Source: Acidobacteriota bacterium (GTDB lineage: Bacteria; Acidobacteriota; Blastocatellia; Pyrinomonadales; Pyrinomonadaceae). From it: a stretch of 64,000 nt of DNA. Position 1 is the first letter of the stretch; the number at the start of each line of letters is the position of its first letter. Shown piece after piece: positions 1-64,000 of this stretch. Location: contig JAVHWW010000075.1 of assembly GCA_032159235.1 (NCBI GenBank), positions 3,717-67,716 of the forward strand. The letters are read 5' to 3'. The position numbers and the translations under genes were made by a program. The notes under the pieces are model-generated. The model was not told the origin of the DNA, made no database searches, and saw only the letters and a program-made list of their open reading frames with translations.

Positions 1-852
1 GTCGTCAAACCGAATCAGCCGGAGGCGTTGAAGACGACCTGCCATCTCATCGAGTGGCTCAACGAGCACGGCATCAAGTTGGTCGGCACGCCTGACCTTG
101 ATCGCCAGCGAATCGAGAGCGAGACCGGATGTCCGATGGAGATCGTCGAGCCGGAGAGACTCGCGGCGGGCGTTGACTTGATCGTCGTGCTCGGCGGCGA
201 CGGGACGATGATCGGCACGTCGCGCATGATCGGCGATTACGACGTGCCCGTGATCGGCATCAACTACGGGACGCTCGGCTATCTGGCGGAGTTTCGCGTC
301 GAAGAGATGTACACGGCGCTGGAATCAGTCTTCAACGGAGCTTACGACCTCGACACGCGCGTGCGCCTCTCCGTCGAACTCGTGCACGGCGAAGAGGTCT
401 TGATGCACAGCCGCGTGCTCAACGATGTCGTCATCAACAAGTCTGCGCTGGCACGCATCATCGAACTCGAAGCGTATATGAACGGGCAACTGATCAGTAG
501 TTTCCGCGCCGACGGCTTGATTATCTCCACGCCGACCGGCTCGACCGCTTACAATCTCTCGGCGGGCGGCCCCGTCATCTATCCCTCGATGAACGCGCTC
601 GTCATCACGCCCATCTGTCCCTTCACGCTCTCGGATCGCCCGCTCGTCGTCCCGGACAGTGCCTTGATTGAGTTGCGCCTGCGGACGACGAAAGAGGATG
701 TGGTCTTAACTCTCGACGGGCAGGTCGGACTTCCCATCCTGCCCGAACATCACGTGCGAATTAGAAAAAGTCTGACGACGTTTAAGATCGTGCAGCCGAA
801 GGATAGAAATTACTTCGAGGTGCTGCGCGAAAAACTGCGTTGGGGAAAATAG
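1..852 (+). CDS. nadK: NAD(+) kinase, 5'-partial (frame open to window edge)
   Basis: Frame 1 is open from nt 1 (VVKPNQPEAL precedes the first ATG at 28). GGDGTMIG and NYGTLGYL NAD-kinase motifs. TAG at 850-852. Confidence 0.9.
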   Translation, partial: VVKPNQPEALKTTCHLIEWLNEHGIKLVGTPDLDRQRIESETGCPMEIVEPERLAAGVDLIVVLGGDGTMIGTSRMIGDYDVPVIGINYGTLGYLAEFRVEEMYTALESVFNGAYDLDTRVRLSVELVHGEEVLMHSRVLNDVVINKSALARIIELEAYMNGQLISSFRADGLIISTPTGSTAYNLSAGGPVIYPSMNALVITPICPFTLSDRPLVVPDSALIELRLRTTKEDVVLTLDGQVGLPILPEHHVRIRKSLTTFKIVQPKDRNYFEVLREKLRWGK

Positions 853-856
853 AAGT

Positions 857-930
857 AGTTTTGAATTTTGAGTTTTGAGTGTTGAATTATTGTTTTCAAC
901 TCAAAACTCAGAATTCAAAACTCATAATTC
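857..930. repeat. Family C palindromic element (7-nt units GAGTTTT/GAATTTT)
   Basis: Left arm 857-886, loop 887-894, right arm 895-930. Arms are imperfect reverse complements. Begins 5 nt after the nadK stop. Same unit family as 15510-15594. Confidence 0.85.
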
Positions 931-1198
931 GACATCGGGACGGCTGGCAAACGTGATGTGGAGCGCGGGGCGGAATGAAACCATGCCCGCGCATCAGATG
1001 AGTGTATGAGAATGAGTCTTGCCGAAGCTCTCTCACTTGCCAGCGTTGAGATGTAAAAACGCTCAACGCCACGTAATTGAAGCGCCTTTCAAAAAATCCC
1101 CGCCTTTGAAGTCCAAAGGAACAGCAGGTGCATGAACCCACTTGTTTGACCACGCTCTCTGTTGTTTGGCTATTGCAGGCGAGCGTTTCTAACATGAG

Positions 1199-1981
1199 GT
1201 GACAGCAACGATGATCTTCCCGATAGGCGATGACAACTCCGACCGCACGAGCGCGCCCATCATCAACTATCTGCTCATTGCGATCAATATCGTGGTCTTC
1301 GTCTGGCTGCAACAGGCCGGTGCGAATGACAAGTTCACCTACGCTTACTCGACCGTTCCCGAAGAGATTAGAACCGGGCGCGATGTGACCGAGCGCGACA
1401 TCCCAAACAATTATGCGATGCAAGACCCGCAAAGCGGCGAGCGCCGTACACTTCCACTTCAGCCGACGCCGGGTTCAGTTTACCTCACGCTGCTGACTTC
1501 CATGTTCATGCACGGAAGCTGGATGCATCTGCTGGGCAACATGCTCTTTTTGTGGATATTCGGTGACAATGTCGAGAACGCTTTGGGACGCATCAGGTAT
1601 TTAATCTTCTACCTCTTGACGGGCTTGATTGCATCGCTCGCACAGGTCTTTACGACGTTTGCGTTCAACGGCAATCCGTTCATTCCGAGTCTCGGCGCTT
1701 CGGGCGCGATCTCCGGCGTGCTCGGCGGTTACCTGCTTTTGTTTCCGCGCAATCAGGTGCGCGTGATTCTGTTCAGGTTCCTGACCAGCGTTCCGGCCAT
1801 CGTCGCCATCGGTCTCTGGTTCGTGTTGCAGTTAGTCAGCGCGTTCGGCGTCATCGGTGCTGGCCCACAATCGGGCGGCGGCGTGGCATTCATGGCGCAC
1901 GTCGGCGGCTTCATCGCCGGACTCGTGCTCGTCAAAATCTTCGCCATCGGGCGCACGCCCACTGTGGCGAGACCTTATTAA
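1199..1981 (+). CDS. Rhomboid family intramembrane serine protease
   Basis: HLLGNMLFLWIFG and GASGAISGVLG (GxSG) motifs plus a downstream AHVGGF His. Multi-TM. Start is GTG 1199 or ATG 1211. Confidence 0.85.
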   Translation: MTATMIFPIGDDNSDRTSAPIINYLLIAINIVVFVWLQQAGANDKFTYAYSTVPEEIRTGRDVTERDIPNNYAMQDPQSGERRTLPLQPTPGSVYLTLLTSMFMHGSWMHLLGNMLFLWIFGDNVENALGRIRYLIFYLLTGLIASLAQVFTTFAFNGNPFIPSLGASGAISGVLGGYLLLFPRNQVRVILFRFLTSVPAIVAIGLWFVLQLVSAFGVIGAGPQSGGGVAFMAHVGGFIAGLVLVKIFAIGRTPTVARPY

Positions 1982-2053
1982 CTTTTCCCGCAACGTGTCT
2001 TCAACAGACGCTTGCGGCTTTGGCACTAAAATTCAAGCAAGGAGAAACAAGCA

Positions 2054-2512
2054 ATGGCTACGGATAACGACAAGACAGTCTCGACTCTCAACAACTTAAT
2101 CGAAACCTGCAAGGACGGCGAGAACGGATTCCGCACCGCCGCCGAAGGCATCAGGAAAGGTGAATTGAAGACGCTCTTCAACACCTACTCGCAGCAACGC
2201 GCGCAGTTTGCCGCCGAACTGCAAGCGGAAGTCCGTCATCTCGGCGGCGATCCTGAAAACTCTGGCAGCGTGGTCGCCACACTGCATCGCGGTTGGATCA
2301 ATCTCAAGTCAGCCGTCACGGGCAATGACGATGGCGCAATCATCAGCGAGTGTGAGCGCGGCGAGGATTCAGCCGTCAAAAATTATGAAGATGCTCTGAA
2401 GGAGAACCTGCCTGCCAACATTCGAGCAATCATCGAACAGCAGTTCACGCAGGTTAAGGAAGCGCACGATCAAGTCCGCGCGCTCGAAAGAGCCAGCAGC
2501 GCGAAAGCGTAA
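2054..2512 (+). CDS. PA2169/DUF2383-type ferritin-like four-helix protein
   Basis: 152 aa. The N-terminal LNNLIETCKDGENGFRTAAEG pattern is typical of the DUF2383 family. AAGGAGA lies upstream of the ATG. Confidence 0.7.
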   Translation: MATDNDKTVSTLNNLIETCKDGENGFRTAAEGIRKGELKTLFNTYSQQRAQFAAELQAEVRHLGGDPENSGSVVATLHRGWINLKSAVTGNDDGAIISECERGEDSAVKNYEDALKENLPANIRAIIEQQFTQVKEAHDQVRALERASSAKA

Positions 2513-2517
2513 AAGAA

Positions 2518-2623
2518 GAGACGCGGAGAGTGGGAGACGCGGCGACGCGGCGAGAAAGAAGAGTTGCTGTTGAGACCTCTCTTCTCTTTTCGCCGCGTCG
2601 CCGCGTCGCCGTGTCCCCGCGTC
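2518..2623. repeat. Family D palindromic element (8-nt units GAGACGCG/GGCGACGC)
   Basis: Left arm 2518-2563, loop 2564-2576, right arm 2577-2623. Inner GAAAGAAGAG/CTCTTCTCTTT extension. Starts 6 nt after the stop at 2512. Confidence 0.85.
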
Positions 2624-2689
2624 GCTTTTGCCTTTCCGCACGCCGCTCCTGTAAGATCACCCGTCAACCAAGCTGTAGGAGTTTTATCC

Positions 2690-3112
2690 GTGTCAACGAC
2701 TGAAACCATTCTTCCTCCCGCCAATCAACAGGGTCTCGACATCCGCTCGACGCCACGCGCTGAGATGAATCTTTACCCGCTCGACACTTTCCAGTATGAA
2801 TTCGTCGGGCGCGAAATTAGTATCAACTTTGAGATACCGGAATTCACGGCCATCTGTCCGTTCTCGGATTTCCCGGACTTCGCCATCATCCGTCTCGAGT
2901 ATGTCCCGAACGAACGCTGCATCGAACTCAAGAGCCTGAAACTCTACATCAACTCATTTCGTGAGGTGAAAATTTTCCACGAGCACGTCATCAACATCAT
3001 CCTCGAAGACTTCGTTGCCGCCTGCGATCCCTTGCGCGTGGAGATTGAAGGCGACTTCCACATTCGCGGAAACATTAAGACTATTGTCAGAGCGAGATAC
3101 GAAAAACAGTAG
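2690..3112 (+). CDS. queF: NADPH-dependent 7-cyano-7-deazaguanine reductase (type I QueF)
   Basis: [14 protein letters not shown] catalytic-Cys region and the ELKSLKLY QueF motif. GTG 2690 is preceded by AGGAG (2677-2681). The longer ORF from 2564 reads through the family D hairpin and is rejected. Confidence 0.85.
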
Positions 3113-3138
3113 TCAGTGGTCGGTGGTCGGTGGTCAGT
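3113..3138. repeat. Family A left arm (GTGGTCR 7-mers), split element
   Basis: TCAGTGGTCGGTGGTCGGTGGTCAGT directly after the queF TAG (3110-3112). Complementary to 3548-3578, 410 nt downstream. Confidence 0.8.
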
Positions 3139-3159
3139 TAAACGAAGGAGTATCGGCTG

Positions 3160-3552
3160 ATGCCACTTAAAAGTTACGGCGAGTTGATTGCTTGGCAGAA
3201 GGCTATGGATTTGGTGCAAAGTGTTTATGAAGCGGTCAGGGCTTTTCCGAAAGAGGAGATTTATGGATTAACGAGCCAGTTGAAGCGGGCTGCGGTTTCC
3301 GTGCCATCGAACATTGCCGAAGGGCAAGGGCGCAAGTCCACTCGTGAATTTCTACATCATTTATCTATCGCCTATGGCTCACTCATGGAAGTGGAAACAC
3401 AAATACTCATCGCAGTCAGGCTTGACTATTTGAGTCAACAAGATGCCGAACGGATTATTGAACGAACATCGGAAGTCGGTCGGCTCATCAACGGCTTATC
3501 GAATGCTCTGGCTAATAAACAAACTGAAGCTGCCACAGCACTGAACAACTGA
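3160..3552 (+). CDS. Four-helix-bundle protein (23S rRNA intervening-sequence protein / Avd family)
   Basis: AWQKAMDLV...LKRAAVSVPSNIAEGQGR...EFLHHLSIAYGSLMEVETQ is the family signature. GAAGGAG at 3144-3150. The TGA stop lies inside the right arm of the family A repeat. Confidence 0.85.
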   Translation: MPLKSYGELIAWQKAMDLVQSVYEAVRAFPKEEIYGLTSQLKRAAVSVPSNIAEGQGRKSTREFLHHLSIAYGSLMEVETQILIAVRLDYLSQQDAERIIERTSEVGRLINGLSNALANKQTEAATALNN

Positions 3553-3578
3553 CCACCGACCACTGACCACTGACCACT
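3548..3578. repeat. Family A right arm (TGACCAC 7-mers), split element
   Basis: ACTGACCACCGACCACTGACCACTGACCACT, reverse complement of 3113-3138. Followed 4 nt later by the ATG at 3583. Confidence 0.8.
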
Positions 3579-3582
3579 ACTT

Positions 3583-3807
3583 ATGACTTTTGCACTTTCA
3601 TCAATCGGCGGAATCATTGCGGCACTGGTGCTGTTCATCATCCTGAAGCGCGTCATCGGCATAGTTTTCCGCATCATTCTGGCGGGAGTCTTGCTGTTAG
3701 CGATTGTGATAGGTGGTTGGTGGTGGTCGAGGTCTGGTAATTCCTCGACCGCTAACGACAATAATGCTCATCCGCAGCAAACGCAGCCCGCGAAGAAGAA
3801 ACGCTAA
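3583..3807 (+). CDS. Small two-TM membrane protein, hypothetical
   Basis: 74 aa with two hydrophobic helices and a basic C-tail. No recognisable family. Confidence 0.45.
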   Translation: MTFALSSIGGIIAALVLFIILKRVIGIVFRIILAGVLLLAIVIGGWWWSRSGNSSTANDNNAHPQQTQPAKKKR

Positions 3808-3825
3808 TCAGTTCATCTCTTAAAC

Positions 3826-5139
3826 ATGGCGGAAACAGATACCGACGCTGCCGACCAGTTTGATGCTGCGAGCAACGGGCAGAAACTTGACGAGGGCACG
3901 CCGGGACTCTGGCGGCGTTATCGGCGTCTTCCGAAAAATGTCTTCGTCATCGGTTTCATCAGTCTGCTCAACGATGCGTCGAGCGAGATCATCTATCCTC
4001 TGCTGCCGCTTTTCTTGACCGGCGCGCTTGGTGCTTCGCCGAGAGCCATCGGTGTGATTGAAGGCGCGGCGGAATCCGTCTCAAGTCTGCTCAAACTCTT
4101 CGCCGGATATTTCTCTGACAAGCGCGGACGGCGTAAAGGGATGGTCGTCTTCGGCTATGCGCTGGCGAATACGGTTCGCCCACTTATTGGCTTTGCGACG
4201 AGTTGGTATCAGGTACTTGCCATCCGCTTGACGGATCGCGTCGGTAAAGGCGTCCGCACAGCGCCGCGTGATGCGATGATCGCGGACGGAGTGTCTGTCA
4301 AAGAGCGCGGATTGGCCTTCGGGTTTCATCGTGCGATGGATCACGCGGGCGCTGTCATCGGGCCGCTCATCGGCTTTCTGTTGATCCAATTAATTGCGCA
4401 AGATAGAAACAATGCAACGCTTGGCGATTACAGAAAAGTCTTCCTCCTGGCTTCCATTCCTGCACTTGCCGCTGTCCTCGTCGCTGTCGTGGGTTTGCGT
4501 GAATCTGCGACGAAGCGCGGGGCTGATGAATTAACTCCGCCGCGCCTGAGTCTTCGCGGTTTCGATGGAAACTTCAAACGATTTCTGATTCTCGTTGCGC
4601 TTTTCACCTTATCGAACTCAACCGACGCTTTTCTGATTCTTCGTGCTAAACAGGCCGGAATTCCCGATAGTAATATCCTCTTACTGTGGGCCGCACTGCA
4701 CGGAGTTAAAGTTCTCAGTTCACTCATTGGCGGAGATTTGTCTGATCGGCTGGGTCGCAAGACTTTGATCGTTTCCGGCTGGCTGCTGTACGCAGCCGTT
4801 TATTTAGGCTTCGCTTTCGTCTCAACGAACGGCATGGCGTGGATACTCTTTCTCATCTACGGCGTCTATTTCGGCCTGGCTGAAGGAACAGAGAAGGCGC
4901 TCGTCGCAGACCTCGTGCGGCCAGAGCAGCGCGGGACGGCTTACGGGATGTATAATCTGGCTTTCGGCATTACTGTGCTTCCCGCTTCGCTGTTGATGGG
5001 CATTCTCTGGGACTGGCGCGGCCCGCAGACGGCGTTCATCGTGAGCGCGGCCATCGGCGCGCTTGCTGCGTTGCTGTTACTTTTGCTTGTCAGTACGCGG
5101 GCACACTCAAGCGGCGAGCAACTTCAAGCCGGACACTGA
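3826..5139 (+). CDS. MFS transporter
   Basis: 437 aa, about 12 TM. GYFSDKRGRRKG and DRLGRK loop motifs typical of MFS. Confidence 0.85.
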   Translation: MAETDTDAADQFDAASNGQKLDEGTPGLWRRYRRLPKNVFVIGFISLLNDASSEIIYPLLPLFLTGALGASPRAIGVIEGAAESVSSLLKLFAGYFSDKRGRRKGMVVFGYALANTVRPLIGFATSWYQVLAIRLTDRVGKGVRTAPRDAMIADGVSVKERGLAFGFHRAMDHAGAVIGPLIGFLLIQLIAQDRNNATLGDYRKVFLLASIPALAAVLVAVVGLRESATKRGADELTPPRLSLRGFDGNFKRFLILVALFTLSNSTDAFLILRAKQAGIPDSNILLLWAALHGVKVLSSLIGGDLSDRLGRKTLIVSGWLLYAAVYLGFAFVSTNGMAWILFLIYGVYFGLAEGTEKALVADLVRPEQRGTAYGMYNLAFGITVLPASLLMGILWDWRGPQTAFIVSAAIGALAALLLLLLVSTRAHSSGEQLQAGH

Positions 5140-5199
5140 CGGAAGCAGCGTTTCGTTGCTTGATAAAAGAGAGCTGATTGAAGTTCGGAGAGAAATAAC

Positions 5200-5508
5200 T
5201 TGAGCCTTAACGTCGAACGCTGGGACGGAAGTGAGATGCCTGAAGCGCACGTTTTACGCAAGCGCATGGAGGCTGAAGGTTACAGTGTCTTCGAGTCGCG
5301 GGACGCGGCGGGCACGTCTTACGGCCCGCACAGCCACGCCGAAGATCAATCGCACTGGATCGTGAGCGGTGCGCTCACTCTGCGCGTCGGCTGGGAGGAA
5401 TACACCTTGCGCGCGGGCGACCGTGATTATCTTCCGGCCAACACGGAACATTCCGCAGTCGTGCACGGCAACGAACCCGTCATCTATCTGATCGGCATAA
5501 AATATTGA
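5200..5508 (+). CDS. Cupin domain protein
   Basis: 102 aa. HSHAEDQSHWIVSG...P-x-x-x-EHSAV is a cupin two-motif pattern. TTG start with GGAGAG upstream. Confidence 0.7.
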   Translation: MSLNVERWDGSEMPEAHVLRKRMEAEGYSVFESRDAAGTSYGPHSHAEDQSHWIVSGALTLRVGWEEYTLRAGDRDYLPANTEHSAVVHGNEPVIYLIGIKY

Positions 5509-7289
5509 TGATTGCAACAGACTATCAACTGATTACCACACCCGAAGAATTACGCACTGCTGTCGAAGAGTTAAAGCATCATGCAGCCATTGGCTTCGAC
5601 ACTGAAACCACCGACCTTGATCCCTATCGCGGTCGCCTCCGCCTGATCCAACTCGCCGCCTCGGACGGCGTGCGGATTATTGATCTCGACCGCTTCGCCG
5701 ACGGCGATTTGAAGAAGAGCGATGCGCTCGCGCCGCTCAGAGAACTGCTCGCGGCGCATCGTCCCGTCAAGATCGCGCACAATGCAAAGTTTGACGCGAA
5801 GTGGACGAAGCATACGCTCGGAGTTGAGATCGGCGGACTGTTCGACACGTTGCTGGCGAGCCAGATTGTTTCGGCTGGCGACATGGATGAGCGTCATAGT
5901 CTCGAAGCCGTCGCCGCGCGCTATCTCAACGAGACGATTGACAAGGCCGAACAACTGAGCGATTGGAGCGGCGAGCTTTCGGAAAGGCAACTTGAATATG
6001 CCGCACGCGATGCTTCCGTGCTTCCTCCTCTGCGAGAGAAGTTGATTGAGAGGCTCAAAGCTGATGCGCTCGTGAATTGCGCGCAACTCGAATTTGAATG
6101 CGTGCTGCCTGTCGCGGCTCTCGAACTCGCGGGCTTCTATCTGGACAAAGATCGCTGGCGCGAGCAATTGGCCGTCGTCGAGAAAAAGCGCGAACAACTA
6201 TCTAACGAACTGCAAGAGATGATGGCCGAAGAATCCGCGCAAGGGTCGCTCTTCGGCGGGCCGAGCCGCATAGACCTCAATCTGGATTCGCACGTGCAGT
6301 TGACCAGAGCCTTAACGCGACTCGGTGTGCCCGTCCCCGACTCAACGCGCAACTGGAAACTCCAGCCGTTGGCCGCAGAATATCCGGTCGTCGCCAAGCT
6401 GCTCGAATACCGCACGATGCAGAAGGCGTTGACGAGTTACGGTGAAAATGTCTTGAACGAAATCAGTCCGGTGACGGGACGCATTCACGCGGACTTTCGA
6501 CAGATCGGCGCGCCGACCGGAAGATTTAGCTGCAACAATCCCAACATCCAGCAAGTGCCGCACTCCATCGAGTACCGACGCTGCTTCCGCGCACCCGAAG
6601 GAAGAAAACTCATCATCAGTGATTATTCGCAGATAGAGTTGCGTATTCTCGCGGACTTCACAGGCGATCAAGGCTTCGTTGATGCTTTCAATTCGGGCGC
6701 TGACCTGCATAAAGTCACCGCCGCGCAAGTCTTCAGCGTCCCGCTCGATAAGGTGACGAAGGAACAACGTGACTTCGCCAAGCGTCTCAACTTCGGCGTG
6801 GTCTATGGCATCGGCGCACAGCGTTTCTCAATGATGACGGGTCTCTCACTCACGAATGCCGAAGACATCCTGCGTCGCTACTTTGCCACCTATCGTCAAC
6901 TCGACGCCTGGCTCCGCGACGCAGCCCAACGCGCAGTCCGCGACCGCACGGCACGCACCGCATCGGGTCGCCTGGCACGCTTTCGCTTCGATTCCGAAGA
7001 CAGGCAGGCGATGTCTCTTGCTCAACGCAACGGAAAAAATACGCCCATCCAGGGATCGAGTGCCGACATTCTCAAACGTGCCCTCCGACTTCTTCACGAT
7101 CAACTACGCGACACGACCGCCTGCATCGTCAACATCGTGCATGATGAGATCGTGGTCGAAGCAGATGCTGATGACACTGAAGCTATCGCCAAAAAAGTTG
7201 AAGATGCGATGTGCGCGGCGGGCGAGGAGTACGTCAAGAAAGTTCCGGTGAAAGTTGAAACAGAAGTGTCGGACGAGTGGGTGAAATAG
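5508..7289 (+). CDS. polA: Family A DNA polymerase with 3'-5' exonuclease domain, no 5'-nuclease domain (Klenow-like)
   Basis: Exo motifs FDTETT, HNAKFD, YAARDA. Pol motifs DYSQIELRILA (A), RDFAKRLNFGVVYG (B), VHDEIVVE (C). ATG 5508 overlaps the cupin TGA (TGATG); an in-frame TTG lies at 5505. Confidence 0.9.
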   Translation: MIATDYQLITTPEELRTAVEELKHHAAIGFDTETTDLDPYRGRLRLIQLAASDGVRIIDLDRFADGDLKKSDALAPLRELLAAHRPVKIAHNAKFDAKWTKHTLGVEIGGLFDTLLASQIVSAGDMDERHSLEAVAARYLNETIDKAEQLSDWSGELSERQLEYAARDASVLPPLREKLIERLKADALVNCAQLEFECVLPVAALELAGFYLDKDRWREQLAVVEKKREQLSNELQEMMAEESAQGSLFGGPSRIDLNLDSHVQLTRALTRLGVPVPDSTRNWKLQPLAAEYPVVAKLLEYRTMQKALTSYGENVLNEISPVTGRIHADFRQIGAPTGRFSCNNPNIQQVPHSIEYRRCFRAPEGRKLIISDYSQIELRILADFTGDQGFVDAFNSGADLHKVTAAQVFSVPLDKVTKEQRDFAKRLNFGVVYGIGAQRFSMMTGLSLTNAEDILRRYFATYRQLDAWLRDAAQRAVRDRTARTASGRLARFRFDSEDRQAMSLAQRNGKNTPIQGSSADILKRALRLLHDQLRDTTACIVNIVHDEIVVEADADDTEAIAKKVEDAMCAAGEEYVKKVPVKVETEVSDEWVK

Positions 7290-7323
7290 ATAGTCGGCGA
7301 CGGCGCTCGCTGAGATTGCGCGT

Positions 7324-8361
7324 CTATTTCGATTTCGGGATCATCAGCAGATCAATATGAGAAGTATCACGCTTGTCGAATCGGCGCAGCACCTTCTCAA
7401 TATTATCCTCACATTCGATTAACTGATGATCGAACTCCAGGATTGAGATGTCATATCCTGCATTTATTAGCTCGTTAAGAAAGTCTTGGTCCGAGACGCC
7501 CGAGACGCTCCGCAATCCTGCCGGAGAAAACTCCGAGATGATAATTGGGCGATGAGATTTGAGGATATTTTCTGATCCTCGTAAGACGAGGTATTCAGCT
7601 CCCTCGACATCCATTTTAATAAGATTGACTGATTCTTCATCGCGCAGAACATCATCAAGCCTTAAGGCAGGAACGATGTGTCGTGAAGCTATGGATTCCA
7701 GATTAACATCAAATTGAGAAATGATGCCGTTTCCATGAGTCTCATCATAGATCACGGTTTTTCTTTGATCGGCAACCGCAAATGGATAAATCTCTATGTT
7801 AGAAAGCCCATTACCTTTTGCGCTCATGTAAAGCAGTTTGCAAAAAAACTGGCTCGGCTCAAAACTTATAACCTTGCCGCTCTTTCCAACTTCCAGTGCG
7901 GCGATTAAGCTGAGATAGCCGATATTAGCTCCCACATCAACAAAGACCATGCCGGGCTTCAATACGCGCCGGATAACTGCTGTGATGTGCGGTTCGTACT
8001 GATGCGCCTCAATAATTGCTCGCGCGACGGGTGAGTCTTGTGAGGGGACGAATATTTTGAATCCATCCAACTCAATAAGTTGAATTGTCGAGCGCACGTT
8101 TTCTTGATCCAGTTGTCGGTTGCGGAACTCGACGGAGTTTAGAAAAGAAGCGACAAGGCTTTGAACGCTCGTACCACTTTTGATGGCAGACGTATAAGTA
8201 ATCCAGCCATCGGGGTCGGGTTCTCTATTCAGGATCAAGCGATAGCAGTAGTAAATATCCTCTTCGGAGGCGGTCTCCCAATTAGGTTCAGTGGCATGTT
8301 CAGTATGGCTCGAAAAACGCATAGCTTCATTATCCGAAAATGTTTGAGACCTCTTAGCCAT
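7324..8361 (-). CDS. FkbM-family methyltransferase with N-terminal DUF4214-like domain
   Basis: VDVGANIGYLSL SAM motif. N-terminal YCYRLILNREPDPDGW...SFLNSVEF pattern. Visibly AT-richer than its neighbours. Overlaps the upstream permease gene by 8 nt. Confidence 0.8.
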   Translation of the reverse strand: MAKRSQTFSDNEAMRFSSHTEHATEPNWETASEEDIYYCYRLILNREPDPDGWITYTSAIKSGTSVQSLVASFLNSVEFRNRQLDQENVRSTIQLIELDGFKIFVPSQDSPVARAIIEAHQYEPHITAVIRRVLKPGMVFVDVGANIGYLSLIAALEVGKSGKVISFEPSQFFCKLLYMSAKGNGLSNIEIYPFAVADQRKTVIYDETHGNGIISQFDVNLESIASRHIVPALRLDDVLRDEESVNLIKMDVEGAEYLVLRGSENILKSHRPIIISEFSPAGLRSVSGVSDQDFLNELINAGYDISILEFDHQLIECEDNIEKVLRRFDKRDTSHIDLLMIPKSK

Positions 8362-9913
8362 TGATTGTTCGGCTCTTTGCGTCCGCCGTTTCCGTCTCGA
8401 ATGCCGAACGTGGGGCGGCGCTCCTGCGCCAGATGAAATAGACGGGAATGCCGGTCAGCACGAGTAGGTAGCCGATGCCGGATGTCGCCGGGGTCAGATA
8501 AGCCAGGTCAATGACCAGCAGTAACGCCAGCACGATATAGATGATAGGGACTACCGGATAGCCGAAGGTGCGATAAGGTCTCACCACATCCGGCGCTTTG
8601 CGGCGCATGATGATGACGGCCCCGACCATCAGCGCGTAGAAGACCAGATCAGCCGAGACGATGTAGTCGAGAAGTTGCGTATAGACGTTGCCATACGGGT
8701 CTTCGCCAGGCGCTGGATGCGCTTTGATGGTGCGCGGCAGTGTCAGCAAGCAAGCCCAGATGCCCTGCGCGACGAGCGCGACGACAGGCACGTGGCGCGC
8801 GTTGACAGTTCCGACCCGCGCGAAGAACAGTCGGTCACGCGCCATCGCGTAGTAGATACGCGCTCCTGCCAGAATCAATCCGTTGTTGCAGCCGAAAGTG
8901 GCGATCATGATTGCGATAGCCATCACGATCATGCCGGGTTGACCGAAGATCGCCTGCATCGTGTCGGTGGCGACTTTGTGTTGCGGATTCTGAATCTTTG
9001 CGAGTGGAAGCGTGACGACGTAAGCGACGTTGGCGAGAAGGTAGAGCAGGACGACCGCGCCGCAACCGATGAGCAAAGCGCGCGGCAGATTGCGTCCGGG
9101 ATCGCGTATTTCGCTGCCCGTGAAGGTCACGTTGTTCCAGGCCGATTGCGCGAACAATGGCCCGACCATCGCATATCCCACGAGTAGCAGGAGCGCAAGC
9201 GGTCCCGCCGTCATCTGAAGCGGCAGTGGTGTTGTCTGCGGATTCCAACCGTTGACGACAGGATTCCACCATGACGAAGTGAAAGCGGCGCTGCCTTTGT
9301 TCCATCCGAGCGCGACACCTAAGATGATGAGGCCGATGAGCGCCGCAGTCTTCGTGAAGGTGAAAGTGTTTTGGATAACCTTGCCCGTCTTCAGACCGCG
9401 CGTGTTGGTGAAAGTGAGAAGAAGAATGAGCAGGATGGCGACGAGTTGCTGCGTCGAGAGGCTGATGGCGTAGCTTCCCAGATGAACCGGCGCGATGATG
9501 TAGTTAAGGGAAGAGACTCCGGGCGCAAGCACTCCCAGAAAATCCGCGAAGGCGACCGCGACCGCCGCAATCGTTCCCGTTTGAATGACGAAGAAAAGCG
9601 ACCAGCCAAAAAGAAAACCTGTCGCCGGGCCATAGGCTTCACGCAGGAAAACGTACTGCCCGCCGGCGCGCGGCATCATCGCCGCCAGTTCCGCGCAGCA
9701 GAGCGCGCCCGTAATCGTCAACACGCCGGCCAGCGCCCATGCTGCGAGCAACCAACCGGGCGAGCCGACGAGCGCAGAGGATTTCGCTGAGACGATGAAG
9801 ATGCCCGAACCGATCATCGAGCCGATGACGATCATCGTCGCATCGAGCAAGCCCAGTCCGCGTATGAGTTTTCCCTGCGCGACGCTTGTTTGCGTGCTCA
9901 TAGATTGCTCCAT
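8354..9913 (-). CDS. APC-superfamily amino acid permease
   Basis: 519 aa, about 12-13 TM. N-terminal GSMIGSGIF motif. Confidence 0.85.
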   Translation of the reverse strand: MEQSMSTQTSVAQGKLIRGLGLLDATMIVIGSMIGSGIFIVSAKSSALVGSPGWLLAAWALAGVLTITGALCCAELAAMMPRAGGQYVFLREAYGPATGFLFGWSLFFVIQTGTIAAVAVAFADFLGVLAPGVSSLNYIIAPVHLGSYAISLSTQQLVAILLILLLTFTNTRGLKTGKVIQNTFTFTKTAALIGLIILGVALGWNKGSAAFTSSWWNPVVNGWNPQTTPLPLQMTAGPLALLLLVGYAMVGPLFAQSAWNNVTFTGSEIRDPGRNLPRALLIGCGAVVLLYLLANVAYVVTLPLAKIQNPQHKVATDTMQAIFGQPGMIVMAIAIMIATFGCNNGLILAGARIYYAMARDRLFFARVGTVNARHVPVVALVAQGIWACLLTLPRTIKAHPAPGEDPYGNVYTQLLDYIVSADLVFYALMVGAVIIMRRKAPDVVRPYRTFGYPVVPIIYIVLALLLVIDLAYLTPATSGIGYLLVLTGIPVYFIWRRSAAPRSAFETETADAKSRTING

Positions 9914-9964
9914 CAGCTTTGAGTCAATAGAACTTCTGACGGACGCCCAAGTTCGATCTCAAAT

Positions 9965-10570
9965 TTACCGTCCGGGTTTGATCTTGTCAGGGTTGCTCCG
10001 CGCAATCTCGTCCGCCTGGCTCTCTAACCTGTTTGATTCGTTAATCAAATCGTCGAATTTTGCGCTCGATTGTTGAACCTCGCTCTGCGCTTTTTGGGTG
10101 GCGGCTTTGTCCGTGCTGCCCACGCTGTCGCGGAAAGTAACGATGCCCTTGCGCAGTTCCCTGAAGGCTTCGATGGCTTTGTTGACCGACTGCGCGCGAA
10201 ACGAGAGATAGTCTTTGATCGTCCGGTCAACATCGAGTTTGGAGGCTTTGTCTAATTTATCGGCAGCACTCTGCCCTTTCGCCAGACCCTGATCTATCGC
10301 TTTGATGGTCTCATCCATCAAGCGTTTGGCTGCCTCATAGTTGTTCGCGTTGAGCGCGGCGGTGATCTGTCCCTCTTTGTCTTTGTTCTCCTGAACGAGC
10401 CTGTCTATCTCGGTGATGTCTGCGCCCGCGCTTTGATTGAGTTGGTTGGCTTCATCCATGCCACTGCTGCCGCCGAAGCGCTTGAGTGCTTGGCAGGAGA
10501 TGAGTGTGAATGAGGCAAGCAGGATGAATGCTGTGAGAACTATTCCGCGCTGTCTTCTCGGATCAAACAT
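9965..10570 (-). CDS. Hypothetical lipoprotein (helical, coiled-coil-like)
   Basis: Signal peptide plus LISC lipobox. Ala/Lys/Gln-rich helical body. No family recognised. Confidence 0.5.
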   Translation of the reverse strand: MFDPRRQRGIVLTAFILLASFTLISCQALKRFGGSSGMDEANQLNQSAGADITEIDRLVQENKDKEGQITAALNANNYEAAKRLMDETIKAIDQGLAKGQSAADKLDKASKLDVDRTIKDYLSFRAQSVNKAIEAFRELRKGIVTFRDSVGSTDKAATQKAQSEVQQSSAKFDDLINESNRLESQADEIARSNPDKIKPGR

Positions 10571-10649
10571 GACTGTTCAAAAGTTCCTTTGATGATTTGG
10601 ATGTCGGGTGTGGATATTGACCCGCTCACAGGACGGTGTCAAGGAGAAG

Positions 10650-10728
10650 CAGTGGTTAGTAGTCAGTGGTCAGTGGGCAGTAAAAACAGCTTTTCAACTG
10701 ACCACTGACCACTGACCACTGACCACTG
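10650..10728 (-). repeat. Family A palindromic element (core in minus orientation)
   Basis: Left arm 10650-10681 (degenerate GTGGTYA units), loop AAAAACAGCTTTTCAA 10682-10697, right arm 10698-10728 (4x CTGACCA). Confidence 0.85.
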
Positions 10729-10737
10729 CATTAGTTG

Positions 10738-10767
10738 ACAGTCCGCGCGGCGCTCACATAGTCTTAA
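10738..10767 (+). promoter_or_regulatory. Candidate sigma70-type promoter of the polysaccharide locus
   Basis: TTGACA 10738-10743, 18-nt spacer, TAGTCT 10762-10767, about 75 nt upstream of the ATG at 10843. Pattern match only. Confidence 0.3.
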
Positions 10768-10842
10768 TAGTTTGAATGGAGTGGCGCACGCTGCTCATGC
10801 CAGCTTGAAGCAAAAACCCGCTAACGGAAGATAAGAACAAAC

Positions 10843-12180
10843 ATGGTCAAAGATGAGGTCACGAATTTAATAGAATCGAGAGGCGCACGCATCGGCGTCA
10901 TTGGCCTGGGCTACGTCGGCCTGCCGCTCCTCGTGGAATTTGCGCGCAACGGCTTCGACTCAACAGGCTTTGAAGTTGACGAAACGAAAGCGGCTGAGAT
11001 TAACAATGGGCGCTCTTACATCGGTGATGTTCCCGCCTCCGCCGTCAGGGAACTGACGGAAGCGAAACGTCTGCGCGCCACCACCCAGTTCGAGCATCTG
11101 AAAAATTGCGACGCCATCATCATCTGCGTGCCGACGCCGCTCCGCAAGACCAAAGAGCCTGATGTCTCTTACATCCTCGCTGCCGCCGAAGAGATTAAGC
11201 AGAACCTCAGACGCGGCCAACTGATCGTCCTTGAGTCAACCACCTATCCGGGCACAACAGATGAAGTGTTGCTTCCGATGTTTGAAGAGACCGGCCTCAA
11301 GCTCGATGATGATTTCCTGCTTGCCTTCTCGCCTGAGAGAGTTGATCCCGGCAATCCGCAGTTTCAAACGCACAACATTCCGAAAGTCGTCGGCGGCTGC
11401 ACGGACGCTTCGACCGAAGCGGCAGCGCAACTCTATTCGCAGATCGTCAAGGAAGTCTTCGCCGTTAGCTCGGCGCGCGTCGCCGAAGCCGCCAAACTTC
11501 TGGAGAATACTTTTCGCGCCGTCAACATCGGCATGGCTAACGAGATGGCGCGGCTCTGCTACACCTTGAATATAGATACCTGGGAGGTCATCAAGGCGGC
11601 GGCGACCAAACCTTTCGGCTTCATGCCGTTTTATCCCGGCCCTGGAATTGGAGGACACTGTATTCCGTTGGACCCGCATTACCTCTCATGGAAAGCGCGG
11701 CAGCATGGATTCGATTCGCGCTTCATCGGATTGGCCGAAGAAGTCAACTCGCGGATGCCTGAGCACGTCGTGCAACTCATCTCCGATGGTTTGAACGATG
11801 CGGAGAAGCCTTTGAAGGGATCGCGCGTGCTATTGCTGGGCGTGGCTTACAAGAAGGACATCAACGATGTGCGCGAGAGTCCGGCGCTTTCGATCATTGA
11901 TCTCTTGCGCGCCAAAGGCGCTCGCGTCAGTTACCACGATCCGTTCGTCTCGGAAGTCAGATTCGATGACTCGCACACGCAGAGTGCTGGCGATCCGATT
12001 CAATCAATCGCCCTCACGGATGAAGAATTGCGCGCGTCCGATTGCATCGTGATCGTCACCGACCACAGCGAGATTAACTATCGCCGCGTCACCGACCTCG
12101 CCACGCTCATCGTTGACACACGCAACGCCCTCAACGGTGAACTGCGCCGCGAGAGCAAGGCCAGGGTTATTCGCTTGTAA
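10843..12180 (+). CDS. UDP-N-acetyl-hexosamine 6-dehydrogenase (WecC/WbpA/TviB nucleotide-sugar dehydrogenase family)
   Basis: IGVIGLGYVGLPL Rossmann motif, catalytic GGHCIPLDP region, 445 aa. Confidence 0.9.
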   Translation: MVKDEVTNLIESRGARIGVIGLGYVGLPLLVEFARNGFDSTGFEVDETKAAEINNGRSYIGDVPASAVRELTEAKRLRATTQFEHLKNCDAIIICVPTPLRKTKEPDVSYILAAAEEIKQNLRRGQLIVLESTTYPGTTDEVLLPMFEETGLKLDDDFLLAFSPERVDPGNPQFQTHNIPKVVGGCTDASTEAAAQLYSQIVKEVFAVSSARVAEAAKLLENTFRAVNIGMANEMARLCYTLNIDTWEVIKAAATKPFGFMPFYPGPGIGGHCIPLDPHYLSWKARQHGFDSRFIGLAEEVNSRMPEHVVQLISDGLNDAEKPLKGSRVLLLGVAYKKDINDVRESPALSIIDLLRAKGARVSYHDPFVSEVRFDDSHTQSAGDPIQSIALTDEELRASDCIVIVTDHSEINYRRVTDLATLIVDTRNALNGELRRESKARVIRL

Positions 12181-12251
12181 AGTGGTCAGTGGTCAGTGGT
12201 CAGTTGAAAAGCTGAACCAACTGACCACTGACCACTGACCACTGACCACTG
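12181..12251 (+). repeat. Family A palindromic element (core in plus orientation)
   Basis: Left arm 12181-12204 starts at the nt after the TAA (12178-12180). Loop TGAAAAGCTGAACCAA 12205-12220. Right arm 12221-12251. ATG at 12256. Confidence 0.9.
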
Positions 12252-12255
12252 CTTT

Positions 12256-13368
12256 ATGAAAATTCTCAACGTCGTCGGCGCGCGTCCCAATTTCATGAAG
12301 GTCGCGCCCATTGTTGAAGCGATGAAGCGGCGCGCGAGCGCGTTTACGCCGCTCGTCGTACACACGGGGCAGCACTACGACGCGCAGATGTCGGATGCTT
12401 TCTTTCGTGATCTGGGTCTGCCCGAACCCGACGTTTATCTGGGCGTCGGCTCAGGCTCTCACGCGGCGCAAACTGCCGCCGTAATGAAGAGTTTCGAGCC
12501 AATCGTGCTCGATGAGAAACCCGACTGGGTGCTCGTCGTCGGCGATGTCAACTCGACGCTGGCGTGCGCGCTCGTCTGCTCGAAGTTGCTGGTGAAAGTC
12601 GCGCACGTCGAAGCGGGCCTTCGCAGCCGCGACCGCACGATGCCCGAAGAGATCAATCGTCTGCTGACGGATCAGATCGCAGACCTTTTGCTGACGCCCT
12701 CACCAGACGCCGACGAGAACTTGAAAGCCGAAGGAATCCCGCAGGAGCGCATCCGCTTTGTCGGCAACGTGATGATTGATTCGCTCTTCAGTCAACTCAA
12801 GCGCGCCGAACAATCAACTGTGCGCGAAGACTTGGGCGTGGCCGGAAAGGATTACGCCGCGCTCACTCTTCATCGTCCATCAAATGTTGATGATGCGACA
12901 ACATTCAAACGCATCCTCGACGCGCTCGACGAGATTAGCCAACGCCTGCCAATCATCTTTCCCGTTCATCCGCGCACGCGCGCACGCCTTGCAGAGTTTG
13001 GCTTCAACGATTTAATTACCCGCGCGCCGAATCTTCGTCTCATCGAACCGCTCGGCTATCTGGATTTTCTACGGCTCTATAGCGGCGCGCGTCTCGTGCT
13101 CACGGATTCCGGCGGCATTCAGGAAGAGACAACCGCGCTCGGCATTCCCTGTCTCACGCTGCGCGAGAACACGGAGCGTCCCATCACAGTAGAGATGGGC
13201 ACGAACATCGTCGTCGGCACAAACACAGAGAAGATCACACACGCGGCATTCAACACGCTCGACACGCCGCGCGACCAGCAAACGACGCGCGTCCCGCCGC
13301 TCTGGGACGGCCACACGGCTGACCGTATCCTCGACGCGCTTCTCGAAGGGATGAGGGATGAGGGATGA
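12256..13368 (+). CDS. wecB: UDP-N-acetylglucosamine 2-epimerase (non-hydrolysing)
   Basis: MKILNVVGARPNFMKVAPI...HTGQHYD...GDVNSTLA...DSGGIQEE are canonical WecB motifs. The last 7 codons (GMRDEG) are encoded by the family B repeat arm. Confidence 0.9.
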   Translation: MKILNVVGARPNFMKVAPIVEAMKRRASAFTPLVVHTGQHYDAQMSDAFFRDLGLPEPDVYLGVGSGSHAAQTAAVMKSFEPIVLDEKPDWVLVVGDVNSTLACALVCSKLLVKVAHVEAGLRSRDRTMPEEINRLLTDQIADLLLTPSPDADENLKAEGIPQERIRFVGNVMIDSLFSQLKRAEQSTVREDLGVAGKDYAALTLHRPSNVDDATTFKRILDALDEISQRLPIIFPVHPRTRARLAEFGFNDLITRAPNLRLIEPLGYLDFLRLYSGARLVLTDSGGIQEETTALGIPCLTLRENTERPITVEMGTNIVVGTNTEKITHAAFNTLDTPRDQQTTRVPPLWDGHTADRILDALLEGMRDEG

Positions 13369-13425
13369 GGGATGAAGAAAAGAAAGTCTTAAAATTCATC
13401 CCTCATCCCTCATCCCTCATCCCTC
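13348..13425. repeat. Family B palindromic element (7-nt unit GGGATGA)
   Basis: Left arm 4x GGGATGA 13348-13375, loop 13376-13395, right arm 4x TCATCCC 13396-13425. Contains the wecB stop. Confidence 0.9.
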
Positions 13426-13523
13426 AGCTACGGCGCGCTCTGCGTGGTGAAGTTGATGCGCGCACACTTGCGCTGGAAGCGTGGAGACGCAGCCGCACGC
13501 AGCGTGAGCGACGGCGTGAGCGA

Positions 13524-15509
13524 ATGATGCTCGAAACTCTCGCTCAAACTCCGGCGCGCTTGCGGCAAGAGTTTGAGCGGATGTCCTCATCCGAACTGCT
13601 GGATCATTTCCGCAATCGAACGACGCCCACGTTTCTGCCAGGCTCTGATGCGCTCTCGCAGACGGCCAGCCTGCAACGTCACCTCTTCCCCTTTGAAACG
13701 GCGCAACTGCTCGAACGAGCCGCGCGCATCGCGGATGAACATTGCTGGCCTCTGCTCGGTTATGGCGAAAAATATTTTGGTGAGAAGATCGAATGGCTGT
13801 GCGATCCGTTGTCGGGCGTGTTGTGGCCGCCGGACTATCACGCGGACGTGCAACTTCTGCGCGGCGACGGCTCGGATGCGCGTGTACTGTGGGAAATCAA
13901 TCGCCTGTCGCATCTCCTGACACTCGCACGCGCTCACGTTGTCACGGATGATGAAAAGTTCGCTGCGGAAATATTCGCGCAGCTTGCAAGCTGGCGCGAG
14001 CAGAATCCTCTGGGTCGCGGGGCTAATTGGGCGTGCGCGATGGAAGTTGCGTTGCGCGCGATGAATCTGCTGGCTGTCTTTGAACTCACGCGCCGCTCGC
14101 CGCAGTTGAATGAAGCGACGTTGCCTCAGTTTCTGCAAATGTTCGACCAGCACGGCGCGCACATTCGACGCAATCTGGAGTTCTCTTACATCATCACGAG
14201 CAATCATTATTTGTCGGATGTCGTCGGATTATTCTGTCTCGGAATCGCGTTGCCGGAACTTGTGGCGGCAAATGAGTGGCGCGAGTTCGGTCTGCGCGAG
14301 ACTTTGCGCGAGATGGACAAGCAGGTGCTCCTGGACGGCGCAGACTACGAAGCCTCGACGGGTTATCATCGTCTCGTCCTCGAACTCTTTCTCTACTCCT
14401 TCATAACCGCACGCGCCAACCAAATCGAGATTGACGAGAGGCATTGGAAGAAACTACGCGCGATGCTTGATTACATGCGCGCTTATCTACGGCCTGACGG
14501 ACGCGCGCCGCTCATCGGCGACACGGACAGCGGACAGGTCTTACCCATCTCTCAACGCGCCGCAGACGATCACGCTTACGTGCTGGCGCTCGGCGCAGTC
14601 GTCTTCGACGAGCCGCGCTTCAAGCAGGCGGCTGAGAAGATGCCGGAAGAGTTGTTGTGGGTGCTGGGCGCAGACGGTGTGAGCAAATATGAGAGCCTGC
14701 CGGAGATTAGTGAAAACATCCATTCGCAAGGTTTCGCGGACGCGGGCACATACATCATGCGCGCAGATGATGTCTATCTGCTCTTCAACGCGAGCGGCAA
14801 CGGCCTCATGGGACGCGGTTCGCACAGCCACAACGATGCGTTGAGCATTGAGGTGAGCGCCTGCGGCGTGAGCTTCATCTGTGATCCGGGCACATATGTT
14901 TACTCTGCGGATTTGCGCGAGCGTCACTTGTTCCGCTCGACCGCTTATCATTCGACTGTTGAAGTTGACGAGACGGAGCAGAACTCAACCGACACTGCGC
15001 TTCCTTTCGTCATCGGCGATGAGGCGCATCCGCGCGTCGTGTGCTGGGAGAGTGAGCCGGAGCGTGACATCATCATCGCCGAGCACGGTGGATACAAACG
15101 TCTCGCACAGCCAGTCACGCACCGCCGCACCGTTCGTTTCGAGAAACGCGAGCGGTTATGGATTGTCGAAGATTCATTGTCCGGTGAAGGCGAGCATGTC
15201 TTTCGCTTCCGTTTTCATTTCGCGGAAGGCGTTGAGGCGAGCGTGCGCGCTGATGGAATCGCGCTCGCCTGCGATAAGATGACGGGCGCGCGTCTCTTCG
15301 TCGTTGCGCTGGATGCGAACGCTGCGCCGGAGCTTGAGCCGCGCTTCACGTCGCGTGATTACGGCGCAAAGAGCGCCTCCGTTTCTGCTTGCTGGAAGAT
15401 TCGTGCGACAGTTCCGCTCGTATTTCGCTGGGCAATCGTGCCCGCGTGCGCGAGCGAAAATGAGAGCGAGAGGCTGAGTTTGATCGCGCTTGAGAAGCGA
15501 GGAGCTTGA
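13524..15509 (+). CDS. Heparinase II/III-like (alginate-lyase superfamily) protein
   Basis: Large alpha/alpha-toroid-like N-half (NWACAMEVALRAMN, NHYLSDVVGL, GYHRLVLE) plus a beta-rich C-half. The ORF opens at 13365 but its first 20 codons read through the family B hairpin. ATG 13524 is proposed; start uncertain. Confidence 0.75.
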   Translation: MMLETLAQTPARLRQEFERMSSSELLDHFRNRTTPTFLPGSDALSQTASLQRHLFPFETAQLLERAARIADEHCWPLLGYGEKYFGEKIEWLCDPLSGVLWPPDYHADVQLLRGDGSDARVLWEINRLSHLLTLARAHVVTDDEKFAAEIFAQLASWREQNPLGRGANWACAMEVALRAMNLLAVFELTRRSPQLNEATLPQFLQMFDQHGAHIRRNLEFSYIITSNHYLSDVVGLFCLGIALPELVAANEWREFGLRETLREMDKQVLLDGADYEASTGYHRLVLELFLYSFITARANQIEIDERHWKKLRAMLDYMRAYLRPDGRAPLIGDTDSGQVLPISQRAADDHAYVLALGAVVFDEPRFKQAAEKMPEELLWVLGADGVSKYESLPEISENIHSQGFADAGTYIMRADDVYLLFNASGNGLMGRGSHSHNDALSIEVSACGVSFICDPGTYVYSADLRERHLFRSTAYHSTVEVDETEQNSTDTALPFVIGDEAHPRVVCWESEPERDIIIAEHGGYKRLAQPVTHRRTVRFEKRERLWIVEDSLSGEGEHVFRFRFHFAEGVEASVRADGIALACDKMTGARLFVVALDANAAPELEPRFTSRDYGAKSASVSACWKIRATVPLVFRWAIVPACASENESERLSLIALEKRGA

Positions 15510-15594
15510 GAATTATGAATTATGAGTTTTGAATTTTGAATTAAAAACTGTCAGTTCCGCCTTCAATTCAAAATTCAAAACTCATAATTCATAA
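15510..15594. repeat. Family C palindromic element (7-nt units GAATTAT/GAGTTTT/GAATTTT)
   Basis: Left arm 15510-15542 begins at the nt after the TGA (15507-15509). Loop AAAAACTGTCAGTTCCGCCT 15543-15562. Right arm 15563-15594. ATG at 15603. Confidence 0.9.
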
Positions 15595-15602
15595 CTACTT
15601 TT

Positions 15603-17531
15603 ATGTGTGGTATCTGTGGAGTCTGGGAATACGGGGCGGCGCGGGGACGGGTTGAGCGTGCGTTGATCGAACGGATGCGCGACGAGATGCCGCATCGCGG
15701 GCCGGATGACGCGGGCGCACTTGTCTTCGATGATGCACGCGGCGGATTCGGCTTTCGACGGCTCTCGATTATTGATCTCTCGGAAGCGGGACATCAACCG
15801 ATGCACGGCTGTACGGAAAACGTCTGGCTCGTCTTCAACGGCGAAATTTACAACCACGCGCGTCTTCGTGAAGGATTGGAAGAGCGCGGCCACGTCTATG
15901 CCTCGCACACGGATTCCGAAACCATCCTTCATCTCTACGAAGAGCGCGGCCTTGATTTCGTCCACGACATCGAAGGCGACTACGCTATCTGTCTCTGGGA
16001 CGCGCAGCGCGAACAACTCACACTCGTGCGGGATCGCATCGGCGTCAAGCCGCTCTACTTTTATCACAAGGACGGGCGCTTCATCTTCGCTTCCGAAATC
16101 AAAGCTATCTTGCAGCATCCGGCTGTCACGCCGGACGTTGACGAAGAATCGCTCTATCACTATCTGACGTTTCTGACCACGCCCGCACCGCGCACGCTCT
16201 TCCGCGACATCCAGAAAATTCCTGCCGGACATACGCTTGTGGTCTCGCGCGACGGCACGATCAACCTCAAACAATACTGGGACGCTTTGCCGCCGGAACA
16301 GACGGACGCTCGCAGCGATGAAGAACACAAGGCGGAAATCCTGCGCCTGCTCAGGGACTCAATCAAGAAACGCATGATGTCGGACGTGCCGTTCGGCGTC
16401 TTCCTTTCGGGCGGAGTTGATTCATCTGCTAACGTCGCGTTGATGTCGGAATTGATGTCGCGCCCGGTCGAGACGTTCACTGTCGGCTTCAGCGATGCGG
16501 AGTATCTCAACGAGCTTGATTCGGCGCGGCGCATCGCGCGCGACTTCGGGACGAACCATCACGAGGTCATCATCTCCGCGAATGAGATGCAGAAGTTTCT
16601 GCCCGATCTGGTCTTTCATCAGGACGAACCGATAGCCGACCCGGTTTGTGTGCCGCTCTATTACGTCTCGAAGCTCGCGCGCGATTCCGGCACTATCGTC
16701 GTGCAGGTCGGCGAAGGCGCGGACGAGATTTTCAGTGGTTATGAAAACTACGTGCGGCATCTGCGGATTTACGAAAAGTTCTGGCGACGTGCAGAGCGTG
16801 TGCCGCTCAGTCTGCGACGCGCGGCGAGCGCGCTCACACGTCCTGCACTCGAAGCGACCGGCAGAAAGCGCGCAATGATAGAACTCATCCGTCGTCTTGG
16901 CGCAGACGAGCCACTCTTCTGGGGCGGCGCGGTCGTTTACGATGAGACTTTCAAGCCGCGCGTGCTCTCCGCAGAAATGCGCGGGCGCATGAACGGACGC
17001 TCGTCGCTCGAAGTCGTCAACAAGTATCTTGAGCATATCGAACGCGAGCGCCCCGGCTCGGATTTTCTCTCGCGCATGACCTATCTTGAATTGAAGCTGC
17101 GCCTGCCTGAATTGCTGCTGATGCGCGTGGACAAGATCACGATGGCGACATCAGTGGAAGCGCGCGTGCCGTTTCTGGATCATCATCTGGTCGAGTATGC
17201 GCTTGCGTTGCCGCGCGAGTTGAAAGTCGAAGGGCGCAGCGGCAAGCACATCCTGAAACGCGCGCTCGAAGAGATTCTGCCGAGAGACTTGCTCTACAGC
17301 GTCAAGCGGGGTTTCGGTGCGCCGGTGCGCGAGTGGTTCAGAGACGGCCTTGGCGAGTGGTTCGATTCGCACCTGATGAACTCGACGATGCGTCGGCGCA
17401 ACTTCTTCGATTACAAATTCATCGCGCGCCTCCTGGACGAGCATCGTCGCGGCGCACAGGAGTGGGGCTTTCATCTATGGGCTTTGCTCAATCTCAGTTT
17501 GTGGTACGAGCGGTGGATTGATCGCGGTTGA
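15603..17531 (+). CDS. asnB: Asparagine synthase (glutamine-hydrolysing) family amidotransferase
   Basis: MCGICG N-terminal nucleophile. SGGVDSS PP-loop. 642 aa. Confidence 0.9.
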   Translation: MCGICGVWEYGAARGRVERALIERMRDEMPHRGPDDAGALVFDDARGGFGFRRLSIIDLSEAGHQPMHGCTENVWLVFNGEIYNHARLREGLEERGHVYASHTDSETILHLYEERGLDFVHDIEGDYAICLWDAQREQLTLVRDRIGVKPLYFYHKDGRFIFASEIKAILQHPAVTPDVDEESLYHYLTFLTTPAPRTLFRDIQKIPAGHTLVVSRDGTINLKQYWDALPPEQTDARSDEEHKAEILRLLRDSIKKRMMSDVPFGVFLSGGVDSSANVALMSELMSRPVETFTVGFSDAEYLNELDSARRIARDFGTNHHEVIISANEMQKFLPDLVFHQDEPIADPVCVPLYYVSKLARDSGTIVVQVGEGADEIFSGYENYVRHLRIYEKFWRRAERVPLSLRRAASALTRPALEATGRKRAMIELIRRLGADEPLFWGGAVVYDETFKPRVLSAEMRGRMNGRSSLEVVNKYLEHIERERPGSDFLSRMTYLELKLRLPELLLMRVDKITMATSVEARVPFLDHHLVEYALALPRELKVEGRSGKHILKRALEEILPRDLLYSVKRGFGAPVREWFRDGLGEWFDSHLMNSTMRRRNFFDYKFIARLLDEHRRGAQEWGFHLWALLNLSLWYERWIDRG

Positions 17532-17688
17532 GCGAGACGCGGAGAAACGAGACACGGAGACACATAGACGCGGGGACGCGGCGAAAGACCGAAACGGAAA
17601 AGCTGAAAGAGTGAGCCAGCAGACTGAAAAATCGTCAGTCATCGCAGACGACTTGCCGCGTCTCCGTGTCCCCGCGTCTCCGCGTCGC
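17532..17688. repeat. Family D palindromic element with long loop
   Basis: Left arm 17532-17584 (about 8-nt units GAGACGCG/GAGACACG). Loop of about 68 nt containing GAAAAGCTGAA (17597-17607). Right arm 17653-17688. Starts at the nt after the asnB TGA. Confidence 0.85.
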
Positions 17689-18996
17689 TTCTCAGTTCAC
17701 GTCGCATGGACTGTCGCGGCGCGTCTGTTGATGACGGTCAACAGTGTCGCTGCCGGAGTCATCGTCGCGCGCTGGCTCGGCGCGGAAGGCTTGGGACAGT
17801 TAGCGGTCATCAACGTCGCTGTCGCAACCATTGTTCAACTGAGCAGCGCGGGTCTGCCTTCGGCCAACACATATTTCATCGCGCGCGATAAGAGCCATTT
17901 CGCGCCCGCCGCCGTCAACTCGCTTATCTTCGCGCTCGTTGTCGGCGGACTGCTGGCTCTGTGTTTGACGGGCGCAGCCGTGTGGCGTCCCGGTTGGTTC
18001 GGATTCATTTCGCCGCGATTGATTGGCATCGCCTCCATCTCAATCCCGTTTCAACTCATCACGCTCGTCGGCCTCAACATCTTTCTGGCGGTCGGACGTG
18101 TGGGGCGTTTCAATCTCTTCGATCTGGTCGGACAATCATTCGTGCTCGTCAACGCCATCGTCGCGCTCGTCATCCTGAACGCGGGGCTGTGGCTGCTCGT
18201 CTCCTTAAATGCAGGCGCGAGCGTGGTGATTGCCATCCTGATCGTGGCTCTGATCGGAGCTTACGGCGCGCAGATGAAAGAGCGAGTCGCGTGGCGTCCT
18301 GATCTACGACTCTTCGGACGCATGATGCGCTATGGCTTAAAATTTCATATCTCGATTCTCGCGGGTGCGCTCATCTTTCGCGCTGATTTGCTGGTGGTCA
18401 ACCATTTTCGTGGAGGCGCGGAGGCGGGAGTTTATAGCGTGGCGTCGCAGGTGGCGATGATGTTGATGCTGCTGCCGGGCGTCATCGCCACGCTGCTTTT
18501 TCCGCGCGTTGCAGCGAAGCGGGATGAGACAGGCGGGTTGACCTGCGTGGTGACAAGGCACACGGCGTTTGTGATGCTATGCCTTTGTTTGCTTGCTGCA
18601 CCGCTCAGTTTCGTTCTACCAATTCTATATGGCGCGGCGTTCGCGGATGTGAGCGTGCAGTTATTGATCTTGCTGCCGGGCGTGTATCTCATCGGGTTGG
18701 AGTCTATACTCGTGCAGCACTTCAATGCTGTCGGATTACCGATGGCGATTCCGCTCTTCTGGGTGGCGACGCTGGCGATCAACGTCGCGCTCGTCTTCGG
18801 ACTCGTTCCGCCCTTTGGAGCGCGCGGCGCGGCGTTAGCTTCAACCGTAAGTTACGCTTTGATCTTCGCTCTGGTCGCCATCTATTTTAGGATGTACACC
18901 CGCCGTAAACTTTCAGAAATGTTCTTCCTGAGTGGCTCGGAACTACGTGAATTGTTCGCGGCACAACGATTGAAAGTATCTTCCAAAAGAGCTTGA
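17653..18996 (+). CDS. Wzx-like polysaccharide/oligosaccharide flippase (MOP superfamily)
   Basis: About 12 TM with an ARWLGAEGLGQ N-terminal motif. The ORF opens at 17518 but that part is the family D hairpin. TTG 17653 is the last in-frame start before the first TM helix. Start uncertain. Confidence 0.7.
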   Translation: MPRLRVPASPRRFSVHVAWTVAARLLMTVNSVAAGVIVARWLGAEGLGQLAVINVAVATIVQLSSAGLPSANTYFIARDKSHFAPAAVNSLIFALVVGGLLALCLTGAAVWRPGWFGFISPRLIGIASISIPFQLITLVGLNIFLAVGRVGRFNLFDLVGQSFVLVNAIVALVILNAGLWLLVSLNAGASVVIAILIVALIGAYGAQMKERVAWRPDLRLFGRMMRYGLKFHISILAGALIFRADLLVVNHFRGGAEAGVYSVASQVAMMLMLLPGVIATLLFPRVAAKRDETGGLTCVVTRHTAFVMLCLCLLAAPLSFVLPILYGAAFADVSVQLLILLPGVYLIGLESILVQHFNAVGLPMAIPLFWVATLAINVALVFGLVPPFGARGAALASTVSYALIFALVAIYFRMYTRRKLSEMFFLSGSELRELFAAQRLKVSSKRA

Positions 18997-20672
18997 TGAA
19001 AGAGAAGCCAGCCGCGCGTGAAGATACGCGGCGCAATCAGATGAAGATCGTTCTGCTTGTCTTGAGCGGCGAAGCAATCCGCGCGCGCGATGCGTTGGTT
19101 GAGTGTTATCCGCAGGCCGAAATGGTTGAGATTCCACGCGCGCGACTCGAAAGCAGCGCGATGACGCAGCGTCTCAGTGCCTTGCGCGCTCTGCGCCCGG
19201 ACATCTTCGCGGTGGCGACCGAACGCCTCGCCTGGCAGCGCGGACAGAATGCTTTCTTACTCTTCGGTGCGCTGGCCGGAGCGCGACGCACAATCATCCT
19301 GGATGCTCACGGCGCGCAGCGTGAAGAGACGCGCGCGCGCAGCTTGATCGCTTCGCCGACGCGACTTGCGCGCGAGGCTGCGATCAGCGCGGCGGCGATC
19401 CGGCGCGGGGGCCAGCAACTGCGGAGACTCGAACTAGCTATTAAACGCGGTGAGCATCTGCGAACAAGCCCGCAGCAGAATTTGGAAACCGACGCGACCA
19501 CGATTACCTATCTTCGCGCGACGCCCGGACCCGGCACACAAATGGGCGGCGCGGCGAGCCACATCAACGGTTTCATCAACGCAGCGTTAGAGCTAGGCGC
19601 GCACATTTCTCTGGTCAGCAACGATCAGATCGCGGGGCTTGATGAAAAGAGGACGCCGTTGAAAATCATCTGGCCGAAACCGATTGGCTCGACCCGCGCC
19701 GCCTTCGACATCTACAACAACCTGCGCTTCACGCACGATGCTGCGCAGGAGATTCAGGAACAGCCGCCGGATTTCATCTATCAACGCTACAGTCGCTTTA
19801 GCTGGGCAGGAGTTGCAGCGAGCTTGAGAACAGGACGTCCACTGTTTCTCGAATACAACGGCTCGGAGGTGTGGGTCGGGCGCTACTGGGATCGCGTCGG
19901 GATGTTGGGCTTGCTTGAGCGCTACGAGCGACTTAATCTCGCAGCCGCCACGCGCGTCTTCGTCGTCTCGGAGGTTGAGCGACAGAATCTACTGCGCGCC
20001 CGCGTTGCGGATGAAAAGATTGTGGTCAATCCAAACGGCGTGGACGCAGAGCGTTTTCAACCGCACATCGGCGGCGAGCGCGTGCGCCGTGAGCTGGGGA
20101 TTGAAGGAGATGAAACGCTCGTTGGCTTCGTCGGCACGTTCGGCCCCTGGCATGGTGTGTTGGCGCTGGCCGAAGCGATCAAGTTGATTCCGAAAGACGC
20201 TCGCGTGCGTTTTCTCTTGGTCGGAAGCGGCGCTTTGCGGAGCGAGGTCGAAAGAATTTTGCGCGAAGCGAATGTTGAGCGGCGCGCAATTATGACCGGC
20301 GCAGTCGAGCATGAGCGTGTGCCCGCGCTGCTTGATGCGTGCGATGTGCTCGCCTCGCCGCACGTGCCGCTCGAAGACGGAAGTGAATTCTTCGGCTCGC
20401 CGACAAAACTTTTCGAGTACATGGCGATGGGCAAGGGCATTGTCGCCAGCCGTCTGGGACAAATCGGCGAGGTGCTCGCGGACGAAGAGACGGCGCTGCT
20501 GGTCGAGCCGGGCAACGCGCTTGAGTTGAGCGAAGCCGTCATGCGTTTGGTAAACTCTCAACAGTTGCGCGAGAGACTCGGCGCAGCAGCCAGACGCGAG
20601 GCCATCGCCAAACACACGTGGACGCACAATGCTCGGCGTGTGTTGGATGCGTATCGTTCCTGGCGTAAATGA
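18993..20672 (+). CDS. Glycosyltransferase family 4 (GT-B) with about 170-aa N-terminal extension
   Basis: C-terminal GT1/GT4 core (GTFGPWHG, EFFGSPTKLFEYMAMGKGIVAS = E-x7-E region). Alternative start ATG 19041. Confidence 0.85.
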   Translation: MMKEKPAAREDTRRNQMKIVLLVLSGEAIRARDALVECYPQAEMVEIPRARLESSAMTQRLSALRALRPDIFAVATERLAWQRGQNAFLLFGALAGARRTIILDAHGAQREETRARSLIASPTRLAREAAISAAAIRRGGQQLRRLELAIKRGEHLRTSPQQNLETDATTITYLRATPGPGTQMGGAASHINGFINAALELGAHISLVSNDQIAGLDEKRTPLKIIWPKPIGSTRAAFDIYNNLRFTHDAAQEIQEQPPDFIYQRYSRFSWAGVAASLRTGRPLFLEYNGSEVWVGRYWDRVGMLGLLERYERLNLAAATRVFVVSEVERQNLLRARVADEKIVVNPNGVDAERFQPHIGGERVRRELGIEGDETLVGFVGTFGPWHGVLALAEAIKLIPKDARVRFLLVGSGALRSEVERILREANVERRAIMTGAVEHERVPALLDACDVLASPHVPLEDGSEFFGSPTKLFEYMAMGKGIVASRLGQIGEVLADEETALLVEPGNALELSEAVMRLVNSQQLRERLGAAARREAIAKHTWTHNARRVLDAYRSWRK

Positions 20673-20759
20673 GGGGTCAAAGGTTAAATGGGGAAATGGT
20701 TAAAGGGAAGGCGGTAGCCGTTCTGCCTTTTCACCATTTCCCCATTTAACCTTTCCCCT
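20673..20759. repeat. Family F palindromic element (8-nt units AAGGTTAA/ATGGGGAA)
   Basis: Left arm 20673-20714, loop 20715-20722, right arm 20723-20759. Starts at the nt after the TGA (20670-20672). Confidence 0.85.
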
Positions 20760-20780
20760 ATCCTTACTGAAAGGTGAAGC

Positions 20781-21611
20781 GTGAAAGTTGAAGATAGTCA
20801 AAGCGGGCTGGTGGCGGAGAAGCGGCGCGCCCGCGAGCAGTGGTCGCAAGACCCTTGCGGCGCACGATACGGCGCGAAGTATGAATTCGCCACGCGGGAA
20901 TTTTTCGATGAGGTTGAGCGGCATCGCTACTCTGAGTATGCGCCCTGGATGCCGGAGGTGATGGGGTTTGACAAATTCGCCGGGAAGCGGCTGCTGGAAA
21001 TCGGCTGCGGGATGGGGACAGACCTCTTGCAGTTTACGCGCGGCGGTGCACGCTGCACGGGCGTTGATCTCACGCCGCGCTCGGTCGAGATTTCAAGTCT
21101 GCACTTCGGACGTTACGACATGTGGGCGGATTTTGCGCTCGCTGATGGAGAGCACCTGCCCTTCGCAGACGAGAGTTTCGATGTCGTTTATTCCAACGGC
21201 GTGCTGCATCACACGCCGGACACCGCGCAGGCAATCAAAGAAGCTCATCGCGTCCTCAAGCCCGGCGGCGTCGCCAAAGTGATGCTTTATCATCGCCGCT
21301 CGTTCCATTATTGGAGCGACATCATCCTCTATCGCGGAATCCTGCACGGCCACTTCCTGCGCGGCCACTCGCCGCAGGAGATCATGAGCCGCTACGTGGA
21401 ATACTCCGAGCATGATGCCAAGCCGCTCGTCAAAGTCTATAACCGAAGACAGGCACGCGCGCTTTTCAAGCCTTTCCGTGAAGTGAAGACGGAAGTCGAG
21501 CAGATGGTTCGTGCGGAGTTGAGATTTCTGAGTCCGCTCTTTTCGGAAAAGATGTTTCGGCGATTACGACGCAACGCCGGATGGAACGTCATCATCACTG
21601 CGAAAAAGTGA
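20781..21611 (+). CDS. Class I SAM-dependent methyltransferase
   Basis: LLEIGCGMGTD motif I and DVVYSNGVLHH. GTG start with AAAGGTGAAG upstream. Confidence 0.85.
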   Translation: MKVEDSQSGLVAEKRRAREQWSQDPCGARYGAKYEFATREFFDEVERHRYSEYAPWMPEVMGFDKFAGKRLLEIGCGMGTDLLQFTRGGARCTGVDLTPRSVEISSLHFGRYDMWADFALADGEHLPFADESFDVVYSNGVLHHTPDTAQAIKEAHRVLKPGGVAKVMLYHRRSFHYWSDIILYRGILHGHFLRGHSPQEIMSRYVEYSEHDAKPLVKVYNRRQARALFKPFREVKTEVEQMVRAELRFLSPLFSEKMFRRLRRNAGWNVIITAKK

Positions 21612-21635
21612 CGGAGGTTGAAGAGGGGGATGAAA

Positions 21636-21748
21636 AACGACGCGGGGACACGGAGACACGGAGACGCGGCGAGAAGAAAGATTATTGACGAGACCACGCT
21701 TTTCTTTTCGCCGCGTCTCCGCGTCGCCCACTCTCCGCGTCTTCACCC
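21636..21748. repeat. Family D palindromic element
   Basis: Left arm about 21636-21680 (GGACACGG/AGACACGG/AGACGCGG units). Loop with ATTATTGACGAGACC. Right arm about 21700-21748. Lies between convergent genes. Confidence 0.85.
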
Positions 21749-21760
21749 TTGCTCTTCCAG

Positions 21761-22117
21761 CTAATCCTTCTTCACTACAGTTTTACTCTTGTAAGTGGTA
21801 TCGGCTCCGCCTCGTGAACGCCCGCGCGCTGAGAGGAGGACGATTAAGAGAATAGCCAGCAGCGCAATACCGCCGATTATCAGATAGAGAGGGTTGATGC
21901 CGGCGGCTTCAGTTGTGCTGGATGTCTGCTTTGTGGATTGCTGCGAACTGCTCTGCGTTGTTGGGTTGCTCTGCGTCGTCGTGGTCGTTGCTGGGCTGCT
22001 CTGCGTCGTGGTCGTGCCATTATTCTGCGCTAACGCTTGCATCGCAAACGGCGCGAAGCCCAAAGTCAAAGCGAGCACGATGGCTCTCGCAAAATTTACC
22101 AGGTTCAAAGATTTCAT
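21761..22117 (-). CDS. Small secreted Thr/Ser-rich protein with C-terminal TM anchor, hypothetical
   Basis: MKSLNLVNFARAIVLALTLGFAPFAMQALA signal peptide preceded by GGAGAAGGAGAA. T/S/Q-rich low-complexity middle. C-terminal hydrophobic helix plus basic tail. Confidence 0.5.
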   Translation of the reverse strand: MKSLNLVNFARAIVLALTLGFAPFAMQALAQNNGTTTTQSSPATTTTTQSNPTTQSSSQQSTKQTSSTTEAAGINPLYLIIGGIALLAILLIVLLSARGRSRGGADTTYKSKTVVKKD

Positions 22118-22538
22118 GATCGGAATTCTCCTTCTCCAAAAATTTAGGAAGGAAGAAAACACCTTCCTGTTCAAAGCAACTACCGACTCAACGCCATAAC
22201 CTGATGCGTTGAGTAACTCGATTCTCCAGTTCTCTGTTCAGTCTCGTGGCCTGTCTCTCCGCTTCAGAGCGTAAAGAAAGAAGACGCCGCACCCTTGAGC
22301 AACAGTGGTTTAGAGCCACTTTTGCAGGAAATCAGGACGGCGCTCGGACAGACGCAATAAGGTAGGCTATTATTGTGCCAAGCTGAGGAACGAAGATGGA
22401 GACGAGGATGGCTGCGAGCTATTGACCGAATCCTTAACTCACATGAAGCATGATGCGACTCTCGCGCTCCAATTCAAACTGAGCTAAGATACTCGCCCGT
22501 TAGTCACATCAACCGTTCGGATTTCAAACCAGTCTCCG

Positions 22539-23234
22539 ATGAAAAGTTGCCCTACATGCAATCGCACTTTTGAAGATACCTTCACTTTTTGTTTGGCTGA
22601 CGGTTCTTTACTTAATGCGCCATTTGACCCGCACGCTACGCTGGTTATTCCCGAACCGAGACAAACAGAGCCGCAGCAGATTAAGGCTTCACCTGCTGAG
22701 GCTTCCCGAAAGTCCAGTCGCTCTCCTTTGATTATGATTGGCATCGGCGCACTACTGATAACCGGTCTTATCTTCTTTATTGCCTCAAATCGGAGAGGCA
22801 GTACAGCCGAGAACTCCAACACAACGAATGAGCCTAAATCAGTGCCTTCAACTTCAGCGCCATCAGTATCCGGTTCAGAGACTACTTCCAATAATTCTTC
22901 TAGCGGCAAAGTCATTGACATAACGGACAGCAATTATGATAACGAAGTGATAAGTTCAAAGACGCCTGTGCTAATTCATTTCTGGGCGTCATGGAGTATT
23001 CCTGACCGCGAGCTTTCGCCAATAGTTGAAGCCCTTGCGAAAGAGTATGCCGGAAAGATAAAGGTCGGCAGAGTTGATTTTGATGAGAACGCCAAACTCA
23101 AAGAAAAATTTAATGTCCATGCTGTTCCAGAGATAATAGTTATAAAAAACGGAGTGGAGCAGGAGCGGGTTATCGGAACAACCTCTACAGAGAATCTCAA
23201 AATTGTGCTTAACAAATATACTGATAATCCGTAG
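22539..23234 (+). CDS. Zinc-ribbon / single-TM / thioredoxin-fold protein lacking the CxxC active site
   Basis: N-terminal CPTC...FC ribbon, TM at about residues 63-83, S/T/N linker, and a Trx fold VLIHFWASWSIPDR...VPE in which WCGPC is replaced by WSIPD (22992-23006). Confidence 0.75.
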   Translation: MKSCPTCNRTFEDTFTFCLADGSLLNAPFDPHATLVIPEPRQTEPQQIKASPAEASRKSSRSPLIMIGIGALLITGLIFFIASNRRGSTAENSNTTNEPKSVPSTSAPSVSGSETTSNNSSSGKVIDITDSNYDNEVISSKTPVLIHFWASWSIPDRELSPIVEALAKEYAGKIKVGRVDFDENAKLKEKFNVHAVPEIIVIKNGVEQERVIGTTSTENLKIVLNKYTDNP

Positions 23235-23245
23235 CGGTATTAGAT

Positions 23246-23281
23246 GCAAAAGCCTGCCCGTGGAAGGAGCAGGCTCTTTTC
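23246..23281. terminator. Bidirectional rho-independent terminator candidate
   Basis: AGCCTGC (23251-57) pairs with GCAGGCT (23269-75). Flanked by CAAAA upstream and CTTTT downstream. Lies between convergent ORFs. Confidence 0.5.
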
Positions 23282-23307
23282 GCATACAGCAATCCGAAGC
23301 TAGTAGC

Positions 23308-23439
23308 TTAACTTCCTTCGCTTGTATCCACCGTTGCCAGTTGAGAGTTAATAACTCTATTCTTCCTTAGCTTGCGAATCCTCGAAGCCGTGACGACCAG
23401 ACTAGAAGCAATGAGTAAGATGACCGCTTGTTCTAACAT
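23308..23439 (-). CDS. Possible 43-aa membrane peptide (below the ORF-track cutoff)
   Basis: Translates to MLEQAVILLIASSLVVTASRIRKLRKNRVINSQLATVDTSEGS. GGGAAGGA lies 4 nt upstream of the ATG. One TM helix plus a basic stretch. The terminator candidate lies downstream. Confidence 0.25.
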   Translation of the reverse strand: MLEQAVILLIASSLVVTASRIRKLRKNRVINSQLATVDTSEGS

Positions 23440-23737
23440 TTAATCCTTCCCTTTGTTCGTTTAATCTCTGCGAAAGTGAAACTGATAATAAGGGATAGAT
23501 TCCCAAGTCGAGGTAGAAGAAACAGAAAAGTGAGAGTGTTGACAGTTCCGATATAAATCTGAGGACAGCGTTAAAGCAGACTTGACGTGAGCAACTATGA
23601 ATCGTTCAGCTTCTGCTCAGATGAGAAATCCAGAAACAAGCATGTTAGTATTCAACAGGTATTTCTTGAGTACCTCTTGAGTACCTCAAGGGCAAAATCA
23701 GGGTCAAAATTAGCTTCAAAAGCGTGGAGAATCGCTT

Positions 23738-24970
23738 ATTTTCACAGGAAAATCCATCATCTGCTTTGCCGGTGAAGATTGGTGGTATCACCATCCGCAC
23801 TCGAAGAACCACTTGATGCGCAGGTTTGCGCGTGCAGGCAATAAGGTCATCTTCGTCAATTCGATTTCGATGGGTTTGGCTTCTGTCACGAACAAGGACT
23901 TGCTTCCGCGCGTGGCGAGAAAGTTGAAATCTTACGCGAAGCTGGCGCGCACGACGGAAGAAGGCATCACTGTAGTCTCACCTGCCGCGTTGCCTTTCTT
24001 CGGGAGTCGCGCCTCGCGTGCAGCTAATCGTCATCTACTGAGCGCGCAGGTCGGGGCGCTGGCGCGCAGTCGTGGACTCAGGAATCCTATCTTGTGGATT
24101 GCTATTCCGACAGCCGTTGAGATGATCGGACGGCTTCATGAGCAGTTGGTCGTTTACCAAGTCTCGGATAAGTACGACGCGAACACGATGGATCACGCGA
24201 CCGACCCAAAGACGATTCGCATCCTGCACGAACGCGCGTTAGATTCCGCCGACATCATCTTATATTCGGGACGCAAACTTCTGGCGGAAGCGACCAATGG
24301 GCGCGAGCGTTCATTTCTTTTGGAGCAAGCGGTTGATTTCGAGCACTGGGCGCGTGTAGGAAGCGGAGAGCTTGAAGTTGCGGAAGAAGTCGCACAGATT
24401 CCACGTCCGCGCATCGGCTACTTCGGCGCGATTGAACCCTGGCTCGTGGATCAGGAGTTAATCAAGCGGGCCTCGCGCGAACGTCCTCTCTGGCATTGGG
24501 TCTTCATCGGCAATCGCTCGCGCGGGCTTGAGATTGAAAATTTGCCGAACGTGCATTTTATTCCGCCCGTGAAATACGATGAGCTGCCACGCTACGCCGC
24601 AGGCTTCGACGTCTGCGTGCTGCCGTGGGAGACTGAGCAGACGTTCACCTCTTACGGCTCGGCTATCAAGGTGCGAGAATATCTGGCGACCGGCAAGCCC
24701 GTCGTCATCGCGCCGCTCCCCGAATATGAGCCGATGGCGGATGTGCTACGCATCGCTCGCAGCCGCGATGACTTTCTCAGGTTGGTTGAGGATGCGCTTG
24801 ACGAACAGGGAACTGAGCAGGCGCTCGCTCGCCAGGCCGCAGTGAGAGGTGGAACATGGGACGCGCGCGCAGAATGGGTCAGTAATTTAATTGAAGAAGC
24901 ACTGAAGAAAAAGTGGTCAGTGGTCAGTGGTCAGTGGTCAGTTGAAAAGACTGAACCGACTGACCACTGA
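23738..24970 (+). CDS. GT-B glycosyltransferase; probable non-canonical ATT start
   Basis: The first ATG (23813) truncates the conserved N-terminus. In-frame upstream codons read FTGKSIICFAGEDWWYHHPHSKNHL after TAG 23711-13. ATT 23738 sits 7 nt after GGAGA (23726-30). The C-terminal 19 codons are read from the family A repeat. Confidence 0.7.
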   Translation: MFTGKSIICFAGEDWWYHHPHSKNHLMRRFARAGNKVIFVNSISMGLASVTNKDLLPRVARKLKSYAKLARTTEEGITVVSPAALPFFGSRASRAANRHLLSAQVGALARSRGLRNPILWIAIPTAVEMIGRLHEQLVVYQVSDKYDANTMDHATDPKTIRILHERALDSADIILYSGRKLLAEATNGRERSFLLEQAVDFEHWARVGSGELEVAEEVAQIPRPRIGYFGAIEPWLVDQELIKRASRERPLWHWVFIGNRSRGLEIENLPNVHFIPPVKYDELPRYAAGFDVCVLPWETEQTFTSYGSAIKVREYLATGKPVVIAPLPEYEPMADVLRIARSRDDFLRLVEDALDEQGTEQALARQAAVRGGTWDARAEWVSNLIEEALKKKWSVVSGQWSVEKTEPTDH

Positions 24971-24989
24971 CCACTGACCACTGACCACT
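24912..24989 (+). repeat. Family A palindromic element (core in plus orientation)
   Basis: Left arm 24912-24942, loop TGAAAAGACTGAACCGA 24943-24959, right arm 24960-24989. Contains the GT stop (24968-70). ATG of the next gene at 24994. Confidence 0.9.
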
Positions 24990-24993
24990 TTGT

Positions 24994-26937
24994 ATGTGCG
25001 GTATCGCCGGAATCATCAGCACGAATGCGGAAGCACGCATTGGAGCGATGCTTGAGAGCATTGAGCATCGCGGGCGCGACGATCAAGGTGTGTGGACCTC
25101 TGCGGCGATAGATGCTGCGGGGCGGCGTGCGTGTCTGGGTCATCGCCGCCTCTCAATCATTGACACGAGCAGCGCCGGACACCAGCCGATGTTCTCTGAA
25201 GATGGCCGTTTTGTGCTGACCTTCAACGGCGAGATTTACAATTACCGCGAACTCAAACAACGGCTTGCAGCGCACGGCCACAAATTTCAGACAGACACAG
25301 ACACGGAAGTTCTGCTCGCCGCATTCACAGAATGGGGCGTTGGCTGCTTGCCGCATCTCAACGGAATGTTCGCCTTCGCGATCTGGGATACGAAGGAGCG
25401 ACAGTTGATCTTAGCGCGCGACCGGCTTGGCATTAAGCCGCTCTACTACGCACAGGTTGAAGGAGAGAACGGCGCATCTTTCATCTTCGCTTCGGAAGTC
25501 AAAGCTATCTTAACGACCGGACTGACGGAGCGTGCGATTGACCCGGAAGCGCTCAATCAATTTCTGACCTTTCTCTGGACGCCAGACCCGAACACGCTCT
25601 TTCGCGGCATCAGGAAGTTGCCGCCCGCGCACGTGCTCACGCTCCGCGATGATGAAATAGAGGTGCGCGAGTGGTGGGATGTTTCGTTTGGCGAAATCGA
25701 AGAGGGACGCAGCGAAGCGTGGTGGCAGGAGCATGTGCTTGAGACTCTGAATCGCGTCGTCGGGATGGAGATGGTCGCGGACGTGCCATTAGGCTCTTTC
25801 CTGTCGGGCGGGATTGATTCGTCGTCAATCGTCGCGTTGATGAAGAATCACTCAGGCGGGCGGCGTGTTTCGACCTACACCATCGGCATCGAGGCGGAAG
25901 ATTTACGCTACGACATTATCCCGGATGATGTCGTCTGGGCGCGTCGTGTGAACGAACTGCTTGATACCGAATACCACGAGATCATGCTCAAGCCTGATGT
26001 CACTGACTTGCTGCCGAAACTCGTCTATCATCTGGACGAGCCGGCAATTGACATGGCGATTCCGAGTTATCTGGTTTCGCGCGCGGCGCGTGAGACTCTG
26101 ACGGTGATGCTGTCGGGCATGGGTGGTGATGAAGTCTTCGCTGGCTACCCGCGACAGATGGCGATGAAACTGGCGAGCGCGTTTGATCCTGTGCCGGGCT
26201 TGTTGCGAAGACCGTTGATGAAGACTCTGGCGAGTGTGCTGCCCGGCGGGTTGCCGGGAAAACTGACAGCGCCACTCAGGAACGCGAAGAAGTTTGCGCG
26301 TAGCGCCGCGCTCGATTTCGAGAATCGTTATCTGGGCTACGGAACTTATTTTACGGACGAAGCCAAAGCGCGTCTCTACACGGACGAGATGCGCGAGGCG
26401 ACGCGAGAGCTTGACGCTTATCATCATCATCGCCGCTACTTCGAGCGTGTGAAAACGGCTGCGCCGCTCAATCGTTTGCTTTACGTTGATCTCAAAACTT
26501 TCCTGCCGTGTCTGAATCTGACGACGACCGACAAGACTTCGATGGCGGCTAACTTAGAAGTGCGCGTGCCGTTTCTCAATCACGAGTTGGTGGAGTTGGC
26601 TGCACGGATGCCGACCAATTTGAAGCTGCACGGGTTGAAGCGCAAGTACATCTTGAAGCGCGTAGCTGAGACGTTATTGCCGAAGGATGTCGTGTGGCGC
26701 AGGAAGGCGGGCTTCAGCGCGCCGATTCGCTCATGGCTGCGCGGGGCGTTGCGTCCGATGGTTGACGATCTGTTGTCGGAGGAGACCATCAGGCGGCGCG
26801 GACTGTTTAAGCCGCAGGAAGTCCGGCGCATCATCGCGGCGAATCTTTCAGGGCGCGAAGATTACAACCTGCAAGTCTTTCAACTCCTGACACTCGAACT
26901 GTGGCAACGAACGTTTATTGACTCCAAGACGATGTAA
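24994..26937 (+). CDS. asnB: Asparagine synthase (glutamine-hydrolysing) family amidotransferase, second paralog
   Basis: MCGIAGI nucleophile. SGGIDSS PP-loop. 647 aa. Confidence 0.9.
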   Translation: MCGIAGIISTNAEARIGAMLESIEHRGRDDQGVWTSAAIDAAGRRACLGHRRLSIIDTSSAGHQPMFSEDGRFVLTFNGEIYNYRELKQRLAAHGHKFQTDTDTEVLLAAFTEWGVGCLPHLNGMFAFAIWDTKERQLILARDRLGIKPLYYAQVEGENGASFIFASEVKAILTTGLTERAIDPEALNQFLTFLWTPDPNTLFRGIRKLPPAHVLTLRDDEIEVREWWDVSFGEIEEGRSEAWWQEHVLETLNRVVGMEMVADVPLGSFLSGGIDSSSIVALMKNHSGGRRVSTYTIGIEAEDLRYDIIPDDVVWARRVNELLDTEYHEIMLKPDVTDLLPKLVYHLDEPAIDMAIPSYLVSRAARETLTVMLSGMGGDEVFAGYPRQMAMKLASAFDPVPGLLRRPLMKTLASVLPGGLPGKLTAPLRNAKKFARSAALDFENRYLGYGTYFTDEAKARLYTDEMREATRELDAYHHHRRYFERVKTAAPLNRLLYVDLKTFLPCLNLTTTDKTSMAANLEVRVPFLNHELVELAARMPTNLKLHGLKRKYILKRVAETLLPKDVVWRRKAGFSAPIRSWLRGALRPMVDDLLSEETIRRRGLFKPQEVRRIIAANLSGREDYNLQVFQLLTLELWQRTFIDSKTM

Positions 26938-27111
26938 TACATAATCGTGCGCCTACCTTTGCCGTGAAATAATCCGGCTCTGAATATGGATGCTCTCAAC
27001 GAATTAAAAGAGGCGCTTGCAGAAGATCGCGCCGTCCTCTGGTAACGGTGCGCCGATTGAATCGGGGCATGAGACGTTGAGTGTGATAAAATCTCTTTAC
27101 GGGATTGGCTT

Positions 27112-27663
27112 ATGATTACGAAGACTCGCGCGACCATCGAAGATTTATATCAAGTGCCTGGCAATGGTAAGGCTGAGATCGTTAATGGAGAGTTAGTCAT
27201 TATGTCGCCAACGGGAGCCGCGCCTAATTACGCAGCAGGTGAGGTCTTCGCCAGCCTGCGCGAATATTCCCGCAAGATGAAGACGGGCCGCGCCGTCACA
27301 GACAATGCAGGCTTCAAAGTTAATCTGCCCCATAGAGATTCACTCAGCCCTGACGCAGCTTTCTACACCGGCGAACCCAAAGGGATGAAATTCTTCGAGG
27401 GCGCTCCGGTCTTTGCCGCCGAAGTCAGAAGCGCAGGGGATTATGGTCCAGCAGCCGAAGAAGAGATCGCACGCAAGCGCGCAGATTACTTCACGACAGG
27501 AACGCTTGTGGTGTGGGACGTTGATCTGCTCAGTGTTGATGTCGTGAAGGTCTATCGCGCGAGTGAGCCGATGAAGCCAGCTATTTACCGGCGCGGAGAA
27601 ATTGCCGAAGCAGAGCCTGCCGTTCCCGGATGGTCAATGCCGGTTGATAACCTCTTCGATTAA
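27112..27663 (+). CDS. Uma2 (DUF820) family PD-(D/E)XK-like endonuclease
   Basis: AEIVNGELVIMSP...PDAAFY...APVFAAEVRS...YFTTGTLVVWDVD matches the Uma2 layout. Confidence 0.8.
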   Translation: MITKTRATIEDLYQVPGNGKAEIVNGELVIMSPTGAAPNYAAGEVFASLREYSRKMKTGRAVTDNAGFKVNLPHRDSLSPDAAFYTGEPKGMKFFEGAPVFAAEVRSAGDYGPAAEEEIARKRADYFTTGTLVVWDVDLLSVDVVKVYRASEPMKPAIYRRGEIAEAEPAVPGWSMPVDNLFD

Positions 27664-27720
27664 ACCGCGAGTGATAACTCCTCGCGCCCTGATGACCTAT
27701 CAGCATCTTAAGGTGAGATC

Positions 27721-28755
27721 ATGAAAAGAAGACTTGAGATCGTTGCGTTTGCAATCGTGGTATCGTCTGTAATGATGACGTTGATTCCAAAATCGAGCGC
27801 GCAGAATAATCAGTCGCAGTCACAAACACAACAGCGACCTTTGCGGCCTGTTCACACCTTCTCGATTGTGGCACGCGACCCGGAGACGGGCGAGATTGGC
27901 GTGGCTGTGCAGTCGCATTGGTTCTCTGTCGGTTCGGTTGTGCCCTGGGCTGAGGCGGGCGTCGGTGCGGTGGCGACGCAGTCGTTTGTTGATGCAAGCT
28001 ACGGCAAACTTGGTCTTGACCTGATGCGAATCGGCAAGAGCGCGCCGGATGCTTTGAAGGCATTATTAGCCGGAGACGAGGCGCGCGATGTGCGACAGGT
28101 GGCGATGATTGACGCGCAGGGTCGCGTTGACGCCTGGACTGGCAGCAAGGATATTCCGGCGGCTGGACACATCGACGGTAAGAACTATTCGGTGCAGGCC
28201 AACTTGATGTCGAACGATAAGATTTGGCCTGCGATGTCGCGCGCGTTTGAGACGACGAAGGGCGATCTGGCGGAGCGGATGCTGGCGGCGCTCGATGCGG
28301 CGCAGAGTGTGGGCGGTGATATTCGCGGCAGGCAGTCGGCGGCGTTGATCGTCGTCACGGGCAAGCCGACGGGCAAGCCCTGGGCTGATCGCGTTTTTGA
28401 TCTGCGCGTTGACGATAGCCCTGAGCCTTTGAAGGAACTCAGGCGGCTGGTGACTTTGCAGCGCGCGTACAATCACATGAACGCGGGCGATTTGGCAGTT
28501 GAGAAGAAAGATAACGAGGGTGCGTTGCGTGAGTATGGCGCGGCTGAGAAACTCGTGCCCGACAGCGCGGAGATGATCTACTGGCACGCGGTCGCACTCG
28601 TCAACATGGGGCGCGTTGATGAGTCCTTGCCGCTCTTTCGCAAAGTCTTTGCGATGGATAAGAACTGGGCCACGCTCACGCCGCGCATCTCAAAGGTTGG
28701 ACTACTGCCGGATGATGCGAAGTTGATTGAGCGCATTTTGAAAGAGAGCAAATGA
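27721..28755 (+). CDS. DUF1028 (Ntn-hydrolase-like) family protein with signal peptide
   Basis: TFSIVARDPETGEIGVAVQSHWFSVGSVVPWAEAGVGAVATQS is the DUF1028 N-terminal signature. Helical-repeat C-terminus. Confidence 0.8.
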   Translation: MKRRLEIVAFAIVVSSVMMTLIPKSSAQNNQSQSQTQQRPLRPVHTFSIVARDPETGEIGVAVQSHWFSVGSVVPWAEAGVGAVATQSFVDASYGKLGLDLMRIGKSAPDALKALLAGDEARDVRQVAMIDAQGRVDAWTGSKDIPAAGHIDGKNYSVQANLMSNDKIWPAMSRAFETTKGDLAERMLAALDAAQSVGGDIRGRQSAALIVVTGKPTGKPWADRVFDLRVDDSPEPLKELRRLVTLQRAYNHMNAGDLAVEKKDNEGALREYGAAEKLVPDSAEMIYWHAVALVNMGRVDESLPLFRKVFAMDKNWATLTPRISKVGLLPDDAKLIERILKESK

Positions 28756-29264
28756 GCGAAGAGATCAGACTCGTCAAAGACCTCACGGATGAAGAGCGCC
28801 AGCGTCTCTTCGGCTGGGGCGAAAATATTTTCGGCATGGAAGATCGCAACTATCGTTGGCGACCGAAAGACTTGCATTTCATCTTAGATGTTGATGGCGA
28901 GCCTGTGAGCCATGTTGGGCTGATTGACCATACTGTGAAAGTTGCGGAGCAGCCCGTTCGCATCGGCGGCATCGGCGCAGTCGTCACGGCGGGAGACTTG
29001 CACGGGCGCGGTTATGCACAGAAGACGCTGCGCTATGCTGAGAAGTTTATGTGCGAGGAGTTGAAAGTTGAATTCGGGCTGCTCTTCTGTCTTGATCGTT
29101 TGAAGCCTTTTTACGAGCGGCAGGGTTGGCAACTTCTACGTGAAGTGGTCGAGTTCGATCAGCCTGCGGGGAAGATGGTCTCGCCTTTGAACGTGATGGT
29201 GCTGCCGTGTCGGAAGAGCGTGTGGCCTGCGGGCGCGACCGATATTTGTAGTCTGCCCTGGTGA
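28752..29264 (+). CDS. GNAT family N-acetyltransferase
   Basis: 170 aa. The VVTAGDLHGRGYAQKTL acetyl-CoA loop (R/Q-x-x-G-x-G/A) is present. 4-nt ATGA overlap with the upstream gene. Confidence 0.7.
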   Translation: MSEEIRLVKDLTDEERQRLFGWGENIFGMEDRNYRWRPKDLHFILDVDGEPVSHVGLIDHTVKVAEQPVRIGGIGAVVTAGDLHGRGYAQKTLRYAEKFMCEELKVEFGLLFCLDRLKPFYERQGWQLLREVVEFDQPAGKMVSPLNVMVLPCRKSVWPAGATDICSLPW

Positions 29265-29282
29265 ATTCCTGCGAGAGAGAAT

Positions 29283-29861
29283 ATGCGAAAAGTTGTCTGC
29301 AAATTTTGTTTGCTGTTGAGTGCTTCTCTATTCCTGCTCTCATGTCGAAGTGAGACCTCTTCCAACAATGTTCAGCCCAGCAATCAAGCGGTCGGCGGGA
29401 AGAAGATGGAAATGAAAGTGACAAGCCTTGCTTTTCAGGATGGCGGGATGATTCCGCCGCAGTACACTTGTACGGGAGCGAATATCTCGCCGCCGCTGGC
29501 CTGGAATTCCGTGCCCGAAAAGACGAAGAGTCTCGCGCTCATCACGGACGACCCGGACGCGCCGGGCAAGACGTGGGTGCATTGGATCGCGTTCAATCTT
29601 CCGGCGAGCGCGCGCGAGTTGCCTGAGAATGTTCCCGCGCAAGAGAGCCTCAACGGCGGCAAGCAGGGCACGAACGATTTTAAGAAAGTCGGCTACGGTG
29701 GCCCCTGTCCGCCGAGCGGCACGCATCGCTACTACTTTAAGCTCTACGCGCTCGACACAAATCTCACACTCGATTCGAGCGCGACGAAAGATCAACTATT
29801 GAAGGCGATGGAAGGTCATGTGCTGGGCGAAGGTCAGTTGATGGGGAAGTATCAAAAGTAA
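29283..29861 (+). CDS. YbhB/YbcL (PEBP/Raf-kinase-inhibitor-like) family lipoprotein
   Basis: LLSC lipobox. DPDAP...WVHW...GYGGPCPPSGTHRYYFKLYAL are PEBP motifs. Confidence 0.85.
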   Translation: MRKVVCKFCLLLSASLFLLSCRSETSSNNVQPSNQAVGGKKMEMKVTSLAFQDGGMIPPQYTCTGANISPPLAWNSVPEKTKSLALITDDPDAPGKTWVHWIAFNLPASARELPENVPAQESLNGGKQGTNDFKKVGYGGPCPPSGTHRYYFKLYALDTNLTLDSSATKDQLLKAMEGHVLGEGQLMGKYQK

Positions 29862-30003
29862 AAGCAGAATTCAGGAGTCAGAATCCAGAATCCAGAAGAA
29901 AAGAAAAACCGAAGCGCGGAAGAACGGAAAAGCAGAATCTGTCAAAGTGGTTCTCCGCCTTTTCATTCTGGCTTCTGAATTCTGGATTCTGACTCCTGCT
30001 TTT
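29861..30003 (+). repeat. Family E palindromic element (7-nt units CAGAATC/CAGGAGT) with conserved core
   Basis: Left arm 29861-29898. Core of about 65 nt including AGAATCTGTCAAAGTGG...CCGCCTTTTCATTCTG. Right arm 29964-30003. Confidence 0.9.
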
Positions 30004-30149
30004 CGTAGGTATTGAAATCCCCACAGCTTTGGCGTAGTATTCCCGCCTAAAGGTCGCTGCTCGCAAAACCTGTCTTCAGTCGCACGGGTTTCGTTGTCCG
30101 CTATTTTTAAGTCTTCTTTCCTTGTTCCCGGCTCGCTGAATTTGAATCA

Positions 30150-33100
30150 ATGATCGGGCAGACAGTTTCACATTATCGTATCCTGAAAAAGCTCGGCGAG
30201 GGCGGGATGGGCGCTGTCTATCTGGCTGAAGATACACACTTGGGCAGGCGCGTCGCCGTCAAGTTTCCCACCAGCACCAAGGACGAGCATCAATTTCGCG
30301 CGCGCTTCCTGCGCGAGGCACGCGCCGCCTCCGCGCTCAATCACCCGAACATCGCCACCATCTACGACTACGGCGAAACGGACGATCATCATCCTTTCAT
30401 CGTCATGGAGCTGGTCGAAGGAAAATCCCTGAGCGATCTGTTGGATGAAGGCCATGTCACGATGGGGCGCGCCGTCTCGATTATCGAGGATGTCGCACGG
30501 GCGCTCGGTGAAGCGCACGCGCACGGCATCATTCATCGTGACATCAAGCCGGCGAACATCGTTATCAACGAGCGCGGGCAGGTGAAAGTTTTAGACTTCG
30601 GCCTCGCCAAGCAGTTGAACGTGGAACACTCTCACTCCACCGACCCGAACGCACGGACTTTGCTGGCGACGCGCACGCAGAGCGGGGTGGTCGTCGGCAC
30701 GCCTCTCTATCTGTCGCCGGAGCAGGCGCGGGGCGTGCCCGTTGATTCGCGCAGCGACCTCTTTGCCTTGGGCGCAGTGCTGTATGAGTGCATCGCCGGG
30801 AAGCCCGCTTTCTCCGGCGCGGGCGCGGGTATCGTTGAGATTGCAGCCAACGTCATCCACGTTAATCCGTCGCCGCCATCCAGCTTCAACCCGCGTGTCC
30901 CGCCGGAGTTAGATCAAGTCACACTCAAGGCGCTGGCGAAGAAGCCGGAAGAACGCTACCAGACTGCGGACGAATTGATCGCAGGTCTTGACGAAGCAAA
31001 GGCCGCGCTCAGAGAGAGCGATCTGGGACATGCGCGCACGCAGAGAATTCAACTTGCGCGCGAGACCGATCACCACAGCGCGTTGGCGACACTTTCCGAT
31101 CTCCTCAAACGTCCGCGTCTCTCCGTCAGAGTCGTCATCGCCGCTCTGCTCGCGGTCGGGTTGATTGCGTGGGTCGTCGTGCGCAGCCTGCGTGCCGTGC
31201 CGCATCAACCGACGGCAGTGGCCGCGCGTTGGTACGAGACGGGCACGAACGCTCTGCGCGACGGCGCTTACTATCAGGCCAGCAAAGCGCTCGAACAGGC
31301 CATCAGCAGTGATGAGAATTTTGCGCTCGCGCACGCGCGCCTCGCGGAAGCCTGGATGGAACTGGATTACATGGACATGGCGAAGGATGAACTGCTGCGC
31401 GCCTCCTCGCTCGCGCAGGACAATACCGGATTGTCGCAACTGGATGCGGTTTACTTGAGAGCCATCACCTCGGCTGTGCGCCGCGATTTCCCTGCGGCCA
31501 TTAAATCTTACAGCGAGATCGCGCGTCAGATTCCAGACCAGGCACACGTCTATGTGGACTTGGGACGCGCCTACGAGAATAACGATCAGACGAAGGAAGC
31601 GATTGAGAGCTATCTCGAAGCGACGAAGCGCGACTCGCACTACGCGACGGCTTTCCTGCGCGCGGGAATTCTCTACGGTCGGCAACTGGAATTAGCCAGC
31701 GCCAAGTCAGCGTTTGATAAGGCCGAAGAACTTTATCAGGCGATGGGCAACGTCGAAGGGCGTGCGGAAGTCTTCTTTCAACGCGGCGCGCTGTCCATCG
31801 GATTGAGCAAGATGGCAGAAGCGCGCGACGAGTTGCAGCAAGCGCTCGACATGGCACGCGCGACCGGCAATCAGCCGCAGCAAATTAAAACGATGCTTCA
31901 ACTCGTTTATGTTTTCCAGAGCGGGAATGATTCTGTGCAGGCCGAGAAGTTGGCGACCGATGCCGTCAGTCTGGCGCAGTCGAACGGGATGGAGAATCTC
32001 ACGGCGCGTGGTCTGGTTGATCTCGGCACGGTCTTTTTCCTGCGCGGCAATTACCCCGAAGCTGAAAAGTATTTCCAACAGGCCCTCGATTTCGCGCAAA
32101 GATACAAGGCGCGGCGCAATGAAGCCAGAGCGCGTTTGATGTTTGGCAACTTGCGGATCGCGCAGGGCAATACGGACCAAGGCGTCGGTTACGTCGAGCA
32201 GGCGTTGGCCTTCTATCAGCAGGCCGGTTTTCGCAGAGAGACCTCGCGCGCTTTAACTCTCCTGGCGCGAGCTAACCGTCAGAAAGGTGATTACGATGCT
32301 GCGCTTGGAGCTTTCCAGCAATTGTTCGACCTGGCCGGACAGATAGACGATCCCACACAGAAGGCTCTCTCACAGGAAGGAATCGGATCAGTCCTTGTCC
32401 GGCAGGAAAAATACACTGAGGCTCTGACTCATTTTCAGCAGAGCTATGCTATCAATAAAGAATTGAACAACCAGCGCGCGGTGGGCAATAGCTTATCGGA
32501 CTTGGGTAATGTTTTGTGGCAACTAGGCCGTTATCCAGAAGCTCGCGCGAAGTTAGACGAAGCGTCCACCATCGCAAATCAACCCGGCGGAGATAAATCG
32601 CTCCTGGCCGATATCCAACTAGCCAACGCGGAAATGGCCCTCAGCGAGCGCCGTTTCCCGGAAGCGAAAACTCAGGCCGAGCAGGCGCTGGCTTCGGCGG
32701 GCACACAACCAACACCGACCGCCATTGAACTCAAGCGCGTGCTCGGCTTGGCGCAGGTCTTCTCTAATGCGAAACATGAGGGAAGGTTGTCATGCGAAGA
32801 GGCCGTGAAGATGGCGACGCAAGCGGGCGATCCGTGGCTGCTCTCCAGAACGCGGCTCGCGCTCGCCGCAGCATTACTCGAAGACAACGACGCGCCGGAC
32901 GCATTAACAAACGCACTACAGGCGCAGGAAAGTTTTGCACGCGCCGGACAGCAGGATTCAGAGTGGCGCGCATGGTTACTGGCTGCGCGTGCCAGCCGCC
33001 GCGCAGGCGACGAACTGAAAGCGCGCGAGTACGCAGCCCATGCCGCCGATTCATTAGCTAACCTTCAGCAGAAATGGGGCGACGATAGTTACAACAGCTA

Positions 33101-33173
33101 TCTCGCCAGACCCGACGTGCAGTTCTTTCGTAAACAACTCACCGGAGAATTTGCGATGAGTAATGGAACTTAA
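30150..33173 (+). CDS. Ser/Thr protein kinase with TM segment and long TPR-repeat domain
   Basis: Hanks kinase motifs GEGGMGAVY, VAVK, HRDIKPANI, DFGLAK, GTPLYLSPEQ. TM at about residues 335-355. About 650 aa of TPR-like repeats follow. Confidence 0.9.
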   Translation: MIGQTVSHYRILKKLGEGGMGAVYLAEDTHLGRRVAVKFPTSTKDEHQFRARFLREARAASALNHPNIATIYDYGETDDHHPFIVMELVEGKSLSDLLDEGHVTMGRAVSIIEDVARALGEAHAHGIIHRDIKPANIVINERGQVKVLDFGLAKQLNVEHSHSTDPNARTLLATRTQSGVVVGTPLYLSPEQARGVPVDSRSDLFALGAVLYECIAGKPAFSGAGAGIVEIAANVIHVNPSPPSSFNPRVPPELDQVTLKALAKKPEERYQTADELIAGLDEAKAALRESDLGHARTQRIQLARETDHHSALATLSDLLKRPRLSVRVVIAALLAVGLIAWVVVRSLRAVPHQPTAVAARWYETGTNALRDGAYYQASKALEQAISSDENFALAHARLAEAWMELDYMDMAKDELLRASSLAQDNTGLSQLDAVYLRAITSAVRRDFPAAIKSYSEIARQIPDQAHVYVDLGRAYENNDQTKEAIESYLEATKRDSHYATAFLRAGILYGRQLELASAKSAFDKAEELYQAMGNVEGRAEVFFQRGALSIGLSKMAEARDELQQALDMARATGNQPQQIKTMLQLVYVFQSGNDSVQAEKLATDAVSLAQSNGMENLTARGLVDLGTVFFLRGNYPEAEKYFQQALDFAQRYKARRNEARARLMFGNLRIAQGNTDQGVGYVEQALAFYQQAGFRRETSRALTLLARANRQKGDYDAALGAFQQLFDLAGQIDDPTQKALSQEGIGSVLVRQEKYTEALTHFQQSYAINKELNNQRAVGNSLSDLGNVLWQLGRYPEARAKLDEASTIANQPGGDKSLLADIQLANAEMALSERRFPEAKTQAEQALASAGTQPTPTAIELKRVLGLAQVFSNAKHEGRLSCEEAVKMATQAGDPWLLSRTRLALAAALLEDNDAPDALTNALQAQESFARAGQQDSEWRAWLLAARASRRAGDELKAREYAAHAADSLANLQQKWGDDSYNSYLARPDVQFFRKQLTGEFAMSNGT

Positions 33174-33197
33174 CCCCAAACTCAAAAGGAGAAAACC

Positions 33198-33560
33198 ATG
33201 GCACAGAAGAAAACCGCAAGTAAGAAGAGCAAAGCCGCCAGTAAGAAAGGCAAAGCCGCGCGCTACAGACTTGATAAAGAAGGCAATCTGATCGGCCTGA
33301 CCGGGAGGAAGGTCAAACTTGAAGTGGGAGATACTCCAATCGTCATCAATGGCGGCTCTCTCAATATAGCCTCTGTTGGTGATCTTGACGATGATGAGCA
33401 TCCGGGACAGAGTACGCATTCGCTTCATGCCAGAGATGCTACAAAACACATCTCCTTTATTCAACTTATAGGATTTTCGCCCGACGCAACAAATCCTAAT
33501 AGGTTTGTCCCAACTAACGCAAACAACCCTGTGTGTCACATCTTCATCCACTATGAGTGA
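33198..33560 (+). CDS. Hypothetical protein with Lys-rich N-terminal tail
   Basis: AAAGGAGAAAACC precedes the ATG, 25 nt after the kinase stop. N-terminus is MAQKKTASKKSKAASKKGKAA. No family recognised. Lower GC. Confidence 0.45.
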   Translation: MAQKKTASKKSKAASKKGKAARYRLDKEGNLIGLTGRKVKLEVGDTPIVINGGSLNIASVGDLDDDEHPGQSTHSLHARDATKHISFIQLIGFSPDATNPNRFVPTNANNPVCHIFIHYE

Positions 33561-33585
33561 TGTGCAAGGCATATTATAGCCGTTT

Positions 33586-33735
33586 GCAATTGGGTGGAGA
33601 CTGACTGACTCTGCTGGGAGTGCAGGCATCTCTGCCTGCCAGCGTGCACCAGCACGCTAATCTTTATTCGCGCTCACGCGCTCAGGCAGGCACGGATGCC
33701 TGCGCTCCCAGCTACACGCAATTGCAATTCGCTAT
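33586..33735. repeat. Composite multi-hairpin palindromic element (not heptamer-based)
   Basis: Closing stem GCTGGGAG (33613-20) / CTCCCAGC (33705-12) encloses four hairpins at 33622-39, 33641-58, 33670-81 and 33686-703. GCAATTG motifs flank it. Confidence 0.7.
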
Positions 33736-33888
33736 CGTGCTGCTTGAGCAGCTTGTTCCGTTGATAGAAGACACAAGTGGGAGCTAACGAAAAACAGCAT
33801 CAAGGTGATGAGTTAATCTTCAGACAAGAGAACGGGTGGAGTTCACAACTCCACCCGTTCTCTTCTGATGTTAGCAAGGCTCGATGGG

Positions 33889-34242
33889 TTATTTCTTTTC
33901 CCGCCCGCCTTTTTTATCTTCCTGAGAGATGCCCGCAGCTTCCTCGACTGCCGGGATCACTTCTTCGACAGCGCTCTTGACCGCTCCTGAGACTGCCGCC
34001 GAGAGGACTTTACCCGCAACCTTCTTCAACTTCCTGCTCACTGAAGGCTGGCTTCTCCGGGCGCTCTTCTTGCCGCCCTTTTTACCTGCTGCACCGGACG
34101 CCTTCTGAGCGCCGCGCTTGTTGGAAGGCTTGCCCGAAGATTTTTTCGCGCCGCCTTTGGCAGACGATCCCTTCTTCGACGATTTCGCTCCACCGCCGGA
34201 AGAGGTCTTCGCTGATTTCTTGCTCCCCTTTTTAGTTGCCAT
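33889..34242 (-). CDS. Lys/Ala/Gly/Ser-rich basic protein (histone H1/Hc1-like composition)
   Basis: Starts MATKKGSKKSAKTSSGGGAKSSKKGSSAKGGAKKSSGK. AGGAG lies 9 nt upstream of ATG 34242. The longer ORF start (34344) is rejected. Confidence 0.5.
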   Translation of the reverse strand: MATKKGSKKSAKTSSGGGAKSSKKGSSAKGGAKKSSGKPSNKRGAQKASGAAGKKGGKKSARRSQPSVSRKLKKVAGKVLSAAVSGAVKSAVEEVIPAVEEAAGISQEDKKGGREKK

Positions 34243-34389
34243 GTTTTCCATCTCCTTGTAATTTTTGTGCCGACCGTTGAACAGACAAGCTACCACAAGC
34301 AGGTAGAAAGGCGAAGGGAGAAAGTGAGGACACACCCAAGGCATGATTTATAAAAAGAGCATGGCACAGCTTGGTCCGCATCCTTCCGG

Positions 34390-34414
34390 CTTCTGACTCT
34401 TGACTTCTGGATTC
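34390..34414. repeat. Solo family E arm
   Basis: CTTCTGACTCTTGACTTCTGGATTC resembles a family E right arm, with no partner arm within 600 nt. Confidence 0.5.
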
Positions 34415-34649
34415 CGCTTCCTCTCGTCCATTCCTGATTGCCGAATTAGCCGGTTTGAGCTAAATTACGTGCAACAAAAAACGAAACTTTTATACGTCCG
34501 CGTTTTTCAGCCCTTGTGGTGGAGAGGATAGTCCGATGCAAACAGCCTTTTCCGTTCCTTTGTCTGGTGACCATCTCGAAGCTCGATACTTGGGATTATC
34601 TTCAAGTCATTTCTCGCCGGGCGGCAAAGATCAAGCGGACGCTGATGCG

Positions 34650-35051
34650 ATGGTGTTGATGAGTGAGCCTGCGAAGAGGCCGGGCAGGCCGCGCGCACTG
34701 GTCGTTGACGACGCGCCAGACGTGACCGAGATGCTCGCCATGTTTCTTGAGCACGCGGGCTATGAAACGGTCATGGCCTTCTCCGCCATCGAAGCTCTCG
34801 AAGTGGCGCAACAGGATAAATTTGAAATCATCGTCTCCGACATCGGAATGCCGGGCATGAACGGCTACGATCTGGCTGTCGCGCTGCGCGCCCTGCCGGA
34901 ATACACGGACGTGCCGATGATCGCCGTCACAGGCTTCTCAATGTACGACGACCGGGGCCGCGCGCTTCAATCCGGCTTCAACGCCCACCTGACTAAACCC
35001 ATCAGTCCGATGACGCTCCTCGACCTGATTAAGAAATTGAGAGAGGGATGA
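34650..35051 (+). CDS. Single-domain response regulator (CheY-like receiver)
   Basis: VVDDAPD, IIVSDIGMPGMNG, AVTGF and LTKP correspond to the DD, phospho-Asp, T and K positions. ATG 34650 is chosen over the upstream ORF start 34536. Confidence 0.8.
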   Translation: MVLMSEPAKRPGRPRALVVDDAPDVTEMLAMFLEHAGYETVMAFSAIEALEVAQQDKFEIIVSDIGMPGMNGYDLAVALRALPEYTDVPMIAVTGFSMYDDRGRALQSGFNAHLTKPISPMTLLDLIKKLREG

Positions 35052-35055
35052 AGAA

Positions 35056-35159
35056 CAGAAGTCAGGAGTCAGAATCCAGAATCCAGAATACTAAGGCGGA
35101 AACCGCGTCCACAGATTTTGTTTTTATTCTGACTCCTGACTTCTGGATTCTGAATGCTG
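35056..35159 (-). repeat. Family E palindromic element (core in minus orientation)
   Basis: Left arm 35056-35090, right arm 35125-35159. The reverse complement of the loop, AAAACAAAATCTGTGGACGCGGTTTCCGCCTTAGTATTC, aligns with the cores at 54196-54230 and 55656-55696. Confidence 0.9.
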
Positions 35160-35168
35160 CTTTAACAA

Positions 35169-37340
35169 ATGCCTGATACTAGCGAGGAAACGGTAGATAA
35201 CGTCGAGGTCGAGCAAGCGAAGGAGCAGGCAGGGTTCTTCGGGAAGGAGACGACTTACTACGCCGCGCTCCTGCTCATCGGCGCAGTCGTCATCGGACTC
35301 ATCTTCCGCAAGTTGCAATACGCTACGCAGTCCGTCTGCTGCGGCGACTTCGACGGCTACTATCACATCAAGTGGAGTCGTCTGCTCTGGGAAGGAATGA
35401 AGCAGGGACATTTCCCGCCGACCTTCAAGTGGCTGCCACTCACGACGCTCAATCCGCAGGCTTACGCAGATCATCATCTCTTCTTCCACTTCCTACAGAT
35501 TCCGTTCACATGGTTCAGCGACCTGCGCGCGGGCGCGAAAGCCGCCTCGTGGCTTTACGCCACGCTCGCAGTTCTTTCGTGCTACTGGTTAATCCTGCGC
35601 TATCGCATTCGCCACACGCTCATCTGGTTAATCGCACTGCTGGCCTGCTCCGCGCCGTTTCTCTATCGGATGAACATGGCGAAAGCGCCGCCCGTCGCCA
35701 TCATCTTTATGGTCATCGGCATCTATCTGCTCTTTGAAGAGAGATACTTGCTGCTGCTGCCCCTCGCCTTTCTGTTCGCCTGGACTTACAGCCTGTTCGT
35801 CACACTCGTTGGAGCTGCTTTCATCTGGTCGTGCGTGGTGAGTTGGAGCGAGCGGCGTCTTGAGTGGCGACCTTGCGTCTGGGCATTTATTGGAGCGGCG
35901 GCGGGCTTAGTAATCAATCCATATTTTCCGAAGAACGTCTGGCTCCTGGTCGAGCACATTCTGATTAAAGCGACGGTCACGGGCTTCACAACAGAAGTCG
36001 GACAGGAATGGTCTCCTTATGATAGCTGGTTTCTTTTGGGAAGTTGCCTCATCGCTTTCGTTGCCATGATCGTTGGCTATGCGGCTTATGACTCGTCGGA
36101 TAAAAAACGCGCTGCACGCCCGCTCTTCTTCCTCTTCTTTTCGACGGCCTTGATGATTATCAGTTTTCGCTCGCGGCGCTGGGTCGAATACTGGCCGCCG
36201 TTCGCTGTGCTGTTCGCGGCCTTCAGTCTCAAACCGCTTCTCGAAGGCGCGCGTGCCGCTATCGGTCGCTTGCCGAGCGAGGTGCTGGATGAATTGCAAC
36301 CTTTCTTAGACCGAAATGAACCGCCCGGTGCGGTTGAAAGCGAGCGCCGCAGAGACTTCTGGAAAGAGATCGAGATGGCCGCCATCGGCATCGCGCTCGG
36401 TCTCGCGGGCTACTTCGTCTTGAAGCAGATTTTCTACCGACCGCCCAATCATTCGGTCGTCTATGTGCTACTCGAACCTAAAGTCTTCGTTGTCATCGCC
36501 GTCTTCCTGATCGGTTTTGCAGCTTACGTTTTCTGGCGTCGTAGTCTGACCAAAGCCTTCGCTGCCTTGCTCGTCTTCGCTCTCGTCGTCATCTTGAATT
36601 TCAACCTGCACGAGACGCGCAAGGACATCGCGGGCGACGCCAAGCCGGAACATTACGAGGCTTCGATGGCCTGGATACGCGACAACGTGCCGCCCGGAGA
36701 AACCATCTTCAATACGGACTGGGACGATTTCCCGAAGATGTTTTTCTACGACACCAATCACGTTTACATCTCCGGCCTCGACCCGACTTACCTGCTCGAC
36801 AGAGACAATCAACTCAAGCGCGATCCGAGTCTGGCCGAACTCTTCAAGAAGATTACGCTCGGCCAGGATGTGACAATCAACGGTGAGAAGAAAGAATACG
36901 CGCCGCTCATCCGTGAAAAATTCGGCGCGCGCTACGTCTTCACCGATACCGAACAGGTTCACGACAACTTCTACGGCAACGCGATGGACAGTGGCTGGTT
37001 CGACGAAATACACATCTACACCTTCGAGCGCCAGGACGGTCGCCCGCTCACCGCAAAAGACCTCGACACGCTCAAGCAGACCGCGCCGCCTGAGCTTAGT
37101 GAGTCTCACAATTGGATTCTGATAACCGAAGGCCGCCGCGTCGTCTCCGGCACAACCAAAGATTTCACCTGCGCGGACATCAACGGCATCTGCGATCATT
37201 ACGTCGTCAACAAAGACTTCGATTCCAGAGTGCTACGCATCCGCGACCAGAAAGGCCAGCCGCCACCGGAATCCAAAGACGACACCGGCGATGAGGGCGA
37301 CGAGGGTGATACCGGCGGTGATGATGAGCCGGGAAATTAA
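35169..37340 (+). CDS. Large polytopic membrane protein, GT-C-fold glycosyltransferase-like (possible STT3/PglB/AglB-type)
   Basis: About 13 TM plus a soluble C-domain. GDFDGYYH in the first loop (residues 59-66), TTEVGQE at about 274-280, AWIRDNVPPGETIFNTDWDDF at about 501-521. Acidic C-tail. Confidence 0.6.
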   Translation: MPDTSEETVDNVEVEQAKEQAGFFGKETTYYAALLLIGAVVIGLIFRKLQYATQSVCCGDFDGYYHIKWSRLLWEGMKQGHFPPTFKWLPLTTLNPQAYADHHLFFHFLQIPFTWFSDLRAGAKAASWLYATLAVLSCYWLILRYRIRHTLIWLIALLACSAPFLYRMNMAKAPPVAIIFMVIGIYLLFEERYLLLLPLAFLFAWTYSLFVTLVGAAFIWSCVVSWSERRLEWRPCVWAFIGAAAGLVINPYFPKNVWLLVEHILIKATVTGFTTEVGQEWSPYDSWFLLGSCLIAFVAMIVGYAAYDSSDKKRAARPLFFLFFSTALMIISFRSRRWVEYWPPFAVLFAAFSLKPLLEGARAAIGRLPSEVLDELQPFLDRNEPPGAVESERRRDFWKEIEMAAIGIALGLAGYFVLKQIFYRPPNHSVVYVLLEPKVFVVIAVFLIGFAAYVFWRRSLTKAFAALLVFALVVILNFNLHETRKDIAGDAKPEHYEASMAWIRDNVPPGETIFNTDWDDFPKMFFYDTNHVYISGLDPTYLLDRDNQLKRDPSLAELFKKITLGQDVTINGEKKEYAPLIREKFGARYVFTDTEQVHDNFYGNAMDSGWFDEIHIYTFERQDGRPLTAKDLDTLKQTAPPELSESHNWILITEGRRVVSGTTKDFTCADINGICDHYVVNKDFDSRVLRIRDQKGQPPPESKDDTGDEGDEGDTGGDDEPGN

Positions 37341-37364
37341 TTTACCATTGACCATGTACCAGCT

Positions 37365-37550
37365 ATGAAATGTCCGAACTGTGGGAAGCCCGCCGAATGG
37401 CAAGATAATCCGCACCGCCCTTTCTGTTCCGAACGCTGCAAGCTGATAGACTTTGGTCGCTGGGCTAACGAAGAATATCGCGTGCCTGCTGAGCCTGCGC
37501 CAATTACTGAGAACAAAGAAGAGGATGTCGAAGCAGAAGATAGTAACTAA
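37365..37550 (+). CDS. yacG: DNA gyrase inhibitor YacG (zinc-binding)
   Basis: CPNCGK...[20 protein letters not shown] is the YacG signature. 61 aa. Confidence 0.8.
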
Positions 37551-37611
37551 AGCGCCGCACCTCTTTGAACAGCTTACTGTCAGATTGCTTCGTTTTAATG
37601 AACGAGAAGAG

Positions 37612-38223
37612 ATGTTTCAAATAATATCCATCAGAAGATTTTTTGTTACTTCCTTTTGCGCGGCTGTATTGCTCATACAATCTTCTTGTATTAAAGACTC
37701 TCCACGAGTAAACAATTCCAATGTCGTGTCAACGGTAAACAATTCTAACGCTGTGGAAGCCACACAACATCAGGGACCACAGCCGCCCTTTCATTCTTAT
37801 CAGGTAAAAATTTCCGGCCCTGTCACTTTAGACGAAACATGGATCGAGCTCCATCCTGAAACATATCTGAAAGCTGATAATGATCTTCAGGAAGTTGGGT
37901 TAGAGTTAGAGCAGCCTTTCAATGATGATTTCTTTAGCAAGGGCAAAGGTCCAAATAAAGGGAAAGGCATTCTGATGCCCGATGGAGATGTGATAAATCC
38001 TGAGATAGAAGTCGTAGATCAAGATGGGAACGTGTTCGACCTAGTTTATGGCGGAGGGCATATACCGGGTAATGGAAAGGGAGGCACAATAATTTATAAT
38101 CCGCCCTACCCGCAAGAGTTCCCAAGAGATAGAGAGTACAAGACGGTGAGAATCAGATCACCAAGACCCATTAAATGCAAAGCAGTTTATTGGGTCTCCG
38201 AGTCGGTAAAAGATTGGCCGTAA
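37612..38223 (+). CDS. Hypothetical lipoprotein
   Basis: MFQIISIRRFFVTSFCAAVLLIQSSC is a signal peptide plus lipobox. AT-richer. ATG 37612 is chosen because the longer ORF (37453) overlaps yacG. Confidence 0.5.
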   Translation: MFQIISIRRFFVTSFCAAVLLIQSSCIKDSPRVNNSNVVSTVNNSNAVEATQHQGPQPPFHSYQVKISGPVTLDETWIELHPETYLKADNDLQEVGLELEQPFNDDFFSKGKGPNKGKGILMPDGDVINPEIEVVDQDGNVFDLVYGGGHIPGNGKGGTIIYNPPYPQEFPRDREYKTVRIRSPRPIKCKAVYWVSESVKDWP

Positions 38224-38388
38224 AGTTGTGAGTTAATGCGAAGGGTGCGATCTAAGAAGTCATTTGAACGGATGCGCCGATAGCCCAGCTTATTATAATT
38301 ATTCTTACGATGAATATTGCTTCGCCCTGACATCCATCCCCTGTTAAAATGCCCTGACGGTTTCATACACACAGTGGAGTTCATAAGA

Positions 38389-39021
38389 ATGCAATTGGCT
38401 TTTTTCACTTGCGCGCGCCGATGGACGATCATCATCTCAATCAGCGCTCTCTTAATTCTTCTAGCTCTCTCCGCGGCCTGCAATAATGCGCCTGCGCCGG
38501 TCGCCATCAGCGAGACGAGGACGCCGTCCGGCAATACTGCGCCGCGCACTTCGCTTCCGATGCCGCCTGTCACAACAGCCAGCAGCAACGGTGCGACCAG
38601 CGCGCAGAATTTCACGCTGCTCAACGATCAGCCAGCTAAACTCTCTGACTATCTGGGCAAGGTCGTCGTCCTGGACTTCTGGGCGACCTTCTGCCCGCCG
38701 TGCCGGGACGAAGCGCCGCACCTTGATGCGCTGCAAAAGCGTTACGGCCCGCAGGGCTTACTCGTCATCGGTCTCAACGTCGGCGGCCCGGACGACCGCC
38801 CGTTGATTGCGGATTTTGCCAAAGGACTAAACCTGAAATACACGCTCGGCTTCCCCGCGCCGGAGATGACCGATCTCTACATGGGCAACGACGACCGGAT
38901 TCCGCAAACGCTCGTCTTTGATCGCAAGGGGCGCATCGTCGAGCATTTCGTCGGCTACGACAACGATGTCTCGGCAGAGCTTGAGCGCGCAATTCAAAAG
39001 GCGCTGGAAGAAAAAGACTAA
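38389..39021 (+). CDS. TlpA/ResA-family thiol:disulfide oxidoreductase (redoxin) lipoprotein
   Basis: LSAAC lipobox. VVLDFWATFCPPCRDEAP CxxC motif. GGAG lies 9 nt upstream of ATG 38389. Confidence 0.85.
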   Translation: MQLAFFTCARRWTIIISISALLILLALSAACNNAPAPVAISETRTPSGNTAPRTSLPMPPVTTASSNGATSAQNFTLLNDQPAKLSDYLGKVVVLDFWATFCPPCRDEAPHLDALQKRYGPQGLLVIGLNVGGPDDRPLIADFAKGLNLKYTLGFPAPEMTDLYMGNDDRIPQTLVFDRKGRIVEHFVGYDNDVSAELERAIQKALEEKD

Positions 39022-39026
39022 AAGGA

Positions 39027-39110
39027 GGGATGAGGGATGAGGGATGAGGGATGAATAAAAACGGATGAACGCTCCTCTGCTTCATCCCTCATCCCTCATC
39101 CCTCATCCCT
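39027..39110. repeat. Family B palindromic element (GGGATGA)
   Basis: Left arm 4x GGGATGA 39027-39054, loop 39055-39081, right arm 39082-39110. ATG at 39117. Confidence 0.9.
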
Positions 39111-39116
39111 TCCAAT

Positions 39117-41144
39117 ATGCCTCGTGACATTCCCGTCGGTAATGGCTCGCTGCTCGTCACCTTCGACGAGTTGTATCAAATCCGCGACATCTACTTTCCA
39201 CACATCGGTAAAGAGAATCACTCGGAGGGACATCCGTTTCGCTTCGGCCTCTGGGTGGACGGCGAGTTCTCCTGGATCGGCGACAAAGGCTGGACGCGCG
39301 AGTTGAATTATCTGAGCGAGACTCTCGTCACGGACGTGCGCCTCGTCAACGAGCAGCTCAAGGTCGAGATCGTCGCCAACGATGCGGTTGACTCGCATGA
39401 GAACATCTTCGTTCGCCGCATCACGTTAAAGAACACTGCGGACACGCGCCGCGAGTTTCGTCTCTTCTTTCATCAGGATTTTTACATCTCCGAATCCGAA
39501 GTGGGCGATACGGCCTACTATGATCCTGAGACGCAGGCGCTGATTCACTACAAAGGCCAGCGATACTTTCTCATCTCAACGGACGCGCCGACCGGCGTCG
39601 AGACGTTTGCGACCGGACGTAAAGCCTTCAGAGGCGCGGAGGGGACTTGGCGCGACGCGGAAGACGGACGCTTAAGCGAAGGCGCGATCACGGAAGGCTC
39701 TGTTGATTCGACCATCGGGCGCACGCTCACGGTTGAGGCCGGAGAACTGGCGGAGATGTTCTACTGGATTGCGGCGGGCACGTCCTACAGTGAGGTGGCG
39801 AAATTGAACGCGCTGGTGCACGAACTCACTCCGCGCAGATTGATCGAGCGCACGGGCGACTATTGGCGCGGGTGGGTCAATAAGAACGAGACCGATTTCG
39901 GCAACCTCCCGCCCGAAGTCGTCCGGCTCTACAAACGCTCTCTGCTCGTCGTCCGCACGCAGATTGATCGTGGCGGCGCGATTCTCGCGGCCAACGATTC
40001 CGATGTCACGCTGCGCGCGACAGATCATTACAGCTACCTCTGGCCGCGCGACGGCGCCCTCGTCGCTTACGCGCTCGACCTTGCCGGACACAACAACCTG
40101 CCGCGCTCGTTCTTCGCCTTCTGCGGCCAGATCATCACGCCCGAAGGATATTTTCTACAGAAGTACAACGCGGACGGCTCCGTCGCTTCAGGCTGGCACG
40201 CTTCCTGGGACCCGTACACGAAGCGTCGCCTGATCCCGATTCAGGAAGACGAGACCGCGCTCGTGCTGTGGGCGCTGTGGAATCACTACGACGAATTCCG
40301 CGACATCGAATTAGCCAGCAGACTCTACCGGCAACTCATCACACGCGCGGCAGATTTTCTAGTGCGCTTCCGCGACGAGGAGACACGCTTGCCGCAGCCT
40401 TCATGGAACTTGTGGGAAGATCGGCGTGCCGTCCACACTTTCACCTGTGCGACAGTCGTCGGCGGACTGCGCGCGGCAGCAAATTTTGCGACGCTGTTTG
40501 GAGAGCAGGAACTTGCGGCGAAGTACACACAAGCGGCGCAGGAAGTGTGCGACGCGATGCGTGCGTATCTTTATCGCGCGGAGCTTGGACGTTTCGCCAG
40601 ATCAATCATGCCTCTGGCAACCGGCGGCTTTGAAGTTGACGAGACGATTGACGCATCGCTTTTCGGCATCTTTTACTTCGGAGCGTTCGCGCCTGACGAT
40701 CCGTTAGTGCAAGAGACGATGCGCGCGGTCGAGGAGCGTTTGTGGGCGAAGACGGATGTCGGAGGCTGCGCGCGTTACGAGGGCGACGGCTACATGCGCG
40801 TGACGGACGAGGTGGAGAAAGTCCCCGGCAATCCCTGGTTCATCTGCACGCTCTGGCTGGCCGACTATCGCATCGCGTCGGCGCGCACCCTCGAAGAGTT
40901 GGAGAGAGCAGTTGAGATTCTGGAATGGGTGACGAAGCGTGCGCTGCCTTCCGGCGTGCTCGCCGAGCAGGTTGATCCGTTGACGGGCGCACCCATCTCC
41001 GTCTCGCCGCTGACGTGGTCGCACTCGACCGTCGTCGCCACAGTGATCGCCTACTTGCGCAAACTCGAAGCAATGCTTGAGTGTGAATCTTGCGGTCGCC
41101 CGCTCTTTCGTTATGATCGCCGTGCGCGGAGAGTTTATAGTTAA
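39117..41144 (+). CDS. Glycoside hydrolase family 15 (glucoamylase/trehalase-like)
   Basis: YLWPRDGA, IQEDETALVLWAL, WNLWEDR and TWSHS motifs of bacterial GH15. 675 aa. Confidence 0.9.
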   Translation: MPRDIPVGNGSLLVTFDELYQIRDIYFPHIGKENHSEGHPFRFGLWVDGEFSWIGDKGWTRELNYLSETLVTDVRLVNEQLKVEIVANDAVDSHENIFVRRITLKNTADTRREFRLFFHQDFYISESEVGDTAYYDPETQALIHYKGQRYFLISTDAPTGVETFATGRKAFRGAEGTWRDAEDGRLSEGAITEGSVDSTIGRTLTVEAGELAEMFYWIAAGTSYSEVAKLNALVHELTPRRLIERTGDYWRGWVNKNETDFGNLPPEVVRLYKRSLLVVRTQIDRGGAILAANDSDVTLRATDHYSYLWPRDGALVAYALDLAGHNNLPRSFFAFCGQIITPEGYFLQKYNADGSVASGWHASWDPYTKRRLIPIQEDETALVLWALWNHYDEFRDIELASRLYRQLITRAADFLVRFRDEETRLPQPSWNLWEDRRAVHTFTCATVVGGLRAAANFATLFGEQELAAKYTQAAQEVCDAMRAYLYRAELGRFARSIMPLATGGFEVDETIDASLFGIFYFGAFAPDDPLVQETMRAVEERLWAKTDVGGCARYEGDGYMRVTDEVEKVPGNPWFICTLWLADYRIASARTLEELERAVEILEWVTKRALPSGVLAEQVDPLTGAPISVSPLTWSHSTVVATVIAYLRKLEAMLECESCGRPLFRYDRRARRVYS

Positions 41145-41168
41145 GTTCAAGCGCAGGTTAATTTCCTG

Positions 41169-41555
41169 ATGGAAGGCACTGGAAGATTTATCGGCGGCAG
41201 GTGGACGGCGCGAGTCGAATTGTTGCCGGGCGAGTTTGAAGTCTTCACACGGTCGGCACGACGCGGCTGGCGCGTGGGGCAGCTTGTCTTCACCAACCAG
41301 CGATTCATCTGGCTGCCGAAGTTCAAACGCAATGTGGAGGCGTCGGACATGCTGGTGATTCCACACGAGCGCGTGATGAGTTGCGGGACGGCGCGTCCCT
41401 GGCAGCATCTCTTTCTCGAACGTGCGTTGCGCCTACGGCTGCAAAGCGGCGAGACGATTCTCTTGATGGCCGGAGATGTGGAGACCATCTTGCCGCTCGT
41501 GCGCGATTACATGTCGCGCGGGCGTTATAAGCCTGGGGAACTGTTCAAAAATTAA
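41169..41555 (+). CDS. Hypothetical protein (PH/GRAM-like)
   Basis: 128 aa. The LVFTNQRFIWLP pattern resembles bacterial PH/GRAM domains. Weak call. Confidence 0.45.
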   Translation: MEGTGRFIGGRWTARVELLPGEFEVFTRSARRGWRVGQLVFTNQRFIWLPKFKRNVEASDMLVIPHERVMSCGTARPWQHLFLERALRLRLQSGETILLMAGDVETILPLVRDYMSRGRYKPGELFKN

Positions 41556-41645
41556 AAATGCAAAAGGAAAAATGCAAAATGGAAGATGAGAGGCTCACTC
41601 TTCGGTTTTCCATTTTGCATTTTTCCTTTTGCATTTTTAATTTTT
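41547..41645. repeat. Family H palindromic element (7-nt units AAAATGC/AAAAGGA)
   Basis: Left arm 41547-41584 (contains the TAA at 41553-55), loop 41585-41607, right arm 41608-41645. Confidence 0.85.
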
Positions 41646-41667
41646 CTTTGTAGATAATGGTCTCATT

Positions 41668-43104
41668 GTGAGAAAAGCTAAAATCCTTGCCACGCTGGGG
41701 CCCGCGTCGCGTGAGCCTGCGCTGCTTGAGGCGCTGCTGGCGGCGGGCGTGAACGGCGTGCGTATCAATATGTCGCATGGCACACAGGATGAACACGCGG
41801 AGAACATCACGCGTGCGCGTGCTGCCGCCGAGAGAATGAAACGCCCGCTCTCCGTTCTGGTTGATCTCTCCGGCCCCAAGATTAGAACGGGCGTGCTGAA
41901 GAACGGCCAGCCTGTTCAACTCGAAGCCAACTCGCTATTCACCATCACGACGCGCTCTGTCGCGGGCGACGCGCGCGAAGTTTCAACTAACTACGCATGG
42001 ATGGCGCGCGACGTGAAGCCGGGCGCGCGTCTGTTACTTGACGATGGATTGATCGAGCTTCATGTTGAGCGCACGACCGAGACGGATGTCGTCTGTCGTG
42101 TTATCAACGGCGGAGTCTTAGGCGAACGCAAAGGCATCAATCTGCCGGGCGTCAATCTGCCGATTCCTTCGTTGACGGACAAAGACCGCCGCGATCTTCA
42201 GTGGGCTGTGCGACAGAGCGTGGATTACATCGCGCTCTCGTTCGTGCGCCGCGCATCGGATTGTCTGGAAGCCAAGACGCTGATTGAAAACGCGGGAGGT
42301 CATCAACCGCTCGTCGCCAAGATTGAGAAGGCCGAAGCGATTGCTAATCTCGATGAAATCATCGCTGCTGCCGATGGGGTGATGGTTGCGCGTGGCGATC
42401 TCGGAGTTGAGACGGGCGTCGAGCTGGTGCCGGTCTATCAGAAACGCATCATCGAGCAGGCGAATCTGGCTGGCAAGTTCGTCATCACGGCGACGCAGAT
42501 GTTGCAGTCTATGGTGACCAACCCGCGCCCCACACGCGCCGAAGCATCGGACGTGGCAAATGCTGTCTGGGACGGCTCAGACTGCTTGATGCTCTCAAAT
42601 GAAACGGCGATGGGGCAGAATCCTGTCGCATCTGTGGCGACGATGGCACGCATCATCGAATCTGCGGAGACTGGCAGACCGACTGGATCAAGTGAAGTTC
42701 ATAAATGGGCTGGCAAGCAGTCGGGCAAGTTCAGCCGCGCACTCTGCGAGGCCGCCGCGTTCGCTGCTGAAGAGATGGGCATCAAGACGACGGCGGTCTT
42801 CACAGAATCAGGCTTGATGGCGCGGCGTCTCTCATCCTTGCGCCCAGACCAACGCATCATCGCACTGACGAATTCAAAAGATGTGCGGAACGAACTCGCT
42901 CTGGTTTGGGCCGTTGAGCCGTGTGTGATTCCAACATGTGACACTACGGAAGAGATGGTGCGAACAGGCGAGCGCGCGTTACTCGAATCAGGCATCGTGC
43001 AACAGGGCGAGATGATTGTCTTGATGGCAGGCAAGCTATCAGGACTCGGATTGTCTAGGTCAGTTAAGCTGCACGCTATTGGTGACGTTGAAGGGCAGCA
43101 ATAG
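41668..43104 (+). CDS. pyk: Pyruvate kinase
   Basis: KILATLGPAS, NMSHG, MVARGDLGVE and ATQMLQSM motifs. GTG start. 478 aa. Confidence 0.95.
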   Translation: MRKAKILATLGPASREPALLEALLAAGVNGVRINMSHGTQDEHAENITRARAAAERMKRPLSVLVDLSGPKIRTGVLKNGQPVQLEANSLFTITTRSVAGDAREVSTNYAWMARDVKPGARLLLDDGLIELHVERTTETDVVCRVINGGVLGERKGINLPGVNLPIPSLTDKDRRDLQWAVRQSVDYIALSFVRRASDCLEAKTLIENAGGHQPLVAKIEKAEAIANLDEIIAAADGVMVARGDLGVETGVELVPVYQKRIIEQANLAGKFVITATQMLQSMVTNPRPTRAEASDVANAVWDGSDCLMLSNETAMGQNPVASVATMARIIESAETGRPTGSSEVHKWAGKQSGKFSRALCEAAAFAAEEMGIKTTAVFTESGLMARRLSSLRPDQRIIALTNSKDVRNELALVWAVEPCVIPTCDTTEEMVRTGERALLESGIVQQGEMIVLMAGKLSGLGLSRSVKLHAIGDVEGQQ

Positions 43105-43152
43105 CACGGCGGTTATCGCTCTCTCATCATGCCGGGACTTTACAGCGTCATC

Positions 43153-43809
43153 TCACCTTTGGAGTTTCCACTGGCCGTCCTCTTTGACGAAATTAACAGT
43201 CACCCACCTGTCTCCTCTGTCTTTAACTTTCAGCGTGGCCTTGTCGCCCGTGATATTTTCCTCCTTTGATTCAAACGGGGGATTATCTTTGGGTCCTAAC
43301 TCAAGATATTCCTTGAGCATATCGTCAGGATTTTTGCCTTCCCTCTTCGCCTCCTCTTCCAGCCTCTGGAGCGAGTCCTTCGACAGTACATTCTTAACGC
43401 CTTGAACATCTTTTGCTATAATGGCTTCGTAATAGGCTTTGGCTGTAGCGGTTGGAGATGTGCCTGCTGATGATGCTTGACTATTAGAATTATTCGGAGT
43501 CGAACCTTTCGGTATGACTAAGTAAATGATAAAAGCCACAGCCAACGCCGCAGTGATGAGCCACGGGAGAAGACTTCGTTTATGTACTATCTTCTCTCGG
43601 AGAGAGTTTGTTGGCGACAGCACTGGGTTTGTATTCACCGGCAGTTGACTTGTAGGGAGAATCTCTGTTGACGGCTCTGTGCTGCGAAGCGTGGGACTTG
43701 CCAGAGTCAGATTAGGATCATCCGGTGCGGTGAGAAAAGCTCCGTCAGCCAGACAGAAATTCAGGGATTCATCCGTATAGGTTCTGTTACACGTCGGGCA
43801 ACATTTCAT
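43153..43809 (-). CDS. Zinc-ribbon / single-TM / NTF2-like (DUF4878-like) domain protein
   Basis: The N-terminus MKCCPTCNRTYTDESLNFCLADGAFL is paralogous to 22539-23234. It is followed by a TM helix, an S/T/N linker and a small C-terminal domain. Confidence 0.7.
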   Translation of the reverse strand: MKCCPTCNRTYTDESLNFCLADGAFLTAPDDPNLTLASPTLRSTEPSTEILPTSQLPVNTNPVLSPTNSLREKIVHKRSLLPWLITAALAVAFIIYLVIPKGSTPNNSNSQASSAGTSPTATAKAYYEAIIAKDVQGVKNVLSKDSLQRLEEEAKREGKNPDDMLKEYLELGPKDNPPFESKEENITGDKATLKVKDRGDRWVTVNFVKEDGQWKLQR

Positions 43810-43823
43810 TACTTTAGGTGTAA

Positions 43824-44840
43824 TTAGTCAGCGCCTACCATCTGACCAACCGATTCTTTCTTGCCTGACTCGCTCTGCGTTCCGCTTGCGGTCTGCTGCG
43901 GGTGTCGCCAGTTGTCGAGGATGCCGACCTGATGCACGCATTGGAGTGTGCAGGTCGGAGCGCACCACTTCTCCGTATTATACTCGCGCTCGAAATCTTT
44001 CATCGTGTACTCTTCGAGCGGAATGCCCGGATAGCCGCGCTGCTGCGAGCACCAGTGAACCAGACCGTCCTCGCAGATGTAGAGGTAGCGCGCTCCGGCG
44101 CGGCAGCGCCATTCGTAGGGCTTGCCTTCGGCGATTGAGTCTTGAAACCAGTTGAGGCGCGCGTGGTCGCGGTTGCCGACTTTCTTGACCTGCTGAAAAA
44201 TCTCTTTCTCTTTTTCATTGAGAGGCTTCAACGTGCCGTCATGGTCGTGGATGACGCCGACCGTGCTGGAGAAACCAAGCTCGACGGCGCGGCGCGCGAT
44301 GACAAGCGCATCTTCAGGAGTCTTGATGCCGCCGCCGATGACGGAGTTGATGTTGATGTGAAACTCCGCGTGCTCGGCCAGATGCTGCAACTTCTTGTTG
44401 AGATTCTTGAGACTCTTCTTCGAAACTTCATCAGGCTCGACGTTGTCTATGCTGATCTGTAGATATTCAAGCCCGGCGTCGTTCAATCGCTTGATGCGTT
44501 TGGGCGTGAAGTAGTAGCCATTGGAGATTAACCCGGCGATCATCTTGTGCGCGCGGATGTGACGAATGATGTCGTCCAATTCGGGATGCATCAGAGGCTC
44601 GCCGCCGGAGATGGTGACGATTGAGGTGCCGAGCGCAGCGAGTTTATCCAGACGCCGCTTCATCACGTCGAGCGGCACAGGCTCGGAGACTTTATCGTAC
44701 TCGTTGCAGTAACCGCAGGCCAGATTGCAGCGACGCATCGGAATAATGTGCGCGAGTACGGGATGCTTCGTCGAGAGCAGTGCGCGCGAGATAAAACTCG
44801 TCTCGCGTAGTTTGAGCCTGAGAAATTTGCTTCTCTTCAT
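43824..44840 (-). CDS. Radical SAM protein with Cys-rich C-terminal auxiliary region
   Basis: [11 protein letters not shown] CxxxCxxC cluster, GGEPLM, and C-terminal Cys residues (WRCRAG...YICEDG..HWCS...[10 protein letters not shown]). Confidence 0.85.
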
Positions 44841-44945
44841 TTAATCCTGATTGACTACTTCGCGTTTGCGGACTTTAGCGCCGCTAGATTATGACTTGCA
44901 GGATATTCGAGACACAACGCCTTTGGCAAGAAGACACGCGCGCCT

Positions 44946-44990
44946 AAACCAAACAGCGAAGGGCTTCGGTCTTTCAACTCGAAGCCCTTT
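44946..44990 (-). terminator. Rho-independent terminator candidate after the LolA-like gene
   Basis: GAAGGGCTTCG (44958-68) pairs with CGAAGCCCTT (44980-89). On the minus strand it is followed by GCTGTTTGGTTT. Confidence 0.5.
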
Positions 44991-45015
44991 GCTTCCAAAC
45001 TTCCCGGATCGAATG

Positions 45016-45732
45016 TTAGGCCGGAATGATCTTCACGCCCGGCGCGAGTTTCAAAATAAACTCGTCGAGCGAAATGCTGGTGTTGCGCTGCAAGTTGCTC
45101 AGACGCACGGTGGTCGAGTCGTCATTCTTCTCAACCACTTTGGTCTGCACCGGCATCCCGTCTTTGTCAATCCATGCTTCGGCCCATTTGAAACTAGCCG
45201 CGCCCTTCGGCACGAGTTTCACGTGCGACGTGGAAACCCCGCCGCTCCACAGGCTGCCCGACAGTCTCTCCTGTCCCATGTCCTGCGCGTCGTAGCGCGC
45301 CGCCAGTTCCTGCTTTGACATGCTCAGGAATTCAAAAGCCGCATTGCCTTTTTCTCTTCCAGACCTGCCGTTAGCGTTGCCCACGTAGGCCATGTTGAGG
45401 CGCGGGCGAAACAGTGTGAACTTGCCGTTAGCGACGGCCAGTGTCTCGTTCTGCGGATAGCTCCAGTCAATGCGAACATAAGCGTTGCGGCCTGCCGCAG
45501 GAACATACAGCACTACGCCTTTATACTTGTCTGTGTCACCAATTTGCGCGTTATATTTTTCCATGTCAACGCTGGCGCGCAGAGATTTCAAGCCCTGACG
45601 GTTGCGCTCCATGCGGTTGAAAACCGTGCTGATGAAACCCGGACCTTGGGCGTATGTTTCCGTCGGGGAGCTAACGGCGACGACAGCCAGCAAAAGTGCG
45701 ACTGCGAGGCCAAGGGGAACAAGTCTCTTCAT
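45016..45732 (-). CDS. LolA-like outer-membrane lipoprotein carrier/sorting protein
   Basis: Signal peptide MKRLVPLGLAVALLLAVVAV. Beta-rich body of LolA-family size. GAAGGAG lies 6 nt upstream of ATG 45732. Confidence 0.65.
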   Translation of the reverse strand: MKRLVPLGLAVALLLAVVAVSSPTETYAQGPGFISTVFNRMERNRQGLKSLRASVDMEKYNAQIGDTDKYKGVVLYVPAAGRNAYVRIDWSYPQNETLAVANGKFTLFRPRLNMAYVGNANGRSGREKGNAAFEFLSMSKQELAARYDAQDMGQERLSGSLWSGGVSTSHVKLVPKGAASFKWAEAWIDKDGMPVQTKVVEKNDDSTTVRLSNLQRNTSISLDEFILKLAPGVKIIPA

Positions 45733-45801
45733 AAAAAACTCCTTCAAAAATATCAGTCCTCAAAATAGAGACTGAAAATCCTGCCGATTATCATTGGATG
45801 A

Positions 45802-46173
45802 TTACTTGATGTCAACCTCGTAAGCGACCACTTTGCCGTTTTCATCAAGCTTCGGATGCACATCCGAAATCACTATATCTGCGCGGCCTGTAATAGTTCG
45901 CACGCGATTTTCAATCTCATTTCGAGCCATTTGCGCCGGGAAATTGTCACCCATGAGAATCACTTTGGAGGCGACCGGACTTTGATGCGTCGGGCTGGAA
46001 ACTGGTTTGCCATTCGACCAATTTCTCATGCCCGTTCCGCTATCAAACCAGCGTTGCGGAGTCAGAAAAATAAAGGCCAGGATGCAGGCACACAGCACGT
46101 CATATTGCCATGTATTTCGTGCATAGCCCCAGAAGAAAAGTCGCTTAATAATACGAAAAATATAACCCAACAT
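45802..46173 (-). CDS. Hypothetical membrane-anchored protein
   Basis: 123 aa. N-terminal TM helix plus a small C-terminal domain. No family recognised. Confidence 0.45.
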   Translation of the reverse strand: MLGYIFRIIKRLFFWGYARNTWQYDVLCACILAFIFLTPQRWFDSGTGMRNWSNGKPVSSPTHQSPVASKVILMGDNFPAQMARNEIENRVRTITGRADIVISDVHPKLDENGKVVAYEVDIK

Positions 46174-46225
46174 TTCGATTGCGGACGCGCGGAATAAAAG
46201 AATTGATACATTTATTCATGTAATC

Positions 46226-46252
46226 ATTGATTCAATGAAGAAATGAATCAAT
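46226..46252. promoter_or_regulatory. Perfect 9-9-9 palindrome in an AT-rich intergenic region (candidate operator)
   Basis: ATTGATTCA-ATGAAGAAA-TGAATCAAT. Lies 53 nt upstream (minus strand) of the start at 46173. Confidence 0.3.
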
Positions 46253-46369
46253 CTATCAATCTTCTTCATTCTGCAATATTATTCGCCAACTGTCGGATTC
46301 AGCTTGCGCTCATGAGTTCCGATACTTTGTCCTTCGACTCATGAATCAGATTTTTCAACCCTCGCCCAA

Positions 46370-47062
46370 TTACATTTGCACGTTCTGTGCCGGTTCGATG
46401 ATCTGCCCGTCGCGCATCTGTACGATCCGTTTGCACATGGCGGCGGCTTCCGGGTTGTGCGTAATCATCACGACAGTCTGATTGAAACGATAATTGAGTT
46501 CCTGAAACATGTTGAGCACGATGGCGGAATTCTCAGTGTCGAGATTGCCCGTCGGCTCGTCAGCGAGAATGATCGTCGGGCGCGTGACCACTGCACGAGC
46601 AAGTGCGACACGCTGCTGCTCGCCGCCGGAAAGCTCCAGAGGCTTGTGGTGCATCTTGTCTTCAAGGCGCAGCAGTCGCAAGACCTCGCGCCGCCTTTCC
46701 GGGTCATCCTTGCCGTTGCTGTGGATGCTCTCGGCGAGACGCAGATTACCTTCGGCGGTCAGGGTCGGAAAAAGATTGAAGCGTTGAAAGACGAAACCAA
46801 TCTTGCGGCGGCGGATGTCTGTGCGCTTCGCGTCCGAAGCGGCAGTCAAATCTTCGTCATCAATAATAATGCGCCCGCTCGTCGGCGTCAGCAGTCCTCC
46901 GAGCAAGTGCAGCATCGTTGATTTGCCGCAACCCGAAGGCCCCATAATCGCAACGAACTCGCCCTCCTGCACCGCAAGCGACACGCCGCGCAACGCGGGC
47001 ACATCAACCTTGCCCACGCGATAAACTTTTTCGAGATTCTCAGCCTGTAAGATAGTTCGCAT
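46370..47062 (-). CDS. ABC transporter ATP-binding protein (LolD/MacB/FtsE-like)
   Basis: Walker [10 protein letters not shown], signature LSGGEQQRV, Walker [12 protein letters not shown]. 230 aa. Confidence 0.9.
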
Positions 47063-47068
47063 GAAAAT

Positions 47069-47159
47069 AGTGGTCAGTGGTCAGTGGTCAGTGGTCAGTG
47101 GTCAGTGGTCAGTCGGTTCAGCTTTTCAACTGACCACTGACCACCGACCACTGACCACT
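47069..47159 (-). repeat. Family A palindromic element (core in minus orientation)
   Basis: Left arm 47069-47113 (6 units), loop CGGTTCAGCTTTTCAA 47114-47129, right arm 47130-47159. Fills the whole gap between the permease stop (47159-61) and the ATPase start (47062). Confidence 0.9.
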
Positions 47160-48268
47160 CATTCGTATGACAGTGCGCTCACGGCGTCCAGGTTCGCGGC
47201 GCGGATCGCAGGATAGAGCGCGCCTATTGCACCGCCAAATAATCCGATTGCAGCGGCGGCGATGGCCCAGCCCCAGCCGTACTCGAAGATCAGCCCGTAA
47301 GCGCGATGAATCAGAATGCCCGCAAGCAACGAGACCGCGAAGCCGACGACGAGGCCGAACGCGCTAATCAGGATCGCTTCCTTTTCAATCGCGCCGATGA
47401 TATAGCCGCGCGACGCGCCCATCGCTTTGAGGATTCCAATCTCGCGCGTGCGCTCCGTAATCGTCGTGTACATCGCCAGCATGACGACGAGCGCGCTGAC
47501 GACCGCCGATAGTCCAACGAGCACTTTCAGAAAGATGCCCAGATAAGGAATCTTCTTCTCGATGCTCGTGAACACGTCGCGCGTGAACTGAATCTTGTTG
47601 CCCTTCGTCCGCGAGTCAGCGTCAATTCGCTCGGCCAGCGTTTTCTCGTCCACGCCGTCTTTGGCCTTGACGAGAATGTACGTGCACTTGTCCGAAGTCT
47701 CAAGTAATTCCTGCATCGTATGCAAAGGCATCTTAACACGCGCGCCGGACTCGGGGCTGTAGATGCCCGCCACATGAAACGGCTTGTCGCCGAAAGGTGT
47801 AACACTGCTTCCGACTGCGAGATTGTCGTTGCGTGCTTTCGTCTGGTCAATGACAATCTCATCGGCGGCTTGAGGCGGGCGCCCCCCTTCCTCAATCTGC
47901 AAGTTGTTCATTTTGGCAAGTGCAGGCCAATCCGCGCCCTCAATCTGCTCGAATCCGAAACCGCCCTTGCCCTGAAAGAAATAGACGATCACAGGCACCG
48001 CCGATTCGACGCCGTCAATGGCCTGTAGCCGCTCAACATACTTGGTGCTCAAGTTCGTCGTCGAGCTGGTTAGATTATCCATCGTGCCGGGACGACTGAA
48101 GATAATCTCCGCCCGCAGATTCTGCGAACGGCGCAGCAGATCGTTCGACATCCCACGCGCCAGTCCCGTGAACAACATCACGAGCGCCACACCCAGCGCC
48201 ACACCAATCACGCTCACGAGCGAGCGGATCGGGCGCTGTCGAATGTTTGAGGCGATGAGATTATCCAT
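47159..48268 (-). CDS. ABC transporter permease, FtsX/MacB/LolCE family
   Basis: N-terminal TM, large periplasmic domain and C-terminal 3-TM FtsX domain (ILKAMGASRG). ATG 48268; the longer ORF start (48346) reads through the family G repeat. Confidence 0.85.
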   Translation of the reverse strand: MDNLIASNIRQRPIRSLVSVIGVALGVALVMLFTGLARGMSNDLLRRSQNLRAEIIFSRPGTMDNLTSSTTNLSTKYVERLQAIDGVESAVPVIVYFFQGKGGFGFEQIEGADWPALAKMNNLQIEEGGRPPQAADEIVIDQTKARNDNLAVGSSVTPFGDKPFHVAGIYSPESGARVKMPLHTMQELLETSDKCTYILVKAKDGVDEKTLAERIDADSRTKGNKIQFTRDVFTSIEKKIPYLGIFLKVLVGLSAVVSALVVMLAMYTTITERTREIGILKAMGASRGYIIGAIEKEAILISAFGLVVGFAVSLLAGILIHRAYGLIFEYGWGWAIAAAAIGLFGGAIGALYPAIRAANLDAVSALSYE

Positions 48269-48269
48269 T

Positions 48270-48375
48270 GTGAATGAGTGATAAGTGATGAGTGATAAGT
48301 GATGAGTGATAAGTAATAAGATGAAAGCCACGCTCTTTCTTATCACTTATCACTTATCACTTATCACTTATCACT
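48270..48375. repeat. Family G palindromic element (7-nt units GTGATAA/GTGATGA)
   Basis: Left arm 48270-48320, loop 48321-48339, right arm 5x TTATCAC 48340-48375. Contains the stop of the upstream lipoprotein gene. Confidence 0.9.
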
Positions 48376-49440
48376 CCCTTTCGCCCGTTGTTTCTCGCGC
48401 GCGTCTAAATCGAGTTCGGGCAGTTGCCATTTGTTTTCGAGGACGAAGATGCTCGACTTATATTCGTGATCAAGTTCGACGGCATCGGGCGCTTGATAGC
48501 TCATGCTCAGCTTGTAGCGGTCATGCGGGCGCGTCAGCTCGATGCGCGAAGGCATCACGAGGCGTCCGCCCTCGCCGAAATTTTTCGGGTCAAAGTATGA
48601 GACATCAGAATCCAGCAGTCCGTCCTTATCGAAAGTCTGCACGCGCGCCAGATGAATGCCGCCCACACGATCAAACCAGAAACGTCGCAACAGCCTGGCT
48701 CCGGTCTCACCTCCCGGCTCAAGCTCGTCCAGCAGATAATAGCCGCGCACGACACGCTCATCCTTCTTCGCACGCGGGCGCGTGTCCGCTTCCTCCTGAT
48801 AAAACTCGCTCATCGCATAAATCAATCCTGATTCTGCGCGCGATTGAACGGGACGAATCATCAGCGCATCCGTGAAATGCTGCGGGCGCAGATTAGAGAG
48901 CGCGTTGACCGTGCGCTCGCCATCCACTCCCTTCTTCTTTTTATCGTCCGCGCTCGTGTCCTCCATTGCCAGCTTCGGATAGACGGCGTTATTCGTTCCA
49001 CGCACGAAGCGCTTGTACGTCTCCTCGCCCTGCAAGACCGCGACCCGGAAATGCTCGCCATCGGAAGTCATCTCCGCGATGTCTGTGGCGACAAACGGCG
49101 CTTGAATCTTGAGATAAATCTGGCCGGGTCGCTGCAAATAGACAGTTCCGTCCGCCGTCCTGTATTTCTCGGCGAGGCCGGACTCGGCAAACGAGTTGTC
49201 CTGAATCTGGATGTCAATCTTGCCTTTGATGGAGCGCACGGTAGCCAGGCGATTGACTTCCGCCGTGAGTTGCGTCAGGTTCGCATTAGTCAGAGGCCCC
49301 AGCAGAGGCGCTGTCTTTACGGAATGCTTAACGCCGAACAGACTCGCGCAGCCGCTGACCATCAACAGGCTCAACGCAATTATGAAAAAGCTGGCGACGC
49401 GCGAATGATAGCTTTTCGACAAAGAGAATGAATTAAGCAT
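48364..49440 (-). CDS. LolB/LolA-like (DUF4292-like) lipoprotein
   Basis: LLMVSGC lipobox. Beta-rich body with a GKIDIQIQ...LQRPGQIYLKIQAPF pattern. ATG 49440. The last codons (GSDK) are encoded by the repeat arm. Confidence 0.6.
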   Translation of the reverse strand: MLNSFSLSKSYHSRVASFFIIALSLLMVSGCASLFGVKHSVKTAPLLGPLTNANLTQLTAEVNRLATVRSIKGKIDIQIQDNSFAESGLAEKYRTADGTVYLQRPGQIYLKIQAPFVATDIAEMTSDGEHFRVAVLQGEETYKRFVRGTNNAVYPKLAMEDTSADDKKKKGVDGERTVNALSNLRPQHFTDALMIRPVQSRAESGLIYAMSEFYQEEADTRPRAKKDERVVRGYYLLDELEPGGETGARLLRRFWFDRVGGIHLARVQTFDKDGLLDSDVSYFDPKNFGEGGRLVMPSRIELTRPHDRYKLSMSYQAPDAVELDHEYKSSIFVLENKWQLPELDLDAREKQRAKGSDK

Positions 49441-49533
49441 TAACAAAAATTGCGAAGGCTCGAAGTTATCATATCCCGTTAATGATCTTGATAAAATTAA
49501 GTAAAGCAACCTAACAAAGTGTCTTCGTCATTG

Positions 49534-50118
49534 TCAACGAACGATGCGCTGCCGCTCGACGACGAGTTGCTGCAAAACTTCATTAACAACTTCTCCGGCA
49601 ATGCCATCCAGACGAAAATCCCGCTCCGCGACACCATCCCAGAACTCGTCAAGCCCACGCACGCCCGCGCGCTCAAAGGAGAGCGTCTGCACGAGCAAAT
49701 CAATCACGTCCGCAGCCTTGACGAGCCGCGCTTCCAAGCTCTCACGCTCCTCGTAATCTTCATGCAGCGCGCTATATTTTTCAGCAATAGCGCTCGTTTC
49801 AAGCCTGCTCACGATCTCCTTAAAAGCCGCGCTCTCAGCGCCTTTTCTCGTCTCTGCGCCGAAATACTCCGTCGCCGTGCGCGGTAAATCGCCAACGCGA
49901 ACCTCCGCCCAATCGTGCAGGAGCGCGGTTCTCAAAACGCACTCCATGTTGACTTCGACGCCGCGCGCAATCAACTCATCGCCTAACAACATCGCCGCCA
50001 CCGCCACACCATACGAATGATCCGCCACAGACTCCGCACCCGCCGCGATGCCGCGCAGCATCCAGCCCGTGCGCCCCAATCCCTTCAAACGCTGTAACTC
50101 GATCAGTGTGGAAAGCAT
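49534..50118 (-). CDS. HD-domain phosphohydrolase (YfbR-like 5'-nucleotidase family)
   Basis: ESVADHSYGVA and LLHDWAEVRVGDLP metal-binding H..HD..D motifs. 194 aa. Confidence 0.8.
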   Translation of the reverse strand: MLSTLIELQRLKGLGRTGWMLRGIAAGAESVADHSYGVAVAAMLLGDELIARGVEVNMECVLRTALLHDWAEVRVGDLPRTATEYFGAETRKGAESAAFKEIVSRLETSAIAEKYSALHEDYEERESLEARLVKAADVIDLLVQTLSFERAGVRGLDEFWDGVAERDFRLDGIAGEVVNEVLQQLVVERQRIVR

Positions 50119-50120
50119 AT

Positions 50121-50170
50121 CAGTGGTCAGTGGTCAGTCGGTTCAGCTTCTCAACTGACCACTGACCACT
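50121..50170 (-). repeat. Family A palindromic element, short (core in minus orientation)
   Basis: Left arm 50121-50138, loop CGGTTCAGCTTCTCAA 50139-50154, right arm 50155-50170. Fills the gap between the stop at 50173 and the start at 50118. Confidence 0.85.
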
Positions 50171-50172
50171 AC

Positions 50173-51600
50173 TCAAACAAACATTTTTCCCGGATTAAGA
50201 ATGCCGAGCGGATCGAGTGCGCGTTTGATCCGCTTCATCGCTTCGACGGTCGGGGCATTGATCGCCATCTCAAGATAAGGCGCTTTGACGTAGCCGATGC
50301 CGTGCTCGCCGCTGATCGTGCCGCCAAGTTCGATTGCCACACTGAAAGTTTCACGCACGGCCTCGCGTGCACGTCTGACAGCTTCCTTGTCTTCACGGTC
50401 GCACATGAAGTTGACGTGAATGTTGCCGTCGCCCGCGTGGCCGAAGTTGACGACGAAGGTTTGATGTCGTCGGCCTATCTCTTCGACGCGCTCGATCAAC
50501 TCAGGCACGCGCGAGCGCGGGACGACGACATCCTCATTGAATTTGAGCGTCCCAAACTTTTTAATCGCGGGCGAGAGTGCGCGCCGCACATCCCACAAGC
50601 GATCTTCGTCTTCTTTAGTCGCCGCGCGAATCAGATCGTAGCCGCCGCCATCGCGCAGGACATCTTCTATCAACAGAGATGTTCGCTCGACCTCTTCAGT
50701 CGCGCCGTCAACGGAGACGAGCAGCAGCGCACCGGCATCATGCGCCAGCCCGAAAGCGTACTGCGCTTCGACGGCAGCGATGGAGTTCCGGTCAAGCACT
50801 TCAATCGCCACCGGCGTGACACGCGCGCGCGAGAAGCGCACGACACAAGCGCAGGCTTCACGCATCGTGTGAAATGTTGCGCGCACGGTGCGTGTTGCTT
50901 CCGGTAGCGGCAATAGTTTGAGCGTCGCTTCCGTGATGATGCCGAGCATTCCTTCCGAGCCGCAGATGAGTCCGGTCAAATCGAACCCGACGACATTCTT
51001 GCTCGTCAGTCCGCCCGTGCGGATTATCTCGCCCGTCGGTGTGACGACTTCCAAACCCAGCACGTAATGCTTCGTCACGCCGTATTTCGCGGAGCGGATG
51101 CCACCGGCGTTTTCGGCGATGTTGCCTCCGATGAAAGATTCTTTGTAAGACGCAGGGTCGGGCGGATAGAAAAGTCCCTGCGCTTCGACAGCTTGTTGCA
51201 GCGTGTAGGTCGTCACGCCCGGCTCCGTGATGACATAAAGGTCGTCGGCGTTAATCTGCTTGATCTGGTTCATGCGGTCAGTGCCGATGACGACGCCGCC
51301 TTCAATTGGAACTGCGCCACCTGAATAGCCGACGCCGCCGCCGCGCGCCGTCACAGGAAAACGCGCTTCATTGGCGAGTTTGAGAATCGCCGCGATCTCT
51401 GCGGCTGTGCGCGGCAGCAAGACGGCTTCGGGCGGAAACTTTTCCTTGACCGCATCCTGCGCGTAAGGCTCTACCTTGTCTGGATCAATGATGACATGCT
51501 CCGCGCCGACGATCTCACGCAGCCGCGCCAGCACCGCCATGTCGGATGCAGCCGTGCGCGTGCGCGCCCTGCCTGAGATGATGCCAACCGAGCCGCTCAT
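50173..51600 (-). CDS. FAD-linked oxidase (GlcD / D-lactate dehydrogenase family)
   Basis: FAD-binding PCMH domain (PVTARGGGVGYSGGAVP) plus a C-terminal FAD-oxidase domain (GTISGEHGIG). ATG 51600; an in-frame TTG lies at 51615. Confidence 0.9.
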   Translation of the reverse strand: MSGSVGIISGRARTRTAASDMAVLARLREIVGAEHVIIDPDKVEPYAQDAVKEKFPPEAVLLPRTAAEIAAILKLANEARFPVTARGGGVGYSGGAVPIEGGVVIGTDRMNQIKQINADDLYVITEPGVTTYTLQQAVEAQGLFYPPDPASYKESFIGGNIAENAGGIRSAKYGVTKHYVLGLEVVTPTGEIIRTGGLTSKNVVGFDLTGLICGSEGMLGIITEATLKLLPLPEATRTVRATFHTMREACACVVRFSRARVTPVAIEVLDRNSIAAVEAQYAFGLAHDAGALLLVSVDGATEEVERTSLLIEDVLRDGGGYDLIRAATKEDEDRLWDVRRALSPAIKKFGTLKFNEDVVVPRSRVPELIERVEEIGRRHQTFVVNFGHAGDGNIHVNFMCDREDKEAVRRAREAVRETFSVAIELGGTISGEHGIGYVKAPYLEMAINAPTVEAMKRIKRALDPLGILNPGKMFV

Positions 51601-51658
51601 GCGTTTGTGTTCCAATCTGGAATTACTTTAACGCGAAGTTGACCAACTCATCAACGCG

Positions 51659-51702
51659 CAAAAAGAGAAGCGGCGCTGCGATTTATCGCACATCGCCGCT
51701 TC
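51659..51702 (-). terminator. Rho-independent terminator candidate
   Basis: GAAGCGGCG (51667-75) pairs with CGCCGCTTC (51694-702). On the minus strand it is followed by TCTTTTTG. Confidence 0.5.
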
Positions 51703-51826
51703 AATGGTTTAGTTCCTTTTGGAGTGATACCTGTTGAGGCGCTGGATAAGACGAGATGTGGCGGTCAATCTCTCGTCACCTTAATTACGATTTGATGCTC
51801 AGGCCAGCGATGAGAGCTTGTCTTTC

Positions 51827-51982
51827 TCAACGGCAGCCATCATGCTCGCAGCCGCAGCCGATCTCCATGACGTGCGATCTCTCCGCGTCTTTGCAGTATT
51901 CGCCGCAATACTTTTGATCGCCTGGGACGCTGCAATCGCAGGCCGGATGCGCGCATTTGTGTTTGTTTTGCTCGTCTGCCAT
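51827..51982 (-). CDS. Bacterial metallothionein-like protein (SmtA/BmtA-like), 51 aa, absent from the ORF track
   Basis: Manual translation gives MADEQNKHKCAHPACDCSVPGDQKYCGEYCKDAERSHVMEIGCGCEHDGCR (8 Cys, 4 His). GGAAGGAAGGG lies 7 nt upstream of the ATG. KCAxxxCxC...YCxxxC...GCGCxHxGC parallels SmtA. Confidence 0.55.
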   Translation of the reverse strand: MADEQNKHKCAHPACDCSVPGDQKYCGEYCKDAERSHVMEIGCGCEHDGCR

Positions 51983-52158
51983 GACCGTACCCTTCCTTCC
52001 CTACGAATTAAAGACAGCTTCGGGGGAAAGCCGCTCGTGCCTAAATTCATCTCAGGGGAATGTTCAGTAGTTTCATGCTAGGCCGCGACACACCGGACGG
52101 TCAAGCCACGAAGAACAGTTCACCAGACGCGAAGAAAGAGAGCGCACGCACTGAGACT

Positions 52159-52791
52159 TTATTGCGCCGCACGGACTGTAATCTTGACGCGCTTCTTTTT
52201 CACGGGAACTTCGAGCGTGCTGCCCAACGGTGCGTTATAAACCTTGTCGTCAACGACGATTTCAACCGACGATGGCGCAGGCGCACTAACAGTCGCGGAC
52301 GGTGCAGGCGGCACAGGTTGCGTTGCGGCTTCAACAGGCTTCGCCGTATCGCTCGTGCGCGTCAGCAGATTGTTTGCCACGATGCGCCATGTTCTCGGCG
52401 CGCACGTCAGACGCAGGCCCGGCGCGTCCGTCTCCGCCTGCTCATTCGGTGCCAGAGAATTCAAACTGAACTCTCCCTCGCCGCAGCGCACGCCCCGCTC
52501 ATCATAAAAGGTCACGCTGCCGGAAACGTAGGTGTAAAAGAACGCGCTCTTGTTCTCGACGATGAAACGCGCGTTCCGCACGGGCGCGTCCGGCGTGCCG
52601 TTGAGAGCCGTCGTGAGAAGTTTTCCGGCGATGGCCGTGCGTCCCAATGAATCCAGCGCGACGGGCTGCTCTTCGAGCGCGACGTGACGTTCAGTTCCGG
52701 TATCCTGTGAAGTGGCTGCTTGCTGCCCGCGAACGCTCAGTGCGCCACAGGCCAAGAGCGTGATGAGCGCTGCTATGATTTTTGTTCTCAC
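52159..52791 (-). CDS. Secreted hypothetical protein
   Basis: Signal peptide MRTKIIAALITLLACGALSVRG. Beta-rich. No family recognised. Confidence 0.5.
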   Translation of the reverse strand: MRTKIIAALITLLACGALSVRGQQAATSQDTGTERHVALEEQPVALDSLGRTAIAGKLLTTALNGTPDAPVRNARFIVENKSAFFYTYVSGSVTFYDERGVRCGEGEFSLNSLAPNEQAETDAPGLRLTCAPRTWRIVANNLLTRTSDTAKPVEAATQPVPPAPSATVSAPAPSSVEIVVDDKVYNAPLGSTLEVPVKKKRVKITVRAAQ

Positions 52792-52886
52792 GACGGAATC
52801 TCCTCTGTGTGATGAATGCGATTTGAGCGTTTAGGATTGTAGTGCTGAAACGGGGGCACGAGCAATAGCTTGCCTGACATCTTCAA

Positions 52887-54155
52887 TCAGGCGGAAGCAA
52901 CAACAGGGAGCAGCGAAGAGCCGTGCGGCATGAGGTAGCCTTGAGAATTTTGATTTATTTGCGCGAGCGCTTCATCAATCGAGCGCGCAGGAATCATTCG
53001 CATCTGTCGCACATCCGTCTCCGACAACTTTGAAACGAGATGCACGCGAAACCTCTCCGCTTTGACGAGCAGAGACCACGCTGTCTGACCGTTCACTTCG
53101 TAATGCTCGCGCAATCTCTCTTCAAGGGCGCGCGAATCCGCCGCGTCAAACCATTTGAGAAAATCCGCGCGCCCGAAACCGTCAACGCATTCGGCCAGCA
53201 GAATGATGTCGCCTCCATCGTGGCAGGCGTGCGCGGCCATATCCAGAGTCTTGTGTGCCTGAATCAGATTGATGTCCCAGGGCGAGCCGCCGCAACTTGC
53301 GATGACGACATCGTGCGGCGCTTCGATTTTGACTGAATGCTCTTCTGCATACTCCGCACACGCACGGCGATGCGCTGCGCGCCAGTCGCCAGCATAAACG
53401 CGCACGGCACGTCCGCGCTCGTCCGTCACAGCATTAATCAGAAACGACGGCGCGATCAACGCCGCGACACGCTCACACTCTTCGTGAACAGCATTGCCTT
53501 CGAGCAGACCTGTGCCGACGCCTGCACGACGCCCGCCGCGCTCTAAATCCAGCGCAAGCGTATGCGTCGCTTCGATTGTCTGCGCCGAAGCCAGACCGGG
53601 GCAGATGCTTTTACGTCCGCCCGTGAAGCCAGCGAAATAGTGAAAGCCAATCGCGCCGGTGAGAATGACGTGGTCGTGTTCCTTGAGCGCGCGATTGACT
53701 TCGACAGGCGTGCAGTGCGCGGTCGTGCCGAGTTGAATCATGCTCGCGGAATCCTGAGCATCGTGATTGATGGTCTTGATTCTCTGCGCGATGAACGGCG
53801 TGAGCAACTCGCGCTTTTCTTCCGGCGTAACCGCGCGATGAATGCCCGTCGCAAAAATAATGCTGACATCATTCGGCGCAACACCCGACTCGATCAAACG
53901 CCGCACGAGCAGATTGACAACCTGCGCGGCGGCGGTCGCGCGCGTCGCATCGGAGACGACAATCAAGACGCTCTCGCCCGCCGAGATGATCTCTTCGAGC
54001 GGAGGCGAACCAATCGGCGCATCTATAGCTGCTCCGATCTCGACATCCGTCAAGGGATGACTCTCGCACACCTCAACTTCAAGCACACGAAAACGCGCTT
54101 CGTCGTAAGCGAAAGAGATAGATTCTCGTCCGTAACCTAATTTGATTGCAGACAT
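52887..54155 (-). CDS. LarA-like nickel-pincer-dependent lactate racemase family protein (DUF2088)
   Basis: 422 aa. ATGIHR, FAGFTGGRKSICPG (cofactor-tethering Lys region) and GGSPWDINLIQAHK patterns typical of LarA homologs. Confidence 0.8.
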   Translation of the reverse strand: MSAIKLGYGRESISFAYDEARFRVLEVEVCESHPLTDVEIGAAIDAPIGSPPLEEIISAGESVLIVVSDATRATAAAQVVNLLVRRLIESGVAPNDVSIIFATGIHRAVTPEEKRELLTPFIAQRIKTINHDAQDSASMIQLGTTAHCTPVEVNRALKEHDHVILTGAIGFHYFAGFTGGRKSICPGLASAQTIEATHTLALDLERGGRRAGVGTGLLEGNAVHEECERVAALIAPSFLINAVTDERGRAVRVYAGDWRAAHRRACAEYAEEHSVKIEAPHDVVIASCGGSPWDINLIQAHKTLDMAAHACHDGGDIILLAECVDGFGRADFLKWFDAADSRALEERLREHYEVNGQTAWSLLVKAERFRVHLVSKLSETDVRQMRMIPARSIDEALAQINQNSQGYLMPHGSSLLPVVASA

Positions 54156-54156
54156 A

Positions 54157-54271
54157 AAAGCAGGAGTCAGAATTCAGGAGTCAGGAGCCAGAAGAAAAGA
54201 AAATCAATAAAAGCGGGTTGCCGCCTGATCCATTCTGGATTCTGAATTCTGACTCCTGAATTCTGCCTTTC
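54157..54271 (+). repeat. Family E palindromic element (core in plus orientation)
   Basis: Left arm 54157-54195, core GAAAAGAAAATCAATAAAAGCGGGTTGCCGCCTGATC, right arm 54231-54271. Fills the gap between 54155 and 54273. Confidence 0.9.
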
Positions 54272-54272
54272 A

Positions 54273-54515
54273 TTAAATCCCGAACTGAACAAGTGTGCGT
54301 TCGATTGAGTTAAGCGAGATGAAATCTGTTTGTCCGGCGGCGCGCGCGTCTGCCAGCCAGCGCCGCAGCTTGCGCGCTTCGTCGAGCGAAGAGATGCGAC
54401 ACGCGCCCGTCAGCGCCAGCGTGACCAGACAATCGGGCGCACCGTGCGTGACGAGCGCCGCCTGTAATGCCGCCTGTTCGCGTAGATCGAGTGTTAATAG
54501 AAGATTGATTTCCAT
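54273..54515 (-). CDS. Hypothetical 80-aa protein
   Basis: ORF exactly bracketed by a family E and a family A element. No family recognised. Confidence 0.35.
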   Translation of the reverse strand: MEINLLLTLDLREQAALQAALVTHGAPDCLVTLALTGACRISSLDEARKLRRWLADARAAGQTDFISLNSIERTLVQFGI

Positions 54516-54516
54516 A

Positions 54517-54600
54517 GGTCAGTGGTCAGTGGTCGGTGGTCAGTGGTCAGATGGCGACGAGTGGTTTTCACTGACCACTGACCACTGACTACCGACCACT
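54517..54600. repeat. Family A palindromic element with divergent loop
   Basis: Left arm 54517-54550, loop ATGGCGACGAGTGGTTTTCA 54551-54570, right arm 54571-54600. Confidence 0.85.
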
Positions 54601-54603
54601 ATT

Positions 54604-55614
54604 TCATTCTCTTGCCGAACGAAAGCAGGCCGTGCCCGCGTGACAGAAGTGGAATGTTTCGTCCTCGAAATCCGTTGTCTCCATTTGAATCGTCAGGTGG
54701 TCAACGCCGAAACGATCCTGGAGTTTCGCGCGCAGTTGCTTCAAGAGTTCCGCCTGCGAGATTGTCTCGATGTGAATCACGTGCGCGCTCAGTGCCTCGC
54801 GTCCTGAAGTGATCGTCCAGATGTGCAGGTCGTGAACGTCCGTCACGCCGTCCGTCTGTAAGATAGCATCCTCGACCGCCGCGAGGTTGATGTGCGCGGG
54901 CGTGCCTTCCAGCAGCACGTTGGTTGATTCACGAATCAGATGCCACGAACTCCAGATGATGAGCAGGCCGATGAGACAACTAAAGAGCGGGTCGGCGGCG
55001 TACCATCCGTAAACGGACATCAACACGCCCGCGATAATCGCGCCGACGGAGCCAAGCGCATCGCCGATGATGTGCAGCCACGCGCCGCGCACATTCAAGT
55101 CGTCCTTGTGATCGCCGTGCAGCAACCGCGCGCAAACGAGATTGATGACCAGCCCGCCGCTTGCGACCAGGATCATCAAACCGCTTCTGACCACCGGCGG
55201 CTGTGCCCAGCGCTGATATGCCTCGTAGAAAATCAGAAACGAAATCAGAACGAGCGCGACGCCGTTAATCAAAGCGGCGAGAATCTCCAGACGATAGTAA
55301 CCGAACGTCTTGCTTGAAGTCGCTGGACGCGAGCCGAACCAGACGGCGATTAAAGCCAGCGCCAGCGCCGCGACATCTGTCAGCGCATGTCCGGCGTCGG
55401 CCAGCAGCGCGAGTGAGCCGGTCAACCATCCGCCCGCAGCCTCCGCAAACATGTAAACAGCCGTCAGCACCAGCACGATGCTCAGGCGACGGCGACTGCG
55501 CGCCGCACGACTATGCGAATGCGAGTGCGTGTGCTGAGGCTCTGACGCAGCATCATTCTCACGCGCCAACTCGCGCTCAACCTCATGTCCCACGCTGGTC
55601 TTCATCTGAAACAT
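54604..55614 (-). CDS. Cation diffusion facilitator (CzcD/ZitB-type) metal efflux transporter
   Basis: His-rich N-tail (HTHSHSHS). TM2 HALTD and TM5 HIIGD metal-site motifs. C-terminal cytoplasmic domain. Confidence 0.9.
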   Translation of the reverse strand: MFQMKTSVGHEVERELARENDAASEPQHTHSHSHSRAARSRRRLSIVLVLTAVYMFAEAAGGWLTGSLALLADAGHALTDVAALALALIAVWFGSRPATSSKTFGYYRLEILAALINGVALVLISFLIFYEAYQRWAQPPVVRSGLMILVASGGLVINLVCARLLHGDHKDDLNVRGAWLHIIGDALGSVGAIIAGVLMSVYGWYAADPLFSCLIGLLIIWSSWHLIRESTNVLLEGTPAHINLAAVEDAILQTDGVTDVHDLHIWTITSGREALSAHVIHIETISQAELLKQLRAKLQDRFGVDHLTIQMETTDFEDETFHFCHAGTACFRSARE

Positions 55615-55620
55615 AGCAAT

Positions 55621-55719
55621 CCAGAATTCAGAAGCCAGAAGTCAGAAGCCAGAAGAAAAGAAGAACAAAATCTGTCGAAGCGGGTTGCTGCCTTAGCATT
55701 CTGAATTCTGGATTCTGCC
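55621..55719 (+). repeat. Family E palindromic element (core in plus orientation)
   Basis: Left arm 55621-55655, core AAAAGAAGAACAAAATCTGTCGAAGCGGGTTGCTGCCTTAG, right arm 55697-55719. Confidence 0.85.
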
Positions 55720-55851
55720 TTTCAAGCGCCTGTGTACTGTCTGCGATGATGTCACCTGCGGCTTCGATGCCGACAGCGCGCACATGCCTCAGCCCCGCCG
55801 CGTCCAGCTTCTAAGATTAGCAGATTACGAGGGAGGCTGACAGCCGAAGAT

Positions 55852-55940
55852 AAGGTGAAAAGGTTAAAAGGTTAAATGGGGAAGGGGGCAAAGCAGATTG
55901 CTCTTACCTTTCCCCATTTAACCTTTTAACCTTTGCCCTT
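55852..55940. repeat. Family F palindromic element (8-nt units AAGGTTAA/ATGGGGAA)
   Basis: Left arm 55852-55893, loop, right arm 55908-55940. Ends 4 nt before the stop codon at 55945-47. Confidence 0.85.
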
Positions 55941-55944
55941 CTGA

Positions 55945-56739
55945 TTAAATCGCGGCGATGTTGAGCGCGGCGTTGAAGTCGCGGTAGAGGTCGTTGAAAT
56001 CACGAAGCGTGCCTTCGAGCACGTTGGGCAGACGGTCTATGTCGGCGAGGTTGACCACCAGATTGACGTTGTGAACAAAGGCTGTGTGCGTATCCAGAGT
56101 GCGAGCCGTCGGAGAAAGTTGAACGAAGAGGAGCCGACGGCGCGCGGCTGGACGCAAGGCGTTGATCTCACTCGTGACGAAAGCTGCGCCCTGCTCGATG
56201 GGGTCGAAGTCCGTCTCAAGGATCACGATATCCATCTTCTCTTCGCGCATCCGTTCGATGGCCTGCGAAGTGTTCTCCGCAATATAGACCTGATAGTTTT
56301 TATCCACTAACGCCCGCCCGATCTCTTCGCGGCGCGCGGGCGCGGCGCACACGAGCACGCGCCGGTGCTCCCATTTGAGCCGCGTCGCGCTGCGTTGTTT
56401 CCCGTCCGCAGGTGCGCTGCGCTGCAACAACTCCACGAGCAAGAGTGCGAGATCATTCGGCTCGGCAGAGGTCGCGCGGCGATCAGCCTGAACTTCTTCT
56501 TCACGCGCAGCATTCTCCGGCTTGAAGACCGGAGCCGCCGTCGGCGGACTGAATCGCGTGTTATCGAGTGCGGGCGACTCGCCGACGCTGATCCCGCTCT
56601 GCTGCACGCCTGTGTTGCCGGGCGGCTGCCCGTGAATCAGGCTCTGGCACTTCGGACAACGAACGGTGAAAGCGCGCGAAGGAATCTTCGCATCGTCAAG
56701 TTGCAGGCGCGTCGCGCATTGTGAACAGACAACGATCAT
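55945..56739 (-). CDS. MJ0042-type zinc-finger protein with C-terminal receiver-like (pseudo-receiver) domain
   Basis: N-terminal CSQC...CPKC zinc ribbon and a low-complexity linker. The C-terminal flavodoxin-like fold VLVCAAPA...DIVILETDFD lacks the N-terminal acidic pair. Confidence 0.6.
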   Translation of the reverse strand: MIVVCSQCATRLQLDDAKIPSRAFTVRCPKCQSLIHGQPPGNTGVQQSGISVGESPALDNTRFSPPTAAPVFKPENAAREEEVQADRRATSAEPNDLALLLVELLQRSAPADGKQRSATRLKWEHRRVLVCAAPARREEIGRALVDKNYQVYIAENTSQAIERMREEKMDIVILETDFDPIEQGAAFVTSEINALRPAARRRLLFVQLSPTARTLDTHTAFVHNVNLVVNLADIDRLPNVLEGTLRDFNDLYRDFNAALNIAAI

Positions 56740-56814
56740 GATGTTAGGCAGTTGCTGAGAGATTTTTCAAACGCCGCTCTGCGGATTCGATGAACGGCGC
56801 GACGAGTTGTGGCC

Positions 56815-57999
56815 TTACTCGATGGCACCAAGCATCGAGCCGTAATCCTGAAAAGCGTTGACCGGCACATTGCTGTTGCTGGTGCGAATGTAATCTTCGG
56901 ATGAAGAGAGTCCCTTGAGCGCGAGCAGCAGGTTGTTCTGGTTCGTGGCAAAAGCGATGCCGTCTTCCAGCGTCACGGTTTTGCTTTCGATCATACTCTT
57001 AATCACGCTGTCGAAGTCCTGCATCCCGTCAATCTTGCCATCGCGCATCGCGTCGAGCAGCGACTTGCCTTCCGACTCGCCCTCTTCAATGTACTCGCGC
57101 GTGCGCGGGCTTGATTTCAAAATCTCCACCGCAGCGATGCGGCCCCGACCATCCGCGCGCGGAATCAAACGCTGCGAGACGATGTAGCGAAACGTCTGCG
57201 CGAGCCGCGTGCGGATGACCTTCTCTTCGTTCTTCGGATAGAGGCCGATGATGCGGTCAATTGATTTCGAGGCGTCAATCGTGTGCAGGGTCGAGAGCAC
57301 GAGGTGTCCGGTCTCGGCGGCTTCCAAGGCGATCTCTGTGGTTTCAAAATCGCGCATCTCGCCAATCAGGATCACTTTCGGAGCCTGACGCAACGCGGCG
57401 CGCAACGCCGACGGAAAGTCTTTCGTGTCGGAGCCGACCTCGCGTTGATTGATCGTCGAGTTCTTGTGCGCGTGTAGAAACTCTATCGGGTCTTCGATGG
57501 TGACGACGTGATAGTGCTTCGTCTCGTTGATGATGTCTATGACGGCGGCGAGCGTGGAGCTTTTGCCAGAGCCGGTCGGCCCCGTCAGCAGCACGATGCC
57601 GTTGCGCAACTCCGCGATGTCGGAGAGTTGCAGCGGAAGACTGAGCGATTGCAGGCTCGGAATCTCCGTCGGGATGACGCGCATGACGATGGAGTAAGAG
57701 CCGCGTTGCTGAAAGACGTTGACGCGGAAGCGCGTGCGTGAAGGCAGGCTGTAGCTCAAATCTGCTGTGCCCGTGTGCGCCAGTCGCTCGGCAGCTTCAG
57801 GGTTGCCGTGCATCAGAGTCATGGCGATGACCTCTGTCTGGTACGGCATCAATTTTTGCAGACCGAGCGGTTGCACGGGCGTCAACTTGCCGTTGATCTC
57901 AACCTGCGGCGGCTGGCCGACGCTGAAATTCAGGTCGCTGATTTTGTCGGAGACGAGCAGCATACGCTCGATGATGGGCGGCAGGTCAAAGAAGCTCAT
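56815..57999 (-). CDS. pilT: Type IV pilus retraction ATPase PilT family
   Basis: Walker A GPTGSGKSS. ITIEDPIEF, LRQAPKVILIGEMRD and GHLVLSTLHT motifs. ATG 57999 (an in-frame GTG lies at 58011). About 40-aa C-terminal extension. Confidence 0.9.
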   Translation of the reverse strand: MSFFDLPPIIERMLLVSDKISDLNFSVGQPPQVEINGKLTPVQPLGLQKLMPYQTEVIAMTLMHGNPEAAERLAHTGTADLSYSLPSRTRFRVNVFQQRGSYSIVMRVIPTEIPSLQSLSLPLQLSDIAELRNGIVLLTGPTGSGKSSTLAAVIDIINETKHYHVVTIEDPIEFLHAHKNSTINQREVGSDTKDFPSALRAALRQAPKVILIGEMRDFETTEIALEAAETGHLVLSTLHTIDASKSIDRIIGLYPKNEEKVIRTRLAQTFRYIVSQRLIPRADGRGRIAAVEILKSSPRTREYIEEGESEGKSLLDAMRDGKIDGMQDFDSVIKSMIESKTVTLEDGIAFATNQNNLLLALKGLSSSEDYIRTSNSNVPVNAFQDYGSMLGAIE

Positions 58000-58186
58000 G
58001 CAGGGCAGCACTCCAAAGTAGGTCGAGGGTGGTGTCTAAAGGCAAGTCGTCTGGAAACAATCAACCGGGTCAAGAGAGTCGGCAACGCGCGTTGCTCAGA
58101 CGACTTCGATTGTCTCGTATAACTTGGCTAAACGCAAGCAAAAATTGTTTGCTCTGGCTATTTACAGGGATTTTTGAGGATTTTGG

Positions 58187-58810
58187 CTAGAAATTGGTCA
58201 GTATTTCCCGCGTGCGCTCTTCAATCTTCAATGAATCAGCAAGCAAGAGGCTGATGACGGCAACTGCATCGGCTCCTGCTGCGAGCACCTCTTTGATATT
58301 CCTGCGACCGATTCCGCCGATGGCGACGAGCGGAATCTCACCGACTATTTGCCGGACGCGACGCAGTCCGTCGAGACCAATCACAGGGTCAGGATTCTCT
58401 TTCGATGTAGTCTCAAAGATTGGCCCAATGGCGATGTAATCAACGGGCAGACGAGCGGCAACTGCGGCCTGTTCGACATTGTGTGTGGAGAAACCGATGA
58501 TGGCGTGCTCGCCCAGAAGCTCGCGCGCCGCCGCAGGCGGAAGATCATCCTGTCCCAGGTGAACACCGTCGGCAGCAAGCGCGAGCGCGATGTCAACGCG
58601 GTCGTTGATGATGAGTCGCACACCGCACGAGCGCGCAACGCGCAGTGCTTCTTCCGCTGCTCTATAAAATTCACGCGGAGCGTGCTGCTTCTCTCGCAGT
58701 TGAATGAACGTCGCACCGCCCGCGCTCAAACATCTGATCTGCTCCGCGTGTGAGAGGCCGGAGAGTCGAGCGTCTGTGATCGGATAAAGTTTAGGTAGAT
58801 TGACTCGCAA
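58187..58810 (-). CDS. thiE: Thiamine-phosphate synthase
   Basis: LYPITD, IQLREK, INDRVDIALA and GGI motifs. TTG start 11 nt after the upstream stop. Confidence 0.9.
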   Translation of the reverse strand: MRVNLPKLYPITDARLSGLSHAEQIRCLSAGGATFIQLREKQHAPREFYRAAEEALRVARSCGVRLIINDRVDIALALAADGVHLGQDDLPPAAARELLGEHAIIGFSTHNVEQAAVAARLPVDYIAIGPIFETTSKENPDPVIGLDGLRRVRQIVGEIPLVAIGGIGRRNIKEVLAAGADAVAVISLLLADSLKIEERTREILTNF

Positions 58811-58821
58811 GTTAAATCGGA

Positions 58822-61800
58822 CTACTGTGCCTGGCCGCTCAGAGTTTGCGCTTGCGTCGCACGCGCTTCTTCCTCGTTATCCGGCGTTGGCTCTCTCTCA
58901 CCAAGGACGATACGCACCTGATGCGTCTTGCCGTCATCTGCGAGCGGAATTTCAAAAGTCGGCTGCTGCACATCGTCAAGCCACACTTCAGCGACGCCGC
59001 GACTGATGCCTGACGGATTCTCAACTTTGATATTGTAGCGCGTGCGCCCGCGACGATAGCTCATTTCGTAGCCGCGCCAGCTACGCGGGATGCACGGCTC
59101 GATTCGCAAACTCTCGCCCCGCAATTCAAAACCTAAAATTGATTCCAGCCCCGCGCGATACATCCAGCTTGCGCTTCCTGTGTACCACGTCCACCCGCCG
59201 CGCCCAGTGTGCGGCGGCACAGCATAGACATCGCCCGCCGCCACGTAAGGCTCCGTTTTATACTTGTGAAGCCCCGCGCGCGTCGAGGCGTGATTGATCG
59301 GATTCAAGAGAGCGAAGAGTTCGCCCGCGCGGTCGCCGTCGCCTAAGCTGGCGTAAGCGATCAGAGTCCAGAGCGCCGCGTGCGTGTATTGTCCGCCGTT
59401 CTCGCGCACGCCGGGCACGTAACCCTTGATGTAGCCGGGATCGAGCGCCCCTTTGTCGAACGGCGGATTAAACAGAATGACGAGGCCATCACCGCGCCGG
59501 ATCAGATACTGCTCGACGGCGGACATGGCGCGCGCTGCGCGATGTTTATCCGCCGCGCCGGAGATGACGCCCCACGATTGCACAATCGAATCAATGCGGC
59601 ACTCTTCGTTCTGCGCGGAGCCGAGCGGCGTGCCGTCGTCAAAGTAAGCGCGGCGATACCAGTCACCATCCCAGCCATTTTCTTCGAGCGCCTTTTTCAA
59701 ACTCGTCAAATGCTCGCGGTACGCGGTGGTACGTTTCGTTTCACCACGCGCTTCGCTAAATTGTGCGAAGCCGCCAAGCGTCGTGTGCAGAAACCAGCCG
59801 ACCCAGACGCTCTCGCCTTTGCCCAAATAACCGACGCGATTCATCCCATCGTTCCAGTCGCCAGCGCCCATCAACGGCAGGCCGTGCGCGCCGACTGCTA
59901 AACTTCTGTCAAGCGCACGCGCGCAGTGCTCATAAACGCTCGCCGTTTCAGTGGAGACTGTGGGCTGTGTATAAGACTCGCTCTCGTCCGGCGCCAGCAA
60001 TGGCGCTTCAATGAACGGCACAACCTCGTCGAGCACGGATGCGTCGCCCGTCACTTCGATGTAGAAATCTGCGACGTAAGGCAACCACAACAGATCATCG
60101 GAGAAGCGCGTGCGCACGCCGCGTCCCGTCGGTGGATGCCACCAGTGTTGCACGTCGCCTTCTTTGAATTGCCGTGATGCCGCGCGCACGATCTGCTCGC
60201 GCGCAATATCCGGCTTTGAATAGACGAGCGCCATCACGTCCTGCAACTGATCGCGGAAACCGTAAGCACCGCCCGATTGATAGAAGGCTGAACGCGACCA
60301 GACACGACACGCCAATGCCTGATAGAGCAACCAACGATTGAGCAACGTGTCCATCGCCGCATCCGGCGTGTGAACCTCGATGGTGCTGAGCAACTCATCC
60401 CAGTGACTAAGGACACGCTCGAACGCCTGATTAACCTCTGCGGCCTGACTGAACCTGGCCGCCAGCGTGCGCGCTTCATCAATGTTCGCGCCTTCGCCTA
60501 ATAGAATAACGATCTGGCGTGATTCTCCGGGCGCGAGTTCGACATAAGACTGCATCGCCGCGCACGGATCGAGTCCCGCTCCGGCATGACCCGAAAGTTT
60601 CGCGTGGCGGAGAGCGGCTGGACTCGCCAGCGAACCGTTGCGTCCCAGAAATTCTTTGCGGTCGCACGTCACAGTGCGCTCGCTCTCGCTCATCTCGACG
60701 AAGGCGACGCGATCTGCAAACTCGTTGTTGTAAGGATTACGCGCCGTGATCGTGCCCGTCGTCTCGTCCACTTCCGTGATGATGAAGGGCGCGGAGGTGC
60801 TTCGCCCGACGCCGAGCACCAACTCGTTGTAGCTCGTGATGGATAGTCGCCGCTTGCGGTCTGTCTGGTTACGCAATCTGAGCAAAGAAATTTTCACGGG
60901 AGCATCAAGCGGAACAAACTGCAAAAGCTCCTGAGCCAGTCCATGACTCGTGCGCTCGAAGACCGTGTAGCCTTGCCCGTGACGAATGATGTATGGCCCG
61001 GCTTCGCGGATGGGCAGCGGCGTCGGCGTCCAGACCGTGCCGGTTTCTTCGTCGCGCAGGTAGATGACTTCGCCGGGAGGATCAGAGACGGCATCGTTCG
61101 ACCAGGGCGTCAGGCGATTCTCGCGGCTGTTGACAGACCAGGTGTAGCCCGCGCCTGTTTCAGTCACCTGAAAGCCGAAGTCGTGGCCGTTTGCGACGAC
61201 GTTGAGCCAGGGTGCGGGCGTCCACTGTCCTTCACCGATCACAGTCACATACTCGCGTCCTTCTGGATTGAAGCCGCCGAGACCGTTGAAGAAAGAGAGG
61301 TCTGGAATCTCGACGGTCGGCTCTGGATACGTGCGTGAAGGCCGACGCGGGATGAAGGGCAGCGGCAGATCATTCTCAGCGGGGCGACGCACGAGTTGCT
61401 CCTCAAGCGAGCCACGATCCGTGACGATGACGATGCGCGCGACCGTGTGCAGCAGAATCCTGTCGGCTTCCGGGAGGATGTCGCTGCGCCGCAGGAAGAC
61501 GCCGCCGGGTTTGTCGAGCAGCGCATGTGAACCGCTCTTGCGAATCAGAGTTTGGATGTCGTCGTGAAGCTCCTGGATGTAGCTCAGTGGCCGGTCGTTC
61601 AAAATCACCAGATCGAAGATGAGACCTTTCAGACGCAGGTACTCGTGCGCGCGCAGGATTTGACGCACCATGTCCAACTCTTCCGCCTGACCGATGCGAA
61701 CCAACACGATTGGCAGATCGCCACTGATACCGTAAGGCCACAAGCTTGATTGCGCTTTCGTGTTGAGCGCGAGGACGTGCGGGCGCGGGCGCAAACTTGG

Positions 61801-64000
61801 ATCGGAATAGAGCAGACGACCCGCGAGACGTTGGAAGAGATGCGCCTCTTCCGGGTCCATGCTGAGATGCTGCATCTCGACTTTCGACTGCGTCCAGGCC
61901 AGCCGCGCCTCGCGCTCAAATCTACTCGCGTCGTGATACTTGTCCGCGAGTTGAAGCGCCTCCTCATGCGAGCGCGCGACGGCGGTGGTGAAGGAGACGC
62001 GCGCAGTCTCATCCGGCTTGAGACGCACGCGCTGGCGAAGACAGAAGACAGGATCGAGCACCGTGCCGACAGTGTTCGAGAGCGGGCGGTCTTCCATCAC
62101 GGCGACAGGCGCGGCAGCGTCGTGGCCGCGTCCCAGAAATCGCCCGCGATCAGTTTCATACTGCACCGCTCCAACCGCCTCACCATCAGTCACGACTGTG
62201 TGCACGCCCCACACCGGCTCGTCCTTTTCCGAACGCTGGCGGCGATGCGCGATGAGCGAATTATCCGCAGCGACGAATTCCGTCTCGATGAAGAGATTGC
62301 TGAAGGCCGGATGCGCGGCGTCGGCTGCGGGAGGCGCGAGCACGACCTCCATGTAGCTCGTCAACTCGATCTCGCGCGTGCGCGACGATTGATTCGTGAC
62401 GGAGACGCGGCGCACCTCAGCATCATCTTCCGGCGAGACGATGATCTCTGTGTGCGTCAGGATTCCGGCATCCTCTCGCCAGAATTCAGCCTTGTCTTCA
62501 GATAAACTGACTTCGTATGAGCCGGGCTGATGCGCCGTCGGCTGGAAGCCCGCAGACCAGACCGCGCTCGTGCGGACATCGCGCAGGTAACAGAAGCTGC
62601 CCCAGTGATCGCGCGTCACGTCTTCGCGCCAGCGCGTGACGGCAAGTGGGCCACAGTTAGAATAACCAGCGCCTGCGGTCGTCACCATCACGGAGTAAGT
62701 TCCGTTGGAGAGAAGCTGGACACGCGGCGTCGGTAAATCAGCCGTGTCGAAGCGGCGTGTCACGGGTGCGACCACGCCGCGCACGACGCGACTCAGCAAG
62801 ACCTCTTCGGCGCGCGGTCGCGTGATGGCGACATTGACAGGGATGCGCTCTTGCAGCAGCAATTCCGTTGCCTGCACCAGAGGGTCTGCGTGAAAACGCT
62901 CCTGCATGATGTTGCCGTTGAGCACGTTGTCAATCGCCACCATGCTCATCCCCTGATGATGCGCCATGAAGGCTTGAATGATGACGCGCTTCTGATCCTG
63001 CGGCAGATGATCCGGCGTGTAATCAATCGCCTCGTAAAATCCATATCGTGCGAGTGCGCCCTCGCGTGCCAGCCGATCAAGATTCTCCTTCGCCGCCAGA
63101 GGGTCAATCATGCCCGCGAGCATCGTCGAATAAGGCGAGATGACGAGGTCTTGAATGAGGCCGCGTTTGAGTCCGAGACCGGGAACACCGAACGGGCCGT
63201 ATTGATAATTGAGATGCAGGTCGCGCGCGTTGTAAGCGGACTCACTGACGCCCCAGGGCACGCCGCGCTCGTCACCATATTCAATCTGACGTGCGACCAC
63301 GGCGCGGTAGGTTTCGCCCAGGAGCGTGTCATGAAAATCGCGCATCACCAGGAGAGGCATCAGGTACTCGAACATCGTCCCCGTCCATGAAACCAGCGCG
63401 CGGTGTCCGTCCACCGGAGTTAATTGACGCCCAAGACGAAACCAGTGTTCCTGCTGCACGTCGCCTTTGGCGATAGCGATGAAACTTGTCAGACGCGCTT
63501 CGGATGCGAGGAGATCGTAGTAAGAGTTGTCGCGCCGCCCTTCCGTGACGTTGTAGCCGATGGCGAAGACTTTGCGCTCGTCGTCGAGAAGGAAACGAAA
63601 GTCCATCTCGTTGAAGTATTGATCGCACTGCTGCACGAGACTACTCATCCGCGCCAGCACATTCTTCGCCGCCGTCGCCGCTTCTTCGATAGTGACGATC
63701 AACAGGCTCAAGCCGTTGAGCGCCGCTTCACGGTCGGGCATCGCTGCGAGCGAGCAAGTTTCAATCTCCGACTTCATCGCGTCGAGACGCTTTAATGCTT
63801 CATCGCACTCTTCAGGTATTTGCGCCAGAGCCGGAACGCTGTCGAGCGAGCTTGAGATGCGCTGCCACTCAGCGCTCACTTCCGGCGAGCAGCCTTTGAG
63901 GACGGGACTGAAATGCGCCGTCAACTTGCCGGCCCAGGGCGTGTGCGTGTTGAGGTCTCTGCGCACGGCGCGCGTTTGATGAAGCAGCGAGCGCACCCAG
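58822..64000 (-). CDS. GH94-type glucan phosphorylase/cyclic beta-1,2-glucan synthase (NdvB/Cgs-like) giant protein, 5'-partial
   Basis: Frame open to the window edge (over 1724 aa seen). C-terminal GH94 (GT36) catalytic-domain patterns (RFSDDLLWLP, GDWNDGMN, GGQYTHAA). The N-terminus lies outside the window. Confidence 0.85.
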   Translation of the reverse strand, partial: WVRSLLHQTRAVRRDLNTHTPWAGKLTAHFSPVLKGCSPEVSAEWQRISSSLDSVPALAQIPEECDEALKRLDAMKSEIETCSLAAMPDREAALNGLSLLIVTIEEAATAAKNVLARMSSLVQQCDQYFNEMDFRFLLDDERKVFAIGYNVTEGRRDNSYYDLLASEARLTSFIAIAKGDVQQEHWFRLGRQLTPVDGHRALVSWTGTMFEYLMPLLVMRDFHDTLLGETYRAVVARQIEYGDERGVPWGVSESAYNARDLHLNYQYGPFGVPGLGLKRGLIQDLVISPYSTMLAGMIDPLAAKENLDRLAREGALARYGFYEAIDYTPDHLPQDQKRVIIQAFMAHHQGMSMVAIDNVLNGNIMQERFHADPLVQATELLLQERIPVNVAITRPRAEEVLLSRVVRGVVAPVTRRFDTADLPTPRVQLLSNGTYSVMVTTAGAGYSNCGPLAVTRWREDVTRDHWGSFCYLRDVRTSAVWSAGFQPTAHQPGSYEVSLSEDKAEFWREDAGILTHTEIIVSPEDDAEVRRVSVTNQSSRTREIELTSYMEVVLAPPAADAAHPAFSNLFIETEFVAADNSLIAHRRQRSEKDEPVWGVHTVVTDGEAVGAVQYETDRGRFLGRGHDAAAPVAVMEDRPLSNTVGTVLDPVFCLRQRVRLKPDETARVSFTTAVARSHEEALQLADKYHDASRFEREARLAWTQSKVEMQHLSMDPEEAHLFQRLAGRLLYSDPSLRPRPHVLALNTKAQSSLWPYGISGDLPIVLVRIGQAEELDMVRQILRAHEYLRLKGLIFDLVILNDRPLSYIQELHDDIQTLIRKSGSHALLDKPGGVFLRRSDILPEADRILLHTVARIVIVTDRGSLEEQLVRRPAENDLPLPFIPRRPSRTYPEPTVEIPDLSFFNGLGGFNPEGREYVTVIGEGQWTPAPWLNVVANGHDFGFQVTETGAGYTWSVNSRENRLTPWSNDAVSDPPGEVIYLRDEETGTVWTPTPLPIREAGPYIIRHGQGYTVFERTSHGLAQELLQFVPLDAPVKISLLRLRNQTDRKRRLSITSYNELVLGVGRSTSAPFIITEVDETTGTITARNPYNNEFADRVAFVEMSESERTVTCDRKEFLGRNGSLASPAALRHAKLSGHAGAGLDPCAAMQSYVELAPGESRQIVILLGEGANIDEARTLAARFSQAAEVNQAFERVLSHWDELLSTIEVHTPDAAMDTLLNRWLLYQALACRVWSRSAFYQSGGAYGFRDQLQDVMALVYSKPDIAREQIVRAASRQFKEGDVQHWWHPPTGRGVRTRFSDDLLWLPYVADFYIEVTGDASVLDEVVPFIEAPLLAPDESESYTQPTVSTETASVYEHCARALDRSLAVGAHGLPLMGAGDWNDGMNRVGYLGKGESVWVGWFLHTTLGGFAQFSEARGETKRTTAYREHLTSLKKALEENGWDGDWYRRAYFDDGTPLGSAQNEECRIDSIVQSWGVISGAADKHRAARAMSAVEQYLIRRGDGLVILFNPPFDKGALDPGYIKGYVPGVRENGGQYTHAALWTLIAYASLGDGDRAGELFALLNPINHASTRAGLHKYKTEPYVAAGDVYAVPPHTGRGGWTWYTGSASWMYRAGLESILGFELRGESLRIEPCIPRSWRGYEMSYRRGRTRYNIKVENPSGISRGVAEVWLDDVQQPTFEIPLADDGKTHQVRIVLGEREPTPDNEEEARATQAQTLSGQAQ

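Follow-up and report, generated by a model that had tools for sequence, protein, structure and literature searches.

Tandem-unit hairpins at the gene boundaries of an acidobacterial contig share their arms with an S23p gene cassette

Results

Hairpins with periodic arms in the window

The DNA analysed here (the window, 64 kb) is part of a metagenome contig of Pyrinomonadaceae (Acidobacteriota), and its features, including one gene for a four-helix-bundle protein enclosed between two tandem-unit arms, are listed in Table 1. The original prediction, made from the sequence alone, proposed 22 hairpins, each with two reverse-complementary arms built of tandem units. At every position where a hairpin had been proposed, TRF detected paired arrays with a period of 7 or 8 whose units are reverse complements, and an inverted-repeat finder returned the same hairpins as the longest palindromes of the window. 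With arms of at least 16 nt, complementarity of at least 78% and a loop of up to 130 nt, a total of 33 hairpins were identified, compared with a mean of 5.85 (maximum 10) in 20 dinucleotide-preserving shuffles. When the arms were in addition periodic (autocorrelation of at least 0.6 at period 7 or 8), 21 hairpins were counted in the window against a mean of 0.05 (maximum 1) in the 20 shuffles. These 21 hairpins and the one split pair make up 22 elements, in agreement with the predicted number and architecture, and the solo family-E arm predicted at 34390 was also present at about this position. The solo arm and the 5' arm of the hairpin at 35056, which are separated by a response-regulator gene, are complementary over 22 nt with 2 mismatches. 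The predicted RNA folds of 12 elements had energies between -35 and -82 kcal/mol (z-scores between -5.5 and -12.8), and a scan of the window against Rfam gave no family at gathering score, as had been supposed.

Since short-read assemblies break at palindromes, it was considered whether the hairpins are an artefact of assembly or sequencing: one Logan contig begins within a hairpin arm, most contigs carrying S23p are only 0.5-2 kb long, and the window differs from a JGI contig at two places only, both at hairpins (a 1-nt indel in the 3' arm of the family F hairpin at 20668..20765, and an 18-SNP patch ending in the loop of the family E hairpin at 55618..55717). The probability of this explanation is, however, practically nil, because an independent Logan assembly is identical to the window over 1,778 nt, and the same architecture is found in finished genomes and plasmids, in long-read MAG chromosomes and in published genomes (PMC2700814, PMC4692102). 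The 22 elements are thus not an assembly artefact.

Table 1. Positions of the hairpin elements and the S23p cassette within the window
Feature	Position	Strand	Remarks
Family C hairpin (GAATTTT/GAGTTTT units)	857..930	.	4 nt 3' of upstream ORF stop codon
Family D hairpin (8-mer GAGACGCG/GGCGACGC)	2516..2627	.	3 nt past DUF2383 stop codon; -82 kcal/mol
S23p cassette (split family-A element)	3108..3578	+	two arms enclosing the S23p gene
Cassette left arm	3108-3139		AGTAGTC/AGTGGTC units
PF05635/TIGR02436 four-helix-bundle gene ('S23p', 23S rRNA-IVS protein)	3160..3552	+	130 aa; own AAGGAG Shine-Dalgarno
Cassette right arm	3547-3578		GACCACT units
Family A hairpin	10649..10729	.	divergent gap; loop in reverse orientation
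Family A hairpin	12181..12251	.	fills UDPGDH/epimerase gap: stop +0 nt, ATG 4 nt on; loop TGAAAAGCTGAACCA
Family B hairpin (GGGATGA)	13347..13426	.	first arm contains epimerase stop codon
Family C hairpin	15510..15596	.	stop codon at 0 nt, start codon 6 nt on
Family D hairpin	17533..17693	.	long loop, 72-82 nt
Family F hairpin (8-mer AAGGTTAA/ATGGGGAA)	20668..20765	.	
Family D hairpin	21636..21742	.	convergent gap
Family A hairpin	24910..24991	.	perfect 33-bp arms; next ATG 2 nt after element
Family E hairpin (CAGAATC/CAGGAGT)	29861..29998	.	loop 73 nt
Solo family-E arm, C-rich type	34388..34415	.	
Family E hairpin	35056..35150	.	
Family B hairpin	39025..39110	.	perfect 30-bp arms; stop 3 nt before, start 6 nt after
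Family H hairpin (AAAATGC/AAAAGGA)	41547..41645	.	perfect 38-bp arms
Family A hairpin	47069..47159	.	between FtsX and ABC ATPase genes; arms 6.4 vs 4.4 units
Family G hairpin (GTGATAA/GTGATGA)	48274..48376	.	
Family A hairpin	50120..50170	.	shortest element (17-bp arms); stop 2 nt before, start 1 nt after
Family E hairpin	54161..54268	.	L004 (independent Logan contig) starts in 3' arm
Family A hairpin	54517..54600	.	different loop
Family E hairpin	55618..55717	.	CDF start codon 3 nt downstream
Family F hairpin	55852..55934	.	10 nt 3' of Zn-ribbon gene stop codon

Placement at gene boundaries and relationship of the unit families

Intergenic DNA represents 6,240 nt (9.75%) of the window and holds all of the 21 periodic hairpins (P about 6e-22), which occupy 18 of 45 co-directional, 1 of 7 convergent and 1 of 6 divergent gaps. 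Elements follow the upstream stop codon at a median distance of +1 nt and precede the next start codon by a median of 6 nt; together with the intergenic restriction, these values bear out the proposed tight placement between stop and start codons. In 7 of 19 cases the stop codon is supplied by the element itself, and at 24910..24991 the upstream ORF runs through the 5' arm to a stop codon in the loop.

The eight unit families had been taken as unrelated, but comparison of the units, allowing rotation and strand, indicated distances of 1 nt for the family pairs B-G, C-E and C-H, and of 2 nt for A-E and A-G. A common polarity was also recognized, the G-rich arm being the 5' arm in 20 of 21 elements. 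Family A, with 7 of the 22 window elements, uses the same unit as the S23p cassette of the window. The loop TGAAAAGCTGAACC[A/G] is common to the elements at 12181, 47069 and 50121 (one substitution), and is found also at 24912 (1-nt insertion) and in L148; other loop subtypes repeat at many loci within single genomes. The family A unit occurs in at least eight phylum-level groups, but its loops are unrelated between phyla, and therefore recent transfer of one hairpin does not explain the sharing of units across phyla.

Association with the S23p gene

The arm-to-arm complementarity of the S23p cassette is 20.8, compared with at most 11.2 around 56 other genes of the window. In 18 of 25 scored loci, inverted tandem-unit arrays flank the S23p gene more strongly than each of the 88 control genes, and the loci exceeding the controls come from four phyla (Acidobacteriota, Cyanobacteriota, Bacteroidota and, for the fourth, Xanthomonas). 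Five further loci combine an upstream array with a complementary arm of 2 units immediately 3' of the stop codon, and two lack the inverted layout, one in Pseudanabaena with direct arrays on both sides and the other in Calothrix PCC 7716 with no arrays. As predicted beforehand, S23p genes of the XCC0516 type in Xanthomonas lie between accB and accC with inverted GGGAATC arrays on either side, and in Nostoc, ORF-less hairpins with the cassette unit GGGAACA are located on the same replicon as the cassette. Among the relatives compared, the cassette at QueF/MFS is present only in the lineage of the window. In the window itself, only one of the eight unit families has a cassette, and about 1.4 Mb of other loci examined contained no S23p gene, so that a one-to-one relation between families and cassettes is at most conjectural. 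The family-A loop resembles the inner ends of the cassette over only about 15 nt. A link of heptamer hairpins to S23p cassettes was not found in the searchable literature, and we know of no catalytic activity of S23p. The sharing of arms between the hairpins and the S23p cassette, an association directly observed, is the new result of this study.

Turnover at orthologous sites

Presence/absence polymorphism, proposed as a check at orthologous gaps, was indeed found. In 50 relatives, the UDPGDH/epimerase gap holds at least nine different heptamer units, non-periodic hairpins, or only an empty gap of 2-6 nt, and one relative (L017) carries a family B hairpin at the site orthologous to 13347..13426. 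No target-site duplication was found at the elements, and Pfam annotation of the window gave no transposase. Unit number is probably altered by slippage.

Discussion

Comparison with known repeat systems

The original prediction could place the elements in no described class; precedents are, however, recognized in Geobacter, Xanthomonas, a Nostoc plasmid and the intervening sequences (IVS) of Coxiella 23S rRNA. The STRR heptanucleotides of heterocystous cyanobacteria were reportedly described by Mazel et al. in 1990 (cited in PMC4692102). Like the window elements, STRR are intergenic tandem heptamers with several families per genome, but they are defined as direct tandem arrays of cyanobacteria, a definition that includes neither palindromic pairing nor locking to gene boundaries, and their host differs from the acidobacterium of the window. 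Family A and STRR2 (TTGGTCA) differ by 1 nt, and the Nostoc plasmid carries multi-family palindromic heptamer hairpins as in the window.

The paired tandem repeats of Geobacter metallireducens (classes 1-3), described as 'global regulator binding sites' (Aklujkar et al. 2009, PMC2700814), resemble the window elements in having 3-5 tandem 7/8-nt units at two sites on opposite strands with variable spacing, in being intergenic (for instance in the proB/proA gap) and in forming several classes per genome; class 3 (MTYCTGA) equals family E and class 2 (TCTCCGTS) equals family D (distance 0). These repeats, in another phylum, were read as IHF/HU-type binding sites without connection to hairpins, RNA or S23p (PMC2700814). 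Xanthomonas carries convergent pairs of GGGAATC heptamer arrays, with 70-75 ORF-less inverted pairs per genome (Rehm et al. 2015, PMC4692102), which are likewise intergenic tandem heptamers with the G-rich arm first but were described as a single unit family and studied as G-quadruplex formers, the link to S23p not being noted (PMC4692102). The TAACTGA repeats known from Beggiatoaceae, cyanobacteria and Bacteroidetes differ by 1 nt from family G; they are intergenic arrays of 2-6 heptamers, in many cases with a start codon 1 nt beyond their end, and share the patchy cross-phylum distribution, but are nearly all direct repeats (169 direct sets versus 1 indirect) (PMC4679880).

The 23S rRNA IVS of Coxiella and Leptospira also form a long stem of terminal inverted repeats, which include tandem heptamers in Coxiella, with a loop that may or may not hold a PF05635 ORF, short ORF-less versions and demonstrated excision by RNase III (PMC4990558). 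They reside in helices 25/45 of 23S rRNA, whereas the window hairpins belong to many unit families and are found roughly every 3 kb between protein-coding genes of mRNA operons. REP/REPIN-RAYT systems and MITEs such as Correia elements are abundant intergenic palindromes with presence/absence polymorphism; the former place one gene between inverted cognate repeats, as in the cassette, and RNase III processing is established for the latter (PMC3116915, PMC3333891, PMC2649163). In contrast, the window arms are short-unit arrays of varying length, neither transposase nor target-site duplication was found, and the gene enclosed by the cassette encodes a four-helix-bundle protein without assigned activity.

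Alternative explanations

The elements might have arisen locally, a heptamer beside a stop codon being expanded by slippage and inverted by template switching, with selection or mechanism favouring structure and periodicity and hence leaving unit sequences arbitrary. Unequal arms within one element (6.4 versus 4.4 units at 47069; 3.4 versus 4.6 at 12181), different units in one orthologous gap of different relatives, gaps filled exactly by elements without target-site duplication, and the 1-nt arm indel between two assemblies agree with such an origin, which we nevertheless consider unlikely. Loops are identical or nearly so at unrelated loci, units recur across phyla (at least eight phylum-level groups for family A; D and E identical to Geobacter classes), arms co-occur with one protein family at 18 of 25 loci, and G-rich-first polarity is unexpected from arbitrary local seeds. 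Identical loops, cross-phylum units and arms travelling with S23p point to copying of pre-existing elements and not to de novo origin in place by the suggested mechanism, which would act on structure and not on sequence. The hairpins could also be REP/REPIN-type elements that a RAYT (Y1/HUH) transposase from another part of the genome mobilises in trans, S23p being a mere passenger. This would fit the dense intergenic palindromes, the RAYT-REP-like arrangement of a gene between inverted cognate repeats, the outermost family-A unit, which is often AGTAGTC and then includes the REP head GTAG, and the insertion of Geobacter IS elements at a fixed distance from paired repeats (PMC2700814). Such mobilisation is quite unlikely, given that the 64-kb window has no annotated Y1 transposase, that the enclosed gene is S23p and not RAYT in 25 of 25 loci, and that the arms are variable-length tandem arrays in place of a fixed 20-40-nt REP.

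As to function, intrinsic and possibly bidirectional transcription terminators or attenuators are suggested by the location directly 3' of stop codons, by AAAG...CTTT bracketing several stems and by a four-T run in 5 of 17 sense-strand tails. We regard this as very unlikely: T runs on the sense strand never exceed 4 nt (12 of 17 tails have none of 4), stems are 17-41 bp versus 5-14 bp for terminators, and terminator-like sites are not enriched (26 versus 23.5 expected), none of those listed being a heptamer-arm stem and only the inner loop hairpin of a family-F element being included. Moreover, 18 occupied gaps are co-directional, many in obvious operons with ATG 1-6 nt on, and of the 7 convergent gaps just 1 holds an element. 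Arrays of DNA-level binding sites, either for a nucleoid or global regulator such as proposed for Geobacter (IHF/HU-like; PMC2700814) or for a heptamer-reading single-strand-binding protein, would accord with the strand-symmetric mismatch spectra, the strict palindromy and a period of roughly one site per 7 nt. At least eight unit sequences in one genome, however, need many proteins or a sequence-indifferent one, and neither the placement at stop/start junctions instead of at promoters nor the fast turnover in orthologous gaps fits conserved regulatory sites, making this role highly improbable.

Proposed nature of the elements

With its two arms bracketing the PF05635/S23p gene, the cassette is laid out like an ORF-containing 23S rRNA intervening sequence, and the short hairpins would be ORF-less copies of such a cassette, gained, lost and replaced at gene boundaries. 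Elements may be copied as whole units by some machinery, S23p having some cognate role, and replication slippage would change their unit number. A 50-160-nt insertion is harmless between a stop codon and the start codon that follows, which would explain why the elements survive almost nowhere else. Co-transcribed with the operon, the hairpins would form perfect dsRNA stems of 17-41 bp. The stem of the Coxiella 23S IVS includes tandem heptamers and is cut by RNase III at the first repeat (PMC4990558), and Correia elements are bound and cleaved by RNase III (PMC2649163); by analogy with the Coxiella IVS, RNase III probably cleaves the transcribed stems and separates the flanking cistrons. Among mismatches of imperfect stems, G.U was not in excess over A.C on the sense strand (34 versus 44, p = 0.31), and thus nothing indicates selection of the sense-RNA fold in particular. 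Altogether, we consider it rather probable that the elements represent a widespread, barely characterised class of intergenic repeats, in which the short hairpins are ORF-less, IVS- or MITE-like copies of the S23p cassette turning over at gene boundaries, and to which the STRR-type arrays of cyanobacteria, the paired tandem repeats of Geobacter and the GGGAATC pairs of Xanthomonas would also belong.

Periodic hairpins at gene boundaries

Tandem Repeats Finder identified period-7 and period-8 arrays in reverse-complementary pairs at each of the predicted positions, and these array pairs are the longest inverted repeats of the window. Using a custom hairpin finder (arms of at least 16 nt, complementarity of at least 78%, loop of up to 130 nt), we detected 33 hairpins in the window, whereas 20 dinucleotide-preserving shuffles averaged 5.85; arms with a 7- or 8-nt period are present in 21 of the 33, compared with 0.05 per shuffle on average. 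Together with one split pair of family-A arms (unit GTGGTCA) around a gene, the 21 periodic hairpins make up the 22 tandem-unit palindromes of the original prediction, 17 of them with period 7 (arrays of 2.4-6.4 units) and 5 with period 8.

All 21 periodic hairpins lie in intergenic DNA, which accounts for 9.75% of the window (P ~6e-22), and occupy 18 of the 45 co-directional, one of the 7 convergent and one of the 6 divergent gaps. Elements begin at a median of +1 nt after the upstream stop codon, which falls within the element in 7 of 19 cases, and the next start codon follows at a median of 6 nt, so that the proposed locking to stop and start boundaries was borne out. For 12 tested elements, the predicted RNA folding energies lie between -35 and -82 kcal/mol, with z-scores from -5.5 to -12.8. 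The G-rich arm comes first (5') in 20 of the 21 window elements; for the window and comparison loci L005-L189 taken together the count is 222 of 248 periodic hairpins, or 114 of 140 without family A. Cores of Shine-Dalgarno type (GGAG, GAGG, GGGA) are present in many 5'-arm units. In a separate test, Shine-Dalgarno-like motifs proved rare throughout (16/45), and after hairpins (2/14) they were not significantly rarer.

Searched at the gathering score on both strands of the 64 kb, Rfam gave 0 matches, and in this respect the predicted novelty stands. By the same search rRNA is absent from the window, the elements lying between protein-coding genes, and a tRNA/tmRNA scan of the window found none. 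The expected solo arm of family E (units CAGAATC/CAGGAGT) is present; over 22 nt, 2 of them mismatched, it is complementary to the 5' arm of the family-E hairpin that follows. The two flank a response-regulator gene with reversed polarity, the C-rich arm first, and the solo arm is therefore probably the remnant of an older hairpin.

Coordinates of the features discussed, in the numbering of the window
Feature	Position	Remark
QueF and S23p cassette region	2616-3574	matched by comparison contigs L236 and L239
S23p cassette (family A, split)	3108-3139, 3547-3578	arms
Outermost cassette-arm unit AGTAGTC	3108-3114	includes GTAG; often outermost in family-A cassette arms (also L192, L235-L239), with ...ACTAC on the opposite side
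S23p gene	3160-3552	130 aa
Predicted membrane peptide	3583-3807 (+)	74 aa; directly after the cassette, conserved with it in L237 and L238
UDP-sugar dehydrogenase gene	10843-12180	without intein/Hint domain; orthologs P0002, P0045 and P0059 (621-627 aa) carry PF14890, PF07591
GGGATGA array (family B)	13365	JGI heparinase start placed at ATG within the array
T-run indel	20755	3' arm of family-F hairpin
Glycosyltransferase ORF	23816-24970	runs through 5' arm, stop codon in loop
Spurious JGI ORFs	24931-25068, 35048-35176, 55649-55783	42-49 aa, within hairpins
120-aa ORF	33198-33560	
21-nt tandem repeat	33210-33259	2.4 copies, within the 120-aa ORF
Convergent-gap palindromes	33613-33712, 33826-33864	non-periodic, 44-nt arms, 77% complementary; perfect 18-bp hairpin with 3-nt loop
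Solo family-E arm	34388-34409	
Response-regulator gene	34536-35051	
Family-E hairpin, 5' arm	35056-35080	
Logan contig L004 match	52417-54194	
ORF between family-E and family-A hairpins	54273-54515 (-)	80 aa, no Pfam match
SNP cluster	55492-55663	ends in loop of family-E hairpin at 55618

Assembly integrity and strain variation

An assembly artefact was ruled out, since the independently assembled Logan contig L004 (SRR24887004), which begins inside a hairpin arm, is identical to the window over 1,778 nt, and finished replicons show the same hairpin architecture. Comparison with the matching 122-kb JGI metagenome contig Ga0467068_0000066 revealed only two differences in the ~63 kb compared, both at hairpins: a 1-nt indel (deletion in the window) and 18 SNPs within 172 nt. 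Strain variation or recombination, or else consensus error, seems to cluster at the hairpins. Most contigs with close homologs of the gene in the split element are 0.5-2 kb long. In practical terms, the heptamer palindromes fragment short-read assemblies and mislead gene callers, giving spurious ORFs, false starts and ORFs that extend into arms.

S23p genes within split hairpins

The gene enclosed by the split family-A element encodes a protein matching PF05635 (E = 4e-40), TIGR02436 and PDB 2GSC (XCC0516), the four-helix-bundle protein S23p named after the intervening sequences (IVS) of 23S rRNA. In four other acidobacterial contexts S23p homologs were found, all of them between inverted arrays of AGTGGTC or close variants. 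By tblastn against plasmids, homologs were detected mostly in Nostocales, the home of the short tandemly repeated repetitive (STRR) sequences, and 17 such loci were scored. The score measures how well the 120 nt on one side of a gene complement the 120 nt on the other (match +1, mismatch -1.6). The control genes, 32 others of a Nostoc plasmid and 56 others of the window, scored at most 12 and 11.2, respectively. Scores of 14.4-39.8 were obtained for 18 of 25 S23p loci; five more carry a 4-5-unit upstream array with two complementary units directly after the stop codon, and of the remaining two, one is flanked on either side by direct arrays and the other by no array at all.

The cassette units differ by lineage (GGGAGTA, AGGTGAC, GGGTGTA, GGGAACA, GGGAAAA, AGGAGATA, GCAGAGGA, AAGGTTY, and CAGGAGT, which is that of window family E) and diverge along with the S23p proteins; ORF and arms therefore descend together. 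S23p genes interrupt conserved operons (comparison loci L211, L212, L215, L216 and L230-L234), lying between RNR beta and alpha in Nostoc, between cas6 and cas4 in Anabaena and Pseudanabaena, between cas10 and cmr3 in Picosynechococcus, and between accB and accC in Xanthomonas. Such operon insertions may account for the listing of PF05635 as 'CRISPR-associated' in large-scale screens (PMC10910872). As predicted beforehand, the Xanthomonas homolog, between accB and accC, carries GGGAATC arrays on both flanks, the left one beginning 5-8 nt past the accB stop codon and the right one ending at the accC ATG. On the Nostoc plasmid with the GGGAACA cassette there are, in addition, three GGGAACA hairpins without an ORF, as well as hairpins of two further families.

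In ~1.4 Mb of comparison loci, jackhmmer and phmmer detected no S23p other than the window's own copy, and most hairpins are therefore without a cassette nearby. Other inverted arrays split by 150-1600 nt were considered as cassettes and rejected: the genes inside them are ordinary ones (rplB, an FtsX-type permease, a thymidylyltransferase), and they arise because adjacent full hairpins belong to one family.

In the searchable literature we found no link between S23p and heptamers beyond a note on the Coxiella IVS, nor the family-A array string. That PF05635/S23p genes of four phyla consistently lie within split tandem-unit hairpins, with one prediction borne out, appears to be new, and it is this link, rather than the hairpins themselves, that merits follow-up.

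Distribution, family relations and turnover

Using the exact family-A pattern (GTGGTCA)2GT-N5-35-AC(TGACCAC)2 on one genome per GTDB species, we found the palindromic layout in at least 105 stretches; among the matches listed are three classes of Acidobacteriota, Planctomycetota, Chloroflexota, Gemmatimonadota, Armatimonadota, Binatia, 'Deltaproteobacteria' and a Lewinella, and the 8-kb blocks around the listed matches contain further hairpins with other units. The eight families are less unrelated than first claimed: B and G (GTGATAA/GTGATGA) differ by 1 nt, as do C-E and C-H, and A-E and A-G by 2 nt, the probability of a distance of at most 1 for a single random unit pair being 0.018. Family A is one mismatch from STRR2, and the other families are 2-4 mismatches from the closest STRR unit.

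The elements are gained and lost: the anticipated presence/absence polymorphism was found in the orthologous UDPGDH/epimerase gap of 50 relatives (79-89% protein identity). Some of these gaps hold heptamer hairpins, with at least nine different units among them, others hold non-periodic hairpins, and others are empty, with a length of 2-6 nt. The S23p cassette at QueF/MFS is restricted to the window's lineage, and the family-B hairpin at epimerase/heparinase is common to the window and one relative. Identical or near-identical loops recur at unrelated loci, and the elements are therefore copied as units; the unit numbers of the two arms of an element are unequal, which fits slippage. No target-site duplication was seen on comparison of filled with empty orthologous gaps, and the 64-kb window contains no transposase, nor a Y1_Tnp domain in any called gene. 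Loop orientation seemed consistent in the window, yet both orientations occur in relatives, and the idea of an orientation fixed relative to gene direction was dropped; across phyla the loops are unrelated.

In L236 and L239, homology with the window ends inside the right cassette arm and an rpoN-like gene follows in place of hyp74/MFS. The arrays are possible junctions of rearrangement, though metagenome contigs as short as these could be chimeric. Among five contigs with near-identical S23p copies, three are orthologous and two, both short, diverge in the right arm, which is no more than suggestive of recent transposition.

Relation to described repeat systems

The original prediction could not place the elements in any described class, but several precedents exist. 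In Geobacter metallireducens, tandem octa- and heptanucleotide repeats, mostly paired on opposite strands, were annotated as unexplained global-regulator sites (PMC2700814); the window elements share their three to five units of 7 or 8 nt, their two opposite-strand sites and their intergenic location, and class 3 (MTYCTGA) and class 2 (TCTCCGTS) of that study are window families E and D, respectively. Xanthomonas genomes carry 70-75 convergent GGGAATC array pairs each (PMC4692102), TAACTGA direct repeats adjoin start codons in Beggiatoaceae, cyanobacteria and Bacteroidetes (PMC4679880), and in the Coxiella 23S rRNA IVS an S23p ORF is enclosed by a 28-bp stem that contains tandem GACAGAT heptamers and is cut by RNase III at the first repeat (PMC4990558). 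The class is thus already in the literature under several names, never defined or explained, and the window elements are members, in a new phylum, of this known but unexplained kind.

Other described classes agree with the elements in part. Like STRRs they are dispersed many-copy tandem heptanucleotide arrays, but their host, judging by homolog names, belongs to the Pyrinomonadaceae (Acidobacteriota, Blastocatellia), not the heterocystous cyanobacteria, and the units are not STRR1-3. As in 23S rRNA IVSs, terminal inverted repeats that build a long stem occur with an S23p ORF (the cassette) or without it (the 21 hairpins), whereas known IVSs reside in helix 25 or 45 of 23S rRNA. REPs and REPINs are fixed imperfect palindromes of 20-40 nt with a GTAG/CGTC head, mobilised in the RAYT case by a Y1 transposase; the window arms are tandem arrays of variable length, and the flanked gene is S23p. 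GTAG, the head tetranucleotide read by RAYT transposases in many REPs, is present in the outermost AGTAGTC of several family-A arms and absent from the other families. Inverted arms are shared with MITEs, but target-site duplications are absent; as for a MITE-like deletion derivative, an ORF-bearing version with the same arms does exist, its inner ends being similar to the loop across ~15 nt, but the ORF is no known transposase.

Possible fate of the transcripts

Their positions imply that the elements are co-transcribed with operons, unless they terminate transcription. A role as canonical intrinsic terminators is unlikely: in place of a short GC-rich stem with a U-tract, the elements have T runs that never exceed 4 nt and that fall short of this length in 12 of the 17 sense tails, terminator-like sites are not enriched in the window, and none of those listed is a heptamer-arm stem. 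The transcribed elements are predicted to form perfect stems of 17-41 bp, a putative double-stranded counterpart of the stems of IVSs, which RNase III excises. By analogy to the Coxiella IVS (PMC4990558) and Correia elements (PMC2649163), RNase III would cut these stems, and cutting would separate the flanking cistrons and render insertions nearly harmless. The elements would spread through a copying process, and S23p may play a cognate role. More speculatively, the base of the stem might pair the first nucleotides past the stop codon with the last ones ahead of the following start, and a terminating ribosome might thus open the downstream initiation region. The arm mismatches gave no sign of selection on the sense RNA, G.U being in no excess over A.C on the sense strand (34 versus 44).

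Significance

Reports of tandem heptamer repeats go back to 1990 in cyanobacteria, and in Geobacter, Xanthomonas and Beggiatoa they are on record as curiosities; to our knowledge, they have no assigned origin or function, and rRNA intervening sequences are equally unexplained. PF05635/TIGR02436 genes are among the commonest orphans of soil and aquatic bacteria, and S23p is a pentameric four-helix-bundle protein related to the DGR protein Avd. We tentatively propose, as a reading that is on balance rather doubtful, that a single widespread, unrecognised class of 'intervening sequence', which colonises gene boundaries and occasionally 23S rRNA in Acidobacteriota, Cyanobacteriota, Bacteroidota and Pseudomonadota at least, takes two forms, the heptamer hairpins and the PF05635/S23p cassettes. 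S23p would be the cognate factor of its own unit arrays, which it would recognise, maintain or help to copy, as RAYT does for REPINs. If true, cyanobacterial STRRs, the Xanthomonas GGGAATC repeats, ORF-bearing rRNA IVSs and the 'global regulator sites' of Geobacter would have one explanation in common, and an orphan protein family of very large size would gain its first function. Should the S23p association hold genome-wide, it would connect heptamer repeats, PF05635 orphans and rRNA intervening sequences, and would be tractable in model organisms, for instance at accB-S23p-accC of X. campestris, where the protein structure has already been solved.

Follow-up and report, generated by a model that had tools for sequence, protein, structure and literature searches.

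The window, that is, the whole 64-kb stretch of DNA that was analysed, is part of a Pyrinomonadaceae (Acidobacteriota) metagenome contig of 121,980 bp (JGI 3300044833 Ga0467068_0000066), has a G+C content of 56%, and carries a small gene enclosed by two complementary arrays of tandem heptamers (Table 1). We refer to the two arms, and everything between them, as the cassette. It is set between queF, which encodes preQ1 synthase, and a gene for a small membrane protein, as follows. The queF stop codon, TAG (3110–3112), is within the first unit of the left arm, and the stop codon of the enclosed gene, TGA (3550–3552), is inside the right arm. The ATG of the membrane protein gene (3583) is found 4 nt past the right arm and is not preceded by a Shine-Dalgarno sequence of its own. 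The order then continues with genes for an MFS transporter, a cupin, and PolA. The called genes within 3 kb on either side of the cassette encode NAD kinase, a rhomboid protein, a DUF2383 protein, QueF, and the MFS, cupin, and PolA proteins.

Each arm is a tandem array of period 7, with AGTGGTC/GGTGGTC as its units. In an inverted-repeat search, the two arms are 32 nt each, with 94% complementarity and a separation of 407 nt, close to the ~410 nt given in a preliminary description of this DNA that was made from the sequence alone. As that description also had it, exactly one gene lies between them, with its own Shine-Dalgarno sequence (GAAGGAG, from 3144) and with its stop codon in the right arm. 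The minimum-free-energy fold predicted for the RNA of bp 3095–3595 has a 31-bp closing stem formed by the two arms (z = −5.5). A promoter scan of bp 1900–5300 returned no promoter-like sites, and no terminator was found at the arms in the same interval. Direct repeats in bp 2800–3900 are limited to short, weak ones of no more than 20 nt. The family HMM found no second PF05635 gene within the 64-kb window, and an Rfam scan of the whole window gave no matches, rRNA included. The preliminary description had allowed that the arms might belong to two independent half-elements; no nearby partner was found for either arm.

Table 1. Features of the cassette locus and the empty family A hairpins of the window.
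Feature	Coordinates (bp)	Strand	Basis or remarks
queF (preQ1 synthase), upstream host gene	2690–3112	+	PF14489, E 2e-32; TIGR03139, E 1.6e-39; JGI gene call
Left arm	3108–3139	+	AGTAGTC AGTGGTC GGTGGTC GGTGGTC AGTT; inverted repeat, period-7 array
Leader, 20 nt, with Shine-Dalgarno GAAGGAG (3144–3150)	3140–3159	+	sequence
PF05635/TIGR02436 four-helix-bundle gene, 130 aa, loop cargo	3160–3552	+	profile matches; JGI gene call
Right arm	3547–3578	+	AACT GACCACC GACCACT GACCACT GACCACT; inverted repeat, period-7 array
Downstream host gene, 74-aa membrane protein	3583–3807	+	gene call
Empty family A hairpin	10649–10729	.	degenerate left arm
Empty family A hairpin	12181–12251	.	loop TGAAAAGCTGAACCA; fills the gap of two co-directional genes
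Empty family A hairpin	24910–24991	.	2 nt 5′ of the next start codon
Empty family A hairpin	47069–47159	.	loop in opposite orientation
Empty family A hairpin	50118–50172	.	short arms; loop in opposite orientation
Empty family A hairpin	54517–54600	.	different 19-nt loop

The product of the enclosed gene matches PF05635 (E 4e-40; 136.8 bits against a cut-off of 33.8) and TIGR02436 (E 2.4e-38; 130.7 bits against a cut-off of 24), so the four-helix-bundle (23S-IVS) identity first assigned to it stands. The AlphaFold model has four helices (pLDDT 92.5). The best fold match is 2GSC, the XCC0516 protein, with a TM score of 0.80–0.90 and 48% identity (sequence E 2.4e-27). The next structural matches are 2RLD and then two structures of Avd, one of the protein by itself (4DWL) and one of the DGR ribonucleoprotein (8UB7), the TM scores to these two being 0.73–0.76. 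Both 2GSC and 2RLD are stand-alone pentamers; the cassette protein was modelled as a single chain. Residues R43, S47, N51, and E54 are invariant in 25 homologues, and the motif (G)xxRxxxSxxxNxxE, noted earlier for these proteins (PMC3936711), is present here with Q40 at the position of the leading G.

Beyond PF05635 and bAvd, the only other profile match is a weak one to CPDase, with no HUH/Y1 transposase, and profile searches of the cassette protein found no nuclease, recombinase, or polymerase domain. The protein has no match in PADLOC, and tblastn against phage genomes gave none. Since the phage, PADLOC, and Rfam searches were all without a match, the element is not a known phage, defence, or RNA family. 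A DGR reading was rejected: the protein falls below the cut-offs of the Avd equivalog NF033474 (36.4 bits against 80) and of bAvd PF22296 (38.5 against 40), and there is no reverse transcriptase among the neighbours within 3 kb on either side.

The repeat family of the arms, family A, is the commonest heptamer family in the window. There are 28 matches to an 18-nt family A pattern, where shuffled sequence would give 0.01. Six family A copies are empty hairpins, with loops of 15–20 nt, the range given for them in the preliminary description. The loop TGAAAAGCTGAACCR, in either orientation, is common to five of the six, and it follows that these empty hairpins are copies of one another. Altogether the window has about 21 hairpins, about one per 3 kb, with at least seven unit families (AGGGATG, TTTTGAA, CAGAATC/CAGGAGT, AGTGATA, the octamers GAGACGCG and AAGGTTAA, and family A). 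On a crude ORF map, these hairpins typically span the gap of two co-directional genes, from 0–6 nt after a stop codon to 0–6 nt before a start codon. When the window genes beside empty hairpins were compared with the neighbours of cassettes elsewhere, the only matches were weak and probably non-orthologous ones between ABC-ATPases.

The queF Site and Other Copies in Related Genomes

Close strains, with QueF proteins 93% identical to that of the window, have the cassette at the same site (loci L082–L084). In more distant relatives (L088–L094, L183, and L184), the order queF, small membrane protein gene, MFS, cupin, polA is found without the cassette, and the segment between the first two genes is of several kinds. 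In L089–L091, the space from the queF stop codon to the ATG is taken up exactly by an empty family A hairpin (TCAGTGGCCGGTGGTCAGTGGTCAGT / TGAAAAACTGTTCCGA / ACTGACCACTGACC...), with a loop of 16 nt. In L088 and L183 there is a hairpin of another heptamer, the left arm of which is translated as the C-terminus of QueF, and L092–L094 have a third hairpin type. L184 has a degenerate hairpin with the loop TAAAAGCAAAAGGCCAACA (TAAAAGCAAAAGG-CCAACA). Where L089–L091 have an intercistronic family A hairpin after queF, the window has the segment 3108–3578, exactly in its place. The preliminary description had placed the gene where the loop of a family A palindrome should be, and had suggested a search for empty sites in relatives; L089–L091 provide such sites, and the placement is exact to the base.

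The loops of the empty hairpins may hold traces of the cassette. The loop of L184 is similar to a junction of the leader's first 8 nt (TAAAAGCA in L087) with the tail of the cassette (CCAAAACA in L083), and it includes a possible relic of a Shine-Dalgarno sequence. Likewise, the common loop of the empty copies resembles the leader start TAAAAGC joined to the window cassette's tail, CTGAACA; a leader start of the form TAAA(C/A)G is kept in L001 and L083–L087. The loops look like fused cassette ends, a resemblance that extends over just 7–8 nt on each side and is suggestive only. Whatever the origin of the empty-copy loops, the gene is precisely in the hairpin loop.

A second conserved site, site B, is located between a gene for a 260-aa protein and a GDT1 gene, followed by a Usp gene (L001, L085–L087). 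The proteins of the site B copies are 83–88% identical to the window protein. L001 has no synteny with the window, and in the alignment of the two, similarity is bounded by the outer ends of the arms, with CAGTAGTCAGTGGTC as its start on the left. The similarity covers the leader and also the idiosyncratic order of the unit variants. Arms and gene are inherited together. Several genomes have further copies upstream of fabF, and several have them in front of a gene with a product that begins MAILTIRDALNQ.

Between the window and the site B copies, dN/dS is 0.07, with dS saturated (>1.3), and the cassette protein is under strong purifying selection. Given that saturation at synonymous sites, movement between the two Pyrinomonadaceae sites is not frequent.

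The window cassette and those of L082–L084 have 98.5% nucleotide identity, with zero differences in bp 3211–3533, against 88–92% for queF and 93% for the membrane protein gene; the DUF2383 gene, compared with L082, has 94.6%. The dS values between the window and L082 are 0.053 for the cassette, 0.28 for queF, 0.14 for DUF2383, and 0.18 for the membrane protein gene. The block of high identity stops at the arms. The window copy appears to be younger than the flanking genes, the alternatives for its low dS being constraint at synonymous sites and consensus effects of metagenome assembly. The pattern fits a recent replacement or conversion of cargo via the arms. No recombinase or transposase was found in or beside the cassette unit, and no target-site duplication was seen by inspection of the flanks of the cassette, the six empty copies, L001, and L085–L089.

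Arms around Related Genes in Other Bacteria

The preliminary description had proposed asking whether other members of the gene family are flanked by inverted short-unit arms. For 80 loci of a GTDB species-representative set, the score was the best complementary match between the two flanks of the gene, with a threshold of at least 15. Of the 80 loci, 62 reached it; none of 40 other ORFs and none of 240 length-matched random intervals did. These loci span Acidobacteriota, Planctomycetota, Chloroflexota, Chlorobium, Desulfobaccales, Synergistaceae, Spirochaetaceae, Victivallales, and others. An independent JGI metagenome set behaved the same way (57/73 loci, against 0/175 controls). With the sets pooled and a slightly looser score, a spanning stem is present in 133 of 150 usable loci and in none of the control intervals. 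The pooled stems have a median length of 32 nt (IQR 26–36, maximum 198), 89% complementarity, and an arm separation of 425 nt; the distance from left arm to start codon is 37 nt. The arm-gene-arm architecture surrounds most relatives of the cassette gene in many phyla.

Across 113 other loci, just 7 of the 226 arms have a separate partner close by. This result, together with the lack of arm partners in the window, led us to reject the reading of the arms as two independent hairpins. The heptamer differs between loci, and the two arms within each locus stay complementary. For the clade of the window gene, the units have the consensus RGTNGNC; positions 2–3 are GT in 119 of 129 arrays, and variation within arrays is concentrated at positions 1, 5, and 6. 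More distant homologues on cyanobacterial and Azospirillum plasmids (31–48% identity) have arms of other heptamers in all eight cases (GGGAGTA, GGTGACA, GGGTGTA, CAGGAGT, AAAAGCT, GGAGATA, GGGAAAA, and GGACAGA).

A blind scan for complementary heptamer arrays 150–2500 nt apart covered 790 kb of loci preselected as PF05635 holders. It returned 89 pairs around known PF05635 genes and one unexpected pair, in L034, where arms of GCGGATT are found between fabH and fabD. The 118-aa ORF that they enclose is a divergent PF05635 member (E 2.7e-15). In the scanned sequence, from loci chosen for PF05635, gene-sized heptamer inverted repeats held PF05635 genes only.

Some cassette positions are long-stable, namely site B, acpP-fabF, and the position upstream of the gene beginning MAILTIRDALNQ. 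Other contexts are scattered, including the inside of cas operons, the interval between RNR genes, and the inside of a methyltransferase ORF. Relatives at 60–74% identity are distributed patchily across phyla.

The orientation of neighbours bears on expression. The gene and its upstream neighbour point the same way in 124 of 140 loci; for other adjacent gene pairs of these loci, the figure is 184 of 307 (p = 3e-10). The orientation of the downstream neighbour is at baseline. A motif like a Shine-Dalgarno sequence precedes 53 of 81 starts. From their sequence and setting, the cassettes appear to be promoterless and dependent on read-through. Mismatches in 69 stems, read on the sense strand, comprise 82 G·U and 71 A·C (p = 0.42). 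Since G·U is not in excess over A·C, the stems give no sign that selection acts on the sense RNA as opposed to the DNA.

Known Systems with Similar Elements

The closest parallel is provided by the intervening sequences (IVSs) of 23S rRNA. The IVS of Coxiella has an S23p ORF, a gene of the same family, and a 28-bp stem with tandem GACAGAT, in three to four units that vary in number between strains (PMC4990558). The heptamers precede the S23p ORF, and the first of them is where RNase III cleaves (PMC4990558). The analogy with 23S IVSs drawn in the preliminary description is an apt one. There, the stem is kept while the ORF decays, and the ORF is probably untranslated; a proposal of 1993 held that the IVS ORF serves mobility (both in PMC4990558). 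Like the 23S IVSs of Leptospira, Coxiella burnetii, and Haemophilus sp., the cassette has a sense PF05635 (S23p) ORF in the loop and a terminal stem of ~28–32 bp, in keeping with the roughly 20 bp or more expected of such a stem. The elements also share a unit size of ~430–470 nt, heptamers in the stem, and, apparently, the lack of a promoter and membership in the host transcript. The differences are as follows. A 23S IVS is inserted in a helix of 23S rRNA, whereas the cassette is flanked by queF and the gene for a small membrane protein, in an operon of protein-coding genes. In contrast to that of Coxiella, the cassette ORF is intact, has a strong Shine-Dalgarno sequence, and is under purifying selection. 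Unlike in 23S IVSs, both arms consist entirely of heptamer arrays, and an empty hairpin from the same repeat family can be present at the site instead.

Heptamer arrays are known from several bacteria. They are intergenic, with about four units of 7 nt, often form convergent stem-loop pairs, and are often located just 5′ of start codons (PMC4692102, PMC4679880, PMC2700814). Such arrays, often in inverted pairs, make the STRR of cyanobacteria, the GGGAATC arrays of Xanthomonas, the TAACTGA arrays of Beggiatoaceae, and the Geobacter sites resemble the arms studied here. In Xanthomonas there are 186 GGGAATC arrays, of which 70 are in inverted pairs (PMC4692102), and one array is between bccP and XCC0516, overlapping the XCC0516 start (supplement of PMC4692102). 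No link to PF05635 was made for the Beggiatoaceae arrays or for the paired hepta- and octanucleotide sites of Geobacter, and in the supplement of the Geobacter genome paper a link of the paired sites to S23p genes was not found. The arrays have been treated as G-quadruplexes, regulator sites, or slippage products, and none was tied to PF05635 (PMC4692102, PMC4679880, PMC2700814). In the searchable literature, which does not extend to subscription journals, we found no statement of a general association of PF05635 with heptamer arrays.

REP/REPIN-RAYT systems offer another comparison. As in these, short palindromes are dispersed intergenically, often between cistrons, and one gene is flanked by inverted copies of the dispersed repeat, here the family A of the arms and of the six empty hairpins in the window. 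However, the cassette protein is a four-helix bundle and not an HUH/Y1 transposase; its arms are tandem 7-nt arrays, whereas REP is a fixed palindrome of 20–40 nt; and there are many heptamer families per genome. The empty family A hairpins are also MITE-like: they share arms and a conserved loop, are found in both orientations, and resemble the cassette minus its interior. Unlike MITEs, they have no visible target-site duplication, and the full-length element encodes no transposase. Avd, finally, has the same fold as the cassette protein and distant sequence similarity to it. Avd acts on structured RNA. Unlike Avd in DGRs, the cassette has neither a reverse transcriptase nor a template or variable repeat in its neighbourhood.

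Interpretation of the Cassette

The reading that we prefer, and judge to be probably correct, is that the cassette is a PF05635 gene that lacks a promoter, brings a ribosome-binding site, and is carried in the loop of a heptamer stem, and that it is the mRNA-operon counterpart of the ORF-bearing 23S IVSs. The gene would be transcribed by read-through from the upstream host gene. In the transcript, the arms would pair to form a duplex of ~30 bp, and the repeated units, with the many pairing registers that they allow, would help to close the 400-nt loop. By analogy with the 23S IVSs, RNase III may cut this duplex and leave a translatable monocistronic RNA. The hairpin loop would be a safe harbour, since the stem, and any role that it has for the operon, would survive the insertion. 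We propose that cargo may spread or be replaced through recombination between arms of one heptamer family, and that loss of the ORF would leave an empty hairpin, with the fused cassette ends as its loop. Of the two roles suggested for the palindromes in the preliminary description, that of carriers or insertion sites for these genes is supported by the results above.

The other suggestion, that the protein acts on the hairpins, leads to a possibility that we offer tentatively and that is compatible with the reading of the cassette as a loop-borne passenger. Protein and repeats would be partners, as in REP/RAYT, with the PF05635 pentamer as a trans-acting factor that binds, protects, processes, or mobilises heptamer hairpins. 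The gene with its cognate flanking repeats would be the autonomous master copy, and the empty hairpins would be non-autonomous derivatives. It is in favour of a partnership that the cassette is flanked by just the commonest heptamer family of the window, the one with six empty, MITE-like copies and a conserved loop; yet at least six other hairpin families share the 64 kb, which holds no second PF05635 gene. In X. campestris, similarly, the dominant heptamer GGGAATC, with its 186 arrays, is the one beside the PF05635 gene XCC0516. The cargo appears to be specific, PF05635 being alone in the gene-sized heptamer inverted repeats scanned. The protein itself points in both directions: it has invariant polar residues (R43, S47, N51, and E54), strong purifying selection, and a fold relative, Avd, that is part of an RNA-binding reverse-transcriptase complex (8UB7), but no nuclease, recombinase, or polymerase domain. 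The persistence of the Coxiella stem while its ORF decays (PMC4990558) also counts against a partnership.

A wider form of this proposal is one that we consider doubtful, namely, that PF05635 and heptamer hairpins are a widespread and unrecognised two-part system. The pentamer would recognise the 7-nt units of its own stem and would maintain or mobilise the hairpin family, possibly via an RNA intermediate, as for Avd. The gene-bearing unit would be autonomous, and the empty hairpins, such as the STRR-like ones and the GGGAATC pairs of Xanthomonas, and the ORF-bearing rRNA IVSs would be derivatives or insertions.

It is improbable that the gene is an ordinary host gene, immobile and unrelated to the empty hairpins, for which the arrays would be a cis-regulatory or stabilising stem of its own mRNA. 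Purifying selection and the long-stable positions (site B, acpP-fabF, and upstream of the MAILTIRDALNQ gene) are what such a gene would show, but its presence or absence at an orthologous site, with an empty hairpin of the same family in its place, is not. The apparent youth of the cassette relative to its flanks also argues against an ordinary host gene, as do the scattered, unrelated contexts (cas operons, RNR genes, and a methyltransferase ORF) and the patchy distribution across phyla of relatives 60–74% identical.

A chance arrangement, either the halves of two degenerate hairpins or an Avd stranded from a decayed DGR, is very improbable: a hairpin about every 3 kb and a weak match to Avd models speak for it, against which stand arms without local partners (here, and in all but 7 of the 226 elsewhere in 113 loci), 0 of 455 controls at the threshold, an Avd model score of 36 bits for a cut-off of 80, and neighbours (queF, a small membrane protein, an MFS transporter) that include no reverse transcriptase.

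The cassette joins three puzzles in one structure, as follows: the ORF-bearing 23S IVSs, the role of the very large PF05635 family, and the excess of heptanucleotide repeats in bacteria. The joined structure is found from Acidobacteriota to Cyanobacteria, Planctomycetota, Chloroflexota, and Proteobacteria. On the reading that we prefer, PF05635 genes would be found inside cas operons, rRNA genes, and fatty-acid operons because they are passengers in hairpin loops and not functional partners of their neighbours. This bears on annotation by guilt of association, an example being 23S_rRNA_IVP, reported as CRISPR-linked; genes of this name are on record both within cas loci and within insertions in the rRNA of CPR bacteria.

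Cassettes within genes and operons

The cassette of the window, a PF05635 four-helix-bundle gene (3160-3552) between complementary heptamer arms, is 98.5% identical to its counterparts in three close strains that carry it between queF and the downstream gene, against 88-95% for the flanking genes. Not a single difference is found across 3211-3533, and the arms bound this conserved block.

Elsewhere, PF05635 cassettes lie inside a protein-coding gene. In Chlorobium sp. KB01, one Victivallales MAG and one Chloroflexi MAG, the surrounding open frame is 1300-1570 aa long and matches Eco57I/MmeI/N6 methyltransferases, like the PglX of BREX; two of the three frames, those of L051 and L077, hold two cassettes apiece. 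Relative to the cassette gene, the surrounding frame is +2; it runs without a stop across both the arms and the gene, where it encodes some 150 aa of S/G-rich insert. Among the 80 PF05635 loci from GTDB species representatives, an alternative frame is open across the cassette in only seven, and it is +2 in every case.

Two cassettes may also share an operon. A Pyrinomonadaceae fatty-acid operon (L034) contains a pair from divergent PF05635 subfamilies that differ in their arms, which are GCGGATT for the cassette in the fabH-fabD gap and of the AGTGGTC type for the cassette preceding fabF. Homologues on four cyanobacterial plasmids lie between cas6 and cas4, between cmr2 and cmr3 and between both ribonucleotide reductase subunit genes, and heptamer arms are present at each. 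Given these positions, all with arms, the CRISPR association reported for the PF05635 family may be hitch-hiking in operons.

Positions of cassettes, homologues and hairpins
Locus	Positions	Feature
L051	2130-6350	PF05635 cassettes in methyltransferase-like open frame
L077	3-3959	PF05635 cassettes in methyltransferase-like open frame
L079	1671-6389	PF05635 cassette in methyltransferase-like open frame
L034	1335-1760; 3001-3414	Two PF05635 cassettes in a single operon
L096, L099, L100, L095		PF05635 homologues on plasmids of Anabaena sp. 90, Pseudanabaena galeata, Picosynechococcus PCC 7003 and Nostoc edaphicum
L088	2920-2953	Left arm of queF-site hairpin within queF frame
L183	1914-1953	Left arm of queF-site hairpin within queF frame
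L092	2918-2950	Left arm of queF-site hairpin within queF frame
Window	2516-2627	Octamer-unit hairpin, GAGACGCG-type arms, 30-nt loop, upstream of queF

Arms, units and translation

The left arm of the family A hairpins, (AGTGGTC)n, is stop-free in every forward frame, and the right arm, (ACTGACC)n, both at window 3547-3578 and in every family A copy, needs no more than three units to place a TGA in each of these frames. It follows that an upstream ORF may enter the stem, and that translation leaving the loop would be halted. In three relatives with other hairpins at the queF site, the left arm falls within the queF frame; QueF is then 150 rather than 140 aa long, and a heptamer array is thus translated as its C-terminal tail.

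Across 129 arrays (the arms of the 80 loci and of the window), position 1 alternates between A and G from unit to unit (CAGT/CGGT) far more often than positions 2 and 3 vary, with 54 deviations against 1 and 15, respectively. The same alternation recurs in unrelated heptamer families.

Hairpins across the window

Hairpins crowd this genome: between 857 and 55934, the window contains about 21, with arms made up of 7- or 8-nt units repeated in tandem and drawn from at least seven unit families. Most take up the whole gap between co-directional genes, and a start codon follows 0-6 nt past them without a Shine-Dalgarno sequence. This density, the gap-filling position and the character of the next start suggest an intercistronic element, present genome-wide, that serves in processing or insulation. 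The octamer hairpin lies 3 nt past the DUF2383 stop; its intergenic stretch is only 67% identical to that of the close strain L082, against 92-95% for the genes on both sides.

Follow-up and report, generated by a model that had tools for sequence, protein, structure and literature searches.

The closest described counterparts of the hairpins analyzed here are the intervening sequences (IVS) of bacterial 23S rRNA. [quoted passage not shown] Tandem heptamers have been described in other bacteria as well. In the sections of two reports that deal with such repeats, four or five tandem heptamers are located at 49 and 15 sites of the Geobacter metallireducens genome and proposed to be regulator sites (PMC2700814), and GGGAATC and GGGGA(C/T)T repeats are described for Xanthomonas and Nostoc, respectively (PMC4692102). 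Many bacterial genomes contain tandem heptamers in excess, and the latter paper, published in 2015, states that there is no detailed literature on them (PMC4692102).

The hairpins that we term family A have arms made of tandem copies of GTGGTCA. Like the 23S rRNA IVS, they have an ~28-bp stem formed by terminal inverted repeats with heptamers, can carry a PF05635 ORF in the loop, and are transcribed within a host RNA. Unlike the IVS, which are inserted in rRNA helix 9, 25, or 45, family A elements lie between protein-coding genes, most copies have no gene, hairpins of this type number in the hundreds and fall into many heptamer families, and their cutting is proposed by analogy. The REP/REPIN-RAYT systems (PMC3116915, PMC3733652) resemble them in being short palindromes dispersed between genes in tens to hundreds of copies, with, for several of the families here, one gene flanked by its own repeats, with several families per genome, and with long-occupied sites. 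They differ in three respects: the partner is a Y1 HUH transposase in those systems but a 130-residue four-helix-bundle protein here; a GTAG/CGTC head is absent from the arms of family A, which consist of tandem (A)GTGGTCA units; and for some large families, the assembly contains no partner gene. With MITEs (Correia/NEMIS, ERIC, and RUP), family A shares a small size, multiple copies, an interior that is less conserved than the inverted ends, the appearance of a longer, gene-bearing element from which internal sequence has been deleted, and cotranscription with the neighboring genes; unlike MITEs, it has no target-site duplication and no transposase-encoding parent, its ends are tandem heptamers, and its polarity is tied to transcription. 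The cyanobacterial STRR are further heptanucleotide repeat elements. Family A has in common with these, and with the heptamers of Geobacter, Xanthomonas, and Nostoc, arrays of ~4 units, a mostly intergenic location near the upstream ORF, and sites that are conserved in related species as sequence and length vary. It is unlike the latter three in that the heptamer sections of those reports name no partner gene and describe neither a family-specific oriented loop nor a link to PF05635 (PMC2700814, PMC4692102).

We consider it fairly probable, and the best explanation of the data, that family A hairpins derive from a heptamer-hairpin cassette whose PF05635 gene they have lost, that they occupy the gaps between stop and start codons, and that they probably serve as RNase III substrates in the transcript. 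As part of this joint explanation, and with a similar degree of confidence, we take the element at 3107 to 3578 to be the full-length member of the heptamer-armed cassette family in this genome.

In the window (the whole stretch of 64,000 nucleotides that was analyzed), the focal hairpin spans positions 12181 to 12251 on the plus strand and reads A(GTGGTCA)3-GTTGAAAAGCTGAACCAAC-(TGACCAC)4-TG. Its left arm has three units (12182 to 12202), its loop (12203 to 12221) carries the core in the sense direction, and its right arm has four units (12222 to 12249). It fills the gap between two genes: it starts 1 base past the TAA (12178 to 12180) of a UDP-glucose/GDP-mannose dehydrogenase gene, and four bases separate its end from the ATG at 12256, with which a UDP-GlcNAc 2-epimerase gene begins. 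Its predicted RNA fold contains a stem of 26 bp, with a free energy of -54.4 kcal/mol and a z value of -11.6 relative to shuffles. The core is also in sense in the plus-strand hairpin at 24912 to 24989 (4+4 units, loop GTTGAAAAGACTGAACCGAC), whose distance to the next ATG is 5 nt; the glycosyltransferase frame on its upstream side enters the element without meeting a stop codon and terminates at a right-arm TGA. Two hairpins have the core in sense on the minus strand: the one at 47069 to 47159 (6+4 units), whose flanking genes are also on the minus strand, and the short one at 50123 to 50169 (2+2 units). A further minus-strand hairpin, at 10652 to 10726 in a divergent intergenic region, has only AGCTTTTCAAC in common with the core, and the one at 54517 to 54599, also on the minus strand, has GTGAAAACCACTCGTCGCCATC in sense and represents a second loop subfamily (AAAACCACTC..C.CCAAC) of ~8 copies. 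These relations were largely anticipated in the earlier note, which had been made from the letters of this stretch and had reported that the core recurs directly and as its reverse complement. It is indeed present at 12203 and at 24941 to 24959 (starts that had been given as 12204 and 24942, one base too far), and its reverse complement lies at 47113 to 47129 and 50138 to 50154, with a partial match at 10685 to 10697; the two copies singled out as deviant do have, respectively, another loop (54517) and a gene within the hairpin (3113 to 3577). Hairpins of other families, with no strand assigned, are found at 13347 to 13426 (GGGATGA) and at 35044 to 35196 (GAATCCA type, beside a GGGATGA remnant). 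GTGGTCA occurs 50 times in the window, compared with 4.6 occurrences expected and a count that 0 of 100 shuffles reach, and an Rfam scan of the whole window gave zero family matches and no rRNA.

The proteins of the window have their closest relatives in metagenome-assembled genomes of the Pyrinomonadaceae (Acidobacteriota, Blastocatellia). The genome assembly, from a soil acidobacterium of this family (4.41 Mb in 121 contigs, 55.5% GC, and 87% completeness), contains 864 tandem arrays of period 7, versus at most 30 for periods 5, 6, 8, and 9. About 390 of the heptamer arrays form inverted pairs with loops of ≤140 nt, and these belong to more than 15 heptamer families. Family A has 99 members when counted by strict adjacency and ~143 by pattern. 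The second-largest family, CACTTTT/CACTATT, has ~82 copies, and GAATCCA/GAATTCA (~45), CAGTTTT (26), GGGATGA (21), CAAGGTT (19), and GAGTTTT (17) come next. Another 446 arrays in this genome are unpaired, including 69 solo family A arms. Eleven hairpins are located within 150 nt of a contig end (e.g., C5:3, C22:44, C43:82, C71:56, C74:23, and C112:4), so the repeats probably break the assembly.

These hairpins are uniform in build. The length of the arms is sharply peaked, at 4 to 5 units in 76% of them, and the arms of family A are 96.6% identical to the consensus heptamer. Several families have loops of their own, such as the 43-nt loop of GAATCCA, which occurs in both orientations. The short loops of family A are 60% alike in their best orientation (35% when shuffled), and one 19-nt loop, GTCGGTTCAGCTTTTCAAC, recurs without any change at six loci that are unrelated. 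Matches to the 14-mer core with ≤2 mismatches number 23 within family A hairpins, which total ~10.7 kb, and 63 over the rest of the genome (4.4 Mb), an ~150-fold enrichment. The peaked arms, the ~60% similarity of the loops, and the identical loop at six unrelated sites exclude replication slippage and local duplication. The view that family A elements are discrete units instead of slippage products, put forward in the earlier note, is therefore upheld, also by the copy number among congeners (3 to 167 pattern hits); the possibility it had weighed, of loops unrelated genome-wide whose similarity is a local artefact, is at odds with the enrichment of the core and with the 143 copies.

The plus-strand element at 3107 to 3578 has family A arms around a 413-nt cargo. 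The cargo contains an ORF (3160 to 3552, plus strand) for a 130-residue protein that matches the profile of PF05635, the 23S rRNA IVS protein family (bAvd-like), at an E value of 3.9e-40. The protein also matches PDB 2gsc (XCC0516) at an E value of 2e-27, and its only Pfam families are PF05635/PF22296. This is the sole protein encoded in the long copy, in which no transposase domain was detected. PF05635 is widespread and has solved structures; to our knowledge, it has no known role beyond rRNA intervening sequences and Avd-like accessory proteins. The cargo begins with GTTAAACGAAGGAG, an A-rich leader followed by a Shine-Dalgarno (SD) sequence, and ends with CTGAACAAC; its terminal codons CTG AAC AAC are followed by TGA, and this stop codon of the ORF forms the first three bases of the right arm. 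The short-loop core, GTTGAAAAG followed by CTGAAC(C)AAC, resembles the two ends of this cargo joined together. Internal deletion, as in MITEs, is the simplest reading, the match consisting of ~9 and 6 bases in a single cassette. The element at 3107 to 3578 combines an inverted-repeat stem of the ~28-bp type with a PF05635 ORF in the loop, and the short copies retain the stem only.

The association of PF05635 with heptamer arms extends to the whole genome. Ten PF05635 matches fall at 9 loci (two of them on one broken gene), and inverted arms of tandem repeats enclose every one of these loci. No two loci share a unit, the nine being GTGGTCA, AGTTTTC, GAATCCA, GACGCGG, GAGTTTT, AGAGGTT, TGCAAAA, GGGATGA, and one longer unit of 9 to 11 nt. 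Five of these units belong to abundant gene-less families. No PF05635 gene was found in the 87%-complete assembly for CACTTTT/CACTATT, CAAGGTT, or AAGGCAG, the first of these with its ~82 copies. Cargo between inverted arrays was searched up to 2.5 kb, and PF05635 genes were the only kind found; the other long array pairs enclose ordinary host genes that happen to be flanked by two neighboring hairpins. At four loci (C4:36202-36691, C23:23803-24264, C112:2617-2910, and C120:25812-26126), the PF05635 gene is not in a simple loop but in an arm-gene-arm-loop-arm or a hairpin-gene-arm arrangement, which gives the impression of a gene placed beside or inside one arm of a small hairpin. The copy at C18:57626-57942 has in-frame stops (TAG and TGA) between its AGAGGTT arms and probably represents a cassette in decay that belongs to a small family.

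Family A hairpins are closely fitted between stop and start codons. Ninety-nine of the 143 sit between co-directional genes, mostly at -4 to +9 nt from the stop codon and 0 to 9 nt (mode, 4 to 6 nt) from the start codon; for all families, the median distances are 1 nt from stop to hairpin and 5 nt from hairpin to ATG. This narrow space is the preferred place of family A. The adjoining start codon is ATG in every family A case (53 of 53) and in 129 of 138 cases over all families. SD-like motifs accompany 5.6% of the hairpin-adjacent starts, compared with 34% of the genes in a crude gene call and 13% of random sequence, and a stricter count, restricted to motif positions -16 to -8, gave 4.4% versus 30.6%. 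The idea of a split SD, in which the stem would bring an SD motif upstream of the hairpin beside the ATG, was rejected: such motifs occur in 16.5% of the 18-nt segments to the left, versus 12.3% at ordinary gene ends (P = 0.13), and virtual excision of the hairpin yields no peak at normal spacing.

The elements also reach into coding sequence. In 9 of the 99 co-directional family A cases, the upstream frame enters the element by at least 12 nt, and the three longest entries measure 57 to 65 nt, so that the stop codon falls in the right arm. Read from its sequence, the (TGACCAC)n right arm has TGA in all three frames, and (GTGGTCA)n is open in all three. Hairpins flank small genes on both sides (rpsJ, rpsF, and an HU-like gene), which places elements inside operons. 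Over the genome, the 9 nt upstream of family A elements are 44% A and the 9 nt downstream are 38% T (genome T fraction, 22%); a palindrome that fades into A-rich and T-rich flanks may reflect a target preference or older hairpins that were replaced.

The core was said in the earlier note to occur in both orientations. This is correct with respect to the chromosome, where it lies on one strand 34 times and on the other 29 times, but the core does not invert freely. Relative to the transcript, its polarity is sense in 45 cases and antisense in 3: in co-directional contexts, 37 of 40 informative cores are in sense to the flanking genes and 3 are antisense, and in divergent intergenic regions, 8 of 8 are in sense to the adjacent gene. 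The correlation with flanking transcription, which had been raised as a prospect, is thus clear-cut. An alignment-based orientation test, independent of any motif definition, gave a z value of 9.3 for family A, which 0 of 2,000 random flips reached. Since elements flip with gene direction on single contigs (two plus and two minus on C10, both directions on C103), we infer that gene direction explains the bias of the core better than the replication arm does. With regard to other families, GAATCCA has a modest orientation bias (z = 3.0), and the same flip test revealed none in five further families.

Relatives differ in copy number and in family. (GTGGTCA)3 is present in 47 of 151 Pyrinomonadaceae genomes; this genome has 167 matches, three congeners have 62, 5, and 3, and other genera have isolated large expansions of 190, 183, and 82 matches. 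In three other genera, the GTGGTCA hairpins have longer, unrelated loops, which identifies the arms as the conserved module; the core marks the lineage that underwent a recent burst. The focal junction between dehydrogenase and epimerase is occupied differently from one relative to another: L002 has GTGGTCA with another loop, G028 (= L009) has GGAGTCT, G079 has a GAATCCA/CAGGAGT type, and three others have GTAATCA, AGTTTCA, and GCAATCA types; G119 has a 663-nt insert with small ORFs, and a plain spacer of 41 nt is present in L010. The hairpins found at this junction in different Pyrinomonadaceae represent six or more heptamers, and the hairpin family likewise differs in congeners at four further junctions of the window. 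At 35044 to 35196, the GAATCCA hairpin adjoins a GGGATGA remnant, and G028 has (TCATCCC)4 at the same junction, which suggests that the present hairpin replaced an older one by inserting into it. At the site of the 3107 to 3578 cassette, congeners have loops of opposite polarity. The orthologous region of G028 contains a 284-nt insert with the palindromic repeat gtccctacgggac and its mates, beside a solo (TGACCAC)3 arm; this repeat is a second, unrelated REP-like family.

The earlier note likened family A to mobile or recombining units such as MITEs or REP elements. The elements, of ~60 to 100 nt with inverted arms and in ~143 copies, have the small size, terminal inverted repeats, and high copy number of MITEs. 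Target-site duplications, on the other hand, were not borne out, direct repeats at the edges being found at 13 of 140 family A copies, compared with ~12 expected from shuffling. Neither a transposase nor a RAYT nor another enzyme linked to family A was found, and the three congeners, in which synteny with the window ends after ~35 kb, yielded no pair of filled and empty sites. With no target duplication, no enzyme, and no observed movement, we infer mobility rather than observe it.

The link between heptamer and protein is maintained over a wide phylogenetic range. Among the 80 closest homologs of the window's PF05635 protein, which are 52 to 83% identical and come from Acidobacteriota, Chloroflexota, Planctomycetota, Desulfobacterota, and other metagenome-assembled genomes, 60 have a heptamer array adjoining the gene. 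Thirteen of these 60 use GTGGTCA itself, and most of the others use variants that differ by one or two bases, e.g., GTGGGCA, GTGGCCA, GTAGTCA, and GTTGTCA. A noncoding unit of 7 nt that is unchanged at ~57% protein identity is not neutral. In 68 cassettes, protein and heptamer distances are correlated (Mantel test, r = 0.345, reached by 0 of 2,000 permutations), the heptamer distance being 1.75 at a protein p-distance below 0.3 and 3.6 to 3.8 above 0.6, where random pairs give 3.64. Since related cassettes share their arms by descent, covariation alone is no proof of recognition and could stem from the shared descent of whole cassettes instead. We tentatively raise the possibility, doubtful as it is, that each heptamer is the recognition code of its own PF05635 ring protein, which together with a host activity would act in trans to copy hairpins that lack a gene, transcription determining the polarity of the copies.

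Other explanations have to account for the same observations. The hairpins might serve the host as operon punctuation, that is, as immobile RNA elements selected for mRNA processing, stability, or translational coupling, whose families change by gene conversion. The occupation of the same junctions in four congeners despite the change of family, the very tight spacing between stop codon and ATG, the exclusive use of ATG after family A hairpins, the depletion of SD motifs, and the great stability of the stem are all in keeping with such a role. However, arm mismatches that would leave a G.U pair are balanced between the sense (283) and antisense (285) strands, so there is no sign of selection on an RNA stem, and the arms behave like young or DNA-level palindromes. 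Loops are moreover unconstrained across genera, the copy number varies ~50-fold between congeners, a plain 41-nt spacer takes the place of the hairpin in L010, and identical loops at unrelated loci demand copying in any event. We therefore regard host-serving punctuation as unlikely.

The strand symmetry of the mismatches would suit a DNA-level function, in which iteron-like heptamer arrays are bound by a global regulator or a nucleoid protein, as would the conservation of the heptamer across phyla, far beyond neutral expectation; a like proposal was made for the four-heptanucleotide elements of G. metallireducens (PMC2700814). Such binding predicts neither a core polarity that follows transcription nor an intercistronic rather than promoter position (99 of 143 between co-directional genes), and iterons need no inverted pairing of arms, which makes this reading improbable. 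It is highly improbable that the hairpins are replication-slippage microsatellites or intrinsic terminators without unit identity. The arms are tandem repeats, and the A-rich upstream and T-rich downstream flanks recall a terminator, but the arms of the hairpins have a peaked length of 4 to 5 units (76%) and are always paired with an inverted array, the loops are family specific and oriented, and elements lie within operons, including beside rpsJ and rpsF. Intrinsic termination was also rejected directly, as a TTTT run follows the stem in just 7 of 66 sense-oriented family A copies.

If family A hairpins are, as we favor, gene-less derivatives of the PF05635 cassette, internal deletion of the cargo would have produced the short loop, in which GTTRAAAAG would be retained from the A-rich start of the cargo and CTGAAC.AAC from its final codons. 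The arms, and not the loop, would be the module required for propagation and may be recognized by the cognate PF05635 protein. In the transcript, the stem of 26 to 28 bp may be cut by RNase III, as in the 23S rRNA intervening sequences of like build; by the same analogy, cutting would separate one cistron from the next, and the AUG downstream would be preceded by a very short leader. New copies would land in or beside existing hairpins, such that the occupancy of a junction persists and its family changes.

The family A data tie the unexplained 7-base repeats of bacteria to PF05635, a protein family of unexplained function. This genome unites, at scale, hundreds of hairpins, one gene-bearing copy for several of the families, and a polarity tied to transcription. 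New findings are that the polarity is locked to transcription, that the core matches the cargo at its two ends, that a single genome contains the cognate families listed above, and that families replace one another at fixed junctions in congeners; the negative outcomes of the G.U and SD tests are also new. For genome annotation, these elements matter because they take the space of the Shine-Dalgarno sequence, provide stop codons, lengthen ORFs, and break assemblies. If the heptamers do prove to be read as a code by their PF05635 proteins, this would represent a transcription- or RNA-coupled spread of small DNA repeats without a transposase; it would also explain the heptamer repeats of many bacterial phyla and give PF05635/Avd-like proteins a function outside diversity-generating retroelements.
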